Assembly: GCA_963842525.1 (NCBI GenBank)
Contig: CAWJGT010000003.1
Span: 832,001-896,000 of the forward strand
DNA from: an uncultured Holophagales bacterium
Lineage (GTDB): Bacteria; Acidobacteriota; Thermoanaerobaculia; Multivoradales; UBA5704
Direction: 5' to 3'
Length of the DNA: 64,000 bases
The notes under the pieces were generated by a model. The model was not told the origin of the DNA and made no database searches. It saw only the letters and a list, made by a program, of their open reading frames with translations. A program made the translations under genes and the position numbers. This document shows positions 1 to 64,000 of this stretch, piece after piece. How positions within the stretch are numbered: the stretch's first letter is position 1; each line of letters begins with the position of its first letter.

Positions 1-212
1 GCGTGAGCTCACGCTGGCGCAGAGTCCCGGGACGCTGGCCCAGCGTACGCTCCGCAAACCCAGCGTGAGCTCACGCTGGCGCAGAGTCCCGGGACGCTGG
101 CCCAGCGTACGCTCCGCAAACCCAGCGTGAGCTCACGCTGGCGCAGAGTCCCGAGACGCTGGCCCAGCGCACGCTCCGCAAACCCAGCGTGAGCTCACGC
201 TGGCGCAGAGTC
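1..212. repeat. 62-bp tandem repeat (~3.4 copies visible, may continue left of the window) rich in palindromes
   Basis: Unit restarts at 1, 63, 125 and 187, nearly identical; contains the perfect 20-bp palindrome ccagcgtgagctcacgctgg across unit junctions, plus gtcccgggac and acgctgg-c-ccagcgt. Confidence 0.95.
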
Positions 213-279
213 GGCTCGGACAAGTATGTCGAGCTGGTCCGGGGAGGGGTAGGGGATACGGTCGAGTCGGCTTCGATCC

Positions 280-564
280 TTATCTTTTCTCGCTATGGGC
301 CGCCTCGTCCTCTGAGGGTGTCTCCTCGTCCCAACGGTCCCAGGGATCCGGTGGCACCGAAGGAACCTTGGCGAAAACACGGTCGAAGGCCTCGCGATTG
401 CCCTGCCGGGCCAGGGCTTCCAGGTAGTCCTCCGTCATCAGTGCTGACATCTTCTCCGCCACCGCCGTACTGATCAGCTGGTTGATCGAGATCTTTTCCT
501 TCTTCGCAAGGCCCTTGAGCTGCCGGTGGAGCGAGTCCGGAAGGCGGATGCTGAGAGTCGCCAT
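280..564 (-). CDS. Ribbon-helix-helix (HicB/CopG-like) antitoxin
   Basis: MATLSIRLPDSLHRQLKGLAKKEKISINQLI RHH pattern; directly downstream of the PIN gene. Confidence 0.8.
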   Translation of the reverse strand: MATLSIRLPDSLHRQLKGLAKKEKISINQLISTAVAEKMSALMTEDYLEALARQGNREAFDRVFAKVPSVPPDPWDRWDEETPSEDEAAHSEKR

Positions 565-566
565 GG

Positions 567-980
567 TCAACCTCCGATGACATCGAGGAACGCTTTGGGC
601 GTCACTGCCTGAATCCCGAAGCGTCCGGCCGCCGCGAAGTGTTTTTCGTTGAAGGTGACGATATACCTAGCCCGAGAGGCGACGGCAAGCTCCAGAACCA
701 TATCGTCCTTGGGATCAGGCAGGCTCGGTCGCCAGAGGAAGAAGATCTTCTGCCGGTGCGCGACCGAGCAAAGGTACCGGACGATCGAGAGGATCTCCTC
801 CTCTCCCAGGTCCGTCGCGCGATGCAGCACATCCTCATACTCCAGAACTAGCGGCACCGAGACGCAGATCTCGAACTGCCCCTCCCTCAGCAGCGAGACG
901 AGCCGGAATGCCACGCCCTCGCGAGAACGAAACGCCGACACGAGGACGTTGGTATCCAGCACCACCCGCACAGTCGACAT
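567..980 (-). CDS. PIN-domain toxin (VapC/PIN_3-like)
   Basis: VVLDTNVLVS N-terminal motif; DPKDDMVLELA and IVTFN C-terminal motifs. Confidence 0.85.
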   Translation of the reverse strand: MSTVRVVLDTNVLVSAFRSREGVAFRLVSLLREGQFEICVSVPLVLEYEDVLHRATDLGEEEILSIVRYLCSVAHRQKIFFLWRPSLPDPKDDMVLELAVASRARYIVTFNEKHFAAAGRFGIQAVTPKAFLDVIGG

Positions 981-1008
981 GGTAGCACATACGGTATCAT
1001 GGCGTGGT

Positions 1009-4000
1009 ATGAGTGCTGCGCCTCCCCATTTCGCCTGGACCCGCTTCTGGGTGCCCAGGGACGGTCATCTCGTCCTGGACGACGACGGCTTTCTGGCCGA
1101 CCCGGAAGGCAGGCTCGGCTCCTTGCGCAATCCCTATGCTCTCCCGTTTGAATCCGTCTCAGGCCGCCGGTGTGCCGTGCTGCTCGGCGAGCCGGGCATC
1201 GGCAAGAGCACCGAGTTGGAACGTGTAAACCGGCAAGGAGTCTCCGCTCCTGGTGCCGCGCAGGTGCTGGAGCTCAACCTGAACAACTACAGCAGCGACA
1301 GCCTTCTCGTTCAAGACCTGTTTGACAATCCCAAGCTCCGGGAGTGGGTGACCGGCTCTCACGACCTTCTCCTCTCGTTGGACAGCTTGGATGAGTGCAT
1401 GCTTCGCGTTGAGACGGTGGCAAACCTGCTCTCCTCAAGGCTCGGCCGCTACCCTGTCGATCGGCTCTGGCTCCGGATCGCCTGCCGCACAGCCGTCTGG
1501 CCTCCGTCTCTCGAAGAAGCCCTCGCGCGACTCTGGAGCCCGGAGCAGTTTGGTGTCTTCGAACTGCTGCCCCTCCGCAGGAAGGACGTCGAAGCGGCAG
1601 CGACAGCCTCCGGCCTCCAAGCGGAGGCTTTCCTTAGCGAGGTGATCTCCCGCAAGGCAGTGCCCTTCGCAATCAAGCCCTTGACTCTCCGCTTCCTTCT
1701 CGAAAAGTTCCGGAGAGATCGCCGTCTTCCCGATCAGATCGGAGCTATCTATCTTGAGGGCTGTCGTTGGCTCTGCACGGAGACCAACCCCAGCCGCGTC
1801 GAGACAAGCCGGACAGGCAAGCTCACTCCCGATCAGCGGCTGGCTGTTGCGGGGCGACTCGCTGCGTTGACCGTCTTCGCTGGCCGTACAGCCATGTCGC
1901 AGGGAGCTCCTGCCGACCGGATCGACGGTGATCTCTCGATCCAGGAAGCCTTGGGTGGATCCGAGGAGGAAAACAGGCAGATTGTGGAGATGACGCTGGA
2001 TGCCATCCGTGAAACCCTCGACACAGGGCTGTTCTCGGCTCGTGGCCCTTCGGCTCGGTTGGGCGCATCAGACCTATGCCGAGTTTCTCGCCGCCAGATA
2101 TGTGATCCGCCACGGCTTCGATACTGAGCAAAAGATCTCCCTTGTCACCCACCCTTACAGCTCAAGGCTTGTCATCCCTCAGCTTGTGCAGGCTACCGTC
2201 TGCCTGGTCAACATGGATCCCTCTCTCTTCGACGAGTTGGTCCAGGACAGCCCCCACGTCCTACTCCGCAGCGAAGCGAGCGTATGGGATTCACGCCAGA
2301 AGTCCGCACTCACGGCCTCGTTCCTGAAGCTCATCGCCGAGCTGAAGCTCACAGACAGAGACGCCGAGGTCAGGAGAAGCCTTGGAAAACTGGATCACCC
2401 CGACCTCGCGAGTCAGTTGGAACCCTATATCCGGGACCGAACGGCAAACCCGGTTGTCCGCAGGGTGGCCATCGGCATTGCCGGGGCTTGCCGTGTCACC
2501 CACCTCCGAGAGACTCTTCTGGAGCTTGCGCTAGATAGATCCGCCCACCAACCGACACGCGTCCAGTCGATCCGCGCACTTCGAGGGATCGGCGACAACG
2601 GAACCCGGCAACGACTTGCTACGCTTCTCGGTACCGACCTTCAGGAAGACGATGATGACGAGATCAGGGGAGCCTTGCTGAGCCAGGTCTGGCCCGATCT
2701 CCTTTCCTTTGAGGATCTCACCAGACATCTCATGGTACCCAAGTCTTCTCTCATCGGTGCATACTGGGCGTTCCTCAAGCATGAGCTCGCCCAAGGCCTT
2801 CGTCCCAGCGATATCCCCCAGGCGCTCGCCTGGGCAGGCGAGCAGGAAGGTCAGCGTAGCAAACGCTCTCCTCTCAGCGCGGCTGCGGACAACATCATGA
2901 AGGTGGCGTGCAGGTATGTCGACGATCCGACAATCCTTGCACCCCTCGTCGGAGTGATGGCGGTGCGCTTGGAGGCTCAGCATTCCCTCTGGGACGAAGA
3001 CCTCTTCGATGAGACCGAAGACAAACCCCTTCAGGATGTCTGGAAGCGGCATCTTCTTATCCAAGCCCTCGTTGAGCACGCTTCCGATACTCGATCTTTA
3101 CAGAGACTCCGGATCGTCCGCCGCTTCCGAGAGGACGACCTCTCGTGGCTCCTGCAGCAGGTCTTGACCGCTTCTACAGATGCAGAGCAGAAAAAGTGGT
3201 CACTCCTGGTGCAAGAGCTCTTCTTCACCGACATCGACCGTTACTGGACCCCTGTTCTCGAAGCCGCCCTTCAGAACAAAGTCCTTGCACAGGAACTCCG
3301 CTTCTGGATTGGCCCAATCACCCTGGACTCCCCAGAGGCTGAATGGCAACGGAAAGAATGGAAACAGTCTCCAGAGCTAACCGCAGACGCAGTGAAGGAG
3401 GAAGAGACTCTTCCTTGGGCTTCCTCACTGCAACAGTTCAATCTCGCCCTACAAGAGATCGGAGACGGAGGAAAGGACATTTGGTGGCACCTGGATGGGC
3501 TTCTGGGAGACTTACAGCGAGAAGAGTGGAGCGCCGACATCCGCGAATATAGAACCTGGCAGCACCTCGACGGGGAACGCAGAGCGAGAGTTGTCACCGA
3601 GGCTCAACGCTACATTCTAGGAGGAGAAGATCCGAGCGACGGCTCAATGAGGAGAAGCTTCAATAGTATCGAGCTTGCCAGCTTTCGCGCCCTCTATCTG
3701 GCAAGCTCGGAGGCTCCAGATTTCTGCAACCATTTGAGCCAAGATGTTGTCCAGAAGTGGACACCCATCATAGTGAAAAAACCGGGGCTCGTGGACGAAG
3801 GAGCTGAACCCTATGCAGAACTTCTTCGCCTGGTTTCGCAGAAGGCTCCCGATCTTGTGGTGAAGAAAATTTCCCAGGCGATCGACGAACAGAATCGGGC
3901 GGCCGACGCCAACGAACACCCGAACCTCGACACCCAGCTCCAGGAATGCTGGAACGATCGGATCGAGTTTCTCCTAATCGAAAAGCTGAGGAGCGGCGAG

Positions 4001-5215
4001 ATGAAGCCGGGATTCAGCGCCTACTTGATGGAGATTCTCCTCGCGAGAGAATCGGAACAAGCCCAGGAGTGGGCCCTGCAATGGCTCGATGGTCCCGTTC
4101 CCATTGAACTGGAAGACCAAGAGAAGCAGCTTCGGGTGGCACTGAGCCTTCTGTTCGTCGAAGACAATGCGTGGACAACGGTCTGGAATCGCATTACCTC
4201 TTTGACCTCGCTTCAAGACAAATTTGCGGAACAGGCAGTCAGTTATCTGTACGCCAAGTTCGACCAGGGGCGCCTTACAAAGTTCTTAGGACCGCAGTTG
4301 GGCGAAATCTGCTTCTGGCTCAGGCAAACTTTCCCCGAGGCTACGCGGTTTAGGCCCGGCGTCCTGCCTAGCCCGCGCAATATCGCCGGGGTCTTTCGGG
4401 GGCGGCTCTTCAACTACCTGCAGGAGGCAGGAACTCCGAAAGCTCTCCAGGCTCTACAGCACCTGGCTCGCCTTCAACCCGACGACCTCGGGTTCAAATG
4501 GATGCTCGCAGAAGCTCAGCGGGCTTCGCTGCAACAAACCTGGACTCCTCCTGGGCCGGCAACGATTCTCGAAATGGCGCGACGTCGGGATTCGCGCCTC
4601 GTGGACAGCGGAGAGCAGCTTCTCGCTGTCATCATGGAGTCCCTTGAGAGGTTGCAGAAGAAGCTGCGGGGCCATACCCCTCTTATCGATTTCTTGTGGA
4701 ACAAGTGGCCGGAGGGTCAAGGCGGCGTGCGCTGGCGACCTAAAGACGAGGAAGAGTTTTCCAATTTCATCAAATCTCGCCTCGAAGATGACCTGCAGGG
4801 GAAGAGTATCGTCCTGAATCGAGAGGTCGAGATCCGCCGAAGTCTGGGGAAGGAGATCCGCCAAGGCCAGGAGACTGACATCCAGGTCGATGCCATCGTC
4901 CGTCAGCCTCGGAGCGGAGAACCACAACGGATCTCTGTGGTCATCGAGGTGAAGGGCTGCTGGAACAAGAAGCTGATGACGGCAATGAAGGAGCAACTCG
5001 TTGATCGCTACCTTGCGGAGAGTGATTGCTGGCACGGTCTCTATCTTGTCGGCTGGTTCCTCTGCGATGCATGGGACAATGAGGACTACCGAAAAGGCGA
5101 CACGCCGAAGTGGTCCCTCCAGCAGGTGAGAGAGCACCTCCAAGAGAAGGCTGCCGAACTCTCCCAGGGCGGATTCTTGATCCGCTCTTTCGTCCTCGAC
5201 ACGGCGCTCCGGTAA
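1009..5215 (+). CDS. Large NACHT/STAND NTPase with helical repeats and a C-terminal PD-(D/E)XK-like nuclease; frameshift near 2050
   Basis: Walker A GEPGIGKS, Walker B LSLDSLDE, WAHQTYAEFLAARY winged-helix motif after the frame change, C-terminal NREVEI...TDIQVDA...VVIEVKGCWN. Confidence 0.75.
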
Positions 5216-5238
5216 ATCCTAAGGACGTATACGAGCCC

Positions 5239-5547
5239 TCAAGCTGTATAGAGCAGAGTCCGCGACCGTTCGATACCCTGCCGGAAGTGGGGATTCTTGA
5301 TCGCTGGAATCATCACCAAGTCGACCGGGCGGGCAAAGAGGATCTCGAGAGCCTCCAGCAAGCCGAAATAGCGATCCGCCATTTCGTTCGGCAAGCCGGG
5401 CGCAAACTCTACCAGGAAGTCAAGATCGCTCGGGTCCGGGTCGAAGCGATCCGTGGCGGCCGAGCCGAAGATCTCGAACCTGCGGACTGCAAATTGGTCG
5501 CAGAGCGCGTTGAGAGTGTTTCGTTGCTCTTCGATAATGCGGTGCAT
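5239..5547 (-). CDS. Minimal nucleotidyltransferase (MNT family)
   Basis: FGSAAT...SDLDFLVEF (GS..DxD) motif, 102 aa. Confidence 0.85.
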   Translation of the reverse strand: MHRIIEEQRNTLNALCDQFAVRRFEIFGSAATDRFDPDPSDLDFLVEFAPGLPNEMADRYFGLLEALEILFARPVDLVMIPAIKNPHFRQGIERSRTLLYTA

Positions 5548-5562
5548 AGGAGGTAGAGCCGA

Positions 5563-5862
5563 TCATCCTTCGGCGGCATACTGGACCTCGGAGCTTCTCA
5601 GGACCTCATCCCGGATCCGGCGGTTGAGGAATTTTGGCGTAACCAAATCCACGTTCCGGCCACCCAGAATGGTCGAAAGCTCCTCTTGCAGGCGGATGAA
5701 GCCGAAACCGGGGACATGTTCTGGCTCGAACTCGACGAGCACGTCTATGTCGCTGTCAGGGCGAAAATCCGATCGAAGTACCGAGCCGAAAAGGCTCAGC
5801 TTACGGATGTGGTTACGCCGGCAGAATTCGGCGAGCTGGTCGCGGGGGATGTGTGATTTCAT
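5563..5862 (-). CDS. Minimal nucleotidyltransferase (MNT family)
   Basis: [27 protein letters not shown] motifs, 99 aa. Confidence 0.88.
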
Positions 5863-5878
5863 GCGACGGCTCTCGATT

Positions 5879-6967
5879 CTACCGAACCCGCCGCCGCCGG
5901 TTCCTGATGTAGTCCGCCAGGATGAACTCGCCGAGGTTGTAGGGGCTGGCGAAATAGGCTCGGCCGCGGTTGATCTGGGTCAGCTTTTCGACGAACTGGG
6001 TGAGCATGGGATCGGTCGCCAGCATGAAGGTGGTGATGACGACTTTCTGGCGGCGGCAGGCGTCGGCCTCTTCCAGGGTGAGGTTGACGATCCGCATGTC
6101 GAGGCCGAAGGGATTCTTGTAGATGCGGTTGTTTTCGGTGATCGCGGAAGGCTTGCCGTCGGTGATCAGGAAGATCTGCTTGTTGGGCTGCTTCTGGCGG
6201 GCCAGGAGGCTCCTCGCGAGCTGTAGGCCTTCGCGGGTGTTGGTGTGGTACGGGCCAGCCTGGATGTAGGGGATCTCGGTCAGCGGCACCGCCTCGGCGC
6301 GGTCTCCGAAGAGGATCACGGAAAGGTGATCTTTCGGATATTTGGTGGTGATCAGCTCGGTCAGGGCGAGGGCCACGGTCTTCGCCGGTGTGATGCGGTC
6401 CTCGCCGTAGAGGATCATCGAGTGGCTGATGTCGATTGCCACGACCGTGGCGCAGGAGGTCAGGTGCTCGGTTTCGAAGACCTCCAGATCCTCTTCCTGG
6501 AGGTCGAGGTCTCCATGGCTCCGCCGCATGGCGTTCTGGAGCGAGCGCGCGGAGTCGAGCAGGTGGATGTCGTCACCGAATTTATAGGGACGGGTCTCAG
6601 GGAGCCGCTCGATCCCTTCGCCGGCGGTCTGGATGGGGTGATAGCCGGGACCCGAGCGGTTCAGACTCTGGAAAACCTCCTCGAAGGCGCTGCGCCGGAT
6701 CCGCCGCTCGCCGCCGGTTGTCAGTTGCATGCCGCCCTCACCGTCCCGCCCGATGAGCTGCTCCTCCTCCAGGCTCGCGAAGAAGGCCTCGAGATCGATC
6801 TCCTCCGGGATGTGCCCCTGCTGCTGGAGGTAGCGCATCCAGTCCATCGCCTCCTCGACGTCGCCGCCGCTCGCCAGCACGAGCTGGTTGAACAGCCGCA
6901 GCAGGTCGAGCCCGGCGAGGATGGCCTGGATCAGCTCGGGGTCGAGGTAGAGGTACTGGTGGCGCAT
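5879..6967 (-). CDS. VWA domain protein
   Basis: MIDAS-type DISHS, TNT and ITDG motifs; follows the AAA+ ATPase. Confidence 0.85.
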
Positions 6968-6975
6968 GGTCGGCT

Positions 6976-8490
6976 CTAGTTGACGTCTCCCCGGTCGCGT
7001 CCGCTGCGGCTGGGGCCGCGGTGGGGCTTCAGGAGCTGGAACTTGACCATCTCCTTATAGCTCACCTGGCTGTCCATGTCGTTGCGCGCGAGCTTCAGGT
7101 GCTGGTGGAGCCCTTCGAGCACCATCTCGGCCGCGAGGGCCCGCTCCGGAGCAGACTTGCCGGCGTGGCGTACCGCCAAGTCCTTGAGGCCGGGGACGCG
7201 GTAGAGCTCGGTCTCATAGGCGGCGAACGGCTGCTCGTCCGAGACCGTCACCGAGTTCCCTTCGGCGAACCAGCGGATCATGCGCGAGTAGGGACCCCGG
7301 TCGTCCTCGCCGCCGCTGCCCACCTCCTTGCCGATCTCAGGGAACGTGCGGTCGAAGACCTTCTTGATCGCCTGACCGAGGAGCCGGCGGGCCACGACCT
7401 CGGCGCCCTGCTGCTCGCCCTCGTAGACCATCTCGACCTTGCCGGTGATGGCCGGCAGGAGCATCTGGAGGTCGCAGAGGCGCGGGTAGACCGGCCCGTC
7501 GCCGGTCGCCAGGGCGCGCCGTTCGAGGTTCGACACCAGCAGCTCCATGGCCGAGATCGCAACCCGGGCGCTGACGCCCGAGGACTGATCCACGAGGTCG
7601 CTCTCGCGCGCCGCGAAGCTGATCTCCTCGACCAGCAGGCGGATGTCCTCGGGGACCTTCACGTTCGGCGTGTCGCGCTCTGTCCAGGCTTCCTGGCGGG
7701 TGATGTCGGCGGCGATCTGGGCGTCCCCCGGATAGTGGGTGAGGATCTGCGACGAGATGCGATCCTTGAGCGGCGTGATGATGCTGCCGCGGTTCGTGTA
7801 GTCCTCCGGGTTGGCCGAGAAGACCATCAGGATGTCGAGCGGGATGCGCACGGGGAAGCCGCGGATCTGCAGGTCCCGCTCTTCCAAAATGTTGAATAAA
7901 CCCACCTGGATGCGCGGCGCGAGGTCCGGCAGCTCGTTGATGGCGAAGATGCCGCGGTTGGTGCGCGGGATAATGCCGAAGTGGATCACCTCCGGGTCGG
8001 CGAAGGTGAGCTTGCGGGTCGCTGCCTTGATCGGATCGATGTCGCCCAGCAGGTCGGCGATCGAGACGTCCGGCGTCGCCAGCTTTTCGTTGTAGCGCTG
8101 CTCGGGGGTCAGCCATTCGATGGGAACGTCGTCGCCTGCCTCGGCGATCAGGCGCTGGCCGGGGATGGAAATCGGGGCGAGCGGGTCGTCGTTGAGCTCC
8201 GAGCCGGCGAGCACCGGGACCTCGGGGTCGAGCAGGGTGGTCAGCGCCCGCAGGATGCGGGTCTTCGCCTGTCCCCGCAGTCCGAGCAAGATGAAATCAT
8301 GGCCGGCGAGCAGGCCGTTGACCACGGCCGGAATGACCGTGCGGTCGTAGCCGAGGATGCCGGGGAAGAGCGGCGCACCGCTCTTCAGGCGCGCCCGGAG
8401 GTTGTCGCGGATCTCGATCTTGACCGAGCGCGGCCGGTAGCCGCTCGCCTTGAGGGCGCCGAGCGTCTGGATGTGCTGGGCTTTGGACAT
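6976..8490 (-). CDS. Magnesium chelatase/MoxR-like AAA+ ATPase
   Basis: GLRGQAKT Walker A variant, NRGIFAINELPDL, ANPEDYTNRG; ATG at 8490 overlaps the trxB stop. Confidence 0.85.
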   Translation of the reverse strand: MSKAQHIQTLGALKASGYRPRSVKIEIRDNLRARLKSGAPLFPGILGYDRTVIPAVVNGLLAGHDFILLGLRGQAKTRILRALTTLLDPEVPVLAGSELNDDPLAPISIPGQRLIAEAGDDVPIEWLTPEQRYNEKLATPDVSIADLLGDIDPIKAATRKLTFADPEVIHFGIIPRTNRGIFAINELPDLAPRIQVGLFNILEERDLQIRGFPVRIPLDILMVFSANPEDYTNRGSIITPLKDRISSQILTHYPGDAQIAADITRQEAWTERDTPNVKVPEDIRLLVEEISFAARESDLVDQSSGVSARVAISAMELLVSNLERRALATGDGPVYPRLCDLQMLLPAITGKVEMVYEGEQQGAEVVARRLLGQAIKKVFDRTFPEIGKEVGSGGEDDRGPYSRMIRWFAEGNSVTVSDEQPFAAYETELYRVPGLKDLAVRHAGKSAPERALAAEMVLEGLHQHLKLARNDMDSQVSYKEMVKFQLLKPHRGPSRSGRDRGDVN

Positions 8491-9449
8491 CAGTCGTGAA
8501 GCTCCTGGAGCCAGTGTTCTGCGTCGATGGCCGCCCGGCAGCCGGTGCCGGCGGCGGTGACGGCCTGGCGGTAGATCGGGTCCGCCGCGTCGCCACAGGC
8601 GAAGACGCCGGGGTGGCTCGTCTTGGTCGTGGGCTCGGCCACCTTGATGTAGCCGACGTCGTTCATCTCGATCTTGCCGCGGAAGAGCTCGGTATTCGGC
8701 TTGTGGCCGATGGCGTAGAAGACGCCCTGGGTCGGATAGAAGGAGTCGAGCTCGGTCGCCTTGTTGTGCAGCTTGACGCCCTCGATCCCTTTTTCCCGGG
8801 TGCCGGCGATCTCGGTCACCACCGAGTCCCAGATCCAGGCGATCTTGGGATTGGCGAAGGCGCGGTCCTGCATGATCTTGGAGGCCCGCAGATCGCGCCG
8901 CCGGTGGATGATGGTGACCTTGCTGGCGAACTTGGTCAGATAGGTCCCTTCCTCCATGGCCGAGTCGCCGCCGCCGATGACCACCACCTCCTTGTCGCGG
9001 AAGAAGAAGCCATCGCAGGTGGCGCACGCCGAGACGCCGTAGCCCATCAGCTCCTGCTCGCCCGGGACGTTGCCGAGCTTGGCGGTGGCGCCGGTTGAGA
9101 TGATGAGAGCGTCGGTCCGGTAGGTGTCCTCGTCGGTACGGATGGTGAACGGCCGCTGGTCGAGGTCGACCTCAGTGCCGAGCTGGAACTTGACCTTGGC
9201 GCCGAAGCGCCGGGCCTGCTCGCGCATGCGGTCCATGAGCTCCGGCCCGAGGATGCCTTCGGGGAAGCCGGGGTAGTTCTCGACCTCGGTGGTGATGGTG
9301 AGCTGCCCGCCGGGCTGATTGCCCTCGAGGACCAGCGGAGCGAGGTCTGCCCGGGCGGCGTACAACGCCGCGGTCAGCCCGGCCGGTCCGGAGCCGAGGA
9401 TGATGACCCGGTGATAGTTGTCGCGGTTGTGGTGCTCAGAGGTGGACAA
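8490..9449 (-). CDS. trxB: Thioredoxin-disulfide reductase
   Basis: GSGPAGLTAALY, CATCDG redox motif, GGGDSAMEE, YRQAVTAAGTG. Confidence 0.97.
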   Translation of the reverse strand: MSTSEHHNRDNYHRVIILGSGPAGLTAALYAARADLAPLVLEGNQPGGQLTITTEVENYPGFPEGILGPELMDRMREQARRFGAKVKFQLGTEVDLDQRPFTIRTDEDTYRTDALIISTGATAKLGNVPGEQELMGYGVSACATCDGFFFRDKEVVVIGGGDSAMEEGTYLTKFASKVTIIHRRRDLRASKIMQDRAFANPKIAWIWDSVVTEIAGTREKGIEGVKLHNKATELDSFYPTQGVFYAIGHKPNTELFRGKIEMNDVGYIKVAEPTTKTSHPGVFACGDAADPIYRQAVTAAGTGCRAAIDAEHWLQELHD

Positions 9450-9636
9450 GGAAGCTCTCCTCCTGGAGGACGCCTGCGGTTGCCAGCGACCGGCTGAGGT
9501 CGTGGGGAAGGCAGTATATCAGCGGCTTCGCCGGGGACCGGGGCTGCCGTCAGGACGGCCTGAAGAGTAGAACAGGCGCCGCCGGAGGGGCCATTCCGGC
9601 GGCGCCTGCGCAGGGTGCCGACAGGCGTGCTCGCCG

Positions 9637-10002
9637 CTACGCCGCGGGCTGCTGCGCCTCGCCGGTATTGCCGGAGCTCCTACCCTCGCGCCTTTTCGTT
9701 TCGCCGCGGCCGTGCTGTCGCGGACGGCGCGGCTTGAACGGCGGTGGGGTGGTGGTCCCGTCTTCGCCGCCACCGGGCGGTTGTTGAGTCCGGTTGCCGC
9801 TGTCGGCGGTACCACCCGTCAGGGTGGTCATGACCTGCTTGAAGATCTCGTCGACCTTCCTGGGGTCCTGCTGCAACCTCTGGCTCAACAGGGCGTATGC
9901 CTTGCCGGTGGCAAAGCCCGCTGCGAAGAATGCGATGGCCAGGTCGAGGTCTTCTTTGTTGGGAATGCTATTGGACTGCGGGGTGTCCATTCTGACGGTC
10001 AT
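9637..10002 (-). CDS. Small hypothetical protein, last gene of the ECF/anti-sigma/CHAT operon
   Basis: Start overlaps the CHAT stop (ATGA), aggag-like RBS; short hydrophobic helix then a low-complexity tail. Confidence 0.55.
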   Translation of the reverse strand: MTVRMDTPQSNSIPNKEDLDLAIAFFAAGFATGKAYALLSQRLQQDPRKVDEIFKQVMTTLTGGTADSGNRTQQPPGGGEDGTTTPPPFKPRRPRQHGRGETKRREGRSSGNTGEAQQPAA

Positions 10003-13000
10003 CTCATCCTCCTGTGACGATCTTTCGGGTTCTCGATGCTGGGAAAGATCCCGGCTTGGCGAAAAGGTTTATGGCCGCCCGCCCGCCAGTCGCCCTGGAG
10101 GATGAATCCCGCCCAGTAGTAGGGTGACCTCCAGGCGTCCTCCTGCCACATCGAGACCTGGGCGGCGCGCAGGGCCGCAGCCGGGGGCCTTCCCGCGCCG
10201 AGCATCTCGCGGTAGAAGCGGCGCATCAGCTCGGCGGTTGCCCGATCGTCGACAGGCCACAGGCTGACCAGGACCTGGCGGGCTCCGGCGTACAGAAAGC
10301 CCCGGGTCAGGCCGACCAGCCCATCGCCGCGGATCTCCCGGCCGAGGGCCGTCTGGCACGCCGAAAGAACGACCAGGTCCGCCGGGAGGTCCAGCCGATA
10401 GATCTCGTGGGCATAGAGGAACCCGTTGCGTGGCCGTCCCTGCCGGTCGACCCTGGAGAGAGCGATCCCCGAGAGCTCCGGGTGCTCCGCGTCGAGGATG
10501 CCATGGGTCGCGAAGTGGACGATCCGGTAGCCGCGAAGCGCTCCGCTTAGGACGGTCTCGCGGCTGGCCTCGAAGCCGAGGGCCGAGAGGGTCTGCCGCG
10601 GGGGGGCGAGCGACAGGATCGCCGCCGCCTCGGCGTGAGAATAGAGCAGCCGGTCCAGCGGAAGGGAGGATCCGACGGCAGGTCCCGCCGATGGCGATTG
10701 CATCATCCCCGGCACCCGCGGGTCCGCGATGTCGAAGACCGGGTCGGCAAGCACGGCCAACACTCCCGGCACGTCCCGGCGTCCGGGCTCTCTCGCCAGC
10801 AGGGTCAGCGTCGAAGCGGAGGGGAGGCTCACGACCTCGTGCTGGAGGACGATCGGTTGGCCTCCCGCGACCGGCAGGGCTCCGAACGGAATGTAGTGGA
10901 GGGCTCCATCGGGGACGACCAGCAATCGGCGTCCGGGAGTCAGCAGATGGGCGACCGGCTGGAGCAGGATCTGGGAGAGCTCGGCGAGCGCGGCGTCCGC
11001 CTGGGCCCGGGCCAGCCGCTGGTCGCTGGCGGCGAGCAGGAACGAGGAGCGGCGGGCAGCCTCCTCGATCGCGGCTCGCGGCGGCAGCTCGAAGCTCTCG
11101 ATCCCGCCGGGTGTGACGGCCCAGAGAAAGCTGCGTTCCCTGCCCAGGGCGTATTCGAGGAGCAGCGTGTCGCGGTCGACAACCCGTTTCTGGATCTGCT
11201 CCAGGGAGAGGGGGCGCGGCTGGACCAGGGCGGCATAGCCGGGGCTCGCCAGGCGGATCCTGGACTGGAGCCTGTCGAAACGGGCCAGCAGTCCCCGCAG
11301 ATCGGTCTCCGCGGCTTCCAGCCGGGCCACGGCGGCGCCGGTGACCACGAGGCTCTGGCGCCGGCGGTCCGCCATCTCGATCCGGCGCGTCAGCTCGGCC
11401 TCCTGCGCCAGGAGGGCGGGGTCGACGTCGCGCCGCAGGTCGGCCCGAGCCTCGGTCAGGAGGTCGAGAAGGCTGCGTGCCCGCGCCTCCTCGCTGACCG
11501 CGAGTGCCCGTGCATCGTAGCCCGAGCCGGGCTCGCGGCGGTGGAGCTCCATCAGAAGGCTGACGTAGAGCTCGAAAAAGTCCTGTTTGGAGGCGAGGAA
11601 CGTGGAGCGCAACTCGGGGCTGGCAGGCTTGCCGCGCAGCGATTCGATCCGGGCGAGCGCCGGCTCGACGGCCTGGAGCGCCGCCGTCAGCTCTCCCTGG
11701 CGGCGCCGGGCACTGGCAAGGCCAAAGAGGGCCTGCGCTTGGGTCTCGAGGTCGCCGCTGGCTGTGGACAGCCGCAGAGCGCGGGAAAACGACAGGACCG
11801 CCGCATCGGTTCGCTCGAGATCAAGATCGGTCATACCGAGATTGTTGAGCGCCGTGGCCTCGCTATTCGTGTCTCCCAGCTCGCGAAAGGTGACGAGCGC
11901 CGCGTGGAAGGCGCGCCGGGCGTTGCGCCGCTCCCCGAGTTGATTATGAAAACAGGCGAGGTTGTGCATGGTGATCGCCTGCTCCAGCCGGTCTCCGATC
12001 TGCCGCTGGAGGTGAAGGGCACGCTCGTAGGCCTCCAGCACCTCGGCCCGAGACCGGCCGGCGAGGGCACGCGCCTGCCCCAAAAGGGCCAGAGCGATGG
12101 CCCTTTCGCGGACGCGGTCGGCCGATTCGAGGAGCCGCAGAGCCAGGACGAGATGATCGATGGCCTTCTCCGGCTGACCCAGGATGATGTATGTGTTTCC
12201 TGAGTTGCTGAGCGTCAACCCTTCGTTGCCCCGGTCCCCCAGCTTGCGCCAGACCGCGAGCGCCTCTTCGAAGGCGGTCAGCGCCCGTTCCGTCTCTCCC
12301 AGATCGAGCGAGGCGCGGCCGATGTTGTTCAGGGTGATCGCCTGCTCGAACCGGTTGTTGAAGCGGCGGTGGAGGCGGAGCGCCTCGCGATAGCACTCGA
12401 CAGCCGCCTGGGGATTCCCGAGGGAGCGGTACATATGGCCGAGGTTGTTCAACGCGACGCCGGCCCGGGCCTCCTCGCCAAGCTCGCGAAAGAGCGCCAG
12501 GGCCTGCCGGTAGTGATCCGCGGCCTCCCGGTTGTTTCCCAGGGAGGCATGGGTCCGGCCGAGGCTGAAGAGAGCCTCTGCCTCCCGGTCGCGCTGGCCG
12601 ATCTGCCGGAAGAGGGCCAGGGCCTTCTCCTCTCGCTCCACCGCCGCCGCGAGCGACGGTGGGTCGTCCCGCAGGCGCAGCTCCTCACCCTGGGCGAAGG
12701 TCCGCTCGGCGGCGACCCGGGTCCGGTCCCGCGCGGCTGCCGGCCGCAGGACGTCCAGCCGCACGGCGTAGCGTCCAGGGGCGGCACGGACGTCGGGAGA
12801 CCGAATCTCCAGACGATGCATCCCCGCGACCACGGCCACGACGGGAAGGGGCTCGGGACCCTGCGAGCCGTTGGTGCTGTCGATCGCCGCGAGGCGCCGG
12901 CCGTCCGGGCCCTGGAGGCTCACGGCCACGTCGATCCCCCGCTGATCCACGATCAACCCGGCGTAGTCTCCAGCGGCCAGATCCAGCAGGTAGGCGTGAG

Positions 13001-13172
13001 CCTGGCCGCCTCGCAGCCCCATCTGGACCAGGGTCCCGGGCACGAGGGCGAGCATCCGGGCCTCGGCCGGTGTGGTCTTTGATGGCTCCGTCCCGGGCGC
13101 CCGGCAGGCCGCCAGGGTCAGGCCGGCGAGCGCCAGGGCCCGCGTCCTACGAAGGTGGGAGCTGCAGGACAT
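9999..13172 (-). CDS. TPR-CHAT (caspase-like) protein with putative lipoprotein signal
   Basis: LTLAAC lipobox-like, multiple TPRs (ALNNLG), IVHFATHG and LVVLSACQT catalytic motifs, PYYWAGFILQG end. Confidence 0.9.
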   Translation of the reverse strand: MSCSSHLRRTRALALAGLTLAACRAPGTEPSKTTPAEARMLALVPGTLVQMGLRGGQAHAYLLDLAAGDYAGLIVDQRGIDVAVSLQGPDGRRLAAIDSTNGSQGPEPLPVVAVVAGMHRLEIRSPDVRAAPGRYAVRLDVLRPAAARDRTRVAAERTFAQGEELRLRDDPPSLAAAVEREEKALALFRQIGQRDREAEALFSLGRTHASLGNNREAADHYRQALALFRELGEEARAGVALNNLGHMYRSLGNPQAAVECYREALRLHRRFNNRFEQAITLNNIGRASLDLGETERALTAFEEALAVWRKLGDRGNEGLTLSNSGNTYIILGQPEKAIDHLVLALRLLESADRVRERAIALALLGQARALAGRSRAEVLEAYERALHLQRQIGDRLEQAITMHNLACFHNQLGERRNARRAFHAALVTFRELGDTNSEATALNNLGMTDLDLERTDAAVLSFSRALRLSTASGDLETQAQALFGLASARRRQGELTAALQAVEPALARIESLRGKPASPELRSTFLASKQDFFELYVSLLMELHRREPGSGYDARALAVSEEARARSLLDLLTEARADLRRDVDPALLAQEAELTRRIEMADRRRQSLVVTGAAVARLEAAETDLRGLLARFDRLQSRIRLASPGYAALVQPRPLSLEQIQKRVVDRDTLLLEYALGRERSFLWAVTPGGIESFELPPRAAIEEAARRSSFLLAASDQRLARAQADAALAELSQILLQPVAHLLTPGRRLLVVPDGALHYIPFGALPVAGGQPIVLQHEVVSLPSASTLTLLAREPGRRDVPGVLAVLADPVFDIADPRVPGMMQSPSAGPAVGSSLPLDRLLYSHAEAAAILSLAPPRQTLSALGFEASRETVLSGALRGYRIVHFATHGILDAEHPELSGIALSRVDRQGRPRNGFLYAHEIYRLDLPADLVVLSACQTALGREIRGDGLVGLTRGFLYAGARQVLVSLWPVDDRATAELMRRFYREMLGAGRPPAAALRAAQVSMWQEDAWRSPYYWAGFILQGDWRAGGHKPFRQAGIFPSIENPKDRHRRMR

Positions 13173-13944
13173 ATTCGCCGATCGGCTCTCTCGTGTTCCT
13201 GGAGAGCCCGAAGAGCCGGAGCCGATGCTCTCCGGCGCCGAGCGCTTTCCGCGGCAGGGTCAGGCTGAAGGAGCCGAACGCGTTCGGCCGTAGCCCTCGT
13301 GCCGTCCAGACCACGGCGCCGTCTGCATCCGAGATCTCCGCCTCGTAATCCTCCCAAGCCCCCCTCTGCGCGGGGCTGAGGATCAACGTGAACAACCGGG
13401 CGTCCGGCGGCACCTCGGGCGTGCTCGTGGCGACGCCGCGGCGCGCCCTGCCCTCGGGATAGAGGTCCAGCACCGGGGCGTTGACCTGCGGCCGGGACAG
13501 CTCGTCGACGGTCCGGCGCAGCGAGGCGACCCAGACCGAGAGGCCGACCGTGGCGATCAACAGCGAGGCGGCGAGAGCCTGCCACCAGCGCGGCGCCACC
13601 GCAGGCCGGGCGCGCCGCGACTCCAGAGAGACGACGGTGGCCGGGCGAGCGGGCTCTTCCCGCCGGATCTGCTCGCGAACCCCTGCCCAGACCGTCTCGG
13701 CGGCATTCGGAGGGAGATCCTCGTCCGCGCCGAAGCTGGCGTCTCCGAGCCCGTCGAGATCGAGCAGGAGATCGGCACACTCGCGGCAGGCGACGAGGTG
13801 GTCCTGGACTCGCCGCTCCTCCTCGGGCGGCAACCCGCCGGCGTGGTAGGCGGCGAGCTCGTCGGCGTCGAGGTGTCCGCCGGAGCCTCGCTCCAGGGCC
13901 AGGGCCTCGACCGCGTCACGTAGCTCCCGGTCCGGCCCGTTCAT
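13147..13944 (-). CDS. Zinc-finger (zf-HC2) anti-sigma factor
   Basis: HLVACREC HxxxCxxC motif, central transmembrane helix, follows the ECF sigma gene. Confidence 0.85.
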   Translation of the reverse strand: MNGPDRELRDAVEALALERGSGGHLDADELAAYHAGGLPPEEERRVQDHLVACRECADLLLDLDGLGDASFGADEDLPPNAAETVWAGVREQIRREEPARPATVVSLESRRARPAVAPRWWQALAASLLIATVGLSVWVASLRRTVDELSRPQVNAPVLDLYPEGRARRGVATSTPEVPPDARLFTLILSPAQRGAWEDYEAEISDADGAVVWTARGLRPNAFGSFSLTLPRKALGAGEHRLRLFGLSRNTREPIGEYVLQLPPS

Positions 13945-14615
13945 GCCGCCCCCTCATCGAGCCGGGCGAGAGGGCTCTCGAAATATGGGCCCAGCTCCTG
14001 CTGCAGGCGCCGGCGTGCCTGGAAGAGGTGGACCTTGACGGTTTCCGTCGACAAACGCATCAACACCGCGATCTCCCGATATTTCAGATCATGGTACACC
14101 CGGAGCATGAGGCATTTCCGCATCTGCTCCGGCAGCTTCTCGATCCCCTCCCGCAACACTCGCGAGCGCTCCTGGCGCAACAGCTCCTCGCCAGGGAGCG
14201 GGGTGCCCGTGGCCGGCAGGTCGAGCGGCTCTCCCTCGGAATCCTCGATCGGCACCTCCCGGCCGGCCCGCTTGTCCGCTACCCCCAGGCGGAGGCGCTT
14301 GCGGAATGCATTGGTCGCCACCTTGAACAGCCAGGTCTCGAACCGCGCATCGCGGCGGAACGAGCCGATACCTCGATAGATCCCAACGAATGTCTCCTGG
14401 GTTAGATCGAGGCAGTCCTGGGGAGGGAACCCGCGCCGGGAGAAGAAGTGGAGAAGCGGGCGGTGGTAGAGGTCGCAGAGGCGGCGGAAGCTCTCCTCGA
14501 CGGCATGCCCCGCCTGGATCTCTGCAAGGATCTGCTCGGTGTCTGCGGCGCGATCGGCCATTCGGTCCGGCTCTGCAATGGCGAACGAAGGCTCAACGAT
14601 ATCACTCCCTCTCAT
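13941..14615 (-). CDS. ECF RNA polymerase sigma-70 factor
   Basis: DLTQETF...FETWLFKVATN (region 2); LKYREIA...TVKVHLFQARRRL (region 4); exact start uncertain. Confidence 0.92.
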   Translation of the reverse strand: MRGSDIVEPSFAIAEPDRMADRAADTEQILAEIQAGHAVEESFRRLCDLYHRPLLHFFSRRGFPPQDCLDLTQETFVGIYRGIGSFRRDARFETWLFKVATNAFRKRLRLGVADKRAGREVPIEDSEGEPLDLPATGTPLPGEELLRQERSRVLREGIEKLPEQMRKCLMLRVYHDLKYREIAVLMRLSTETVKVHLFQARRRLQQELGPYFESPLARLDEGAA

Positions 14616-14821
14616 CTGGTGCCGCCGTGGCTCCGTAGACCCGGGGAAGGGAGGTGAGAGCCATGATGGTCAAGACGAGTCTCAAGGCGGGCATCCAGAA
14701 GCCCGGCCACTAGCCTACACGTCCGATTCGCTTCCCCACTACGCCGGTCTCCTGCCGGCGTCTTTCCTCATTTGCACGAGATGTAATGCGATCCGGAGAG
14801 CTTCCGTGATAACCTCCGTTT

Positions 14822-15637
14822 ATGGCATCGCTGGCTCACGCTCCCCGCACGGCTCAGGATCTCCGCCCCGATGCGGTAATTTTGGTCGTCGAGGGGCCGA
14901 CCGACGAGCGGATCGTCGAGGGAGTGTTAGCGGCGGCGCAATTTCCTGTTGACCGTGTCAACATCGTGGTCGGACTAGCAAAGTACGGCGCCGCCCGTAT
15001 TGCCGAGGAATTTGCCGATGCTGCGCCAGGGCAATGTGCGGTACTTGTGGATCTCGATGAGCTCAGTGTGCCCGACGCCCAAGCCCGAGCGCGCGAGCAA
15101 CTCGGCAATCCTCCCTTCGATGTGTTCTGTGCAGTTCCCACCATCGAGGCGTGGCTCTTTGCCGATGATGATGTTGCTCAGGCGTATGCCAGTCCCGATG
15201 AGGACGTACAGCGCATCGTCCGGCGGCTCCCCCTCCCGGAGGAGATCCCGGATCCCAAGCAGCTGGCCCAGTATGTCTTTGGGCCCAGCTCGAAATGGGG
15301 ATTCATCCGCCAAGTCGAGATCGGCCGCGCCGCCGCCAGGTCGCCTTCGCTCCGTATCTTCCTGGAGGGAATGAGCCGTCTGCTCGGGGTGCCGACGTCA
15401 CCTCTCATGGAAGGTGTGGCGCGCAACTTCAGCCGCGACATCATCGCCGGACTGGTCCGCGAAATCCCTTCCAAGACCGTCGTCTGGCGCACCTCGTCCG
15501 GGGACGAATACACCGCTGATAAGCTGCGTCGCCTCGTCGAGGAGGGAGACGAGGTGGGACGGCAATACGCCTCGGACCTCCTGCGCATCTCCCGCGACTT
15601 CCTCCTGCGCAAGGCAAATCGCTCAACATCCCAGTGA
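14822..15637 (+). CDS. TOPRIM-like (DUF4276/RloB/OLD-type) protein with an extra C-terminal helical domain
   Basis: VVEGPTD, VLVDLD (DxD) and AVPTIEAWLFAD motifs. Confidence 0.65.
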   Translation: MASLAHAPRTAQDLRPDAVILVVEGPTDERIVEGVLAAAQFPVDRVNIVVGLAKYGAARIAEEFADAAPGQCAVLVDLDELSVPDAQARAREQLGNPPFDVFCAVPTIEAWLFADDDVAQAYASPDEDVQRIVRRLPLPEEIPDPKQLAQYVFGPSSKWGFIRQVEIGRAAARSPSLRIFLEGMSRLLGVPTSPLMEGVARNFSRDIIAGLVREIPSKTVVWRTSSGDEYTADKLRRLVEEGDEVGRQYASDLLRISRDFLLRKANRSTSQ

Positions 15638-16275
15638 TCGTCTTCGTGCCCGGATACGATCCGGAGACCGAGGCGAATCTGGCCGTCGCCGAGCAGATTC
15701 GCCCTGAAGGCTGCCACGCCCTGCTGGCTCGGGATGCAACCCGTGAAGCGCTTTTGGCAGCTTTGACCGCAATCGACGCGCCGGTCTTCGCCATGTCGCA
15801 CGGGCGCCGCGATGCGATTCTGGCTCAAGGGGGCGGAGCTGCCTTGCTCCGCGAGGATGCAGCTCTCCTCGGCCTGCGGACAGTCTTTGCCTTCGCTTGT
15901 CACACAGCCGCGGATCTGGGGCAGGCGGCCGCGCAGGCAGGAGCGACCTGGTGGGGCTATACAGGTGCCGTCCATGCTCCGGATCCTTCTCCCAGGCTTC
16001 TGCCGCTGTTCGTCGGCATCTTCCGCTATATCCGCGACGTGTTCCCGCAAGCCAGATCGAGGCGACAGCGCGCAGCCGTCCTCCTGCGGATCGCAGAACT
16101 CTGCCATCAGGCTGAGCACAGGCTCGATGAGCTTTTGGAAACCGATCCAGGACTGGATGCCGGGCCAGCCTACTTCTGCCTTCTCCACATCTGGCAACGT
16201 CTGCGAACCTGGGGCCCGGGGGAGCCGGCTCCGCTCAGCCACCAGGACGCTCCTGAGCCGGTTCTCTTTCCTTGA
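15634..16275 (+). CDS. Hypothetical protein with minimal caspase/CHAT-like fold motifs
   Basis: ATREALLAAL, VFAMSHG and VFAFAC (His-Gly/Cys dyad spacing); GTGA overlap with the upstream gene. Confidence 0.55.
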   Translation: MIVFVPGYDPETEANLAVAEQIRPEGCHALLARDATREALLAALTAIDAPVFAMSHGRRDAILAQGGGAALLREDAALLGLRTVFAFACHTAADLGQAAAQAGATWWGYTGAVHAPDPSPRLLPLFVGIFRYIRDVFPQARSRRQRAAVLLRIAELCHQAEHRLDELLETDPGLDAGPAYFCLLHIWQRLRTWGPGEPAPLSHQDAPEPVLFP

Positions 16276-16420
16276 TCCGGGTGCTGGCCGGCCCGCTTCT
16301 CGGCCACCCCCGGCGCAGGCGTTTTCGCCAGGCGTTGGTCGCGACGTAGACCCACCCCCTCTCCCACCCGCACTCCCCATCCCGTCCGGGAGAGGGGGAA
16401 GGGCCGCATGCCGGGAAGCG

Positions 16421-17827
16421 TCAGTTGTTGCAGGGCACCCAGAACGGGGTCATCGAAGGTGAATTCTCGAGGTAGACGAGCCCGTCGAAGTGCTCGCGGG
16501 GGATGTACCAGTTATCCCCGATGAGGATCGGCTCCTCGGGGTCGAGGAAGGGTGGATGGGCGGGGTTGGTGCCATGGAAGTCCAGGTCCGCCAGGAGGTA
16601 GGGCTCTCCGAGCTGCTGGAGGCGCGCCTCGGCGGAATTTGGGTCGACGTCCACCGGGCCGCACAAGAAGATCCATGGCCACTCGACTTCCACGTGCGCG
16701 GCGGCGAGCGCCAACGCGGCATAGCGATGGCCGATGTCGCGGCTCAGCCAGTCGCCCATGACCGTGAACCCGAGATCTTCGAGCTCGAAGATCCCTTTGC
16801 CGATGTGGAAGTTGTGCGCCCACACCGCGGTCTTCTGGGACCCCACGAGCAGCTTGCGGATGCGCTGGAGCACCGTGGCCATTCCGCGGTCCCGGAAGGT
16901 GAAGGCCCGGGGATAGTCGGTCTCGGTGTAATACGCCGAGCCCTGCCAGGCACGCACGCCGATCGAGCGGATCTTGGCCCATTCGACCTCGGCCCGCTCG
17001 CGCTGCACGGCGTCGGACGGATCGAGATCCGCGAGCAGGGCATCCACCGCATCCAGGGCCGCCAGGCACGCTTGATTGTCCGCATCGGAGACCGGGAATT
17101 CGAACGTCACGACCCCGTCACACCGCCGGAGCCCGACAATGCGGGGATCGCCGTCCTGCAGGCCGTGTCCCTGGAGAAACTCGATCAGCGCGGGGCCGTC
17201 CATCTCCGGCTGCTGGACGTCGAACCCGAAGAAGGTGATGGGATCGTCCGGATGCGTCTGATTCCAGGAACACATGTAGGTGAGGAGAGCGCCGGTCTCC
17301 GTGCTCCTCCAGACAGCGAAGATGCCGCGCAGGGCGTCCCTCACCGTGCCCTGGCAGGTGGCGACGTACTGGCCCGTGACCTCCGCGTACGGCCAGGGGG
17401 TCTCCATGGCGAAGGCGCGGAAGCCCATCTCCTCGACCAGGAAGCGGAAGAGGCGGTGCTTCATGGCGTAGTATCCGCCCGAGGTATGGATCGTCTCTCC
17501 GAGGCCAACCACCTGGGCCCCTTGCAGGATCTGCCGCAGGGGGGCCAGGTCGGTGTGCGGGAGGCCGGCATCGAGGCCGTCGAGCCGGTAGATCCCACGG
17601 TCGACGAGCTGCTCACCGCGCCGCAGGTGAGACGGCGCGACGGTGGTGTGGCCGCCGCTCGGCGGGACGAGATCCCGCGGCGGCAGCATCAACCGGGCAT
17701 GCGGCGACGGCTCGGCAGGAGCCGCGGCCAGGGACGGTGCGGCGAGGCCGGGCAGGAGAGCCGCGCCGAGGGTGAGGACGAGGGCAGAGAGGCGAAGAGG
17801 CCGATCAGCCATGCAACAGGTCTTCAT
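16421..17827 (-). CDS. Erythromycin esterase family protein with signal peptide
   Basis: VVGLGETIH, GFRAFAME, GFDVQ, RDRGMA, WAHNFH, FDGLVY motifs. Confidence 0.8.
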   Translation of the reverse strand: MKTCCMADRPLRLSALVLTLGAALLPGLAAPSLAAAPAEPSPHARLMLPPRDLVPPSGGHTTVAPSHLRRGEQLVDRGIYRLDGLDAGLPHTDLAPLRQILQGAQVVGLGETIHTSGGYYAMKHRLFRFLVEEMGFRAFAMETPWPYAEVTGQYVATCQGTVRDALRGIFAVWRSTETGALLTYMCSWNQTHPDDPITFFGFDVQQPEMDGPALIEFLQGHGLQDGDPRIVGLRRCDGVVTFEFPVSDADNQACLAALDAVDALLADLDPSDAVQRERAEVEWAKIRSIGVRAWQGSAYYTETDYPRAFTFRDRGMATVLQRIRKLLVGSQKTAVWAHNFHIGKGIFELEDLGFTVMGDWLSRDIGHRYAALALAAAHVEVEWPWIFLCGPVDVDPNSAEARLQQLGEPYLLADLDFHGTNPAHPPFLDPEEPILIGDNWYIPREHFDGLVYLENSPSMTPFWVPCNN

Positions 17828-18126
17828 TTCATCTCCTCCAGAGCAGCCCGCCGGACAGCTCTCCTGGATGGAAAGGGATTCCGGGACGGGCGAGTTGACC
17901 GCCTTCAGGTTCTACGGCACCCCTGTGCAATTTCAAAGCCCGGGTCGGAGACGCCGGTCCCCCGGGGAGCTTTCCGCGCGGCGGACGGCGCGGTGTCCGT
18001 CACAACAGACGGGCAGTGTCCAAGGAAGGGGACGGTCTACGGCCGGAACAAACCATTGCCGCGGAAGGTTGCAGTCAAACGCCTGGACCGCTCCGTCGTA
18101 GAATCCCCGTCCGGAGGCTTTTTTTC

Positions 18127-19507
18127 ATGGCAGTCAGCGTCTTCGACCTCTTCACGATCGGCATCGGCCCGTCGAGCTCCCACACCGTGGGGCCGATGCG
18201 GGCGGCGCGGCGTTTTGTCCGGCGGCTGGAGGACGAGGGCGCGCTCGACCGGACTGCCCGCGTGCGGGTCGACCTCTACGGCTCGCTGGCCATGACTGGC
18301 AAGGGGCACGGCACGGACCGGGCGGTGATCATGGGCCTCGAAGGGGAGACGCCGGAAGCGGTCGATCCGTCCTTCATGCCCAGGCGCCTCGCGGAGGTCC
18401 GATCGAGCCGCCGACTCCGTCTGCTCGGACGGCACGAGATCCCGTTCGAGGAGAAGGAGGACCTGGTCTTCAACCGCAAGGAGCTGCTGCCGCTCCACTC
18501 GAACGGCATGCGTTTCACGGCCTGGGACGCGGCCGGAGAGGTCCTCGACGAGCGGGTCTATTACTCGGTCGGCGGCGGGTTCGTGGTCCAGGAGGGGGCG
18601 GACGGCGAGGCCCGGCTGGTCGAAGACGTCACGGAGCACCCATATCCCTTCTCCAGCGGAGCGGAGCTGCTGGAGCGCTGCCGCGAGAACGGCATGGCGA
18701 TCTGGGAGCTGATGCTCGAAAACGAGAAGGCCTGGCGCAGTGAGGACGAAGTCCGGCAGGGGCTGCTGCGCATCTGGGACGCCATGCAGCAGTGTGTCGA
18801 GCGCGGCTGCCGCGAGACCGGCGTTCTCCCTGGAGGGCTCAAGGTCCCACGGCGGGCGCCCCAGCTCTATCGACGAGCTGCGGTCCCGGCCGGAGGAGGC
18901 GGTCAAGGACCCGCTGACGGTCCTCGACTGGGTCAACCTCTTCGCCCTGGCGGTCAACGAGGAGAACGCCGCAGGCGGACGGGTGGTGACCGCGCCCACC
19001 AACGGCGCGGCGGGGATCATCCCGGCCGTCCTATCCTATTACCGGCGGTTCACGCCCGGCGCCAGCGAGGAGGGGGTGATCCGCTTCCTGCTGACCGCGG
19101 CGGCCATCGGCCTGCTGTACAAGGAGAACGCCTCGATCTCCGGCGCCGAGGTGGGCTGCCAGGGCGAGGTCGGTGTCGCCTGCTCCATGGCCGCCGGCGG
19201 CCTGGTTGCCGTCCTCGGAGGGACCAACGAGCAGATCGAGAACGCGGCCGAGATCGGGATGGAGCACAATCTGGGATTGACCTGCGACCCGGTGGGTGGG
19301 CTGGTCCAGATCCCCTGCATCGAGCGCAACGCCATGGGCTCGGTCAAGGCGATCAACGCTTCGCGCATCGCGCTCCGCGGCGACGGCTCGCACAAGGTTT
19401 CACTCGACCGGGTCATCAAGACGATGCGCGAGACGGGAGCGGACATGAAGACCAAATACAAGGAGACCTCCCGCGGCGGGCTCGCGATCAACGTGATCGA
19501 ATGCTGA
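18127..19507 (+). CDS. sdaA: L-serine ammonia-lyase (Fe-S), frameshift near 18870
   Basis: [53 protein letters not shown]. Confidence 0.93.
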
Positions 19508-19547
19508 TTCACAACATCGATTCGTCTCTTTTTCAGGGAGGTCATTC

Positions 19548-20075
19548 ATGCTAGCAAGCGAAAAGCTGATCGGCGTGTTCAACCAGCAGATCGGGAACGA
19601 GATGGGCGCTTCGATGCAGTACATCGCGATCGCCTCCTACTTCGACTCCGAGACCCTGCCGGAGCTGGCGAAGTTCTTCTACCAGCAGTCGGAGGAGGAG
19701 CGGCAGCACGCCATGCGGTTCGTCAAGTTCATCAACGACGTCGGAGGGCGGGTGGAAATCCCCGCGATCCCCGCGCCCAAGAACGATTTCGCCTCGGCCG
19801 ATGAGGCGGTCGGCCAGGCGCTCTCCTGGGAGGAAGAGGTCACACGCCAGATCTACGACCTGGTGGAGATCGCCAAAGAGGACCGCAGCTACGTGGCCAT
19901 CCGCTTCCTCGACTGGTTCGTCACCGAGCAGCTCGAGGAGGTGTCGTCCATGAGCGACCTCCTCGCGGTCATCCGGCGCGCCGGTCCGGACCGCCTGCTC
20001 TTCGTCGAGGAGTACCTCTCACGCCAAGGCCGTGCCGGCCTGGAGAGCCCGGCCGCTCCGGAGGCGGGGGACTAG
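19548..20075 (+). CDS. ftnA: Non-heme ferritin
   Basis: [29 protein letters not shown] ferroxidase ligands. Confidence 0.85.
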
Positions 20076-20168
20076 CGGCTCTCCCATCCTCAGGGCGGTC
20101 GCCTAGGCGTTGCGCAAGGAAATCATCTGAATCTCGTGTAGAGTTGTGCGCAAGGGAGGAGACAATCC

Positions 20169-20351
20169 ATGAAGAAGAAGCTTCACAGGAAGCTCGAGCT
20201 CAACCGTGAGACCTTGCGGTCTCTCGCGGAGACCAACCTGCGCGGGGTTGCCGGGGTGCGCTCGGACACGTGCGTCATGCAGTGCGGGTCGGGCCCCAAC
20301 ACGGGCTGCTTCGACACCTGCCTCTGCACCTCGCCCGTCGTCTGTGAGTAG
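20169..20351 (+). CDS. Orphan RiPP (class I lanthipeptide-like) precursor peptide
   Basis: ggagg RBS; leader KLELNRETLRSL ending VAG; 31-aa core with 6 Cys and 7 Ser/Thr. Confidence 0.8.
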   Translation: MKKKLHRKLELNRETLRSLAETNLRGVAGVRSDTCVMQCGSGPNTGCFDTCLCTSPVVCE

Positions 20352-20356
20352 GCAGC

Positions 20357-21415
20357 TCAGCCGAACAGCGACATCTGCTCGCCCGGCCGCCGGAAGGCGG
20401 CGGTCGACAGCTCGGGAAAGGGACCGTCGAGGCCGTAGCGCTTTTTGAAGGTCTGGAAGGTGGCGCGGATCTGGTCGGCGAAGATCCCTTCCCCCCGCAT
20501 CCGGCTGCCGAAGCGCGGGTCGTTGACCTTCCCGCTCCGCAGGTCCCGGACCCGGTTGAGGACTTTGTCCTTGCGGTCCGGGAAGTGCTCTTCGAGCCAG
20601 GTCTCGAACAGGCCGGCCACCGCTCCAGGCAGCCGCATCACGACATAGCCCGCGGTTCGCGCTCCGGCTGCTGCTGCGGCCTCCAGGATCTTCGGCATCT
20701 CGTGGTCGGTGATCGCGGGCACGACCGGCGCGACCATGACCCCCACGGGGATGCCCGCCGCGGCCAGCCGTTCGACGGCCTTCAGGCGGTCCCGCGGGTG
20801 GGAGGCCCGCGGCTCCATCCGCCGGGCGACCTCGGGGTCGAGCGTGGTGATCGACACCATGACCGCGGCGGCCTGGTGCTCGGCGAGCGCCTGTAGGTGG
20901 TCGATGTCGCGCGTCACGAGCTCGTTCTTGGTGATGACCCCCACCGGGTTGCGGAATTCCGCCAGGACGGCGAGGCACCGGCGGGTGATCTCCAGCTTGC
21001 GCTCGACCGGCTGGTAGGGGTCCGTCACCCCGCTCATCGCCAGCGTCTGGGGCTTCCAACTCCGGGACGAAAGCTCCTTGCGCAGCAGCTCCGGCGCGTC
21101 CTCCTTGACCAGGATGCGGCTCTCGAAGTCGAGCCCGGCCGAGAAGCCCAGGTATTCGTGGGTGGGCCGGGCATAGCAATAGATGCAGCCGTGCTCGCAG
21201 CCACGGTAGGGGTTGATCGAGGCGTCGAAACCCACGTCCGGGCTGTCGTTGTACGTGATGATCGACCGCGAGCCGTCGCGCAGCAGCTCGGTTTCCACCC
21301 GCTCGGGGCCGGGCACCTCCAGCTCGACCGAGATGCGCTCGAACCGGTTCATCGGGTTCTCCGCCGCGCCGCGGCCCCTGGGAGAGACGGGTGGAGGGGT
21401 CGAAACGTCCGCCAT
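20357..21415 (-). CDS. Radical SAM protein, PA0069/Rv2578c family
   Basis: INPYRGCEHGCIYCYARPTHEYLG, TDPYQP, QMSLF C-terminus. Confidence 0.9.
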   Translation of the reverse strand: MADVSTPPPVSPRGRGAAENPMNRFERISVELEVPGPERVETELLRDGSRSIITYNDSPDVGFDASINPYRGCEHGCIYCYARPTHEYLGFSAGLDFESRILVKEDAPELLRKELSSRSWKPQTLAMSGVTDPYQPVERKLEITRRCLAVLAEFRNPVGVITKNELVTRDIDHLQALAEHQAAAVMVSITTLDPEVARRMEPRASHPRDRLKAVERLAAAGIPVGVMVAPVVPAITDHEMPKILEAAAAAGARTAGYVVMRLPGAVAGLFETWLEEHFPDRKDKVLNRVRDLRSGKVNDPRFGSRMRGEGIFADQIRATFQTFKKRYGLDGPFPELSTAAFRRPGEQMSLFG

Positions 21416-21571
21416 GGGCGCATTCTACCAGTTGCGCCCTGTTTGCGCTACTTCGGCAGAGCTTCGCCTGAGCTCCGCCCCGTCCTGATCTTCCTCGGCT
21501 TCCTCGGATCTGTCGACCCCGATTTGGGCCCGAATCCGATATCCTGGTGAGATCCTGACTTGGAGGTCCCC

Positions 21572-22969
21572 ATGCGGAAAGCTCTCTGGATCGGAGCCGT
21601 TCTCGTCGTTTTGCTCGGTGCCGCGGCGGTGGCCGTCATCTTCGTGGACTTCGACTCGCCGCAGCTTGGGCAGCGGCTGCTCGCCGAGGTGAGCCGGCAG
21701 GCCGGCGTCCAGCTCCAGGCCGAGGGTTTTCACCTGAACCTGGCCCGCGGGCTGCGTCTGGAGAACGTCCGCTTCGAGACGGCCAGCCCCGCGGGCCGGC
21801 TCACCGTCACGGCCGCCGGGCTCGTCGCCGAGCACCGTTTGGCTCCGCTGCTGCGCGGCAAGGTGGAGATCGACCGTGTGGTCCTCTACGCGCCGCGGAT
21901 CGAGCTGGTGACTCCGCCGGAATCGGGAGCTCCACCCGTCCCCCTACCAGTCGAGGCCGGAGTCGCCCTGGCCGAGACTTCCGCCGCGGCCGTCCCTGAA
22001 GAGGCAGGTGGCGGAGTGGACCTGCGGGTCGACCGCATCCATTTGAAGGATGGCGTCCTGATCACGCGCACCGAGGGGCTGCCGGCGCCGGACGTGGAGA
22101 TCCGCGGCCTGGAGGTCGAGCTGCAGGGCCTTTCGATGGATCCGGCTGCGAAAACCCCGCTCCAGGGTCTTCATGCGGCCGGCGACCTGCGCATGGCCGA
22201 GGTTCTCCTCGGCACCCTGCGGGCCGTCGAAGGGCAGGGCCGCCTCGCCCTCGACGGCGGGCACTTCCTGTTGAAGGACTATTTGCTGCGGCTGAACGAG
22301 GGCCGGTTCCTGCTGTCGGACTTCGACGCCGACCTGAACCGCGATCCGTTCGCCTACCGGTTCGCCTGCCGGATCGAGCCGCTGGACACCAACACCGTCC
22401 TTGCCGCCGGCCCGAACGGCGGCTTCGGTCCCGGCCTGCTGGTCTTCACGGCCGAGGGGACCGGCACCGAGACGCAGGACCTCGCCGGCCAGGGCACCCT
22501 GTCCATCGCGGCAGGGAAGGTGCCGGGCTCTCCCCTGTTCAAGGCTCTGGAGCTGACCCTCGGGCGGGTGACCCTGAACGGCTCAGCCTACGACGCCTTC
22601 GCTGTCCCTTTCCGCATCCACCGCGACCGCCTGATCTTCGAGCCGTTCGAGCTGCGGACCTCGACCCTCGCGGTCAGTTTCGCGGGCTGGGCGGACATGG
22701 CCGGTCCCGTCGACCTCCGCGTGGCCGTGAAGGCGCCGCGCGAGCTTGTGTCGCTGGCGCGTGTGCCGCCCCGGGTACTCGACCTGGTGAGCCAGAACGG
22801 CCAGGTGACCGTGCCGCTCCGCGTTTCGGGCGCCCTGGAAAGCCCGCGGGTGACCCCCGATGCGGAAGCATTGCGGGCAATCGGAGGCCACGCCGTCGGG
22901 GAGGCCGTGCGGCAGGGAGCCCAGCGCGTGGTCGGCAAGGCGCTCGGCAAGCTCTTCAACCGCCATTGA
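21572..22969 (+). CDS. AsmA-like envelope protein
   Basis: N-terminal membrane anchor, beta-rich body, VPLRVSGALESPRV C-terminal pattern. Confidence 0.7.
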   Translation: MRKALWIGAVLVVLLGAAAVAVIFVDFDSPQLGQRLLAEVSRQAGVQLQAEGFHLNLARGLRLENVRFETASPAGRLTVTAAGLVAEHRLAPLLRGKVEIDRVVLYAPRIELVTPPESGAPPVPLPVEAGVALAETSAAAVPEEAGGGVDLRVDRIHLKDGVLITRTEGLPAPDVEIRGLEVELQGLSMDPAAKTPLQGLHAAGDLRMAEVLLGTLRAVEGQGRLALDGGHFLLKDYLLRLNEGRFLLSDFDADLNRDPFAYRFACRIEPLDTNTVLAAGPNGGFGPGLLVFTAEGTGTETQDLAGQGTLSIAAGKVPGSPLFKALELTLGRVTLNGSAYDAFAVPFRIHRDRLIFEPFELRTSTLAVSFAGWADMAGPVDLRVAVKAPRELVSLARVPPRVLDLVSQNGQVTVPLRVSGALESPRVTPDAEALRAIGGHAVGEAVRQGAQRVVGKALGKLFNRH

Positions 22970-23064
22970 GAGCACGGCCGGCGAGGGGACCGGAATTCCG
23001 CTGTGCTAGCATGCCGGCCCGGTTGTTCCAGAAGACTGTTGAACAGGAAAAGAGAGGAGACGAC

Positions 23065-23271
23065 ATGAGAAAGCTGTTGCTTTGCCTCGGAGTCACCGCC
23101 ATCTGTCTGTTCCTGACGAGTCCCCCGAGCCAGGCCGTTCCACCCATTCTGGCTCCGATCTGCCTGGACTATTGCTGCTACTCCAGTGCGGCGACCTCGA
23201 CCACCAAGTGCTGGCACAACAGCGTTCTCAGGACCTGCGGCTGGTACTGGCAGAACTACGAATGCCCCTGA
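23065..23271 (+). CDS. Small secreted cysteine-rich peptide (68 aa)
   Basis: gaggag RBS; signal peptide MRKLLLCLG...SQA; 44-aa mature part with 6 Cys. Confidence 0.7.
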   Translation: MRKLLLCLGVTAICLFLTSPPSQAVPPILAPICLDYCCYSSAATSTTKCWHNSVLRTCGWYWQNYECP

Positions 23272-23417
23272 GCTGGCGCCCGCCGCTCGAGAGCTAGCCG
23301 CCTGCATTCCCTGGCAGGGCGTCCCCGCGCGGCGCCCTGCCAGCCTGAGTGGTCCGTCCGCCCCGTTGACCCCGCCCGCCCCCTTCCCATAGCCTGACCC
23401 TGACGAAAGGGGGAACC

Positions 23418-24200
23418 TTGGTCCGTACCTACAGCTCCTATTTGCGGCTCGACGAGCTCCTGAGCCTCCAGACGCCGGCCTCGGAGGGACCGGAGCACGA
23501 CGAGACGCTGTTCATCGTCATCCACCAGGTCTACGAGCTCTGGTTCAAGCAAGTCCTCCATGAGACCGACCTGCTGCGGCGCAGCCTGGAAACCGGCGAC
23601 GCGCCGCGGGCCCTCTCCACGTTCAAGCGGATCCTGACGATCTTCAAGACCCTCGTCGCCCAGGTGGACGTCCTGGAGACCATGACGCCGATTTCGTTCA
23701 ACAGCTTCCGCTATCGCCTCGACAGCGCCAGCGGCTTCCAGTCCGCCCAGTTCCGGCTCATCGAGTACGCCTTCGGCCACCGCCGGCCCGAGGTCCTCAA
23801 ATGGATGCCCGAAGGGAGCGCGGAGCTGCGGCGCCTGGAGGAAGAGATGCGCCGGCCGAGCCTCTATGCCTCCTTCCTCCGCTTCCTCGACTCGAACCAT
23901 TATCCGATCCCCACCGACATCCTGGAGCGCGATCCCGCTCTGCCGGCCCCGGAGGACGAGCGGGTCCAGAAGCTCCTGATCCAGATCTATCGCGAGGACC
24001 CCGCCAACCGCGAGGTCTGCGAGCGGATGGTCGACCTCGACGAAGGGCTTCAGGAGTGGCGGTACCGCCACATCAAGATGGTGCAGCGGACGATCGGCGC
24101 GAAGATGGGCACAGGCGGTTCCGCGGGGTCCGAGTACCTGGCGAGCACGCTCTTCAAGGCTCTGTTCCCCGACCTCTGGACGATCCGGTCGTCGCTGTAG
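23418..24200 (+). CDS. kynA: Tryptophan 2,3-dioxygenase
   Basis: YSSYLRLDELL, HDETLFIVIHQVYELWFK, SGFQSAQFR, RTIGAKMGTGGS. Confidence 0.93.
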   Translation: MVRTYSSYLRLDELLSLQTPASEGPEHDETLFIVIHQVYELWFKQVLHETDLLRRSLETGDAPRALSTFKRILTIFKTLVAQVDVLETMTPISFNSFRYRLDSASGFQSAQFRLIEYAFGHRRPEVLKWMPEGSAELRRLEEEMRRPSLYASFLRFLDSNHYPIPTDILERDPALPAPEDERVQKLLIQIYREDPANREVCERMVDLDEGLQEWRYRHIKMVQRTIGAKMGTGGSAGSEYLASTLFKALFPDLWTIRSSL

Positions 24201-24239
24201 CCGGCTTGGCTTCAGCTCACCCCGGCTGGCGCGTTTCGG

Positions 24240-26682
24240 TCATTCCCGCAGGGCCCTCAGCGGATCGAGCCGCGCCGCCCGGCGGGCCGGCAGCCAGCAG
24301 GCGGAGAGGGCCACCAGGGCGAGGACGGCGGGCACGCTCACGAAGGTGAGCGGATCGGTGGCCTCGATGCCGAAGAGCAGGCTCGCCAGCACCCGCGTCA
24401 GCCCGAACGCGCCGAGCAGGCCGACGGCCACGCCTATGGCCGTCAGTCCCATGCCCTGGCGCAGGATCAGGTGGAGGATGTCCTGCGAACGCGCCCCGAC
24501 CGCCATGCGGATGCCGATCTCACGCACCCGCAACGTCACCGTATAGCGGAGCAGGCCGAAGAGCCCGATCACCGCCACGCCCAGGCCGAGCAGGCCGAAC
24601 AGCCCGGCGATCTCGGCGTGCATCCGCGGCTGGACGAGGCTGCGGCGCATCTGCTCGCGGACGGTGCTCAGCTCGACCACCGAGACGTCCGAATGGACGG
24701 TCCGCAGCGCCTTGCGCAGCGGCGGGATCACGGTCGCCGGCGAAGCCGCGGTGCGCACCAGCAGCGTCATCCGCGAGTGCCGCCGCTGGAGGGACGAGAA
24801 ATAGAGGAAGGGCTTGGGAGGCTCGACGAGCGACTGGCGGACGTCGGCGGCCACGCCGATCACCTCGAACCGGGGACCGGGCTCGCCGGGCTTGGGCGGA
24901 TCGGTCACGGTGAGGATGCGTCCTACGGGGTTGGCATCGCCCCAGAGCCGGCGCGCCAGCTCGCGGCTGACCACGACCACGCCCGGGCTGTCCCTGCGGT
25001 CGCGGCGGTCCAGGGCCCGCCCCAGCAGGACCGGGACCCGGGTGGTCTCGAAAAAGCCGCGGGCGACCAGGTTGTAGCCCGCCTCGAGCGGCTTGCCCGG
25101 TCCCTCGCCGCTGGTGACCTGCGTGGCGCGGAACCAGCCGGCGAGCGGCGTGACATGCGCGAGGCTGGCGGAGGTCACGCCCGGCACCGCGCTGGCCGCC
25201 TCCAGGACCCGCTGATAGACGGCATGCCCATCCTCGCCCGGCGCCGTATTACGCGGCAGATAGAACGTGACGGACACAATGTTGTCCATGTCGAAGCCCG
25301 GGTCCACCTGCTGCGCGTAGCGCAGCGTGCGCACCAGCAGGCTCCCGCCAAGCAGCAGGAGCACCGAGAGCGCCACCTGGGCGATCACCAGGACCTTGCG
25401 CAGCGTGAGAGCTCGCGTCGGAGCCGCCGTTCCGCCGCTCTCGCTCTTGAGGACGACCAGCAGGTCCCGCCGCACGCCCTGGAGCACCGGGGCCAGCCCG
25501 CAGAGGAGGGCACAGGCGCACGTGACCAGCAGCACGAAGGCGAAGGCCCTGCCGTCCAGCCGGACGAGCTCGTCCCCTTCTCCCCAGTTGCCGAGGCCGC
25601 CGGGCGCGGTCATCACATAGTCCTCGATCCGGCGAGCCAGAAAGGCGGCGAAGGCGATGCCCAGCGCTCCGCCCGCGGTGCAGAGCAGCAGGCTCTCCGC
25701 CATTACCCCGCCCAGCAGCCGCATCCGGCCGGCGCCGAGGGCGGCGCGGATGCCCCACTCGCGCTGCCGCTCCACCGCCCGGGCGAGCAGGAGATTGGCC
25801 ACGTTGGCGCATCCCAGGAGCAGGAAGAGCACCGCGGCCGCGAGCAGGACACGAGCCGCGATGAGAAGCGGATTCGGGCCCCAGCCTTCGTCGAATCGTG
25901 TCGCCGGCACGAGTGCGGGACGGCGCTTGGCGCTCTGTGCGAGGGGAAACACTTCGTCCAGAGCGCGCCCGGCGAGATCCAGCTCGGCCTGGGCCTGCGC
26001 CGGGGTGATCGCCGGGGCGATCCGGCCGAGGACCTGGAGCCAGTGCGATTCCGGATCGGCGAGCCGCGCCACCCCCGTCACCTCGTCGGTCTGGGCCATC
26101 GGCACATACACCGCCGAGGCGAGGCCCGCACCCTGGTGGCCCTCTTCGACCACGCCGACGACGTGGAAGTCCAATCCGTTGATCCGGATCTGCCGGCCCA
26201 CCACCTCCGGATCACCGCCGAGGGTCCCCTGCCAGAAGAAATGCCCGAGCACCGCGACCCGCTCGGCGCCCGGCCGGTCGTCCTCGGGCTGGAGGAGCCG
26301 GCCCAGCGCAGGCCGGGTGGAGAAGAACGGGAAATAGCCTCCAGTGACCGTCTGCGTCCACGCGAATGTCGTCGTCTCGCCCTGTCCGACCGAGGCGCCG
26401 AACCGCGAATAGGCCACGAAATCCTGGACCGCCTTCTGGAGCCTGGGGAGCTCCTGGAGGCTCCGGGTAGGAAACCGTGCCGCGCGGCTCCTCCGCCGTC
26501 CCCAGGTAGACCCACACCGTCCGCTCCGGGTCGGGACCGTCGATCCGCGGCCGCAGCATGGCGATCAGATAGGCGAACAGAGCCGTGCTCGCGCCAATCC
26601 CCAGCGCCAGCGTCAGCACGATCATCAGAGACATGCCAGGCTGCCGGGCAAGCGAACGCAAAGCCGTCATGACATGCCGCAT
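24240..26682 (-). CDS. ADOP/MacB-like duplicated ABC permease, frameshift near 26450
   Basis: TLALGIGASTALF, CANVANLLLARA, REWGIRAALGA, REIGIRMAVGA, ARRAARLDPLRALRE. Confidence 0.88.
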
Positions 26683-26780
26683 GGGGCTCCCTCCAAGTCA
26701 TCCAGGATGGTTCTACGGAGGAGGACTGTAGCACGTCGCGGGCTGTTGCATCGATGCGCAAGAAGCGAGCTGTAGTATCT

Positions 26781-26861
26781 TTCCGCCGCGACTGGAACAA
26801 ATACCGGGCCTACATCCAGGACAATCCACATCGCTGGAAACACAACCCAAAGACACCGTAG
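26781..26861 (+). pseudogene. 3' remnant of a REP-associated tyrosine (Y1/RAYT) transposase
   Basis: Translates FRRDWNKYRAYIQDNPHRWKHNPKTP*, matching the YIxxNPxxW motif; a GTAG-initiated repeat follows. Confidence 0.55.
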
Positions 26862-26873
26862 TCACCATAGATG

Positions 26874-27221
26874 CCGTAGAGACGCCCTAGTCCACGACCA
26901 CTGCCCTTTTGGGTACCACAGCGGCCAGGGCGTCTCCGGTCTTGCGATACCGTTTCGGACCGTCACCGGGCGGGGTGGATTGCACCTGTACCACCACGGC
27001 CAGGGTGTCTCCTTCATTTATCGCGATACCGTTCCGGACGGTCACCGGGCGGAGGCACCCGCAACGCGAAATCCGATCGGCTGTCGCCAAAACGCCACCA
27101 ACCCCGGGGCAGGCGGATGTCGGGGACATGATGAAATGTTCGTGGTGGCGGGGGCCGGAGACGCCCTGGCCGCGGTGGTAGCCGATAGGGTTGTGGTCGT
27201 GGACTAGGGCGTCTTCTACGG
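26874..27221. mobile_element. REPIN/MITE-like element with ~28-bp terminal inverted repeats
   Basis: ccgtagagacgccctagtccacgaccac ... gtggtcgtggactagggcgtcttctacgg; inner IR ggccagggcgtctcc/ggagacgccctggcc; internal ~75-80-bp degenerate direct repeat. Confidence 0.7.
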
Positions 27222-27272
27222 GTGCCGACGTGGGGGAATGGATTCCGGTGGGTGATATAGCATGATCGGACC

Positions 27273-28774
27273 ATGAACCTCCACGACCTCTTCTCGATCG
27301 CGGTCGCCCGCAACCCGGGCAAGGCGGCGCTTCGCTTCGCCGCGGACGGGACCGTGAACGATCTCTCCTACCAGGAGCTGTTCGCCGCCGCGGACCGCCT
27401 GGCCGCCGGCCTCTTGGCGCGCGGGGTGGAGAAGGGGGACCGGGTCGCCTTTTTTCTGGGCAACCGGCCGGAATTCGTGACCGCCTACCTCGCCGTGCTG
27501 CGGATCGGCGCGGTGATGGTGCCGATCAACCTCGCCTACCGGCGCCGCGAGATCGGCCACATGCTGCGCGACGCCGCGCCGCGTCTTCTGCTGACCGAAC
27601 GGGCCCACCTGCCCATCCTGGACGAGGTGGACGAGGAGGACAGGCGCAGCATCGAGGAGATCCTCCTTGCCGAGGATGTCAACGGCGGCGATCCGGCAGG
27701 CCTTACGATGCCCCGGGTCGAGGGAAGCGACCTGGCGATGCTCCTCTATACCTCGGGCACCACCGGCCGCAGCAAGGGGGCGATGATCACCCACGACAAC
27801 GTGATGGCGACCGTCACCGGCCTTCTCGCCGCCTGGGCCTGGCAGGCGGACGACTCCCTGCTGCTCTCGCTGCCCCTCTTCCACACCCACGGCCTCGTCG
27901 TGGGCCTGACCTGCGCGCTGACCGCCGGGGCCACCGTCCTGCTGCGGCGCAAGTTCGACGCCGCCGAGGCGGTTCGCGACCTGCTCGGCGGCGAGCCGAC
28001 CCTCTTCTTCGGCGTCCCCACCATGTACGTGCGGCTGGTCGAGGAGCTGCGGCAGGACCGCCGGACCGTTCGGCCCTCCGGCGGATGCGCCTTTTCTGCT
28101 CGGGGAGCGCCCCGCTCGCGCCGGAGACCTTCGAAGCCTTCCGCGAGCTGACCGGCCACGCGATCCTCGAACGCTACGGCATGACCGAGACCGGTATGAA
28201 CCTGAGCAATCCCTACGCGGGAACGCGCCGGCCGGGCACCGTGGGCACGCCGCTCCCCGGCGTCTCGGCCCGCATCGTCGACGCCCAGGGCCAGGACGTG
28301 CCGCCGGGTTCGGAAGGCGAGCTCCTGGTGCGCGGCAGCAATGTTTTTTCAGGCTACTGGCAGGCGCCGGAGAAGACCGCCGAGAGCTTCCTCCACGACG
28401 ACCTCGGCCGCCGCTGGTTCCGCACCGGCGACCTCGCCCGGCAGGAGATGGAAGACGGTTATTACACGCTCCTCGGCCGCCGCCACGAATTGATCATCTC
28501 GGGCGGCTTCAACATCTATCCGCGCGAGATCGAAGAAGTCCTGACCTCCTTCCCCGGCGTCAAAGAAGCCGCGGTCGCCGGCCGGCCCCATCCCGAGTGG
28601 GGCGAAGTGCCGGCCGCTTTCCTGGTCGTCGACGGATCGATCGAAGAGGCCGAGCTGATCGATTTCTGCAAGCGCCAGCTCGCCAGCTTCAAGGTGCCGC
28701 GGACGGTTTGTTATGTCGACGCCCTGCCCAGGAACGCACTGGGCAAGGTGCAGAAACACCTGCTGCCGAAGTAG
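27273..28774 (+). CDS. Acyl-CoA synthetase, malonyl-CoA synthetase (MatB)-like; frameshift near 28070
   Basis: LYTSGTTGRSKG, LPLFHTHGL, ERYGMTETGMNLSNPY, PRNALGKVQK. Confidence 0.8.
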
Positions 28775-28799
28775 GATTCCGCCCCAGGAGGATCGAGGC

Positions 28800-29246
28800 A
28801 TGTCCGGCGACGATCAGGATTTCAAGCAGGCGGTGGAGGCAGGAGACGGGATCTTCGTCCTGCGGGGCGGCGGCGACAAGAGCCGCTCCTGGAACGGCAT
28901 CCAGTACAAGACCGGCCTGTCGGCGAAGAACGTCAACGCGAAGAAGCTGTCGATGAACGTGGCAACCATTCCGCCGGGCGGAGTGGCCTACGCCCACATC
29001 CACGTCGACTTCGAGGTCATGCTGTACATCCTCGCGGGGCGGGTCCGGCACGAGTACGGCCCCGGCCTCACCAAGGTGGTCGACAACCAGGCCGGCGACT
29101 TCATCTTCATCGAGCCCGGCGTCCCGCACGAGGTCTTCAACCTGAGCGACACCGAGCCAGTCGTCGCCGTGGTCGCCCGTTCGGACGCCTCGGAGTGGGA
29201 GAACATCATCTCCTACGACCGGAGCCGCGGCGCCGCTCCCGTATAG
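28800..29246 (+). CDS. Cupin domain protein
   Basis: AHIHVDFE and GDFIFIEPGVPH cupin motifs; aggagg RBS. Confidence 0.85.
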   Translation: MSGDDQDFKQAVEAGDGIFVLRGGGDKSRSWNGIQYKTGLSAKNVNAKKLSMNVATIPPGGVAYAHIHVDFEVMLYILAGRVRHEYGPGLTKVVDNQAGDFIFIEPGVPHEVFNLSDTEPVVAVVARSDASEWENIISYDRSRGAAPV

Positions 29247-29291
29247 AATCGCGCTCCGGCACGAACCGCCGCAGCCCGAGGAGGACTCTGG

Positions 29292-30176
29292 ATGAAGCCA
29301 GCCCCGTTCGACTACCTCGCGCCGGACTCTCTGGAGTCCGCGCTGGACGCTCTCGCCCAGCACGGCGGCGAGGCCAAGATCCTGGCCGGCGGGCAGAGCC
29401 TGATCCCGGTGATGAATTTCCGGCTGGCCCAGCCCTCCATCCTCATCGACCTCAACAAGATCCACGAGCTCGACTTCGTCCGCCGTGGCGAGGACGGCGG
29501 CCTCTTGATCGGCGCCATGACCCGCCAGCGGCGGCTGGAGCGCGATCCTCTCGTGGCCGAGGCGGCGCCGCTGTTGCGCGAGGCGGTCCCCTGGATCGCC
29601 CATCCGCAGATCCGCAACCGCGGAACGCTCGGCGGCAGCCTCTCCCATGCGGATCCGGCGGCCGAGCTGCCGGCCCTTGCCGTGGCTCTTCGTGCCCGTC
29701 TGCGGCTCCGCAAGGCCGGCGGCGACCGCTGGGTCGATGCAAGCGACTTCTTCGCGGGGCTCTTCACCACCGCCCTGGAGCCGGACGAGATCCTGGTCGA
29801 GGCCGCGATCCCGCCGCTCCCTTCCCGCACCGGCTGGGCCTTCCTGGAGGTCGCCCGCCGTCACGGCGACTACGCCCAGGTCGGCCTGGCCGCCCTCGTC
29901 ACCCTGGGAGAGGATGACCGCTGTCGCGAGGCGCGGCTGGTCTTTCTCAGCGTTGGAGACGCGCCGGTCGAGGCCCGGGAGGCGGCCCGGCTCCTGGTGG
30001 GGGAGGAGATCTCGCCGCGGGCGATCGAAGCCGCGGCGGACAAGGCTTCGCGCGACGAGATGAACCCCCGCGGGGACGTCCATGCCAGCCCCGAGTTCAA
30101 GCGGCACCTGGCCCGTGTGCTCACCGGCCGGGCGCTGCGCCGGGCCGCCGAGCGGGCCCGCAACGGGAGATCCTGA
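29292..30176 (+). CDS. Molybdenum hydroxylase FAD subunit (CoxM-like)
   Basis: MKPAPFDY, AGGQSL, HPQIRNRGTLGGS, ADPAAE. Confidence 0.92.
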   Translation: MKPAPFDYLAPDSLESALDALAQHGGEAKILAGGQSLIPVMNFRLAQPSILIDLNKIHELDFVRRGEDGGLLIGAMTRQRRLERDPLVAEAAPLLREAVPWIAHPQIRNRGTLGGSLSHADPAAELPALAVALRARLRLRKAGGDRWVDASDFFAGLFTTALEPDEILVEAAIPPLPSRTGWAFLEVARRHGDYAQVGLAALVTLGEDDRCREARLVFLSVGDAPVEAREAARLLVGEEISPRAIEAAADKASRDEMNPRGDVHASPEFKRHLARVLTGRALRRAAERARNGRS

Positions 30177-30674
30177 ATGACGGCTCTCTACAAGGTCTCG
30201 GTCACGGTCAACGGCCGGCGCTACGAGCGCGAGGTCGAGCCGCGCCTGCTGCTGTCGGACTTCCTGCGCCACGAGCTGGGCCTGACCGGCACGCACGTGG
30301 GCTGCGAGCACGGGGTGTGCGGCGCCTGCACGATCCTCTTCGACGGCGAGCCGGCCCGCTCGTGCATCCTGCTGGCGGTCCAGGCGGACGGCCACGAGCT
30401 CACCACGGTCGAGGCGCTCGCGCCGGGGCCCGACCAGCTCCACCCCCTGCAGCAGGCCTTCTGGGAGTGCCACGGCCTCCAGTGCGGCTTCTGCACACCG
30501 GGCTTCCTCATGACCCTGGTGCCCTTCCTGGAGGAGAATTCCGACCCGTCCGAAGCCGAGATCCGCCAGGCCATCTCCGGCAACCTCTGCCGCTGCACGG
30601 GCTACCAGCACATCGTCGACGCGGTGAAGCTGGCCGCGGAACGGCGGCGTTCTCCGGGAGCGGCTACGGGATGA
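30177..30674 (+). CDS. Molybdenum hydroxylase 2Fe-2S subunit (CoxS-like)
   Basis: GCEHGVCGACT, QCGFCTPG, NLCRCTGY. Confidence 0.95.
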   Translation: MTALYKVSVTVNGRRYEREVEPRLLLSDFLRHELGLTGTHVGCEHGVCGACTILFDGEPARSCILLAVQADGHELTTVEALAPGPDQLHPLQQAFWECHGLQCGFCTPGFLMTLVPFLEENSDPSEAEIRQAISGNLCRCTGYQHIVDAVKLAAERRRSPGAATG

Positions 30675-30681
30675 TCGACCG

Positions 30682-31232
30682 ATGATCGACCTCGACCGCG
30701 TGGAGGCGCTCTTCGCCGAGCGTGAGCCCGAGGTCCGGGCTTTCCTTCCCGAGGAGGGACGGTTCGACCGCCTGCGCCGCGAGGCTGCGGCTCTCGAGGC
30801 CCGCTGGCCCGACCCGGAGCGCCGGCCCCCTCTCTTCGGCGTCCTCGCCGGCGTCAAGGACATCTTCCACGTGGACGGGTTCGAGACCGGCGGCGGCAGC
30901 CGGCTGCCGCCCGAGGTCCTCCGCGGCCCCGAAGCGGCGAGCGTGACGACGCTCCGCGCGGCCGGCGCCCTGATCCTCGGTAAGGCCGTCTCGACCGAGT
31001 TCGCCTATTTCGCGCCCGGTCCGACGCGCAACCCCTGGAACCCGGAGCACACGCCGGGTGGGTCGAGCAGCGGCTCGGCCGCCGCGGTCGGCGCCGGCCT
31101 CGCTCCCCTGGCGCTGGGCACCCAGACGATCGGCTCGATCATCCGCCCCGCCGCCTTCTGCGGAGCCGTGGGTTACAAGCCCAGCTACGAGCGGATCTGC
31201 GCCGCGGTGTGATTCCTCTGGCGCCGTCCTTC
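30682..31232 (+). pseudogene. Truncated amidase-signature protein (first copy)
   Basis: Close paralog of the N-terminal half of 34027-35259; similarity stops after GVIPLAPSF where the AT-richer insert begins. Confidence 0.85.
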
Positions 31233-31263
31233 GGGGCGACGTCGCTCCAGTGGGGTCCAATGG

Positions 31264-32850
31264 TTACCCAACCGCTGCAAGGCCCGAGTTGGGCTTATCA
31301 TGGCCAACTGCTTCGAAGTCCCCGACCATTACGGATTCTGCCTCCAGTAGCACAGATGGATGGAAGCGATAGAAGCCACGATTTGTTCCGTTATTAGTAG
31401 ACACCATCTCCATCTTCAGTATCCGCTTACTGACGAGGTGCGGAAGACTCCATATTGGATCTTTTACTGCGCACACGCAACCCCGCATGAGCCCCAAAGA
31501 CAGGAGTTCATCGTCCGTGGCTAAGCACGCTTCGCGAACCTCGAGGGCGTTCTTTACAGCGCGCAGAGACGCCTCAGCGTCTCCGGGGAGATGGAGCACG
31601 ACGAAGCCTTTTTGGGTAGACAGCAAGAGACTCTTCAGCTCGTTGGAGAGTGGGATGCCTTTGGCTTCGGCTGCCTCTTTGCAGCTAATGACGGGACTGG
31701 CCAGAACGTAATCCTTCATACAAGGACCAGGCTCTGGGGTGGCCGCGTCGACGCGCACGTGCTTGCTCAGGTCTCGAATGGTAACGACGGCCGCCGTCGA
31801 CCACACACGCTCAAATGCTTCAAGCATGTCACCGCGATCTTCCGCATCGAGTATAAGCCGCCCTCGACGAAGCTTGCTGGCGTCATCGAAGGCGTAATCA
31901 GCGACATACGCGCGAGAGATGCCCGCTGCCCTATCAATAAACATCACCATATCTTCCAACGAGGTTGCTTCGGCTAGGATCGTAGGCCCTACTCTGCGGA
32001 TGTTGACTCCTCCTTCGAGTAATTGGCGCAATGTCGGGTAAAAATTAGACCATTCGTGATCGGGTACCACGAACAGCCTCCGGATGTCTGCGCCTCGACG
32101 CACGGCTTCAATATTCTTCTTTATGTATCTCCGCTGATCGCGATCATCGGTCCAGAACGCTGAAGAGAGAGTCGCTACTCCAATGACCTCACAGGGTGCA
32201 ACTACTTTGTCTATCTCGTCATAAATTGCTTGGTAATACTGGCCGGGTGAGAGGGCAATCTGACCTCGTGAGGCCAGCTTGAGTATTGACACAAATGAAC
32301 TCAAGACATAACGGTCTATTTCGGCGTGCCAGGAAGAAGGGACTGCTCGGAAGGTGCTACGAAGCGTGTCAAAGATGCGGGGAAGAGCCGGATATTCATC
32401 CTCCATCTCCAGCCTCACACCGGCGAGCCAGATCGAAAGCTGCGTCTCATTACTGCTTGGGTTGCCTGCATCAAAGAGCATGGTTGTAATACCACGTAGA
32501 TCGCTTGGCAGGACAGCGGACTTGTCGCCGGACTTTGCATGCAAGATGCCTGTTCAACGTTTGCCGAAATGAGAAAGGAACACTCCGAGTTCAAGTAGGA
32601 CATTGTCGCGAGGCGACATGCGTTCGCCGCCGCGGTAGTTAGTCAGATCATCAGGCGTTGCAATTAGGAGTGCCGCATCTACTTCGGCACCGAGATTGAG
32701 GAGTGCCTCGAGTGGGTAGTCACCCGGTCGGAAAATTTCGCGCCAGCCGACAACTGTTGCGCCGAGGGATTCCAACGCAGATCTGACCTGTCGGTCTATA
32801 TCTGCGGCCTCACTGGAGGATCCAACGAACACTCTCGGCCTCGAACTCAT
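31264..32850 (-). CDS. TIR-like (Cap12/PycTIR-type) + central unknown domain + YbaK-like domain fusion, with one in-frame TGA at 32554-32556
   Basis: VFVGSSSE...TPDD...RDNVLLELG...LPSDLRGI TIR-like; C-terminal EAAEAKG...LKSLLL...LHLPGD...LAT..EL..LG...GCV YbaK-like; the two listed ORFs are in the same frame. Confidence 0.7.
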
Positions 32851-33154
32851 GATTGCCCTCGCTTCCCTCGTGGCTCTTCAGATCCGCCACTTAAATTAAG
32901 CATCTATCCGGGAGCCTCCCGCGGCAGAGTTGCTTGCCAAAGGGCTCCTCCACAGCGATTTCGTTTCCACCATTCTACAGCAGAAACCGGGAAGGTGCGC
33001 AACACCCCCACGTTTTCAAGCTCTTTCCTCTGGCATTCTCTAAACTTTGTAACGAATTGACGGCACTTGTTATGTAGGCAGGACCTCCGTCGGCGGAGGA
33101 CGGGTATCAGGAACATGCGCCGGAGCTGGTCCCCCACCTGTGTCATGCCACAAA

Positions 33155-33384
33155 CCCGAGGAGGAACGAGGCCTGTCCGGCGACGACCAGGATCTCAAAC
33201 GATCTCAAACAGGCGGTGGAGACAGGAGACTGGATCTTCGTCCTGTGGGGAGGCGGCGACAAGAGCCGCTCGGCACGAGGTCTTCAATCTGAGCGACACC
33301 GAGCCCGTGGTCGCCGCGGTGGCCCGCTCGGACGCCTCGGAGTGGGAGAACATCATCCTCTACGACCGGAGCCGCGGGGGATGA
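33155..33384 (+). pseudogene. Internally deleted duplicate of the cupin gene
   Basis: Matches both ends of 28785-29230; ATG changed to CTG, 10-bp duplication gatctcaaac, central part missing. Confidence 0.85.
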
Positions 33385-33429
33385 GCCACTGAGGCTCTTC
33401 GCAGCGCCGTTCCCGTATAGAATCGGCCG

Positions 33430-34026
33430 ATGAAGCCAGCCCCGTTCGAGTACCTCGCGCCCGACTCTCTGGACGCTGCGCTGGACGCCATCGCCCAGCA
33501 TGGCGGCGATGCCAAGATCCTGGCCGGCGGGCAGAGCCTGATCCCGGTGATGAGCTTCCGGCTGGCTCAGCCCTCGATCCTCGTGGACCTCAACAAGATC
33601 TCCGAGCTCGGCTTCATCCGCCGTGGCGAGGACGGCGGCCTCTCGATCGGCGCCATGACCCGCCAGCGGCGGCTGGAGCGCGATCCTCTTGTGGCCGAGG
33701 CGCCGGCCCGCTCTTGCATCTTGCTGGCGGTCCAGGCGGACGGCCACGACCTCATGACGGTCGAGGCGCTCGCGCCGGGACCCGACCAGCTCCACCCCCA
33801 GCAGCAGGCCTTCTGGGAATGCCACGGCCTCCAGTGCGGCTTCTGCACCCCGGGCTTCCTCATGACCCTGGTGCCCTTTCTGGAGGAGAATTCCGACCCA
33901 TCCGAAGCCGAGATCCGCCAGGCCATTTCCGGCAATCTCTGCCGCTGCACGGGTTACCAGCACATCTTCGATGCGGTGAAGCTGGCCGCTGCACGGCGGC
34001 GATCTCTGGGAGTGGCCGGATGCAGG
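33430..34026 (+). pseudogene. Deletion chimera of coxM-like 5' end and coxS-like 3' end, in frame with the amidase
   Basis: ...PLVAEA (CoxM) joined directly to PARSCIL (CoxS); first Fe-S motif lost. Confidence 0.85.
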
Positions 34027-35259
34027 ATGATCGACCTCGACCGCCTGGAGGCGCTCTTCGCCGAGCGCGAGCCCGAGGTCCGGGCCTTTCTCCCTGAGGA
34101 GGGGCGGTTCGAGCGCCTGCGCCGCGAGGCTGCGGCTCTCGAAGCCCGCTGGCCCGATCCGGAGCGCCGGCCCCCCCTCTTCGGAGTCCTCGTCGGCGTC
34201 AAGGACATCTTCCACGTGGACGGGTTCGAGACCGGCGGCGGCAGCCGGTTGCCGCCCGAGGTCCTTCGCGGCTCCGAAGCGGCGAGCGTGACGACGCTCC
34301 GGGAAGCCGGCGCCCTGATCCTGGGCAAGACCGTCTCCACCGAGTTCGCCTATTTCGCGCCCGGTCCGACCCGCAACCCCTGGAACCCGGAGCACACGCC
34401 GGGCGGATCGAGCAGCGGCTCGGCCGCCGCAGTGGGGGCGGGCCTCTGCCTCCTGGCGCTCGGCACCCAGACCCTCGGGTCGATCATCCGCCCCGCCGCA
34501 TTCTGCGGAGCCGTGGGGTACAAGCCCACCGGAGGACGGAGGATTCCGACGGACGGCGTGATCCCTCTGGCTCCCACGTTCGACCACGTCGGCCTCTTTG
34601 CGCCCGACGTTGCAGGTGTACGGCGCGCGGCGAGGTTGCTGTGCGAAGACTGGCGGCGGGATACGCCGAGCCGCACGCCCCGGCTGGCGGTGACGCAGGG
34701 ACCCTACATGTCCCGCGTCTCCGCGGAGGGTCTGGCCCATTTTCGCGCCGTCTGCGACCGGCTGGCTGCCGCCGGGTACGACCTGATACCCGTCCCCGCC
34801 ATGCCGGACTTCGAAGAGATCGTGGCGCGGCACTATCGGATCTTCGCGGCCGAGGCGGCGAGCGTCCACCGCGACTGGTTCGCGCGTTTCGGGGACCTCT
34901 ATGATCAACGGACCGCCGAGCTGATCCGTAGAGGACAGGGGATCTCGAACGCAGAGCTGGCGCGCGACCGCGCCGGCGTCGAGAGGCTCAAGGACGAGCT
35001 GACGGAGCTCATGGACGATTACCGCATCGACCTCTGGATCTCGCCGCCGGCCCTGGGGGCCGCCCCGCGCGGGCTCGACAGCACCGGCGATCCGGTGATG
35101 AATGTGCCCTGGACGCACGCCGGGATGCCCGCCATCGGCCTGCCGGCGGGCCGCAACAGCTCCGGCCTGCCGATGGGCCTCCAGGCCGCCGCGCGCTGGT
35201 GGGCCGACGAAGACCTGCTCGGGTGGGCGGAGGGGCTGGAGGCGGCGCTGCGCTCATGA
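34027..35259 (+). CDS. Amidase-signature family enzyme (malonamidase E2-like)
   Basis: GVKD Lys, PGGSSSGSAAAV, GTQTLGS Ser-cisSer-Lys triad; full length. Confidence 0.85.
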   Translation: MIDLDRLEALFAEREPEVRAFLPEEGRFERLRREAAALEARWPDPERRPPLFGVLVGVKDIFHVDGFETGGGSRLPPEVLRGSEAASVTTLREAGALILGKTVSTEFAYFAPGPTRNPWNPEHTPGGSSSGSAAAVGAGLCLLALGTQTLGSIIRPAAFCGAVGYKPTGGRRIPTDGVIPLAPTFDHVGLFAPDVAGVRRAARLLCEDWRRDTPSRTPRLAVTQGPYMSRVSAEGLAHFRAVCDRLAAAGYDLIPVPAMPDFEEIVARHYRIFAAEAASVHRDWFARFGDLYDQRTAELIRRGQGISNAELARDRAGVERLKDELTELMDDYRIDLWISPPALGAAPRGLDSTGDPVMNVPWTHAGMPAIGLPAGRNSSGLPMGLQAAARWWADEDLLGWAEGLEAALRS

Positions 35260-36957
35260 GCCCGGAGCCCGTCACCCGCTGCACCGTCCGTCCGGGCGCT
35301 TATTACGATTCGATTGTCCTGATGCAGCTCCAGCGTGCTCTGGAGGCGTTGCCGGGCGTGCTCGACGCCGGGGTGGTCATGGCCACGCCCGCCAACCAGG
35401 ACATGCTGGCGGCGAGCGGATTGGCTCCGGGCGAGGAGGCCGCCGCCGGCCCGAACGACCTCCTGATCGCTGTGAAGGCGGAGAGCGAGGCGGCTGCCGG
35501 GGAGGCGCTGGCGCGCGTGGATGCCCTGCTCCAGGTCCGCCGCGGTGGGGGAGAGGAGGACTTCCGGCCGCGCAGCCTCGCGACCGCTCTCCGGCAGCTC
35601 CCCGAGGCCCGCTGGGTGCTCGTTTCGGTCCCCGGGCGTTATTCGGCGGGCGTGGCCCACGAGGCTCTCGACCTCGGCCGGAGTGTCTTCCTGTACAGCG
35701 ACAACGTGCCTCTGGCCGAGGAGGTCGCTCTCAAGCGCAAGGCCCGCGACCGGGGGCTCCTCGTCCTCGGGCCGGACTGCGGGACGGCGATCGTCGGAGG
35801 GACGGGGCTCGGGTTTGCCAACCGTGTGCGGCACGGCGGGGTCGGGATCGTCGCCGCCTCGGGCACCGGGCTGCAGGCGGTCGCGGCCCGCATCCACGAC
35901 CTGGGAGGAGGGATCTCGCAGGCGATCGGCACGGGAGGGCGGGACCTCTCGGAGGAGGTCGGCGGAACGACGGCGCGGCAGGCCCTCGACCTCCTGGGCC
36001 GCGATCCGGACACGCGGGCCATCGTCCTGGTCTCGAAGCCTCCCTCGCCTGCGGTCGCCGCGCGCCTTCTCCTCGCCGCTCAGCGTACGGGCAAGCCGGT
36101 CGTGGCGTGCTTCCTCGGCCTTCCCACGCCGCTGCGCCGGCTGGGCGGGATCAGCTTCGCGGTAAGCCTGAGCGAGGCGGCGGATCTGGCCGTGCGGCTG
36201 GAAGCCGAGGAGCCTGGAGGCGAGGCGCCGGCGGACGGAACGGGCGGATTCGTCCGTGGCCTCTTCTCCGGCGGCACGCTGGCGTACGAGACGCAGCTCG
36301 CCCTGGAGGCGTTCCTGACGCCGATCTGGTCGAACGCGCCGGCGGGAGATTCGCGGCATCCTCGCCGATCCCGTCCGCAGCCGGGACCACACGATCCTCG
36401 ACCTGGGAGCGGACGAATTCACGGTCGGCCGCCTGCACCCGATGATCGACCAGGACCTGCGCCTCCGGCGTTTGCGCCAGGAGGCGGCCGATCCCGCGGT
36501 CGGAATGATCCTGCTCGACGTGGTCCTCGGCGATGGGGCGCACGCCGACCCGGCCGGCGAGCTCGCGCCGGCGATCGAGCGGTCCCTCGCGGAGCGAGGC
36601 GACGCGCTGACGGTCGTTGTGCTGCTCGTTGGGACCGACGAGGACCCCCAGAACCGGGAAGAGCAGGCCACGACGCTCGCCTGGGCCGGTGCGCGGGTCT
36701 GCCGGACGGTGGAGGAGGCCGCGTGGCTCGTCTGGCGGCACGTGGCCGCTGCGGCGGACGGGGAGGACGGAGGCCCGCCGGTCTCCCTGGAAGAGGTCCG
36801 CGGTCCCGTGGCGGCCGTCAATATCGGCCTGGAATCGTTCTACGATAGCCTCGTCGCTCGCGGAGCCCAGGCCGTCCAGGTCGAATGGAAGCCTCCCGCT
36901 GGGGGGAACGAGAAGCTGGCCGGGATCCTGTCCAGGATGAAGAATGCCCGACATTGA
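35256..36957 (+). CDS. fdrA: FdrA/AllF-like protein, frameshift near 36370
   Basis: YYDSIVLM, YSDNVP, GPDCGT, ASGTGLQ, GLFSGGTL, FTVGRLHPMID, LDVVLG. Confidence 0.85.
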
Positions 36958-38188
36958 CCACGCCAACCGCACGGCCGTCGAGCGCATGACCGCGGCGCGG
37001 CCGATGCTGACCGGCGTCGCCGTGGCGCGGGACGTCATCCCCGGGATGCACGACGACCTGCTGCTCCACGCCGGTCCGCCGATCGAGTGGAGCCGGGCCT
37101 CGGGACCTCTGCGCGGCGCCGTGATCGGTGCGCTGCTCTTCGAAGGGCGTGCCCGCGACGAGGCCGCAGCGGTCGCCCTCGTCGAACGGGGAGACATCCG
37201 GCTGGAGCCCTGCCACCACCATGCCGCCGTCGGGCCGATGGCAGGCGTCACCTCCCCCTCGATGAAGGTCTACGTGGTCGAGGATGCCACCCACGGCCAC
37301 CGCACCTTCTCCAATCTGAACGAGGGGTACGGAAAAGTCCTGCGCTACGGTGCTTTCAGCGAAGAGGTCCTCGCGAAGCTGCGCTGGATGAACGACGTCC
37401 TGGGGCCGGTCCTCGGCGAGGCGATCGCCCTCTCCGGCGGGATCGATCTCCGGACCCTCCTCGCCGAGGCGCTGCACATGGGCGACGAGGGGCACAACCG
37501 CAACAAGGCGGGCTCGCTTCTCTTCCTGAAGCTCCTGGCGCCGCACATCGCCCGCGTCACGCCAGACGCCGCCGTCGAGTCGGAGATCCTGCGGTTCATC
37601 GGCGACACGCCCCTTTCCGTGCTCAACCCGGTGATGGCCGCGTGCAAGGCCATGGCGGACGCGGCGCACGGCGTCGAGGGGAGCACGATCGTCAGCGCCA
37701 TGGCGCGCAACGGCACGGACTTCGGCATCCAGGTGAGCGGCCTCGGCGACCGCTGGTTCACAGCTCCGGCACAGGTCCCGGACGGCCTCTATTTCCCGGG
37801 CTTTTCGAGCGCGGACGCCAACCCCGATATCGGCGACAGCACGATCACCGAGACAGCCGGGATCGGCGCCTTCGCCATGGCCGCCGCCCCGGCGATCGTC
37901 ACCTTTATCGGCGGGAGCCCCCGGGACGCGCAGAACGCGACGTTGGAGATGTACGAGATCACGGAGGCCGAGCACCCGCATTTCACGATCCCGACCCTCG
38001 GCTTCCGCGGCTCGCCGGTGGGGATCGATCTGCGCAAGGTGGTCGAGCTCGGGATCACACCGCGCGTCAACACCGGCATCGCCCACCGCGAGGCCGGCGT
38101 CGGCCAGGTCGGAGCCGGGCTGGTCCGTCCGCCCTTGGAGATCTTCGAAGAGGCGCTGGTCGCTTTCGCCGAAAGATATGAGATCTGA
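36944..38188 (+). CDS. DUF1116 (YlbE/AllG-like) protein
   Basis: LLHAGPPI, GPMAGV, LHMGDEGHNRN, NPDIGDSTITE, NTGIAHREAGVGQVGAG. Confidence 0.88.
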   Translation: MPDIDHANRTAVERMTAARPMLTGVAVARDVIPGMHDDLLLHAGPPIEWSRASGPLRGAVIGALLFEGRARDEAAAVALVERGDIRLEPCHHHAAVGPMAGVTSPSMKVYVVEDATHGHRTFSNLNEGYGKVLRYGAFSEEVLAKLRWMNDVLGPVLGEAIALSGGIDLRTLLAEALHMGDEGHNRNKAGSLLFLKLLAPHIARVTPDAAVESEILRFIGDTPLSVLNPVMAACKAMADAAHGVEGSTIVSAMARNGTDFGIQVSGLGDRWFTAPAQVPDGLYFPGFSSADANPDIGDSTITETAGIGAFAMAAAPAIVTFIGGSPRDAQNATLEMYEITEAEHPHFTIPTLGFRGSPVGIDLRKVVELGITPRVNTGIAHREAGVGQVGAGLVRPPLEIFEEALVAFAERYEI

Positions 38189-38200
38189 AAGGAGGAGGCC

Positions 38201-39025
38201 GTGTACGTCCCTTATGACATGAGCAAAGTGAAGGTCCTGGACCTCTCACAGAACTTCAGCGCGGATTCGCCGTCGTTCGCCTTTTATGAAGGCCCGACGG
38301 TCAAGTGGGTGAAGCGCCTTGCGTTCGAGGGTGTGAACGCACAGTTCATCTCGACCACCAATCACATTGCGACCCACCTCGATTCGCCGATCCATTTCTA
38401 CGATCCCGGCCCGGACATCGCCGGCATCCCGATCGACAAGCTGGTCGGCCCGGCGTGCATCGTCGACATCTCGCAATTCGGCGTCGGCGATTATCAGATC
38501 TACGGGCCGGAGCACTTCGAGCAGTGGGAGCAGAAGACCGGCATCACGATCGAGCGCAACGACATCCTGGTGATCCACACCGGCTATCACCACTACTACA
38601 ACGAGGATTGGTACAAGGTTCACAACCAGGAGCAGGCGGACCTGCCGCGCGCCTTCCTGAAGCACCCCGGTCCTCGGAGCCTCTTCGTCGAGTGGGTGCT
38701 CGACCGCGGCATCCGCTGGCTGGCCTATGACTGCATCGCCGCGGACCATCCGTTCAACACCAACGTGCGCAAGGCGCGGCCGGACCTGATCCCGGAGGTG
38801 GAGAAGGTGATCGGCATGTCGATCGACGAGGCCTTCCCCTGGCCCGCGGACTACCAGTGCATGCACGTCAAGCTCTTCCCGCACGGCGTCTTCCACGCCG
38901 AGAACGTCGGCGGCCAGATCGACGAGGTGCTCGACCAGAGGGTCTGGCTCGGCTGCTTCCCCTTCCGCTTCCGGGGCGGCGAGGCCGCCTTCTCGCGGAT
39001 CGTGGCGTTCGTGGAGGAGCGCTGA
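38201..39025 (+). CDS. Cyclase-family metal hydrolase (kynurenine formamidase-like fold)
   Basis: HIATHLDSPIH metal motif, IHTG, HAENVG. Confidence 0.85.
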   Translation: MYVPYDMSKVKVLDLSQNFSADSPSFAFYEGPTVKWVKRLAFEGVNAQFISTTNHIATHLDSPIHFYDPGPDIAGIPIDKLVGPACIVDISQFGVGDYQIYGPEHFEQWEQKTGITIERNDILVIHTGYHHYYNEDWYKVHNQEQADLPRAFLKHPGPRSLFVEWVLDRGIRWLAYDCIAADHPFNTNVRKARPDLIPEVEKVIGMSIDEAFPWPADYQCMHVKLFPHGVFHAENVGGQIDEVLDQRVWLGCFPFRFRGGEAAFSRIVAFVEER

Positions 39026-39035
39026 GGCGGAACCC

Positions 39036-40886
39036 TTGATCCCTCTCTCTCCTCCGGCGGACGTCAAGGCTTTCCTGGCTTCGACCCGGCTGTTCGGCGG
39101 GTTGGAGGAGGCCGCGCTCGACGAGGTTGCGGGCCACCTGGAGTGGCTGCTCGTTCCGGGTGGAGAGACGCTCTGTCGGCAGGGAGAGGAGGAGGATGGT
39201 CTCTATCTCGTCTTCAGCGGCCGGCTGGCGGTGGTCCGCGAGTTCGCCGGCGAGGAGGCCCTCCTGGGCGAGGTGGGCCGGGGGGACAGCGTCGGCGAGA
39301 TCTCGGTCCTGACCGGGAAGCCGCGCTCGGCGACGGTGCGCGCCCTCCGCGACGTGGTCGTCGCCCGGCTGTCCCGCGCGAGCGCCGAGCTCCTCCTGGG
39401 GAAGTACCCCGGCGTCCTCCTGGCGATCGTTCGCACCCTGGCGGGCCGGCTGGCGCCGTCGGAGCGCCCCGCGCGGAGCCGGAGCTGTCTCGCGCTGGCC
39501 GTCGCTCCCGTAGGCGATCTGCCGATTGCGAAGCTCGTGAGTGGCCTGGTCGAGTCGTTGTCAGCGCTCGGGCCGACCCTGCACCTGAGCGCTCGGGAAA
39601 TCGACAGCCGTTTCGGCGCCGGTGCCCGCCACTGTGCCGAGGGGAGCGCCGAGCACGGCCGCATGGCGGCGTGGATCAACGAGCAGGAAGCCAGAACCCG
39701 CTTCCTGGTCTACGAGGCGGACGCGGCGGCCTCCGCCTGGACGCGCCGCTGCCTGCGCCAGGCGGACCGCATCCTGGTCGTCGCCTCCGGAGAGGGGGAG
39801 CCGTCCCTCGGTCCGCTCGGGCCCGAGCTCGCCCGGCTGGAAGAGGACCAGGGCAGGCAGCTCGAAGAGCTGGTCCTGCTGCATGAGGAGCCGGGCCGGC
39901 CCCCGCGCGATACGGCACGCTGGCTGGCGCTCCACCCGTTCCTGCGCCATCACCATTTCCGCTTCCGGCCCGCCGACTTCGCACGGCTGGCCCGGTTCCT
40001 CGACGGCAGCGCCGTCGGCCTGGTCCTCGGGGGAGGCGGCGCACGGGGTTTCGCCCACATGGGCGTCCTCCGCGCTCTTGAAGAGGCGGGCATCCCGATC
40101 GACCGGATCGGCGGCACGAGCATGGGAGCAGTGCTCGCCGCCATGTATGCCCGCGGCTTTGACTGCTCCACCATGATCGATCTCACCCGCTGGGGGTGGT
40201 GCGAGCTGCAGCCGCACAAGGTCTACACCCTTCCCCTGATCTCGATCTGCTCCATGGCCAAGGCCGAAAAGATGCTGGACCGGTGGTATGGCGAGGATCG
40301 GATCGAGGATCTGTCGACGGACTTCTTCTGCGTGTCGACCAACCTCACCCGCACGGAGGTGGTCGTCCACCGGCAGGGGAGCCTGCGCAGGGCGGTCAAC
40401 GCCAGCATGACAATCCCGGGGATCACGCCGCCCATGCTCGGATCCGAGGGAGACCTGCTGGTGGACGGCGGGGTCCTCAACAATCTGCCGACCGACGTGA
40501 TGCGGGACCTGGGAGAGGGGCCGGTCATCGCTGTGGACGTCTCCGCGAAGCTCGACCTGCGGGCGGACCCGAGCTACACCGACTCCCCCAACCCCTGGCA
40601 GCTCCTGAGGAGCCGCTTCCGCCGCGCCGCCGCGTCCCGGCCGTTCCCGAACATCCTGCGCCTCATCCACCGCTCCGCCCTACTCGCGAGCGATGTGTAC
40701 GCGAAGCAGGCCAAGGGCGAGGTCGAGCTCTACCTCGACCTGCCGATGGACGGGTTCGACATGTTCAACATGGAGGCGCTCGACGATCTTGTGGAGATCG
40801 GTTATCAGTTCACGCGCGAGACGCTCGAAAAAACGCCCTGGAGACCGGAGAGCGCGGCTCCCTATGAAACCGGAGGACGGCAGTGA
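39036..40886 (+). CDS. cNMP-binding patatin-like phospholipase (NTE family)
   Basis: GEIS...PRSATV cNMP pocket; GGGARG, GTSMG, DGG. Confidence 0.9.
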   Translation: MIPLSPPADVKAFLASTRLFGGLEEAALDEVAGHLEWLLVPGGETLCRQGEEEDGLYLVFSGRLAVVREFAGEEALLGEVGRGDSVGEISVLTGKPRSATVRALRDVVVARLSRASAELLLGKYPGVLLAIVRTLAGRLAPSERPARSRSCLALAVAPVGDLPIAKLVSGLVESLSALGPTLHLSAREIDSRFGAGARHCAEGSAEHGRMAAWINEQEARTRFLVYEADAAASAWTRRCLRQADRILVVASGEGEPSLGPLGPELARLEEDQGRQLEELVLLHEEPGRPPRDTARWLALHPFLRHHHFRFRPADFARLARFLDGSAVGLVLGGGGARGFAHMGVLRALEEAGIPIDRIGGTSMGAVLAAMYARGFDCSTMIDLTRWGWCELQPHKVYTLPLISICSMAKAEKMLDRWYGEDRIEDLSTDFFCVSTNLTRTEVVVHRQGSLRRAVNASMTIPGITPPMLGSEGDLLVDGGVLNNLPTDVMRDLGEGPVIAVDVSAKLDLRADPSYTDSPNPWQLLRSRFRRAAASRPFPNILRLIHRSALLASDVYAKQAKGEVELYLDLPMDGFDMFNMEALDDLVEIGYQFTRETLEKTPWRPESAAPYETGGRQ

Positions 40887-43253
40887 CAGCACAGCCCCTT
40901 GGCGAACGCATCAAGCGCAATGAAGACCCGCGCCTCCTGACCGGCCGGGCCCAGTTCATCGACGACATCGAGCTGCCGGAGATGGCGCATGTCGCCTTCC
41001 TGCGCAGCCCGTACGCGCATGCCCGCATCCTCAGCATCGACACGTCGCGGGTGCTCCAGCGCGAGGGCGTGATCGCGGTCTTCACGGCCGAGGATCTGGG
41101 CGACTACTGGCAGCCGGGGCCGCTGCTGGTGCCGCCGCCGCCGGTCGAGGGGATGGTTTTCAACCAGCGGACGCAGGTCCCGCTGGCCAACGGCAAGGTG
41201 CGCCATGTCGGCGAGCCTGTGGCACTGGTCGTGGCCGTGTCCCGCTACGTGGCCGAGGACGCGCTGGAGGACATCTACGTCGACTACGAGGCGCTGCCGG
41301 CCGTGGTGGAGCTCGAGAAGGCCCTGGAGCCCGGGGTGGCGCTGGTGCACGAGGACGTGGGCTCGAATATCGCAGCGTATGTGCCCCAGAAGAAGGGGGA
41401 CTACGAGGCGGCGCGGGCGCAGGCCGACGTGGTGATCCGCCGCCGCTTCTCCTACGACCGCGGCGCCGCGGCGGCGATCGAGAACCGTGGCGTCGTGGCG
41501 CAGTGGGACGCAGGGGTCCAGAAGCTGACGATCTGGGACACGACCCAGGCGCCGATCCCGGTGCGCAACGGCCTCGCGGCCATGCTCGGGCTCTCCGAGC
41601 ACAAGGTGCGGCTCGTGACGCCCTTCATCGGCGGCGGCTTCGGCCCCAAGATCATGATGTTCTATCCCGAGGAGGTGCTGATCCCCTGGCTCGCCCTCCG
41701 GCTCGAGCAGCCGGTCAAATGGATCGAGGACCGTGCCGAGAACTTCTTCGCCACGACCCAGGAGCGCGGCCAGATCCACGACGCGGAGATCGCGTTGACG
41801 CGCGACGGCCGCATCCTCGGGGTCAAGGACTCGTTCCTGCACGACACCGGCGCCTACGATCCCTACGGCCTCACCGTGCCGCTCAACAGCCAGTGCACGC
41901 TGATGGGACCTTACCGGGTGCCCAATTATTCGAGCGAGTTCAAAGCGATCTTCACCAACAAGACGATCGTCACGCCGTACCGCGGCGCCGGCCGCCAGCA
42001 CGGGGTCTTCGTGATCGAGCGGCTGATGGACCTCGCCGCTCGCGAGCTCGGGATCGACCGGACCGAGATCCGCCGGCGCAACTATCTGCGGCCGGACGAG
42101 TTCCCGCACGACCACGTGATCATTTATCAGGATTTCGCGCCCCTCTATTACGACAGCGGCAACTATGAGCCGGTGCTCGACCAGACATTGGAGCGAATCG
42201 GATACGATCGCTTCCTGAAGGAGGAGCAGCCGCGGCTGCGCGCCGAGGGCCGGCAGGTGGGGATCGGCGTCGTCTCCTACGTCGAAGGGACCGGCATCGG
42301 CCCGTTCGAAGGCGCCCGGGTCCAGGTCCAGACGAACGGCAAGGTCACCGCGGTCACCGGCATCGGCACGCAGGGGCAGGGGCACTTCACGGTCCTCGCC
42401 CAGGTCGCCGCGCAGCAGCTCGGCGTGGAAGTGGACAGATGTGGATGTCGTGACCGGCGACAGCGATCAGTTCCACTGGGGGACCGGCACTTTCGCCAGC
42501 CGCGGCGCCGTGGTGGCCGGCAACGCCGTGCACGAGGCGGCCAAGCTGGTGCGCGGAAAGGCGATCCGGCTCGCCTCCGAGAAGCTCGGAGTCGGCGAGG
42601 ACCGGATCGAGCTGGCGGAAGGCCAGGCGCGCGTGATGGGCGAGCCGGAGAAGTCGATCTCGCTCGGCGAGCTCGCCCGCTTGGCCAATCCGATGCGCGG
42701 CGCGGTCAAGCCGGGCACCGAGCCGGGCCTGGAGGCCACGAGCTATTTCGGCCCCCACCGCGGCGCCACGGCGAGCGGCTGCCACGCAATGATTTTAGAG
42801 ATCGATCCGGAGACGATGCAGATCGAGATCAAGAAATACGTCGTGGTCCACGATTGCGGCCGTGTGCTCAACCCGCTGATCGTCGACGGGCAGGTCCACG
42901 GCGGCGTAGCCCAGGGGCTCGGCAATTGCTGGTTCGAGCAGCTCGTCTACGACGACAACGGCCAGCTCCTGAACGCCTCCTTCATGGACTTCCTCCTCCC
43001 CACGGCCCTCGACGTGCCGCGCGTCGAGGTGGGCCACGAGGAGACCGTCTCACCGCTCAACGAGCTGGGCACCAAGGGAGCGGGCGAAGCCGGCGCCATC
43101 CCGGTCGGAGCGCTCTTTGCCCAGGCGGTCGAGGACGCGCTGGCGATCCCCGGCCTGGAGATCCTGGAGATCCCCCTGAAGCCCAGCCGGCTGTGGGAGA
43201 TCGTGATGGCCCGAACCGCAGGGCCGCCAGCGGCCATCGCTGCCGATGTCTGA
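40883..43253 (+). CDS. Molybdopterin subunit of a xanthine oxidase-family hydroxylase (CoxL form II-like); frameshift near 42435
   Basis: RNEDPRLLTG, GGGFGPK, PYRGAGR active-site loop, GQGHFT, GQVHGGVAQG, KGAGE. Confidence 0.9.
43078..43203 (+). repeat. 126-bp direct repeat copy 1 (3' end of the coxL-like gene)
   Basis: Matches 46601-46726 with one visible mismatch. Confidence 0.92.
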
Positions 43254-43254
43254 G

Positions 43255-43400
43255 CCACCTGCCCCGAGCCAGCGCCCGCTGCTGCCAACCCAGTGCTGAC
43301 TGCTGGCAACCCAGCACCCGCCGCTGCCAACCCAGCGGCCACCTGCGCCAATCCAGCGCTCACTGCTGGCAACCCAGCGGCCACCTGCACCGCGGCAGCA
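43255..43400. repeat. Degenerate 21-bp tandem repeat
   Basis: Recurrent ctgctg(c/g)caacccagc units at ~21-bp spacing. Confidence 0.75.
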
Positions 43401-43420
43401 GAGCTCACGCAGAGCCCGCT

Positions 43421-43490
43421 GGGAGCGCCGGCATCCTGCCGGCCGAGTCACCAAAAGCGAAATAAGAAGCCGGCAGGGATGCCGGCGTCC
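43421..43490. repeat. REP-like inverted repeat
   Basis: gccggcatcctgccggc ... gccggcagggatgccggc. Confidence 0.7.
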
Positions 43491-43580
43491 GGCGAGCCGG
43501 CACAGCTCGCCATAGACCAGAGGCATGAGCTTTTCGAGAGCATCGAGAGCATGCTCGCCTTGACGCGGGACCGCAGACAT
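43490..43580 (-). pseudogene. N-terminal fragment of an ECF-type sigma factor (TIGR02999-like)
   Basis: ALDALEKLMPLVYGELCRLA resembles the ALxxLxPLVYxELRRLA pattern; cut off by the REP-like repeat. Confidence 0.55.
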
Positions 43581-43699
43581 GCTAAAAAGTTAAGCGAAAC
43601 CATTCTCGAAGAGGGCGTGCCATGCCTGGATCCTTGGTCCAAAAAGCTTGTGCCACATCGCTCTGTCTTCTCGCGGGAGCCACCAGCGCGGGTACGGCG

Positions 43700-46423
43700 A
43701 TGAGGTGTGCGGTGCTCCTCGGTGTTTCGGCGGCAGGGCTCTGGGCGGGGTGGCCTTCGCCCGGAGGGCCGGGCGACCTGGGGACGATCCGGGTGCAGCT
43801 GGCCGGAAACGTCCCAGGCGACCGATTCACGTCGGTGCGCTTCGAGAGCCTTCAGGGGACGACCGTCGTGGACAGCCGGATCGTCACGCCGAAACCCGTC
43901 ACCCTGCCGAGCGGAAGCACGGTCATGGAGGGCGACGCGCGCTTCGGGCTGCGCGCCGGTAAATACGCGGTCTCCGCCACGGCTATCGACGCAAACGGGC
44001 TTCCGGTGGCCGCCTGCATGTCGACGACGACCACGGCCAGCGTCGCCGCCGGTCGCACCACGGAGGTCACGCTAGGCGTTCTTTGCGTCGGAGCGGGCAG
44101 CGGCGCGACCACGAACCTGATCGAGGTCGTCCTTCCCCGCGAGAGTCCGCCGGTGATCACCGGCCTTTCGATCCAGCCGACGGGAACGATCGTGACGGGT
44201 CAGCCGGTCAACCTGGCGGTCTTCGCGGCAGCGTCGGCCGGAACCACTCCACTCGCGTATCGGTGGGCGGTGGCGGCGAGCCCGGCCCGCGTCCCGCCGA
44301 GCCTGACGCCGTACTCCGATCTGGCGAACTTCTCGGCGAGCGTGGCCGGTGACTACCGACTGACGGTCAGCGTCACGGACACCAGGGGGCAGATCGCCAC
44401 CGCGAATGTTCCCATTCACGTCACGCCTGGCCCCGAGCCGCCGCCGCCCCCGCTGGCGCTGTCCACCCAGCGCCCGTGCCACACGGGAAACGAAACGCTG
44501 GAAGAGTTCGCCGCGCGCTGCGACAAGGCGATGGGAGGCGTCAGCGTCCCAGAGTTCGATTGCGACGACTCCGACAACACCGAGCCGCCACGCCAGAAAG
44601 ACGGCCCCGGCAGCACGTGCAGCGCGCCGAACGTCCTGAACCACGAGTGCGATCACGGGAGCCACTTCCGCGTCCTTCACCGCAACGAGAGCAACGACGG
44701 CGTCTACATCGTCGCTCACTGTCGAAAGCGCGGACATTCGGGAAGCAACTACGGCGACATCGCCGTCATTCAGTACAACGCGAACAACGGCGCCACGTGC
44801 TACTATCAGGCGCTCGGGACTCTCCCCCACAAAGCGCCGGCGCCCAAGAACGGCACGGGCTCGTTCTGGCTGACCCCCGCAGGAACCGTCGCCGCCGATC
44901 CCTGTGTCTCGTGCCACGACAACGGCCCGTTCGTTCGCTCACCGTATCTCGCGCAGCTGGGCGAGGTGTGGCCGTTCTACGACGACGAGAACAATGGGTT
45001 GAACCCCAACAAGCCGAACCTGTCGGCGGCCGACAAAAACTACCTGCCGGGCACGCTGCAGGGCGACCTTTACGGCCCGTGGAACCAGTCCATGCCCTAC
45101 AGCTTCGTCGGGTTGAACTTCCAGGACTGGAAGGCGTACTCGATCAAGAGTCTCGACGGGACCTGCACCGCCTGTCACCGCATGGGAGCGAGCAAGTCGG
45201 CCGGCTTCTGGAACTCGGGCCGCGGCACCGCCATGGAGTTGGGGATCCTGGCGACCGCCACGACCCAGGCGAACAAGGTGGCGCACGGCACGCTCGACCC
45301 CGGGAACACCTCGCCCATCTGGATGACGCCCGGGCAGCTGAAGTTCAATCAGGCGGCGGCGGATTCGACGGACGCCATGCGGAAGTGTGCCGAGAGCATC
45401 GTGGCCGGCAAGCCGCTCGAGGGGTGCTCGGCTACGCTCCTCGCGCAGGGCGACACCTGTCCTCCGCCGCCCATCACGGTGAACGGCTCCACCGTCGCCA
45501 AGGATCCGACGAGCTGGCACGGTAGCGGCAAGACGCCGCTCGGCCAGCCGGACGGGCGCATTGGCTTCTACGCCTTCACCTCGCTTCACGGGCCGTTCTA
45601 CCAGAACTCGGCCTGGGAGGCGTACATGAACAAGCCCCCGGCGGTCGCCAACCCGGCCTGGGATCCGCCCAACCAGGCGCCCAACTTCAAAGGCACCTAC
45701 CTGCGCATCTACATCGAGCCGCCCGGTCAGTGGATGGTGGCGTGGGGGCTGGACGCGACCGACCTCCAGAACAACAACAACAACCCGCCGCCGCCGGGAG
45801 GGCCCGGGGGGGACATCGACGGCCTGGCGTTCGACGAGATCGACTCGGTCCCGGATCCCACCAAGTGCAACAACGGCTACACGTCGACCGGGGACATGAC
45901 CGGCACGGGCAGCCCCCTGAGCGCGACGATCGACAATCCGCAGGGAGTCCGCGCCGCCATCCTCACGGGCTTCATCGGCAACGTGTCCCGCCTCGGCGGC
46001 GCGGCGTCGGGAGGCGCGGCGGCGTCGGTCTTGCAGATCAAGGACACCGGCGGCGCGACGGTCCTCTCGCAGACGCACAACAACAGCCCCAATCCGGCGG
46101 TCAACCAGTGGTTCACGGCGGAATCGTGGGCGGGAGGGTGCACGGGCTGGCAGGCTTCCGCGCACTACGCCGTGCAACACAAGAAATCGACGAGCGACGT
46201 CGTGCTGGTGGACGCGGCCACGGCGCCGAACGTCTTCTGCTACATCGATGGCATCGCCGGCAACTGGGCGCAGTGGCAATCCGACGGAAAGGGCGGATCG
46301 ATCCAGCCCTACGCCCAGATCTACCAGGACGCCTCGACCGGCGTTCACTTGAAGGTGTGGCCGACCGGGTCGGAGTCGACCGGCGTGTCGGCCTATGCGA
46401 GCTGTCTCTACCTGAAGAAATGA
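43700..46423 (+). CDS. Large secreted Cys-rich protein with Ig-like region and two CxxCH heme motifs
   Basis: Hydrophobic N-terminus, PPVITGLSI...YRWAV...YRLTVSVTD Ig/PKD-like segment, CVSCH and CTACH. Confidence 0.7.
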   Translation: MRCAVLLGVSAAGLWAGWPSPGGPGDLGTIRVQLAGNVPGDRFTSVRFESLQGTTVVDSRIVTPKPVTLPSGSTVMEGDARFGLRAGKYAVSATAIDANGLPVAACMSTTTTASVAAGRTTEVTLGVLCVGAGSGATTNLIEVVLPRESPPVITGLSIQPTGTIVTGQPVNLAVFAAASAGTTPLAYRWAVAASPARVPPSLTPYSDLANFSASVAGDYRLTVSVTDTRGQIATANVPIHVTPGPEPPPPPLALSTQRPCHTGNETLEEFAARCDKAMGGVSVPEFDCDDSDNTEPPRQKDGPGSTCSAPNVLNHECDHGSHFRVLHRNESNDGVYIVAHCRKRGHSGSNYGDIAVIQYNANNGATCYYQALGTLPHKAPAPKNGTGSFWLTPAGTVAADPCVSCHDNGPFVRSPYLAQLGEVWPFYDDENNGLNPNKPNLSAADKNYLPGTLQGDLYGPWNQSMPYSFVGLNFQDWKAYSIKSLDGTCTACHRMGASKSAGFWNSGRGTAMELGILATATTQANKVAHGTLDPGNTSPIWMTPGQLKFNQAAADSTDAMRKCAESIVAGKPLEGCSATLLAQGDTCPPPPITVNGSTVAKDPTSWHGSGKTPLGQPDGRIGFYAFTSLHGPFYQNSAWEAYMNKPPAVANPAWDPPNQAPNFKGTYLRIYIEPPGQWMVAWGLDATDLQNNNNNPPPPGGPGGDIDGLAFDEIDSVPDPTKCNNGYTSTGDMTGTGSPLSATIDNPQGVRAAILTGFIGNVSRLGGAASGGAAASVLQIKDTGGATVLSQTHNNSPNPAVNQWFTAESWAGGCTGWQASAHYAVQHKKSTSDVVLVDAATAPNVFCYIDGIAGNWAQWQSDGKGGSIQPYAQIYQDASTGVHLKVWPTGSESTGVSAYASCLYLKK

Positions 46424-46459
46424 CCGTTCACCAACACGCGGATCGGGCCCGCCGCCGGC

Positions 46460-46590
46460 ATGGCCCCGGGGTACAAACCCTGCGAGAGTGGTGGATTTCC
46501 TGCGTCCCTTCGGGACTTGGGGATGTTTGGGATGGCCTACCTGGGGTTGAAAACCCCAGGCTTCATGCCTGTGCCCCTTCGGGGCTCCGA
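46460..46590. repeat. Cluster of REP-like palindromes
   Basis: gtcccttcgggac, cctggggttgaaaaccccagg, gccccttcggggc. Confidence 0.7.
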
Positions 46591-46600
46591 AGGCACCTTA

Positions 46601-46726
46601 GAGCGGGCGAAGCCGGCGCCATCCCGGTCGGAGCCCTCTTTGCCCAGGCGGTCGAGGACGCGCTGGCGATCCCCGGCCTGGAGATCCTGGAGATCCCCCT
46701 GAAGCCCAGCCGGCTGTGGGAGATCG
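46601..46726 (+). repeat. 126-bp direct repeat copy 2 (displaced coxL-like 3' end, continuing to AEAAAAD*)
   Basis: Encodes AGEAGAIPVGALFAQAVEDALAIPGLEILEIPLKPSRLWEI, as at 43078-43203. Confidence 0.92.
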
Positions 46727-46890
46727 CCGAGGCCGCGGCAGCGGATTGAAGGCCGTCGTATTGATGGGCGGGCAGCGTTCAGATAGAATTCACTCATGAT
46801 AGCAATGCAGGCATGGCTTCTGGGAGAACGTGAGGGCTGCAAACCGGCGGTCCTGCCACGGCGCTCCGCCCCTTCTGAAAGGAGAACGCA

Positions 46891-47076
46891 GTGAAGAGAA
46901 AGGTTGGCAAGAAGCTGGGCCTGAGCAAGGAGACGCTCCGCACCCTGGACGAGCTGACTCTCCAGGCGGCGGCGGGCGGCGTCTTTACCGACCGCACCAA
47001 CGCGTGTTCGGTCTGTACCGCGTGCGCGAGCTGCTTCGACACCTGCATCGCGAACACCGAGGGGGTCTGCTGCTAG
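46891..47076 (+). CDS. Lanthipeptide-like precursor (LanA)
   Basis: aaggag RBS + GTG; leader KKLGLSKETLRTL...AGG; 31-aa core with 7 Cys and 7 Ser/Thr. Confidence 0.85.
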   Translation: MKRKVGKKLGLSKETLRTLDELTLQAAAGGVFTDRTNACSVCTACASCFDTCIANTEGVCC

Positions 47077-47149
47077 CCAGCGCCCCGCATCTGTCCGGCC
47101 GCCAGACTGGAACCGCTCTGGCGGCCGGGCTTCTAACCGCACACTGAAC

Positions 47150-48448
47150 ATGAGTCTGTGGCAGCCGCTTCTTTCCGCATCCCAGGCGGAGCAAGCCCTC
47201 GGGTTGGCGGAGGAGATCGCCCACGCCCTCGAAGCGCTTTCGCGCGACCGGCAGCAGCTCGCCGCAGACCCTGTCTCGCTGGCCAACGGCATGCCCGGCA
47301 GCATCCTCTTCTTCGCCTATCTTGACCAGGCGCGGCCGGAGGGCGGTTGGGGAGACCTGGCGGTCGAGGTCTTCGAGACGGCGATCGACGAGATGGCCGG
47401 CCTGCCGGCCGATCCGGGCCTCTATGCCGGATTCACGGGAATGGCCTGGGTTCACGAGCACCTGCAGGACTGGTTTCTCGATGGGAGCGACGACACAGGA
47501 GCGGACATTGCCGCTGCTGTGGAGAAGGCCCTGTCGGTTCCCTGGAGCGATTATGACCTCATCCAGGGCCTCGTCGGGATGGGCGTCTATGCTCTGGAGC
47601 GGCTGCCGCGGCCCGGGGCGGAACGGTGCCTGCGGCGCGTCGTGGCCCGCCTTTCCGAGCTGGCGGAGCTGCAGGCCGGCACTGCGGCCTGGCGGATCCC
47701 CGCCGACCTCGTCCCGCCGGACCGGCGCGACTGGTTTCCGCAAGGCTTCTTCTTCACGGGCGTCGCCCACGGGGCTGCCGGAGTGATCTCTCTGCTGTCC
47801 GCGGCACACGCCGCGGGGGTGGAGGCCCGGCCGCTGCTCGATGCGGCTGTCCGGTGGCTCCTCGCCCAGCGGTTGCCGCCGGGTGCAGGCTCGGCCTTTT
47901 CCTACGAGACCGCGCCCGAGGTCGTGCCGGGTGCGCCCTTCCCGCGTCCGACCCGTCTGGCTTGGTGCCACGGGGATCCTGGAATTTCGGCCGCTCTGCT
48001 CGGCGCCGCTCGGCGTGCCGGCGAGCCCGCCTGGGAGCGTGAGGCGCTCGGGCTGGCGCGAGCCGCCGCGGCGCGCAGCGGGTCCGAGAAGTCCATTGCC
48101 GACGCGGGCCTCTGCCACGGCAGCGGCGGGCTGCTTCACCTCTTCAACCGGATGTACCAGGCCACTGGAGACCCCGCTCTGGGGGACGCGGCCCGGTTCT
48201 GGTTCGACCGGACGCTCGCCCTGAGGCGCCCTGGCGAGGGGGTCGCCGGCTTCCTGTCCTGGGAGATCGACGCGCAGGGCAACTCCGGCGGCCTGGCCGC
48301 TCCGGGATTCCTCACGGGAGCCGCAGGCATCGGCCTCGCCCTCCTGGCCGCCGCGACGCCGGTCGAGCCGGCCTGGGACCGTGTGCTGCTGACCTCGATT
48401 CCGCCCCGGCAGGAGGCAGACCGCCCGTGCCCTCCTCAAGCCTCGTGA
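47150..48448 (+). CDS. lanC: Lanthionine synthetase C-like cyclase 1
   Basis: DLIQG, GVAHG, AWCHG, GLCHG, GFLTGAAG. Confidence 0.9.
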   Translation: MSLWQPLLSASQAEQALGLAEEIAHALEALSRDRQQLAADPVSLANGMPGSILFFAYLDQARPEGGWGDLAVEVFETAIDEMAGLPADPGLYAGFTGMAWVHEHLQDWFLDGSDDTGADIAAAVEKALSVPWSDYDLIQGLVGMGVYALERLPRPGAERCLRRVVARLSELAELQAGTAAWRIPADLVPPDRRDWFPQGFFFTGVAHGAAGVISLLSAAHAAGVEARPLLDAAVRWLLAQRLPPGAGSAFSYETAPEVVPGAPFPRPTRLAWCHGDPGISAALLGAARRAGEPAWEREALGLARAAAARSGSEKSIADAGLCHGSGGLLHLFNRMYQATGDPALGDAARFWFDRTLALRRPGEGVAGFLSWEIDAQGNSGGLAAPGFLTGAAGIGLALLAAATPVEPAWDRVLLTSIPPRQEADRPCPPQAS

Positions 48449-49761
48449 GCCAGGACCCTCCTGCTGCGGACTGGCGTCCCCTGCTCTCCGGCGACCTCGC
48501 GGAGCAGGCCCTCGCGGCAGTCGACCACATCGCCGCGGACCTCCGGCGCGCAGCCGTCTCCAGCGCTCCGCCTGAGCCTCTGCCGCTCAACCGGATGCGT
48601 TTCTCGCTGTCCGGCGGTCTGGCCGGCCAGGCGCTGTTTTTCGCCTACCTCGATCATGCCCGTCCCGGCGAGGGCCACGACGAGACCGCGGTGGAGCTGC
48701 TCGAGAAGGCTTTCGACGACCTGGGCGAGACCGAGGCGGCACCCGGGCTCTGCAGCGGTTTCACCGGGGTCGCCTGGACGGTCGAGCACCTCCGCGGCCG
48801 GCTGTTCGACGTCGACGGCGAGGATGCCGGCGCAGAGATTGCCGCCACCCATGCGCGCCTCCTCGACTGCACCCCCTGGCCGCTGGAATTCGATCTGATC
48901 AGTGGCCTCGTCGGCCATGGCATCTACGCCCTGGAGCGGATGCCGCGCCCGCTGGGACGCGAATGCCTCGAATTCACCCTGGCGCGGCTGGCGGAGAGCG
49001 CCGAGCGCGGACCCCGGGGCGCGGCGTGGTGGACGCCGCCGAGGCTGATGACGGGGCACAAACGAGACGAGGCACCTGAAGGTCTGTACGACCTGGGCAT
49101 CGCGCACGGCAACCCCGGGGTGATCGCCCTGCTCGGCGAGGCCTGCTCCCGCGGCGTGGCGGTGGAGGTGGCCCAGCCTCTGCTCGCGGAAGCGGTGGCC
49201 TGGCTGTTGGAGCAGCAGAATCCCCCGGGATCAGGTTCCCGCTTTCCTCGCTGGATCGCGCCTGGCGACGAGGCCGGGGAGACCCGCGTCGCCTGGTGCT
49301 ATGGCGATCTCGGGATCGCGGCGGCACTGCTGGGAGCTGCCCGCGGGGCGGGCGAGCCGGACTGGGAACGGACGGCTCGCGGTCTCGCCCGCGGCGCGGC
49401 GGCTCGCTCTTTCGAGAGCGCGGGTGCCATCGACGCGGGGCTCTGCCACGGCGCCGCCGGCAATGCCCACCTCTTCAACCGCCTGTTCCAGGCGACCGGT
49501 GATCCTCTTCTCGGCGAGGCCGCGCGGGCGTGGGCCGAGCGTGCGCTGAGCATGAGATGCCCAGGCGAGGGGATCGGTGGCTTCCTCAGTTGGGTCCCCA
49601 ATGCGCGCCTCGAGCGCGGGTGGCAGAGCGACCCCGGCTTTCTCACCGGCGCTGCGGGCATCGGGCTGGCCCTCCTCGCCGCCGCGACCCCCATCGAGCC
49701 TGCCTGGGACCGCGCGCTGCTGGTTTCGGTGCCGCCCCGGATCGTGATACGCAGCAGCTAG
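48445..49761 (+). CDS. lanC: Lanthionine synthetase C-like cyclase 2
   Basis: DLISG, GIAHG, AWCYG, GLCHG; GTGA overlap with cyclase 1. Confidence 0.9.
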   Translation: MSQDPPAADWRPLLSGDLAEQALAAVDHIAADLRRAAVSSAPPEPLPLNRMRFSLSGGLAGQALFFAYLDHARPGEGHDETAVELLEKAFDDLGETEAAPGLCSGFTGVAWTVEHLRGRLFDVDGEDAGAEIAATHARLLDCTPWPLEFDLISGLVGHGIYALERMPRPLGRECLEFTLARLAESAERGPRGAAWWTPPRLMTGHKRDEAPEGLYDLGIAHGNPGVIALLGEACSRGVAVEVAQPLLAEAVAWLLEQQNPPGSGSRFPRWIAPGDEAGETRVAWCYGDLGIAAALLGAARGAGEPDWERTARGLARGAAARSFESAGAIDAGLCHGAAGNAHLFNRLFQATGDPLLGEAARAWAERALSMRCPGEGIGGFLSWVPNARLERGWQSDPGFLTGAAGIGLALLAAATPIEPAWDRALLVSVPPRIVIRSS

Positions 49762-49919
49762 GCCGCGACCAGAATGCGTGCGACAGCCTCGTCGATGGCG
49801 TGTCCGGCCGCCTTCTGAAAGAAAGTGAAGCCGGGCGAAGGGTTCACCTCGAAGCAGTACCAGGTCCCCTCCGGGGTGCGGCGCAGGTCGATGCCGGCCA
49901 GGCTGACGCCCAGGGCGCG
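49758..49919 (-). pseudogene. C-terminal remnant of a RimK-like ATP-grasp ligase
   Basis: RALGVSLAGIDLRRTPEGTWYCFEVNPSPGFTFFQKAAGHAIDEAVARILVAA*; in-frame stop shortly upstream, no start. Confidence 0.75.
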
Positions 49920-49976
49920 CCTGTTCCCATAGGCTCCGGGAAGGGAAATCTGTTACAACAATTGCGGCACGAGCCT

Positions 49977-51464
<1,488 letters not shown>

Positions 51465-51519
51465 GTCGGGGCCTATCTTAGCCGCACTGCGGAGCGTCTG
51501 GCGGCGTTACACTAGTCGC

Positions 51520-51917
51520 ATGGTGCAGATCGCCTTCGTGACACTGTTCCTCGGGCTGACGGTCGGATCGCAGCCCATCGAGCTGACGGTCTCCCGCCCG
51601 GTCGCCGCCGTGGAGCTGCTCCTGCTGGTGCTCGCCGGAGGGCCCGACGGGAGCCGCACCGATCCCGCACTGGTGCGCCACTACCTGGAGCAGATCCGTG
51701 TCCCGCTCTATGTCTGGTCCGCCGCCGGGAAGCTTCCCCGGCGGCGTGGAGCTCTGTCGAAGACGTCTCGACCCTCCCCAAGCTCACCAAGGCTTTCCAG
51801 AAGATCGAGGAGGACTTGAAGTCCCAGACCCTGATCTGGGTGGACGGCCGCCACCTGCCGCAATCGATCACGCTCTCCCCAGCCGCGGCCGAGGTGGTCG
51901 AGCTGCTGGGGCCCTGA
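51520..51917 (+). pseudogene. Internally deleted, diverged duplicate of the downstream gene
   Basis: MVQIAF...VAAVELLL fused to LVLAG...LVRHYL...WVDGRHLPQSITLSPAAAEVVELLG. Confidence 0.85.
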
Positions 51918-51922
51918 GCGCG

Positions 51923-53287
51923 ATGGTCCAGATCGCGTTCCTTTCGCTCTTCCTCGGGCTGACGCTCGGACCGCAGCCGGTCGAGCTGACGGTCGGCGGC
52001 CCGGTCGCCGCGGTCGAGCTGCTGCTCGACGGCAAGCCGGCCGGCCGCCTTCAGGGGCCGCCCTGGACCGGGCAGATCGACTTCGGGCCTCATCTGGAGC
52101 CCCACGAGTTGGTGGCGCGGGCCCTCGACGACAAAGGCCAGGAGGTCGGGCGGGCGAGCCAGTGGATCAACCTGCCGCGTCCTCCTGCGGAGGTGGAGGT
52201 CCTGCTTGAACGCGGAAGCGATGGACGGGTGACCGCGGCACGTATCAAGTGGCAGAGCCTCACCGGCGAGAGCCCCTCGGGCTATGCCATCGACTTCGAC
52301 GACAAGCATCTGACCGCCGATTCCACCGGCCGCGTGCAGATCCCCGCCTACGATCCGGAGACCAGCCATGTCCTGAGCGTGGAGCTGCGGTTCCCGAAGG
52401 CGATGACGGCGCGCAAAGACCTGGCTTTCGGCGGGCGAGGCAGCGCCGAGATCTCGATGGAGCTCACCGGCGTGCCGGTGCGGCTCCGCAAGGGAAAACG
52501 GCTGCCGCCGCTCGACCGGCTCCAGGGCTGGTTTCTCGCCGGCGGACAGCCTCTCGCCGTGGCTGCGGTCGAGGACGGCCCGGCACAGCTCCTCGTCGTG
52601 CGCGACTTCAAGGCCGGCGAGCCGCTCGCCAGGCTGGGACGGCCGCGGAGCCGGGTGGCGAGGACGGAGGTCGAGAGGGCGCTGGCCGACCCGCAGGTCG
52701 CCCGTTCCCAGATGTCTCTCGGCCTCGAGGACGAGGTCCGCCTCGTCTGGCCCACGGCTACCTCCTATAGCGGCCCCGGCGCGGCAGTGTCCGGCGCGCG
52801 GGCCGATCTCTTCGACATTACCCGCGAGTACACGGCCAGGGACGGCGGCCTCCTCTGGATCCTCGCCCGGACACTGCCGCCCGCCGAGGCTCCGTCGTCC
52901 TCTCAGCGGCTGTCCGACGCCGTGTGCGTCGCCGGGTTGCGCGCTCTGGATGGACACCGGCGGAGGGCGGTCCTGCTGGTCCTGGCGGGGGAGCCGGCCG
53001 ACGGCAGCCAGTCGAGCCCCGCTCTGGTACGGCACTATCTGCAGAAGATCCGGGTCCCGCTCTTCGTCTGGTCCGTCGTGGACCCCGGGGACAAGCCGAC
53101 GCCCGGGCTTGCGGCCTGGGGCGAGGTCGAGGACGCCTCCTCGCTCAACAAGGTCAAGAAAGCGTTCGCGAAGCTGGAGGATGACCTCAAATCGCAGGTC
53201 CTGGTCTGGGTCGACGGCCGGCACCTGCCGCAGTCGATCACCCTGTCACCGGCCGCGGCCGAGGTCGTCGAGCTGCTCGGGCAGTAG
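51923..53287 (+). CDS. Hypothetical protein (Ig-like N-terminus, degenerate VWA-like C-terminus)
   Basis: VELLLDG...PPW...HELVARA Ig-like pattern; RRRAVLLVL; 454 aa. Confidence 0.6.
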   Translation: MVQIAFLSLFLGLTLGPQPVELTVGGPVAAVELLLDGKPAGRLQGPPWTGQIDFGPHLEPHELVARALDDKGQEVGRASQWINLPRPPAEVEVLLERGSDGRVTAARIKWQSLTGESPSGYAIDFDDKHLTADSTGRVQIPAYDPETSHVLSVELRFPKAMTARKDLAFGGRGSAEISMELTGVPVRLRKGKRLPPLDRLQGWFLAGGQPLAVAAVEDGPAQLLVVRDFKAGEPLARLGRPRSRVARTEVERALADPQVARSQMSLGLEDEVRLVWPTATSYSGPGAAVSGARADLFDITREYTARDGGLLWILARTLPPAEAPSSSQRLSDAVCVAGLRALDGHRRRAVLLVLAGEPADGSQSSPALVRHYLQKIRVPLFVWSVVDPGDKPTPGLAAWGEVEDASSLNKVKKAFAKLEDDLKSQVLVWVDGRHLPQSITLSPAAAEVVELLGQ

Positions 53288-53289
53288 GC

Positions 53290-53500
53290 CCTTCCTGCGG
53301 GCGAGCGTACCGCACCCCGCCGATCTGGGTGATCGCCTGGACGCGGCGGGACAGCTCTTCGCTCGTGAGCTGGCTTTCCGGCAACCCGTCGAAATAGGCG
53401 AGCGCCCGGTCGCCCAGGGAATCCTGGATCTCCAACCGGTCGACCGCTTCCAGCCGGATGCGGAGGTCGCCGAGCATGAAGCCGATCAGGCCCTCGTGAA
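53290..53500 (-). pseudogene. Fragment resembling the coiled-coil/TPR junction of Ser/Thr kinase-TPR or TIR-TPR proteins
   Basis: GLIGFMLGDLRIRLEAVDRLEIQDSLGDRALAYF. Confidence 0.4.
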
Positions 53501-53672
53501 TGGAGAGGGGGGTGGCCTTCCCTTCCTGAAGGCCCGGGCTAATTCCGACCGCCCCTGCGGGGCTGGCCTGCGGCAGTCCAGGGAGCCTGGGTGCTGGTAG
53601 GCCAGTCTGACAAAGTAGAATTAGGAAGGGGCCGGAGCCAGATGGCTCCGGCCCAATGGGCTGTCGTTCAGG

Positions 53673-55137
53673 TCAGTGAACTGGGGGAGGAGTCGTCCCC
53701 CGCCGCGTGCTCCGGGGGTAGGGCGGCTGCGGATCGGCATCCGGCTGCGGACCGGCGTCTGGCTGCGGAGCCTCGCTCAGCTCTTTCAGCTTCTTCAGCG
53801 CCGCCTCGACATTGAGCCTGCCGGTGATCGCCGGGAGCGCCCGATGTGAAGGGGGTGGCCGAGTCGATCAGCGCCGTGCGGATCGTCAGGTTGTTCGTGG
53901 ACAAGCCATTGGCAATCGCGTAGGACTTCAGCAGAGCACAGGCTCCGGCGACGAGCGCAGCCGCCGGGGAGGTACCGCTATTCACCATATAGGGGACGCG
54001 CTCGTCGATCCGGGTCGGGATGGTGGAGTACACCGCCGTGCCCGGCGCGCTGATATGGACCTTGCGAATGTGCCCCCACGCAGGTACCGGCTGGCCGTCC
54101 GCGTCGGTCCCGCCCACGGAGATCACGTTGTCGATATCGAAGGAGGCGGGATAATGCAGCGTCTTCCCCTCGTGGTTTCCGGCCGATGCCACGACCAGGA
54201 CACCCTTTCTTCGAGGGCGTAGCGGATCGCCTTTTCGACGTCGCTGGTCCCGAACTCCTCGCGGATGGGGCTTCCCCAGGCGCAGAGGATGACGTCGGCG
54301 CCCTTGTCAACGGCGAATCGTATCGCCTTGGCGGCCAGGCTGCTCGTGCCGACGCCGCGGTCGCTGAAGGCCCGGATCGGCATCAGCTTGCACTTGGGGC
54401 AGATGCCGGTGATGCCGATCCCATCGTCTCCCTCGGCGCCGACCAGGCCCTGCGCCATAAGTGCCGTGCCAGTGGCGGTCGTCCGGATCGAGTGCGCCGT
54501 CATAGAGGTCCGTGCCGACCAACTGCCCATCCTGGCGGAAGATGTTGTCGTCCAGGTCAGGATGCCGATAGTCGACGCCGGTATCGATCACCGCCACGAT
54601 CACCGCTTCGCCGCCTTCGTGAATCTTCCAGGCCTCTTGGGCCCGGATCAGCTTCAGAGTCTCTTCCTGGCGGTCGAAATCCTGGTCCGCGGGCTGCCCG
54701 GGGAACGGATTGACTTCGATCACGTAGTCGGGCTCGGCGATCGCATTGTTGGGGGCAAGTGCTTCGTGGAGACCCGAAAGCAGGGTCAGCATCTTGCCCG
54801 AGGCACTGATCTGGCGAAATTCGCTGGTGGCCGGAGCGGGCTCGACCCGGAAGCTGAAGCTTGCAGGTGAGCTCCGGATCTGGACGTCCGCCCCTCCGGC
54901 CTTTTCCACGTCCCTTCTCGCCTTGTCCAGCAGGCCTTGGTCGCCGGCGCTCACGAAAAAGTGATTGGCAACGGTCCAGATCTCTTCGTCCTCGTTGGCC
55001 ACTGTTGTGCCGACCTCGATCCAACGGGCGAGAAGCGGATAGTGGAAATCGGCCTCGAAGATCTCAACGTTCCAATTCTTGCCGCCGACAGAGACGACGA
55101 TCTTATCGGTACTGATTTTTCTCGCGGGGAAGCGCAT
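53673..55137 (-). CDS. Subtilase (peptidase S8) with about three frameshifts
   Basis: VAVIDTG (Asp), HGT (His), ASAGN, SGTSPA (Ser), GRLNVEAAL spread over successive frames; aaggagg RBS. Confidence 0.8.
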
Positions 55138-55150
55138 AGGATTTCCTCCT

Positions 55151-56183
55151 TCAAACGTGAGTGCCCGGAGGGCAGAGGACACTGTTGGGTGTATCGAGAT
55201 GGTCATGGACTTCCGGGAGCCTGAATGAATCCGTGCCGCTCCGTGTGGCGAGGAGGTCGAAATACATTCTGAGATGCAGGGGTCGTTCAGACTCATTGAT
55301 CTCGCGATCGGGGAGGTTGGTGATGCTCGCGCGGACCACGTTCTGATCTCTCCTTTCCCGCGAGTCGGCGCGGGCCGGACCGAGCTCCACGAGCCCATCC
55401 GGGAAGTTGATCCGGACGGGGACTTCGAGGTTCTTCATGCGCAGCACGCTCATGCCGGCGAGGGCCTTCGACTGGTTCTTGTCGAAGCGTCCGGCACTGT
55501 CCTTGAAGTCCCAGATCAGATATCTGCCGCTCAGGCCGCGTGCCACGCGCGAGCCCTCCAGAGTGCCGTGCTCCAAGATCGATGCGGACTGCCGGGACAT
55601 TTTCGAAACTGCGGAGCCCGCTACCCCCTGTCACGAGGCGGATGTTGAGGAGCCAGTCGAGCCAGACCTCGTCGGCTTCGGTGCGCGGCTCCCGGATGTC
55701 GAGAGCGTCGAGCTCCGGCGGGCGCCAGGTTCCTTCCAGGCTGCCCTTGCCCTTCGCCAGGCCGATCGTGATCGGTCCTTCCAACCGCCGCCTACCGATG
55801 GGCAGGCCGTCCGGCCCGGGTATGAGATCGTGATTCTTCTGGGAACGCACCGTGAGGTTGCGGACCGGATAGGTGAGGTAGGGAATGTGGGGCGTGTGAG
55901 CTGTGCTGGCGGGGCGTCTGCCTTAGGGGCTTCGGGGATGGCGGTCCTCGCTGCTGTTGCCCTGGCTAGCGTGCTTGTGCTCATGGCCCTTGCTGGCGTG
56001 GCTCGATCCATTGGTCTTGTGCATGTGGCTCTCACTGCCATGGGCTTGGTGAGCAGGCTCGGCATGGTTGTGACCGTTGCTGCTGACCAGCAGGGCGGTG
56101 AGCTTGTCCGGCTTCCGCTTGTCCTTCCCTTGGAGGACGAAAAGGCAGAGGCCTGTGAACGACAGCTCGAAATCGAACGGCAT
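55151..56183 (-). CDS. CHAT-associated hypothetical protein with His-rich insert; frameshifted
   Basis: aaggag RBS; MPFDFELSFTGLCLFV start, His-rich tract, C-terminal HLRMYFDLL...CPP pieced across three frames. Confidence 0.55.
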
Positions 56184-56278
56184 GTAGGTCTCCTTTCCTC
56201 GGACTTGTTGTGAGGCGCCCCCACCGGGCGCCTTTCCAGGTTGGCTGCAGCTTTCGAGTAAAGGAGACGGACCCGGCG

Positions 56279-59200
56279 CTAGTTTTCCGGGCCAAAGACG
56301 CCGCCGAAGGCCTCGAAGCCGGCCCAGGCCGATGGGGAGCGGAGGCGCTCGTCGGAATGGCCCAGGAGCTCGCGTTGCGCCGCGCGCAAAGCAACGGCCG
56401 GATCGCCACCGCCGCGGAGGGAGCGATAAAAAGCGAGCATGAGCTGCCGGGTCGCCTCGTCCTCGACCCGCCATAGGCTGGACACCACGACCGGCGGCCC
56501 GGCGGCCAGAAAGGCGGCGGCCAGGCCGACCAGGCTCTCGCGGCTGGCTGCCGCGCCATCGAGAGTCCGGCACGCGGAGAGGACGACGAGCTCCGTCCCT
56601 TCGAGCCGATAGCTCGCGAGGTCACGGGCATACAGAATCCCGGGGTCCTCTCCCTCCGGAGCGAAGACCAGCCGGGAGAGCTTCCGGCGAGGTGGGGTGC
56701 AGAAGGGCGTGGCCGGCAAAGTGCACGATGCGGTGGCCCGGCGCACCGGCCAGAAAGGCCCTACGGGTCGCCTCCGTCCCACGGAGGACGTCCGACCGAG
56801 GCAGGAGGGTCGCCACATCCGAGGCCTCGGCGTCGGCGGCGGGGAGGCGCCGGAGCCGCGGATTGAGATTCTGGTCGAACGCGGGATCTCCGATGACAAA
56901 CGCATCCGCCGGCGTAGGCTCGAGCCGGGATTTCCGTTCCAGGGCGGCGAGATACAGCGTGGCGCTGGGTGCGAGGGCGACCGGATGGTCCTCGACCAGA
57001 TAGCGGCGCCGGCCGGGATCGAAGAGCGCGGCGAACGGAACATGGACGAGGGAGCGGTCCGGCACGAAGACCAGCGGGGAGCCCTCCGGCAACAGTCCTT
57101 CCAGCGGGCGGACCAGCCTGGCGTGGAGAGCCGCTGCAGCTTGTTGGATCTCGGGGATCGATGCCCGGCGCTCCACGGCTGAGCGCAGGGCGGAGATGGC
57201 GCGCTCGAGCTCTTTTTGCGGGACCTCGGTCTGCACAAGCTCGACGGAACCCCGGCGGCCGACCCAGGCGAGCAACCGGTCGGGGAGCACCAGGTACTCA
57301 ACCAAGGTAACCCCTTCCGGAAGCTCCGCGAGAATGCGATCGGCCGGCAGCGCCTCGGGCAGGCGTTGCCCTCCGCCAGCCGTCTGAGAGGGGAGCGGGG
57401 ACGCCATGAGATCGAGCAGCAGCCGGCTGCGGGAGCGCTCGGCGAACGTCAGGGCTGCCTCAACGTCGTGGTGGGAGTCCACCTGGAGGCGGATCATCTC
57501 GTCGAACACCGTCTGGACCTGCCCGAAAGCCGTGAGGCGCAGCCCTTTGTCCCGCACGGTTTCACGGATGCGCTCGTGCTCCTCGATGGCGCGCCGCAGG
57601 TCGGCCTCTTCCCGGGGGATGTCGCCCAGATTCCGGTAGGCGCGCGCTCGCACGGCCAACAAGCTTGGGGTCAGGTAGAGAAAGCCATTTTCAACCCCGG
57701 AGGCGACAGCGCGTCCGGCCAGACGAGCGGCTTCCTCCGGCTCCCTGTCCACAAGCAGGTCGGCTTCGAACAGATCGAAATTGGAGAGGACGCGCTGGCG
57801 GGCCCCTGCGGTCAGGATACTGGCGGAGTCCTGGCGGCCGGAGAAAATCTCTTCCAAAGCTTCCGGAACGCGCCCGAGCCCTGCGAGTGCCTGGCCGCGT
57901 TGCAGCCTTGCCTCGGCCATCTCCTCGGGCATTTTCAAGGTTTCTGCACTGGCCAGCAGCTCCTCGGCGAAAGCCAGGGCTGGCCCGAGCTGCCCCTGTC
58001 CGAGAAGGTCTCCGGCCGTTTGCGAGAGCGCCGCGATGATGTGGCGCCGGTCGCCGGACCGGCGGAGCGCGGCGAGACCTGCCAGCCGTGCCTCCCAGGC
58101 GCTCTCGGGCTGGCCGAGGTTCTGGAACGCTGTGGCCAACTGAATGAACGGAATGGCGGAGGCCTGCGGACCTGAGCTCCGCTCCAGCCGGGCGACAGCC
58201 GAACGCGACCAGGTGAGGCTCTCCTCCGGACGGTTGCGGACCGCTGCGATGGTGCCGAGCATCCAATCGGCGCGCCCTGCCAGAGCGGGATAGCGGGATG
58301 CGATCGCGGGACGCACCAGACGCAGAAAACGCGGGTACGCCGCCATCGGATCACTGTAATAGTCACAGATGCCGATGTAGAGCTCCGTCCACGAGGCGAA
58401 GGGGCTGCCGCCGGCCGCCAGCGCCTTGCCTGCCGCAACCAGCAGGGGGCGGGCTTCTTGGAAGTCTCGATCGTTGTACCGTTGCAGCGCTTGGCGGAAG
58501 AGCAGGTGTCCGCGCTGCAAAGCCGGCAGGCGGCCTTGAGCCTTGCCAGCCCGCTCGATCGCCGCGACAGCGTCGAAAATCATTGCATCACCGGCTCGGT
58601 CGTGAAGGGCGGTCCCGATCTGGCGCGCCGCGGAGATGGGATCGAGGCCCCCGGGAAGGGATCGATCCTCCGCCCAGGCTGTCAGCAGCTCCTCTTCGGC
58701 CCAGAGGCGGGCGTGGTCGGGCAGCGCCGAGACGATCTCCTCCACGGTGTGCGGATCGGTGCGCGCCAGAGCCGCCTGGAGGCGGGGCTGCTCCCGCTCC
58801 CAGACCTCTGCGAGCGTGGGCTTCTTCAACTCGTCGATGTGGCTCTGGGCGTCGGCGGACCAGGCGGAGTGCGAATCGGCCTGGCGATAGGCCTCCCAGG
58901 CTTCGATCGCCTGGCCGGTGAGCTGCAGGTGGGTGAGGGCCTCGGCGCGGTTGAAGAGGGCCTCGGGCAGGCCCGGCGCCGCCTCCAACGCCCGTTCGGC
59001 GGCACTCAGGGCGAGGACGAAATCGAAGGGTCGCTTTTCGCTCTGCCCACGGGAGAGGTAGGCGGCGGCCAGGTCGCTCAGCGTGGCGGCCGTCGCAGGC
59101 TGCTGGAGGGTCAACCCTTCCAGGGTGAGGATGCTCCTCTGGAATTCGCCAGCGGCGAGGCGGCGGACGCCCAGCCTGTGCAGCGAATCCGGGCTCGGCT

Positions 59201-59402
59201 CCCCCCGCTCCAGCTCCCGGGTGTCCTGACGGGGCTCCGCTCCGACAGCTGTCCCGGCGAGCCCGCTCTCGCTCAGCCGCAGATGACGGAATACCGGGTG
59301 CGAGGGGACGCCCGGCCGTTTTTCAGACGGCGCATCGCCGCATCCATGGAACAGGCTGAGGACGGCCAGGAGACCGCTGATCCATAAAATCCGACGGGCC
59401 AT
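56279..59402 (-). CDS. TPR-CHAT protein with lipoprotein-like signal; frameshift near 56690
   Basis: FHGC lipobox-like, ALFNRA TPRs, IVHFAGHA and LVVLSACRT, WAGF. Confidence 0.85.
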
Positions 59403-59435
59403 GACATCTCTACGAACAGGCAGAGGCTAAAGTTG

Positions 59436-59819
59436 TCACCCCTCCGCCAGCCGGAAGTGCGGATTCTCGATGATCCCGAAGAAGTTCCCGAACGGGTCCT
59501 GGACGATGGCGACCTTGATGCCGCCTCCGACTTCCCGGACGCCGCTGTGCTCGCGGGCGCCTTGCCCGATCAGGTGGGCAAAGGTGGCTTCCGCATCGGC
59601 CACGCCCCAGTAGGCCACGGACCCGCCAGGTCCGGGTTTTCCGTCCTCGGTGTCCGGGTCGAGCCCCAACTCGTAGCCGCCGACGTTGAAGCCGACGTAG
59701 AACGGCTCGTCGAAGTACGGCTGGATGCCGAGGGCCGAGCTGTACCAAGCCTTTGCCTTGTCCAGGTCGTCCACCTTGTAGATGACGGTGCGCAGGCCGA
59801 GGAACGGTGGTTTGTCCAT
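59436..59819 (-). CDS. VOC/glyoxalase family protein
   Basis: LRTVIYKVDDLDKAKAWY, ELGLDP, DPFGNFFGIIE. Confidence 0.88.
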   Translation of the reverse strand: MDKPPFLGLRTVIYKVDDLDKAKAWYSSALGIQPYFDEPFYVGFNVGGYELGLDPDTEDGKPGPGGSVAYWGVADAEATFAHLIGQGAREHSGVREVGGGIKVAIVQDPFGNFFGIIENPHFRLAEG

Positions 59820-60079
59820 GGACGATCTCCCCTTGATCTGAGGTTCTCTGTGTCGTTGCTCACCGTATACCACAGGGGGCGCCATGAGGTAGTCAGCACC
59901 CCGCAACGTCCCGTGTCGAGATTGCCTCTGCGTGAGGACAGCGCTGGTCCGCATGGGCAGTCGGGGGAGGCCTCCTGATCCGCCCTCGGTGCGCCTCCGC
60001 AGCCGCTGGAAACCCGCGATCAGGACCGCGTGCCGCGCCGGCTCCGGCCATGTCGGGGCATGTGGGCTCGCGAGCCCCC

Positions 60080-60330
60080 GGCGCGGACCCACGGCCCCTG
60101 TTGTACGGACCTGGGTCCCGGTCACCGGGACCGAAAAAAGCGACCCGTTTTCGCGGTCCGTGCCACAGGGACCGCGGAACCGGTAGCGCGGACCACGGGT
60201 CCTGTTCGCGCGATGCGTGGTCCGCGTTCCACGGACCGTCGAACCGGACGCCGGTTCCGTGGTCCCTGGGCAGGACCCAAGGTCCGCGTGACGCGTTCCG
60301 CGGTCCCGGTCGCGCGGACCGCGGGTCCTG
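60080..60330. repeat. Degenerate ~21-bp tandem repeat
   Basis: Recurring cgcggacc(a)cgggtcc(t/c)g-like units. Confidence 0.55.
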
Positions 60331-60380
60331 CAAGCCGTCGACCTCCTGGGCTCGGACGTTTCGTCGTCCGTTCAGAACCA

Positions 60381-60452
60381 TCCAGCTAGATGGACCGGCT
60401 GTCTCTGAGTATGGTAGAAGCCCGAGGATGCTCATTTCCATGCCCTCGAACC
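60381..60452 (+). repeat. Diverged duplicate of the upstream/start region of the 61042 gene
   Basis: ccagctagatggaccggct...tatggtagaagcc...catgccctcgaacctc versus 60981-61056. Confidence 0.75.
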
Positions 60453-60454
60453 TC

Positions 60455-60635
60455 TTTTCCCTGGCTGCTCAACGCGCGGCCGGAAATCGCCCGCCGCGCC
60501 AAGGCGGTGATCCACATGGACATGGTCGGGGGCAATCCCGAGATCACCAAGGCGATCTTCCACGTCACCCGGTCACCGAAGAGCCTCCCGACCTTCGTCA
60601 ACGACGTGGGCGAGGCCTTTGGCCGCTTCGTGGAC
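60455..60635 (+). pseudogene. Internal fragment of an M28/DUF4910-like peptidase
   Basis: AVIHMDMVGG metal-ligand-like motif. Confidence 0.5.
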
Positions 60636-60649
60636 GGCGTCTCCGCCCT

Positions 60650-60850
60650 GGCCGATGTACCGCCGGCCGCGCGCGGCCAGCACGGCGCCGATCTCGCCCG
60701 TGCCGGCCCCCAGCTCGAGCACGATCTCTCCGGGGGCCGGAGAGGCGAGCGCCAGCAGGGCCTCCGCGACCGCTCCGACCGCATCGGCCGGCAGCCCGGC
60801 GCGGCGGTCGAAGCGATCGGCCTGAAGGTCGAAGCGGTCGCGGCTACGCA
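60650..60850 (-). pseudogene. N-terminal fragment of a class I SAM methyltransferase
   Basis: FDLQADRFD...VLELGAGTGEIG motif I. Confidence 0.6.
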
Positions 60851-61041
60851 GCTCAGTGATGGCCCTGATGCTCGCTCTTCGTTCCCGGGGCGTGTACGGT
60901 TTGCAGGCCGGGAGCGGCTTGACCGTTGGAGTCTGGTCGCAGTTGTCGGTCAAAAGGCGGCCCGAGTGTAGCACGGGGCCCCCAGCTAGACGGACCGGCT
61001 TTCTCTGGGTATGGTAGAAGCCAGGGAGGACGCTCATTCCC

Positions 61042-61898
61042 ATGCTATCGAACCTCCATCGCCAGGCGCTGGGTCGTCTGTCCAAGGACGAAACGACCGC
61101 TCTCGGGCGTTTTACAGCTTGGCTGGAGGGCGATTCCGAAGGGGTACAGATCCTGGAGAACCTCCGCGCCGAGGCTCATCTGGTCGGGGACGGAGCGTTT
61201 GGTCATGCTGGCGAGCTGTCGGCCTTCCTGCGGCGCTGCGCTGCCCGCTTTGGTGGTGGGGCCGGCCCTTCCGGTTCGCCTCGTGCCTATGAAGATGTGT
61301 GCGAGGAATTCACCGGCCGCGGGCTGCGCATCCCTCGGGAGCACCTGCCGGACGCTCTTCTGCGATACAGCACGAGCCGTGCGCTCTTGGGACGGCTTAT
61401 CGAGCAGTTGTTGGGAGACCAGGTGCTCGCGGACTTCCAGCAGGATCTGCTGCCTCCGGAAAAGGCATGCGAGCTGCTGGCTGCCGGCTGGGACTCCTCT
61501 GAGCTCCAGGATGTCATGCTGGGCATCAAGCCAAAGGTCTTCGCCACATTCGAGCACGACCAGCCGGCGCCACGGGATGACGCCACGACTCTGAGCCGGG
61601 CTCTGGCCCTTCTCTTCTGGGGGCGCGTCCGCACGAGAGAGGAAATCCTCTTCGAGTCTCTCATATCCGACGGACTCCGTGACCGACCCGCGGTTCCCGA
61701 CTGTGGCAGAGGCCGGTTGGAGCTCCCCTCTTTCAGCCGGCGCAGGAGCAGAGCCCGGATCTCGGGAACCCTCGCACATGCTGCGGATGGACCCGCCCTC
61801 TGGGGCCTCATCCCGCGCAGCCCGAAATTGTGCATGACAACGTTCCGGTTACAATCGTAGAGACCCCGCTGCGTTGGGTCGGAAGGGTTCCTTTGTGA
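61042..61898 (+). CDS. Hypothetical protein, two probable +1 frameshifts (~61655, ~61725)
   Basis: ggagg RBS; reconstructed tail RFPTVAEAGW...FQP...GWTRPL...QPEIVH...VPL* ends in a GTGA overlap with the next gene. Confidence 0.55.
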
Positions 61899-63163
61899 GC
61901 GAGACCGTATTTCAGCCACTCGTCCGAGAAGACGCCAGCCTCGACCCCGCCAGCTTCGAGCGGATGGGGGAGAGCTGGATCGAGAGCTGGCTGCGGGAGC
62001 GCTTGAGTGGTAGAGACCCTCACTTCCGCATCGATGTTCGAGCGGGCGAGGATCCGGAAGCCTTCGTTGTCGGCCTGCTGAGACAGGCAGGTCCCGCCCA
62101 TCCGGCGGCGCTCGCCATCGGCCGCTCGGTGTTGCGCCTGCTCGACGAGGCGCGGCGTCTCGCACCTCAGACACCTCCCTGGCTCAGCCCGCTTCTGCAG
62201 CTCTGTCAACAGGTGCGACTCGATCTCACTTTCTCGTGGTTCCGCGAAGAGCTTCAGGCGATCGCCAGTGCCCCGGACGCCGCGCGCGAGCGATGGGGTG
62301 ACCTCCGGACGGTCCGAGACATCCTGCTTGCGGCCGTTCTCCAAGCTCCGGGCAGATCTCCCTCCCCGGCCATGGAAGCCTGGCTGGCGCTCCTGAAAGC
62401 TGCGGATTTCTCCTCGCTGGCACTCGCGGGGCTGGGATCTTCCTTCGAGCAGAAGCTTCTGTATCTCTCTGAGTGGTGGAATCATTGTCCGCCAGACCGG
62501 AGGGGGCGAGAGCTCAAGTACCTGATCTATCGGGCCCTCGATCAGGAGGAGCCCATTCATACTCTCCTGACCCAGGCTCCCCCTTTTCCTGCCGAATTGC
62601 GAGAAGCCATCGACCAGGAATTGCAAGCGCAGGGTGCTCAACCCTACTTCATAGGAACACCAGCATCTCCTCCTTCTGAGGCCTGTGCTCCTGCGGTGTC
62701 CAGGCGACGGCTCAAAAAAAGGGTGTTTATTAGCTATATCCACGAAGATCAGAGGTGGAAGGACAGGTTGGCCGCCCACCTTAAAGCACTGGAGAATGTT
62801 GGCGAGTTGGAGGTATGGGACGACCGCAAGATTCACGCCGGTGCATCTTGGCACGAAGAGATGATGAGTGTAATAGACGAAGCCGGAGTCGCCGTAATGC
62901 TTATCTCGGCCAACTATCTTAGTTCGGAGTTTGTCGCCAGAAATGAAATTCCGCATCTACTCCGGAGGCGTCGGGCAGGGAGCTTAAAGATCATTCCAGT
63001 TCTACTCGGCCCTTGTGCCTGGCGTAGGATTCCCTGGCTTGGAGCTATGGGGGTGCGACCACGAGATGGGAAGCCCCTAGCACAGCACAGATTTTTGGAA
63101 ACAGAAGAACTTTTCAGCGAGATCACCGAAGAGATTTTCGATCTTGCAAGCAAAGATTCTTGA
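61895..63163 (+). CDS. Protein with helical N-terminus and C-terminal TIR domain
   Basis: VFISYIHED...VWDDRKI..G..W...LISANYLSSEF..NEI...IIPV. Confidence 0.85.
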   Translation: MSETVFQPLVREDASLDPASFERMGESWIESWLRERLSGRDPHFRIDVRAGEDPEAFVVGLLRQAGPAHPAALAIGRSVLRLLDEARRLAPQTPPWLSPLLQLCQQVRLDLTFSWFREELQAIASAPDAARERWGDLRTVRDILLAAVLQAPGRSPSPAMEAWLALLKAADFSSLALAGLGSSFEQKLLYLSEWWNHCPPDRRGRELKYLIYRALDQEEPIHTLLTQAPPFPAELREAIDQELQAQGAQPYFIGTPASPPSEACAPAVSRRRLKKRVFISYIHEDQRWKDRLAAHLKALENVGELEVWDDRKIHAGASWHEEMMSVIDEAGVAVMLISANYLSSEFVARNEIPHLLRRRRAGSLKIIPVLLGPCAWRRIPWLGAMGVRPRDGKPLAQHRFLETEELFSEITEEIFDLASKDS

Positions 63164-63183
63164 GACGATGCACACTCGACATC

Positions 63184-63429
63184 ATGAGCCAACCTTCGAG
63201 TCTGCCTCTCGGAGCCATAATGACCCAGGAGTTCATGCACTTGAACAAAGGCGTAATACTTATGAAGAAAACATCTGTGCTTCTTCCGAAGCATGCAGAT
63301 CGTGAATCGTTGACTCTGATCACGAGAGATGTCTTTCTCGAGCTGATCGAGAAGGCCCGCGCCGAGATCAAGGCCGGCAAGAAGCTCTCGCTGGCAGACA
63401 TGAAGCGAGAGGCCTCGCTGTGGGACTGA
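63184..63429 (+). CDS. Small antitoxin-like protein or remnant
   Basis: C-terminal ELIEKARAEIKAGKKLSL resembles type II antitoxin tails; no toxin adjacent. Confidence 0.35.
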   Translation: MSQPSSLPLGAIMTQEFMHLNKGVILMKKTSVLLPKHADRESLTLITRDVFLELIEKARAEIKAGKKLSLADMKREASLWD

Positions 63430-63443
63430 CCGGAACGCGCACG

Positions 63444-64000
63444 ATGACGCTGAAAGGGGGTTTCCTGGCGACCGTTCTGTTGGCGTCGTCACTTGTCTCC
63501 CCCATACTCAACGCCCAACTCGCCCCTCCGCCTCTCCTTCCCGAGCCTAGTCGTCCGAGCCCTGGCCTCCGAGCTGTCGGGCACCGAGGCGCGGCGGACG
63601 GTGCAGGAGCTGACGCTCTTCCACCGGATGCGTGGCTCGCAAGGTTTCCGCGCTGCGGCCGAGAGCGTGCGCGACCGGCTGCGGCAATACGGCCTTCCGA
63701 ACGTCGAGCTCCTCGAGCTGCCTGCGGATGGAAAGATTTTCTACGGCACCCAGCGGTCGCGGCCGGCCTGGGATGCCGAATTCGCCGAGCTCTGGGAGCA
63801 GGCGCAGGGAGAGAACGGGACCTGGGCCGATGCGCGGCGCGTCGCCTCGTGGGATACACGGCCGGTCACCCTGGCGCAGGACAGCGCGAGCGGCGAGGCC
63901 GCGGCGGAGCTGTCGACGTCGGCGCCGGCACGACGGAAAAGGATTATGAAGGGAAGGACGTCCGGGGAAAGCTGGTCCTGACTTCGTCCCAGCCTGAAGC
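63444..64000 (+). CDS. Secreted DUF4910/M28 peptidase-like protein (partial, frameshifted)
   Basis: Signal peptide then ELSG..A...V......HR..GS.GF pattern; runs off the window. Confidence 0.6.
   Translation, partial: MTLKGGFLATVLLASSLVSPILNAQLAPPPLLPEPSRPSPGLRAVGHRGAADGAGADALPPDAWLARFPRCGRERARPAAAIRPSERRAPRAACGWKDFLRHPAVAAGLGCRIRRALGAGAGRERDLGRCAARRLVGYTAGHPGAGQRERRGRGGAVDVGAGTTEKDYEGKDVRGKLVLTSSQPE

What the first reader, a model, noticed from the sequence alone, without database searches (positions are those of the whole stretch)
27273..43253. Candidate undescribed oxidative pyrimidine pathway via a transcarbamylase and malonamidase
Seen: co-directional MatB-like ligase, cupin, CoxM/S/L-like hydroxylase, amidase, FdrA, DUF1116 and cyclase, with an NCS1 permease at 49977-51464. 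Established: oxidative uracil catabolism runs uracil -> barbiturate -> ureidomalonate -> malonate; E. coli FdrA/YlbE/YlbF act as oxalurate:oxamate transcarbamylase; malonamidase E2 is an amidase-signature enzyme; MatB activates malonate. Inference: ureidomalonate is oxalurate plus one CH2, so the cyclase could open barbiturate, FdrA/DUF1116 could give malonamate + carbamoyl phosphate, the amidase malonate, and MatB malonyl-CoA, replacing barbiturase and ureidomalonase. Caveat: no YlbF-like or carbamate kinase gene is in the window.
Basis: inference. Interest (0 to 1): 0.75.

Follow-up and report, generated by a model that had tools for sequence, protein, structure and literature searches.

The report
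Conserved nucleobase-breakdown operon, rearranged here
This soil acidobacterium carries a scrambled copy of a gene cluster, conserved across several bacterial phyla, that most likely breaks down uracil-like bases by an undescribed route that captures part of the ring as energy-rich carbamoyl phosphate.

Summary
The locus also holds a diverged partial second copy of cupin-coxM-coxS-amidase around a 1.9 kb foreign insert, a patatin gene between the cyclase and coxL, a 3.4 kb insert in the coxL tail, and frameshifts in the ligase, fdrA and coxL. The frameshifts are probably assembly errors, because rpoB is frameshifted too.

The core coxM-coxS-amidase-fdrA-allG-(cyclase)-coxL plus a nucleobase permease recurs in most of the 80 related loci. 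These come from Acidobacteriota, Chloroflexota and Gemmatimonadota, in several gene orders.

- The amidase's closest solved relative is malonamidase E2.
- The ligase's closest solved relative is MatB.
- The ligase is linked to the cluster only sporadically, and the cupin not at all.
- In the cultured actinomycete Embleya, the reciprocal-best coxL sits with allH-fdrA-allG. About 6 kb away is a true barbiturase overlapped by a carbamate kinase gene.

The substrate, the cyclase's role and function without AllH remain inferred. I found no description of this route in the searched literature.

The parts
27273..28774 (+). MatB-like acyl-CoA ligase in two frames (27273-28151 and 28085-28774), with a frame change near 28059-28088
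   Evidence: Pfam AMP-binding and AMP-binding_C. Best NCBIfam family is malonyl-CoA synthase, 194.9 + 304.5 bits for the two pieces against a cut-off of 558. The C-terminal half's best PDB match is MatB 4fuq at 232.7 bits, against 146.7 bits for the best non-MatB chain.
28800..29246 (+). Single-domain cupin, specific to this genome
   Evidence: Pfam Cupin_2. No homologue in any fetched locus or elsewhere in the genome, apart from its own remnant.
29292..30176 (+). coxM, the FAD subunit of a molybdenum hydroxylase
   Evidence: FAD_binding_5 and CO_deh_flav_C. 73-83% identical orthologues in Thermoanaerobaculia loci.
30177..30674 (+). coxS, the 2x[2Fe-2S] subunit
   Evidence: Fer2 and Fer2_2.
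30682..31212 (+). Truncated N-terminal fragment (176 aa) of an AS amidase, copy 1
   Evidence: Pfam Amidase positions 25-174 of 445.
31213..33154 (-). Foreign insert of lower GC. It carries a 426-aa ORF with a YbaK/tRNA_edit-like domain (31264-32544) and a 98-aa CAP12/Pycsar TIR-domain ORF (32554-32850).
33155..34026 (+). Remnants of a second, diverged copy: a cupin fragment, the first ~85 aa of coxM and the C-terminal ~100 aa of coxS, read in frame into the amidase ORF
   Evidence: Direct repeats of 85-94% identity. Domain map of ORF 33430-35259. 65 of 107 substitutions fall at third codon positions.
34027..35259 (+). Intact AS amidase (410 aa), like malonamidase E2
   Evidence: Pfam Amidase. 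PDB 1ock malonamidase E2, E 6e-46 over the full length, against 1e-32 for the next best (GatA). K62, S131, S155 and R158 are aligned. Start codon.
35256..36957 (+). fdrA/allF homologue, with a frame change near 36335-36367
   Evidence: NCBIfam FdrA at 340 bits for the first piece. Ligase_CoA in the second piece. A single frame in relatives. The ATG overlaps the amidase stop codon.
36944..38188 (+). allG (DUF1116) homologue
   Evidence: PF06545 at 324 bits. PDB 3clq at 419 bits. 72-88% identical in the 80 loci.
38201..39025 (+). Cyclase-family (PF04199) metal-dependent hydrolase
   Evidence: The nearest solved relatives are a cyclase-family protein, kynurenine formamidases and isatin hydrolases.
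39036..40886 (+). cNMP-binding, NTE-type patatin-like phospholipase inserted in the operon. It is not part of the conserved cluster.
   Evidence: Found in 0 of 80 loci.
40883..43253 (+). coxL, the molybdopterin subunit. It has a frame change at about 42437 and its C-terminal tail is replaced by the downstream insert.
   Evidence: The motif is PYRGAGR, not the CO-dehydrogenase AYRCSFR. Reciprocal best hit with the Embleya cluster CoxL.
43204..46600 (+). 3.4 kb insert carrying a 933-aa PKD-like protein and 21-bp tandem repeats. It is flanked by 126-bp repeats, 43078-43203 and 46601-46726.
46601..46750 (+). Displaced original 3' end of coxL, ending ...LWEIAEAAAAD*
   Evidence: It matches the C-termini of relatives.
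49977..51464 (-). NCS1 nucleobase:cation symporter. In close relatives it directly follows coxL.
   Evidence: Pfam Transp_cyt_pur. NCBIfam ncs1 at 375.7 bits, above the 353.1 cut-off; best equivalog is allantoin permease, below its cut-off. 82-89% identical orthologues in the Thermoanaerobaculia loci and 51% in Gemmatimonadota L028, 9 loci in all.

Best explanation
The region is a rearranged copy of a conserved catabolic operon for a nucleobase-like cyclic ureide, most likely uracil or thymine.

Proposed steps, all inferred from homology and gene context:
1. An NCS1 or NCS2 permease imports the base.
2. The CoxL/M/S-type molybdenum hydroxylase oxidises it to barbiturate. This would make it the orphan uracil/thymine dehydrogenase.
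3. A hydrolase opens the ring to ureidomalonate. The cyclase-family enzyme is the first candidate where it is present.
4. FdrA and AllG, homologues of E. coli oxamic transcarbamylase subunits AllF and AllG, cleave this N-acylurea with phosphate. The products are carbamoyl phosphate and malonamate.
5. The unlinked carbamate kinase could convert the carbamoyl phosphate to ATP.
6. The malonamidase-E2-like amidase gives malonate and ammonia.
7. Where it is linked, the MatB-like ligase gives malonyl-CoA.

In this genome the operon has taken up at least three foreign inserts and a diverged partial duplication, yet one apparently complete set of genes remains. The three frame changes are more likely assembly errors than real pseudogenes.
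For: Conservation. Of the 80 loci fetched with AllG, tblastn found the following: fdrA C-terminal piece in 74 and N-terminal piece in 68, coxM in 58, coxS in 58, amidase in 55, coxL N-part in 54, and a cyclase-family gene in 70. Many of the loci without a given gene are cut by contig ends. The same gene set recurs in other orders: Gemmatimonadota L028, G010, and family f14 of the same class, which has coxMSL-allH-fdrA-allG-cyclase-amidase with a different CoxL subfamily.

Family assignments.
- AllFGH is the oxalurate/oxamate transcarbamylase of E. coli (PMC11326118, abstract and discussion).
- The amidase is closest to malonamidase E2, with the catalytic triad and R158 aligned.
- The ligase is closest to MatB. 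Its L021 homologue passes the NCBIfam malonyl-CoA synthase cut-off, 565 against 558.
- The linked NCS2 permease of L021 scores best against uracil permease, below the cut-off.

Independent link to barbiturate and carbamoyl phosphate. In Embleya sp. NBC_00888 the cluster reads CN-hydrolase-coxG-coxL-coxS-coxM-NCS2-PucR | allH-fdrA-allG | xdhC. About 6 kb away lies a gene whose best PDB match is barbiturase, 594 bits against at most 324 for cyanuric acid hydrolases. A carbamate kinase homologue overlaps that gene. The window's CoxL and the Embleya cluster's CoxL are reciprocal best hits. The Embleya CN-hydrolase is Nit2/PH0642-like.

AllFGH as a module. AllFGH plus carbamate kinase also sits beside a cyanuric acid hydrolase on enterobacterial and Aminobacter plasmids. 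It sits beside cysteine hydrolases in Peptoclostridium and on an E. coli plasmid. This fits a general role in phosphorolysis of acylureas.

No classical barbiturase. No AtzD/barbiturase-family gene was found in this genome or in 301 sampled genomes of the phylum. The Embleya record served as the positive control for that search. A different ring-opening enzyme would therefore be needed.

Assembly errors. The essential rpoB gene of the same assembly is frameshifted, and so is another CoxL paralogue.
Against: - No activity, substrate or expression was tested.
- AllH, which E. coli oxamic transcarbamylase requires, was not found in this genome. It was also not found in 7 of the 14 AllG-positive genomes of the class sample.
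- The carbamate kinase is unlinked.
- The cyclase is absent from the otherwise complete clusters of G010 and G130. The Chloroflexota cyclases are only about 38% identical to the window's. Which enzyme opens the ring is therefore unresolved.
- The ligase is found in 78 of 137 AllG-negative genomes and is missing from 3 of 14 AllG-positive ones. It is adjacent in only 6 of 80 loci.
- The window's NCS1 permease scores best against allantoin permease. The actinomycete clusters carry a PucR-family regulator, a family named for purine catabolism.
- In Nonomuraea the barbiturase lies about 30 kb away with no carbamate kinase beside it.
- Window-type AllG forms its own clade, and its relation to E. 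coli AllG and to the actinomycete pair is unresolved (a quick tree only).
- The frame changes could be real.
Confidence: 0.5

Rival explanations
1. The enzyme logic is the same (hydroxylase, ring or amide hydrolases, acylurea phosphorolysis by FdrA/AllG) but the substrate is a different heterocycle. One candidate is a purine-derived or five-membered ureide such as a hydantoin or parabanate, giving oxalurate, then oxamate, then oxalate. Another is a substituted pyrimidine other than uracil or thymine.
For: The only characterised AllFGH acts on oxalurate and oxamate. The window's NCS1 permease scores best against allantoin permease. PucR-family regulators and genes annotated 'xanthine permease' accompany AllFGH modules elsewhere. 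AllFGH modules are combined with several different front-end hydrolases. The cupin has a weak match to the oxalate-decarboxylase bicupin family, E 3.5e-4.
Against: The amidase is closest to malonamidase E2. The ligase scores higher against MatB than against oxalate-CoA ligase, 414 against 307 bits for L021 and 233 against 137 for the window's C-terminal half. A true barbiturase lies near the homologous cluster in two actinomycetes. No uricase or allantoin-pathway genes were seen in the annotated parts of the loci. The cupin is not conserved.
Confidence: 0.27
2. In this particular genome the cluster is a decaying relic. The frame changes in the ligase, fdrA and coxL are real, and together with the inserts and the truncated duplicate they have inactivated the pathway.
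For: There are three frame changes in about 12 kb. There are three foreign inserts, a truncated amidase copy and an altered coxL C-terminus. The related genome G046 has the cluster split by about 18 kb, and no coxL was found in the stretch fetched.
Against: The essential rpoB gene is also frameshifted in this assembly, so indel errors do occur. One full-length copy of every core gene remains. Start and stop codons still overlap or abut in the operon: amidase/fdrA, fdrA/allG and patatin/coxL. Substitutions between the two copies fall mostly at third codon positions.
Confidence: 0.2
3. FdrA/AllG here is not a transcarbamylase. It is an ADP-forming acyl-CoA synthetase-like enzyme, as databases annotate FdrA, acting on an acid produced by the hydroxylase and amidase. 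No carbamoyl phosphate is made.
For: FdrA has CoA_binding, Succ_CoA_lig and Ligase_CoA domains. AllH is missing and no carbamate kinase is linked in this lineage. The window-type AllG clade is well separated from E. coli AllG.
Against: The only experimental function for this protein pair is transcarbamylation. Homologous modules elsewhere are co-operonic with carbamate kinase. Relatives of this cluster do carry AllH.
Confidence: 0.08

Closest known systems
E. coli allFGHK (oxamic transcarbamylase AllF/FdrA-AllG/YlbE-AllH/YlbF plus carbamate kinase AllK)
   Same: Adjacent FdrA and DUF1116/AllG homologues. The proposed chemistry is the same: phosphorolysis of an N-acylurea to carbamoyl phosphate plus an amide.
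   Different: This genome has no AllH and the carbamate kinase is unlinked. The pair sits between a molybdenum hydroxylase, an AS amidase and a cyclase-family hydrolase rather than after allantoin genes. Window-type AllG forms a separate clade, and E. coli AllG sits on a very long branch.
Oxidative pyrimidine pathway of Rhodococcus erythropolis (uracil/thymine dehydrogenase, barbiturase, ureidomalonase)
   Same: The proposed first two intermediates, barbiturate and ureidomalonate, and the end product malonate. The pathway is as summarised in passages of PMC3758960.
   Different: No AtzD/barbiturase-family gene is present. Ureidomalonate would be cleaved by phosphate to carbamoyl phosphate + malonamate instead of by water to urea + malonate. 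An extra malonamidase step is needed.
Malonamidase E2 and MatB of rhizobial malonate metabolism
   Same: The amidase's best solved relative is MAE2, with K62, S131, S155 and R158 aligned. The ligase's best solved relative is MatB.
   Different: The amidase scores below every NCBIfam amidase cut-off. The ligase is only sporadically linked to the cluster.
Uncharacterised cox-allHFG clusters of the cultured actinomycetes Embleya sp. NBC_00888 and Nonomuraea gerenzanensis
   Same: Reciprocal-best CoxL, and CoxM/S, NCS2, FdrA and AllG.
   Different: They have AllH, a PucR-family regulator, a Nit2-like CN-hydrolase (Embleya) in place of the AS amidase, and a true barbiturase nearby, with carbamate kinase in Embleya. 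They have no cyclase, AS amidase or ligase within the stretches searched.
Plasmid operon: cyanuric acid hydrolase - NCS2 - DUF2877 - fdrA - DUF1116 - carbamate kinase (Enterobacterales, Aminobacter)
   Same: An AllFG(H) module coupled to a ring-opening step on a cyclic ureide and to a nucleobase-type transporter.
   Different: The ring opener belongs to the AtzD family and is closest to cyanuric acid hydrolases. There is no hydroxylase and no AS amidase.
Form II CoxL-type molybdenum hydroxylases (quinoline 2-oxidoreductase, 6-hydroxypseudooxynicotine dehydrogenase)
   Same: Three-subunit L/M/S architecture. These are the nearest solved relatives. An AYRGAGR-like motif (PYRGAGR) is present.
   Different: The substrate is unknown. 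The CoxL scores just below the NCBIfam NF040766 cut-off, 930 against 950. It is not a CO dehydrogenase by motif.

Membership tests
AllFGH oxamic transcarbamylase system | FdrA/AllF subunit | tested here: met
   NCBIfam NF004760 FdrA scores 340 bits on the first frame piece. The intact L021 orthologue scores 516, above the 433 cut-off.
AllFGH oxamic transcarbamylase system | AllG (DUF1116) subunit | tested here: met
   PF06545 at 324 bits, cut-off 27.
AllFGH oxamic transcarbamylase system | AllH (DUF2877) subunit, required in E. coli | tested here: not met
   PF11392 was not found in the window's genome, which is 96% complete; E. coli rang as the control. It is present in relatives' clusters.
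AllFGH oxamic transcarbamylase system | Co-operonic carbamate kinase | tested here: not met
   The only arcC match is on contig C7, among cytochrome oxidase genes.
AllFGH oxamic transcarbamylase system | Activity on oxalurate/oxamate + carbamoyl phosphate | not testable with these tools
   This needs an enzyme assay.
Classical oxidative pyrimidine pathway | Barbiturase (AtzD/Bar family) | tested here: not met
   PF09663 was not found in G000, in G004, G010 or G046, or in the 301 sampled genomes of the phylum. The Embleya record was the positive control.
Classical oxidative pyrimidine pathway | Uracil/thymine dehydrogenase | tested here: inconclusive
   A CoxLMS-type hydroxylase is present. None of my literature searches linked a gene to this enzyme. 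The only link is the proximity of a barbiturase to the reciprocal-best CoxL in Embleya.
Classical oxidative pyrimidine pathway | Ureidomalonase | not testable with these tools
   My searches found no sequence for this enzyme.
Amidase signature family / malonamidase E2-like | AS domain with the Lys-cisSer-Ser triad and Arg158 | tested here: met
   Pfam Amidase at 221.8 bits. K62, S131, S155 and R158 of 1ock are aligned to identical residues. The residue roles are recalled, not taken from a call.
Amidase signature family / malonamidase E2-like | Malonamate specificity | not testable with these tools
   MAE2 is only the closest solved relative, 160 bits.
MatB malonyl-CoA synthetase | Score above the NCBIfam PRK07514 cut-off | tested here: inconclusive
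   The window's two pieces score 194.9 and 304.5 bits against a cut-off of 558. The cluster-linked L021 homologue scores 565.1. MatB is the top PDB match for both.
Aerobic CO dehydrogenase (form I CoxL) | Active-site loop AYRCSFR | tested here: not met
   The window's CoxL has PYRGAGR; no AY[RK] motif was found in it or in L003/L021. The form I motif itself is recalled.
Cyclase family PF04199 | Pfam domain above the cut-off | tested here: met
   111.9 bits against a cut-off of 23.1.

The most novel reading that the evidence does not exclude
Soil Acidobacteriota, Chloroflexota, Gemmatimonadota and some Actinomycetota share an undescribed oxidative pyrimidine pathway that can yield ATP.
- A CoxLMS-type enzyme is the long-orphan uracil/thymine dehydrogenase.
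- Ureidomalonate is cleaved by phosphate, not water, by AllF/AllG-type proteins. This gives carbamoyl phosphate and malonamate.
- A cyclase-family hydrolase replaces barbiturase in phyla that lack the AtzD family.
- In the window's order the transcarbamylase works as a two-subunit form without AllH.

More broadly, AllFG(H) plus carbamate kinase would be a general module that phosphorolyses acylureas and is plugged into different cyclic-ureide pathways: oxalurate, the cyanuric acid product and barbiturate.
Probability: 0.4. Interest if true: 0.8.

Novelty: new variant of a known kind. Interest (0 to 1): 0.7.

Why it matters
Oxidative pyrimidine catabolism has been known since the 1950s from a few bacteria. 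In what I could search, only barbiturase has a gene assigned to it.

If the reading is right, it would:
- assign genes to uracil/thymine dehydrogenase;
- reveal a phosphorolytic branch that conserves energy as carbamoyl phosphate instead of releasing urea;
- extend the recently discovered AllFGH transcarbamylase to a second substrate class;
- show that abundant, mostly uncultured soil phyla use this route for nucleobase nitrogen and carbon.

The homologous clusters in cultured Embleya and Nonomuraea strains make the idea directly testable.

Tried and rejected
No conclusion on habitat or on the frame changes is drawn from these calls.

Phylogenetic profile of the ligase. It occurs in 89 of 151 class genomes at E <= 1e-50, including whole families without AllG. 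Co-occurrence therefore does not support a link, and only adjacency does.

Protein atlas look-ups. The cupin gave no usable hit. The cyclase gave only 'cyclase family' clusters.

Other contexts looked at. Loci with fdrA-allG but no cox genes (L067, L068, L075) showed unrelated or defence-like neighbours and no informative enzymes. The region around the genome's carbamate kinase has no related genes.

AllG tree. The careful search did not finish. The quick tree leaves unresolved how the window clade relates to E. coli AllG, the actinomycete pair and the plasmid forms (SH-aLRT 27), so no functional subtype is inferred from it.

Literature. Searches for DUF1116, FdrA, ureidomalonate, malonamate, uracil dehydrogenase, barbiturase and ring-opening amidohydrolase found no paper that links AllFGH to barbiturate or ureidomalonate. 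Subscription journals are not covered. Supplements were closed, for example the supplemental results on allFGHK in PMC12625717 and Table S3 of PMC11326118, and they may bear on the distribution of AllFGHK.

Rejected ideas.
- That the cluster is a true CO dehydrogenase (motif).
- That the duplicate is a recent tandem duplication or an error in polishing the assembly. The copies are 85-93% identical and the substitutions are rich in third codon positions.

Full report
**What is in the window.** The window lies in a 9.95 Mb, 34-contig genome that is 96% complete. Its nearest relatives are Thermoanaerobaculia (Acidobacteriota) metagenome-assembled genomes.

Pfam and NCBIfam scans give this + strand map:

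| Coordinates | Gene |
|---|---|
| 27273-28774 | AMP-binding ligase, in two frames |
| 28800-29246 | cupin |
| 29292-30176 | coxM |
| 30177-30674 | coxS |
| 30682-31212 | 176-aa amidase fragment |
| 31213-33154 | lower-GC insert with two minus-strand ORFs |
| 33155-34026 | remnants of a second cupin-coxM-coxS copy |
| 34027-35259 | intact amidase-signature (AS) amidase |
| 35256-36957 | fdrA, in two frames |
| 36944-38188 | allG/DUF1116 |
| 38201-39025 | cyclase-family hydrolase |
| 39036-40886 | cNMP-binding patatin-like protein |
| 40883-43253 | coxL, in two frames |

The NCS1 permease is at 49977-51464 on the minus strand. The order, the duplication, the inserts, the patatin gene and the frame changes were not seen.

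**Rearrangements.**
- Repeat finding and self-BLAST show that 28782-31233 recurs at 33155-34582 with 85-93% identity. The second copy lacks 786 bp in frame, which fuses the coxM N-terminus to the coxS C-terminus. It also lacks 7 bp between coxS and the amidase. The result is one 609-aa ORF.
- Of the 107 substitutions between the copies, 65 are at third codon positions. The copies therefore diverged as functional genes before one was truncated.
- The sequence between the copies has a lower GC content, 0.594 for 32001-34000. It encodes a truncated CAP12/Pycsar-type TIR domain and a 426-aa protein with a YbaK-like domain.
- The last 126 bp of the conserved coxL sequence (43078-43203) recur at 46601-46726 with 99% identity. 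Only the second copy continues into the C-terminus seen in relatives. A 3.4 kb insert carrying a 933-aa PKD-like protein has therefore split the end of coxL.

**Frame changes.** Relatives' FdrA and CoxL proteins align to the window in two frames each. The switches are at 36335-36367 and 42436/42438. The ligase switches between 28059 and 28088. In relatives these genes are in a single frame. The same assembly has a frame change in the essential rpoB gene and in another CoxL paralogue on contig C9, while rpoC is intact. I therefore treat the three frame changes as probable assembly indels.

**Conservation.** AllG was used to fetch 80 loci from genome contigs. The matches are 72-88% identical and come from Thermoanaerobaculia and other Acidobacteriota, Chloroflexota (mostly Anaerolineales), Gemmatimonadota and KSB1.

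| Gene (tblastn with the window's proteins) | Loci with it, of 80 |
|---|---|
| fdrA, C-terminal piece | 74 |
| fdrA, N-terminal piece | 68 |
| coxM | 58 |
| coxS | 58 |
| amidase | 55 |
| coxL, N-part | 54 |
| coxL, C-part | 50 |
| cyclase-family gene | 70 (20 at 45% identity or more) |
| NCS1 | 9 |
| ligase | 6 |
| cupin | 0 |
| patatin | 0 |

Many of the loci without a given gene end at contig edges.

- The usual order is coxM-coxS-amidase-fdrA-allG-cyclase-coxL. In Thermoanaerobaculia the NCS1 gene follows, convergently.
- Chloroflexota loci add coxG and xdhC upstream and an NCS2 permease that scores best against uracil permease, below the cut-off. In 17 of 80 loci they also have an AllH gene downstream of coxL.
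- In a sample of 151 genomes of the class, AllG occurs in 14, spread over 11 of 68 genera. Seven of these 14 also have AllH, each on the same contig within a few kb.
- The seven without AllH are G000, G046, G102, G020, G118, G130 and G138. All belong to the window's order.
- Other architectures keep the same gene set. G010 has ligase-coxM-coxS-amidase-fdrA-allG-coxL-allH-coxG-NCS2 with no cyclase. G130 has neither cyclase nor AllH. Family f14 has NCS2 | coxMSL (a different subfamily, about 30% identical)-allH-fdrA-allG-cyclase-amidase.
- The recurring core is therefore hydroxylase + AS amidase + FdrA + AllG + nucleobase permease. Cyclase, AllH and ligase are frequent but dispensable neighbours.

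**Family-level evidence on function.**
- AllF-AllG-AllH is the oxamic transcarbamylase of E. coli (oxalurate + Pi <-> carbamoyl phosphate + oxamate), and all three genes are needed (PMC11326118, abstract and discussion read).
- The window's amidase is closest to malonamidase E2: 1ock, E 6e-46 over the full length, against 1e-32 for GatA. The residues aligned to K62, S131, S155 and R158 are identical. The roles of these residues are recalled.
- The ligase's C-terminal half scores 233 bits against MatB and 147 bits against the best non-MatB chain.
- The cluster-linked L021 ligase scores 414 bits against MatB and 307 against oxalate-CoA ligase. It also passes the NCBIfam malonyl-CoA synthase cut-off. 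Its best match in the window's genome is the window's ligase.
- The ligase is nevertheless common in genomes without AllG: 78 of 137, against 11 of 14 with AllG. Only the repeated adjacency argues for a link. It is adjacent in the window, G010, G046, L021, L022, L040, L059 and L080.
- CoxL has PYRGAGR rather than the CO-dehydrogenase loop. Its nearest solved relatives include quinoline 2-oxidoreductase and a nicotine-pathway dehydrogenase.
- The cyclase is a distant relative of kynurenine formamidases and isatin hydrolases.

**An independent tie to barbiturate.** A protein search of the plasmid collection with AllG found two large replicons of cultured actinomycetes.
- In Nonomuraea gerenzanensis and Embleya sp. 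NBC_00888, coxM-coxS-coxL(-coxG), one or two NCS2 permeases and a PucR-family regulator face allH-fdrA-allG, with xdhC beside it in Embleya.
- In Embleya a Nit2/PH0642-like CN-hydrolase follows coxG.
- About 6 kb further lies a gene whose best solved relative is barbiturase, 594 bits against at most 324 for cyanuric acid hydrolases.
- Overlapping that gene upstream is a homologue, 43% identical, of the plasmid carbamate kinases.
- Both barbiturase and AllG are single places in this 5.7 Mb record.
- In Nonomuraea the barbiturase, 78% identical, is about 30 kb from coxL and has no carbamate kinase beside it.
- The window's CoxL and the Embleya cluster's CoxL are reciprocal best hits: 493 bits against 313 for the next paralogue in Embleya, and 417 + 229 against 407 in the window's genome.
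- A carbamate kinase gene overlapping barbiturase implies that barbiturate breakdown there yields carbamoyl phosphate. AllHFG is the only candidate transcarbamylase seen nearby. This last step is inference.

**AllFGH as a module.** On enterobacterial and Aminobacter plasmids, DUF2877-fdrA-DUF1116-carbamate kinase shares an operon with a cyanuric acid hydrolase and an NCS2 or ABC transporter. In Peptoclostridium acidaminophilum and on an E. coli plasmid the partner is a cysteine hydrolase, together with genes annotated as xanthine permeases. A paper on nitrifier genomes reports allFGHK next to triuret and biuret genes (PMC12625717, passages read). The pair thus appears to be a general back end for acylureas released from cyclic ureides.

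**Absence of the classical enzyme.** The AtzD/barbiturase family was not found in the window's genome, in G004, G010 or G046, or in 301 sampled genomes of the phylum. The Embleya record rang in the same kind of search, so the search can detect the family. If the pathway runs through barbiturate here, another hydrolase must open the ring. The cyclase-family enzyme is the obvious candidate. Its absence from the G010 and G130 clusters means the AS amidase could instead open the ring and the cyclase could act as the amide hydrolase. That assignment is open.

**Verdict.**
- The cluster is a genuine, widely conserved catabolic unit.
The main rival is a different cyclic-ureide substrate.
- The cupin and patatin genes are local additions.
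- The ligase is an occasional, plausibly functional neighbour.
- The window's copy is not the best exemplar. Intact versions exist in L003, L092 and G010.
- I found no description of this route in the searched literature. Subscription journals and supplements were not covered.

Noticed in passing
window 31213-33154: A lower-GC insert that splits the operon. It carries a truncated CAP12/Pycsar-type TIR-domain ORF (32554-32850, -) and a 426-aa ORF with a YbaK/tRNA_edit-like C-terminal domain (31264-32544, -). It may be a remnant of a defence islet.
   Followed up: partly
window 39036-40886: A cNMP-binding, NTE-type patatin-like phospholipase gene sits between the cyclase and coxL with abutting or overlapping stop and start codons. 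None of the 80 related loci has it. Other Thermoanaerobaculia carry different cargo at the same junctions, for example L017 (a 653-aa protein with no Pfam match) and L067 (thioredoxin/TPR, C-5 DNA methylase and MTaX1).
   Followed up: partly
window 43078-43203 / 46601-46726 and 43264-43385: A 126-bp, 99% identical direct repeat of the coxL 3' end flanks a 3.4 kb insert that carries a 933-aa PKD-like protein. Four copies of a 21-bp tandem unit lie just after the first repeat.
   Followed up: partly
window 26880-27214: A 60-nt inverted repeat, 90% complementary with 215 nt between the arms, and a 30-nt direct repeat (26944-27052) lie just upstream of the ligase. They could be a small mobile element or a regulatory structure.
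   Followed up: no
window 47150-49761: Two adjacent LanC-like genes, paralogous at about 70% DNA identity over 460 bp, lie between the insert and the NCS1 permease.
   Followed up: no
window 23418-24200: A tryptophan 2,3-dioxygenase gene lies 3 kb upstream of the cluster. The cluster's cyclase belongs to the kynurenine formamidase family, but in relatives it travels with allG rather than with this gene.
   Followed up: no
G000 contig C9 about 670515, and C9 71658-73890: The essential rpoB gene and a second CoxL paralogue each show a frame change. This points to indel errors in the assembly.
   Followed up: yes
L098 (Leclercia plasmid NZ_CP040892.1, 661-9590) and L097 (Aminobacter plasmid NZ_CP062120.1): Cyanuric acid hydrolase, a nucleobase transporter, DUF2877, fdrA, DUF1116 and carbamate kinase form one operon, together with a conserved 412-455-aa hypothetical protein. 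This suggests a phosphorolytic route for cyanuric acid that yields carbamoyl phosphate. The operon is widespread on conjugative enterobacterial plasmids.
   Followed up: partly
Class sample: Within the window's order, 7 of 8 AllG-positive genomes lack AllH. All 6 AllG-positive genomes of the other families of the class have it next to fdrA. This looks like a lineage-specific loss of the third transcarbamylase subunit.
   Followed up: partly
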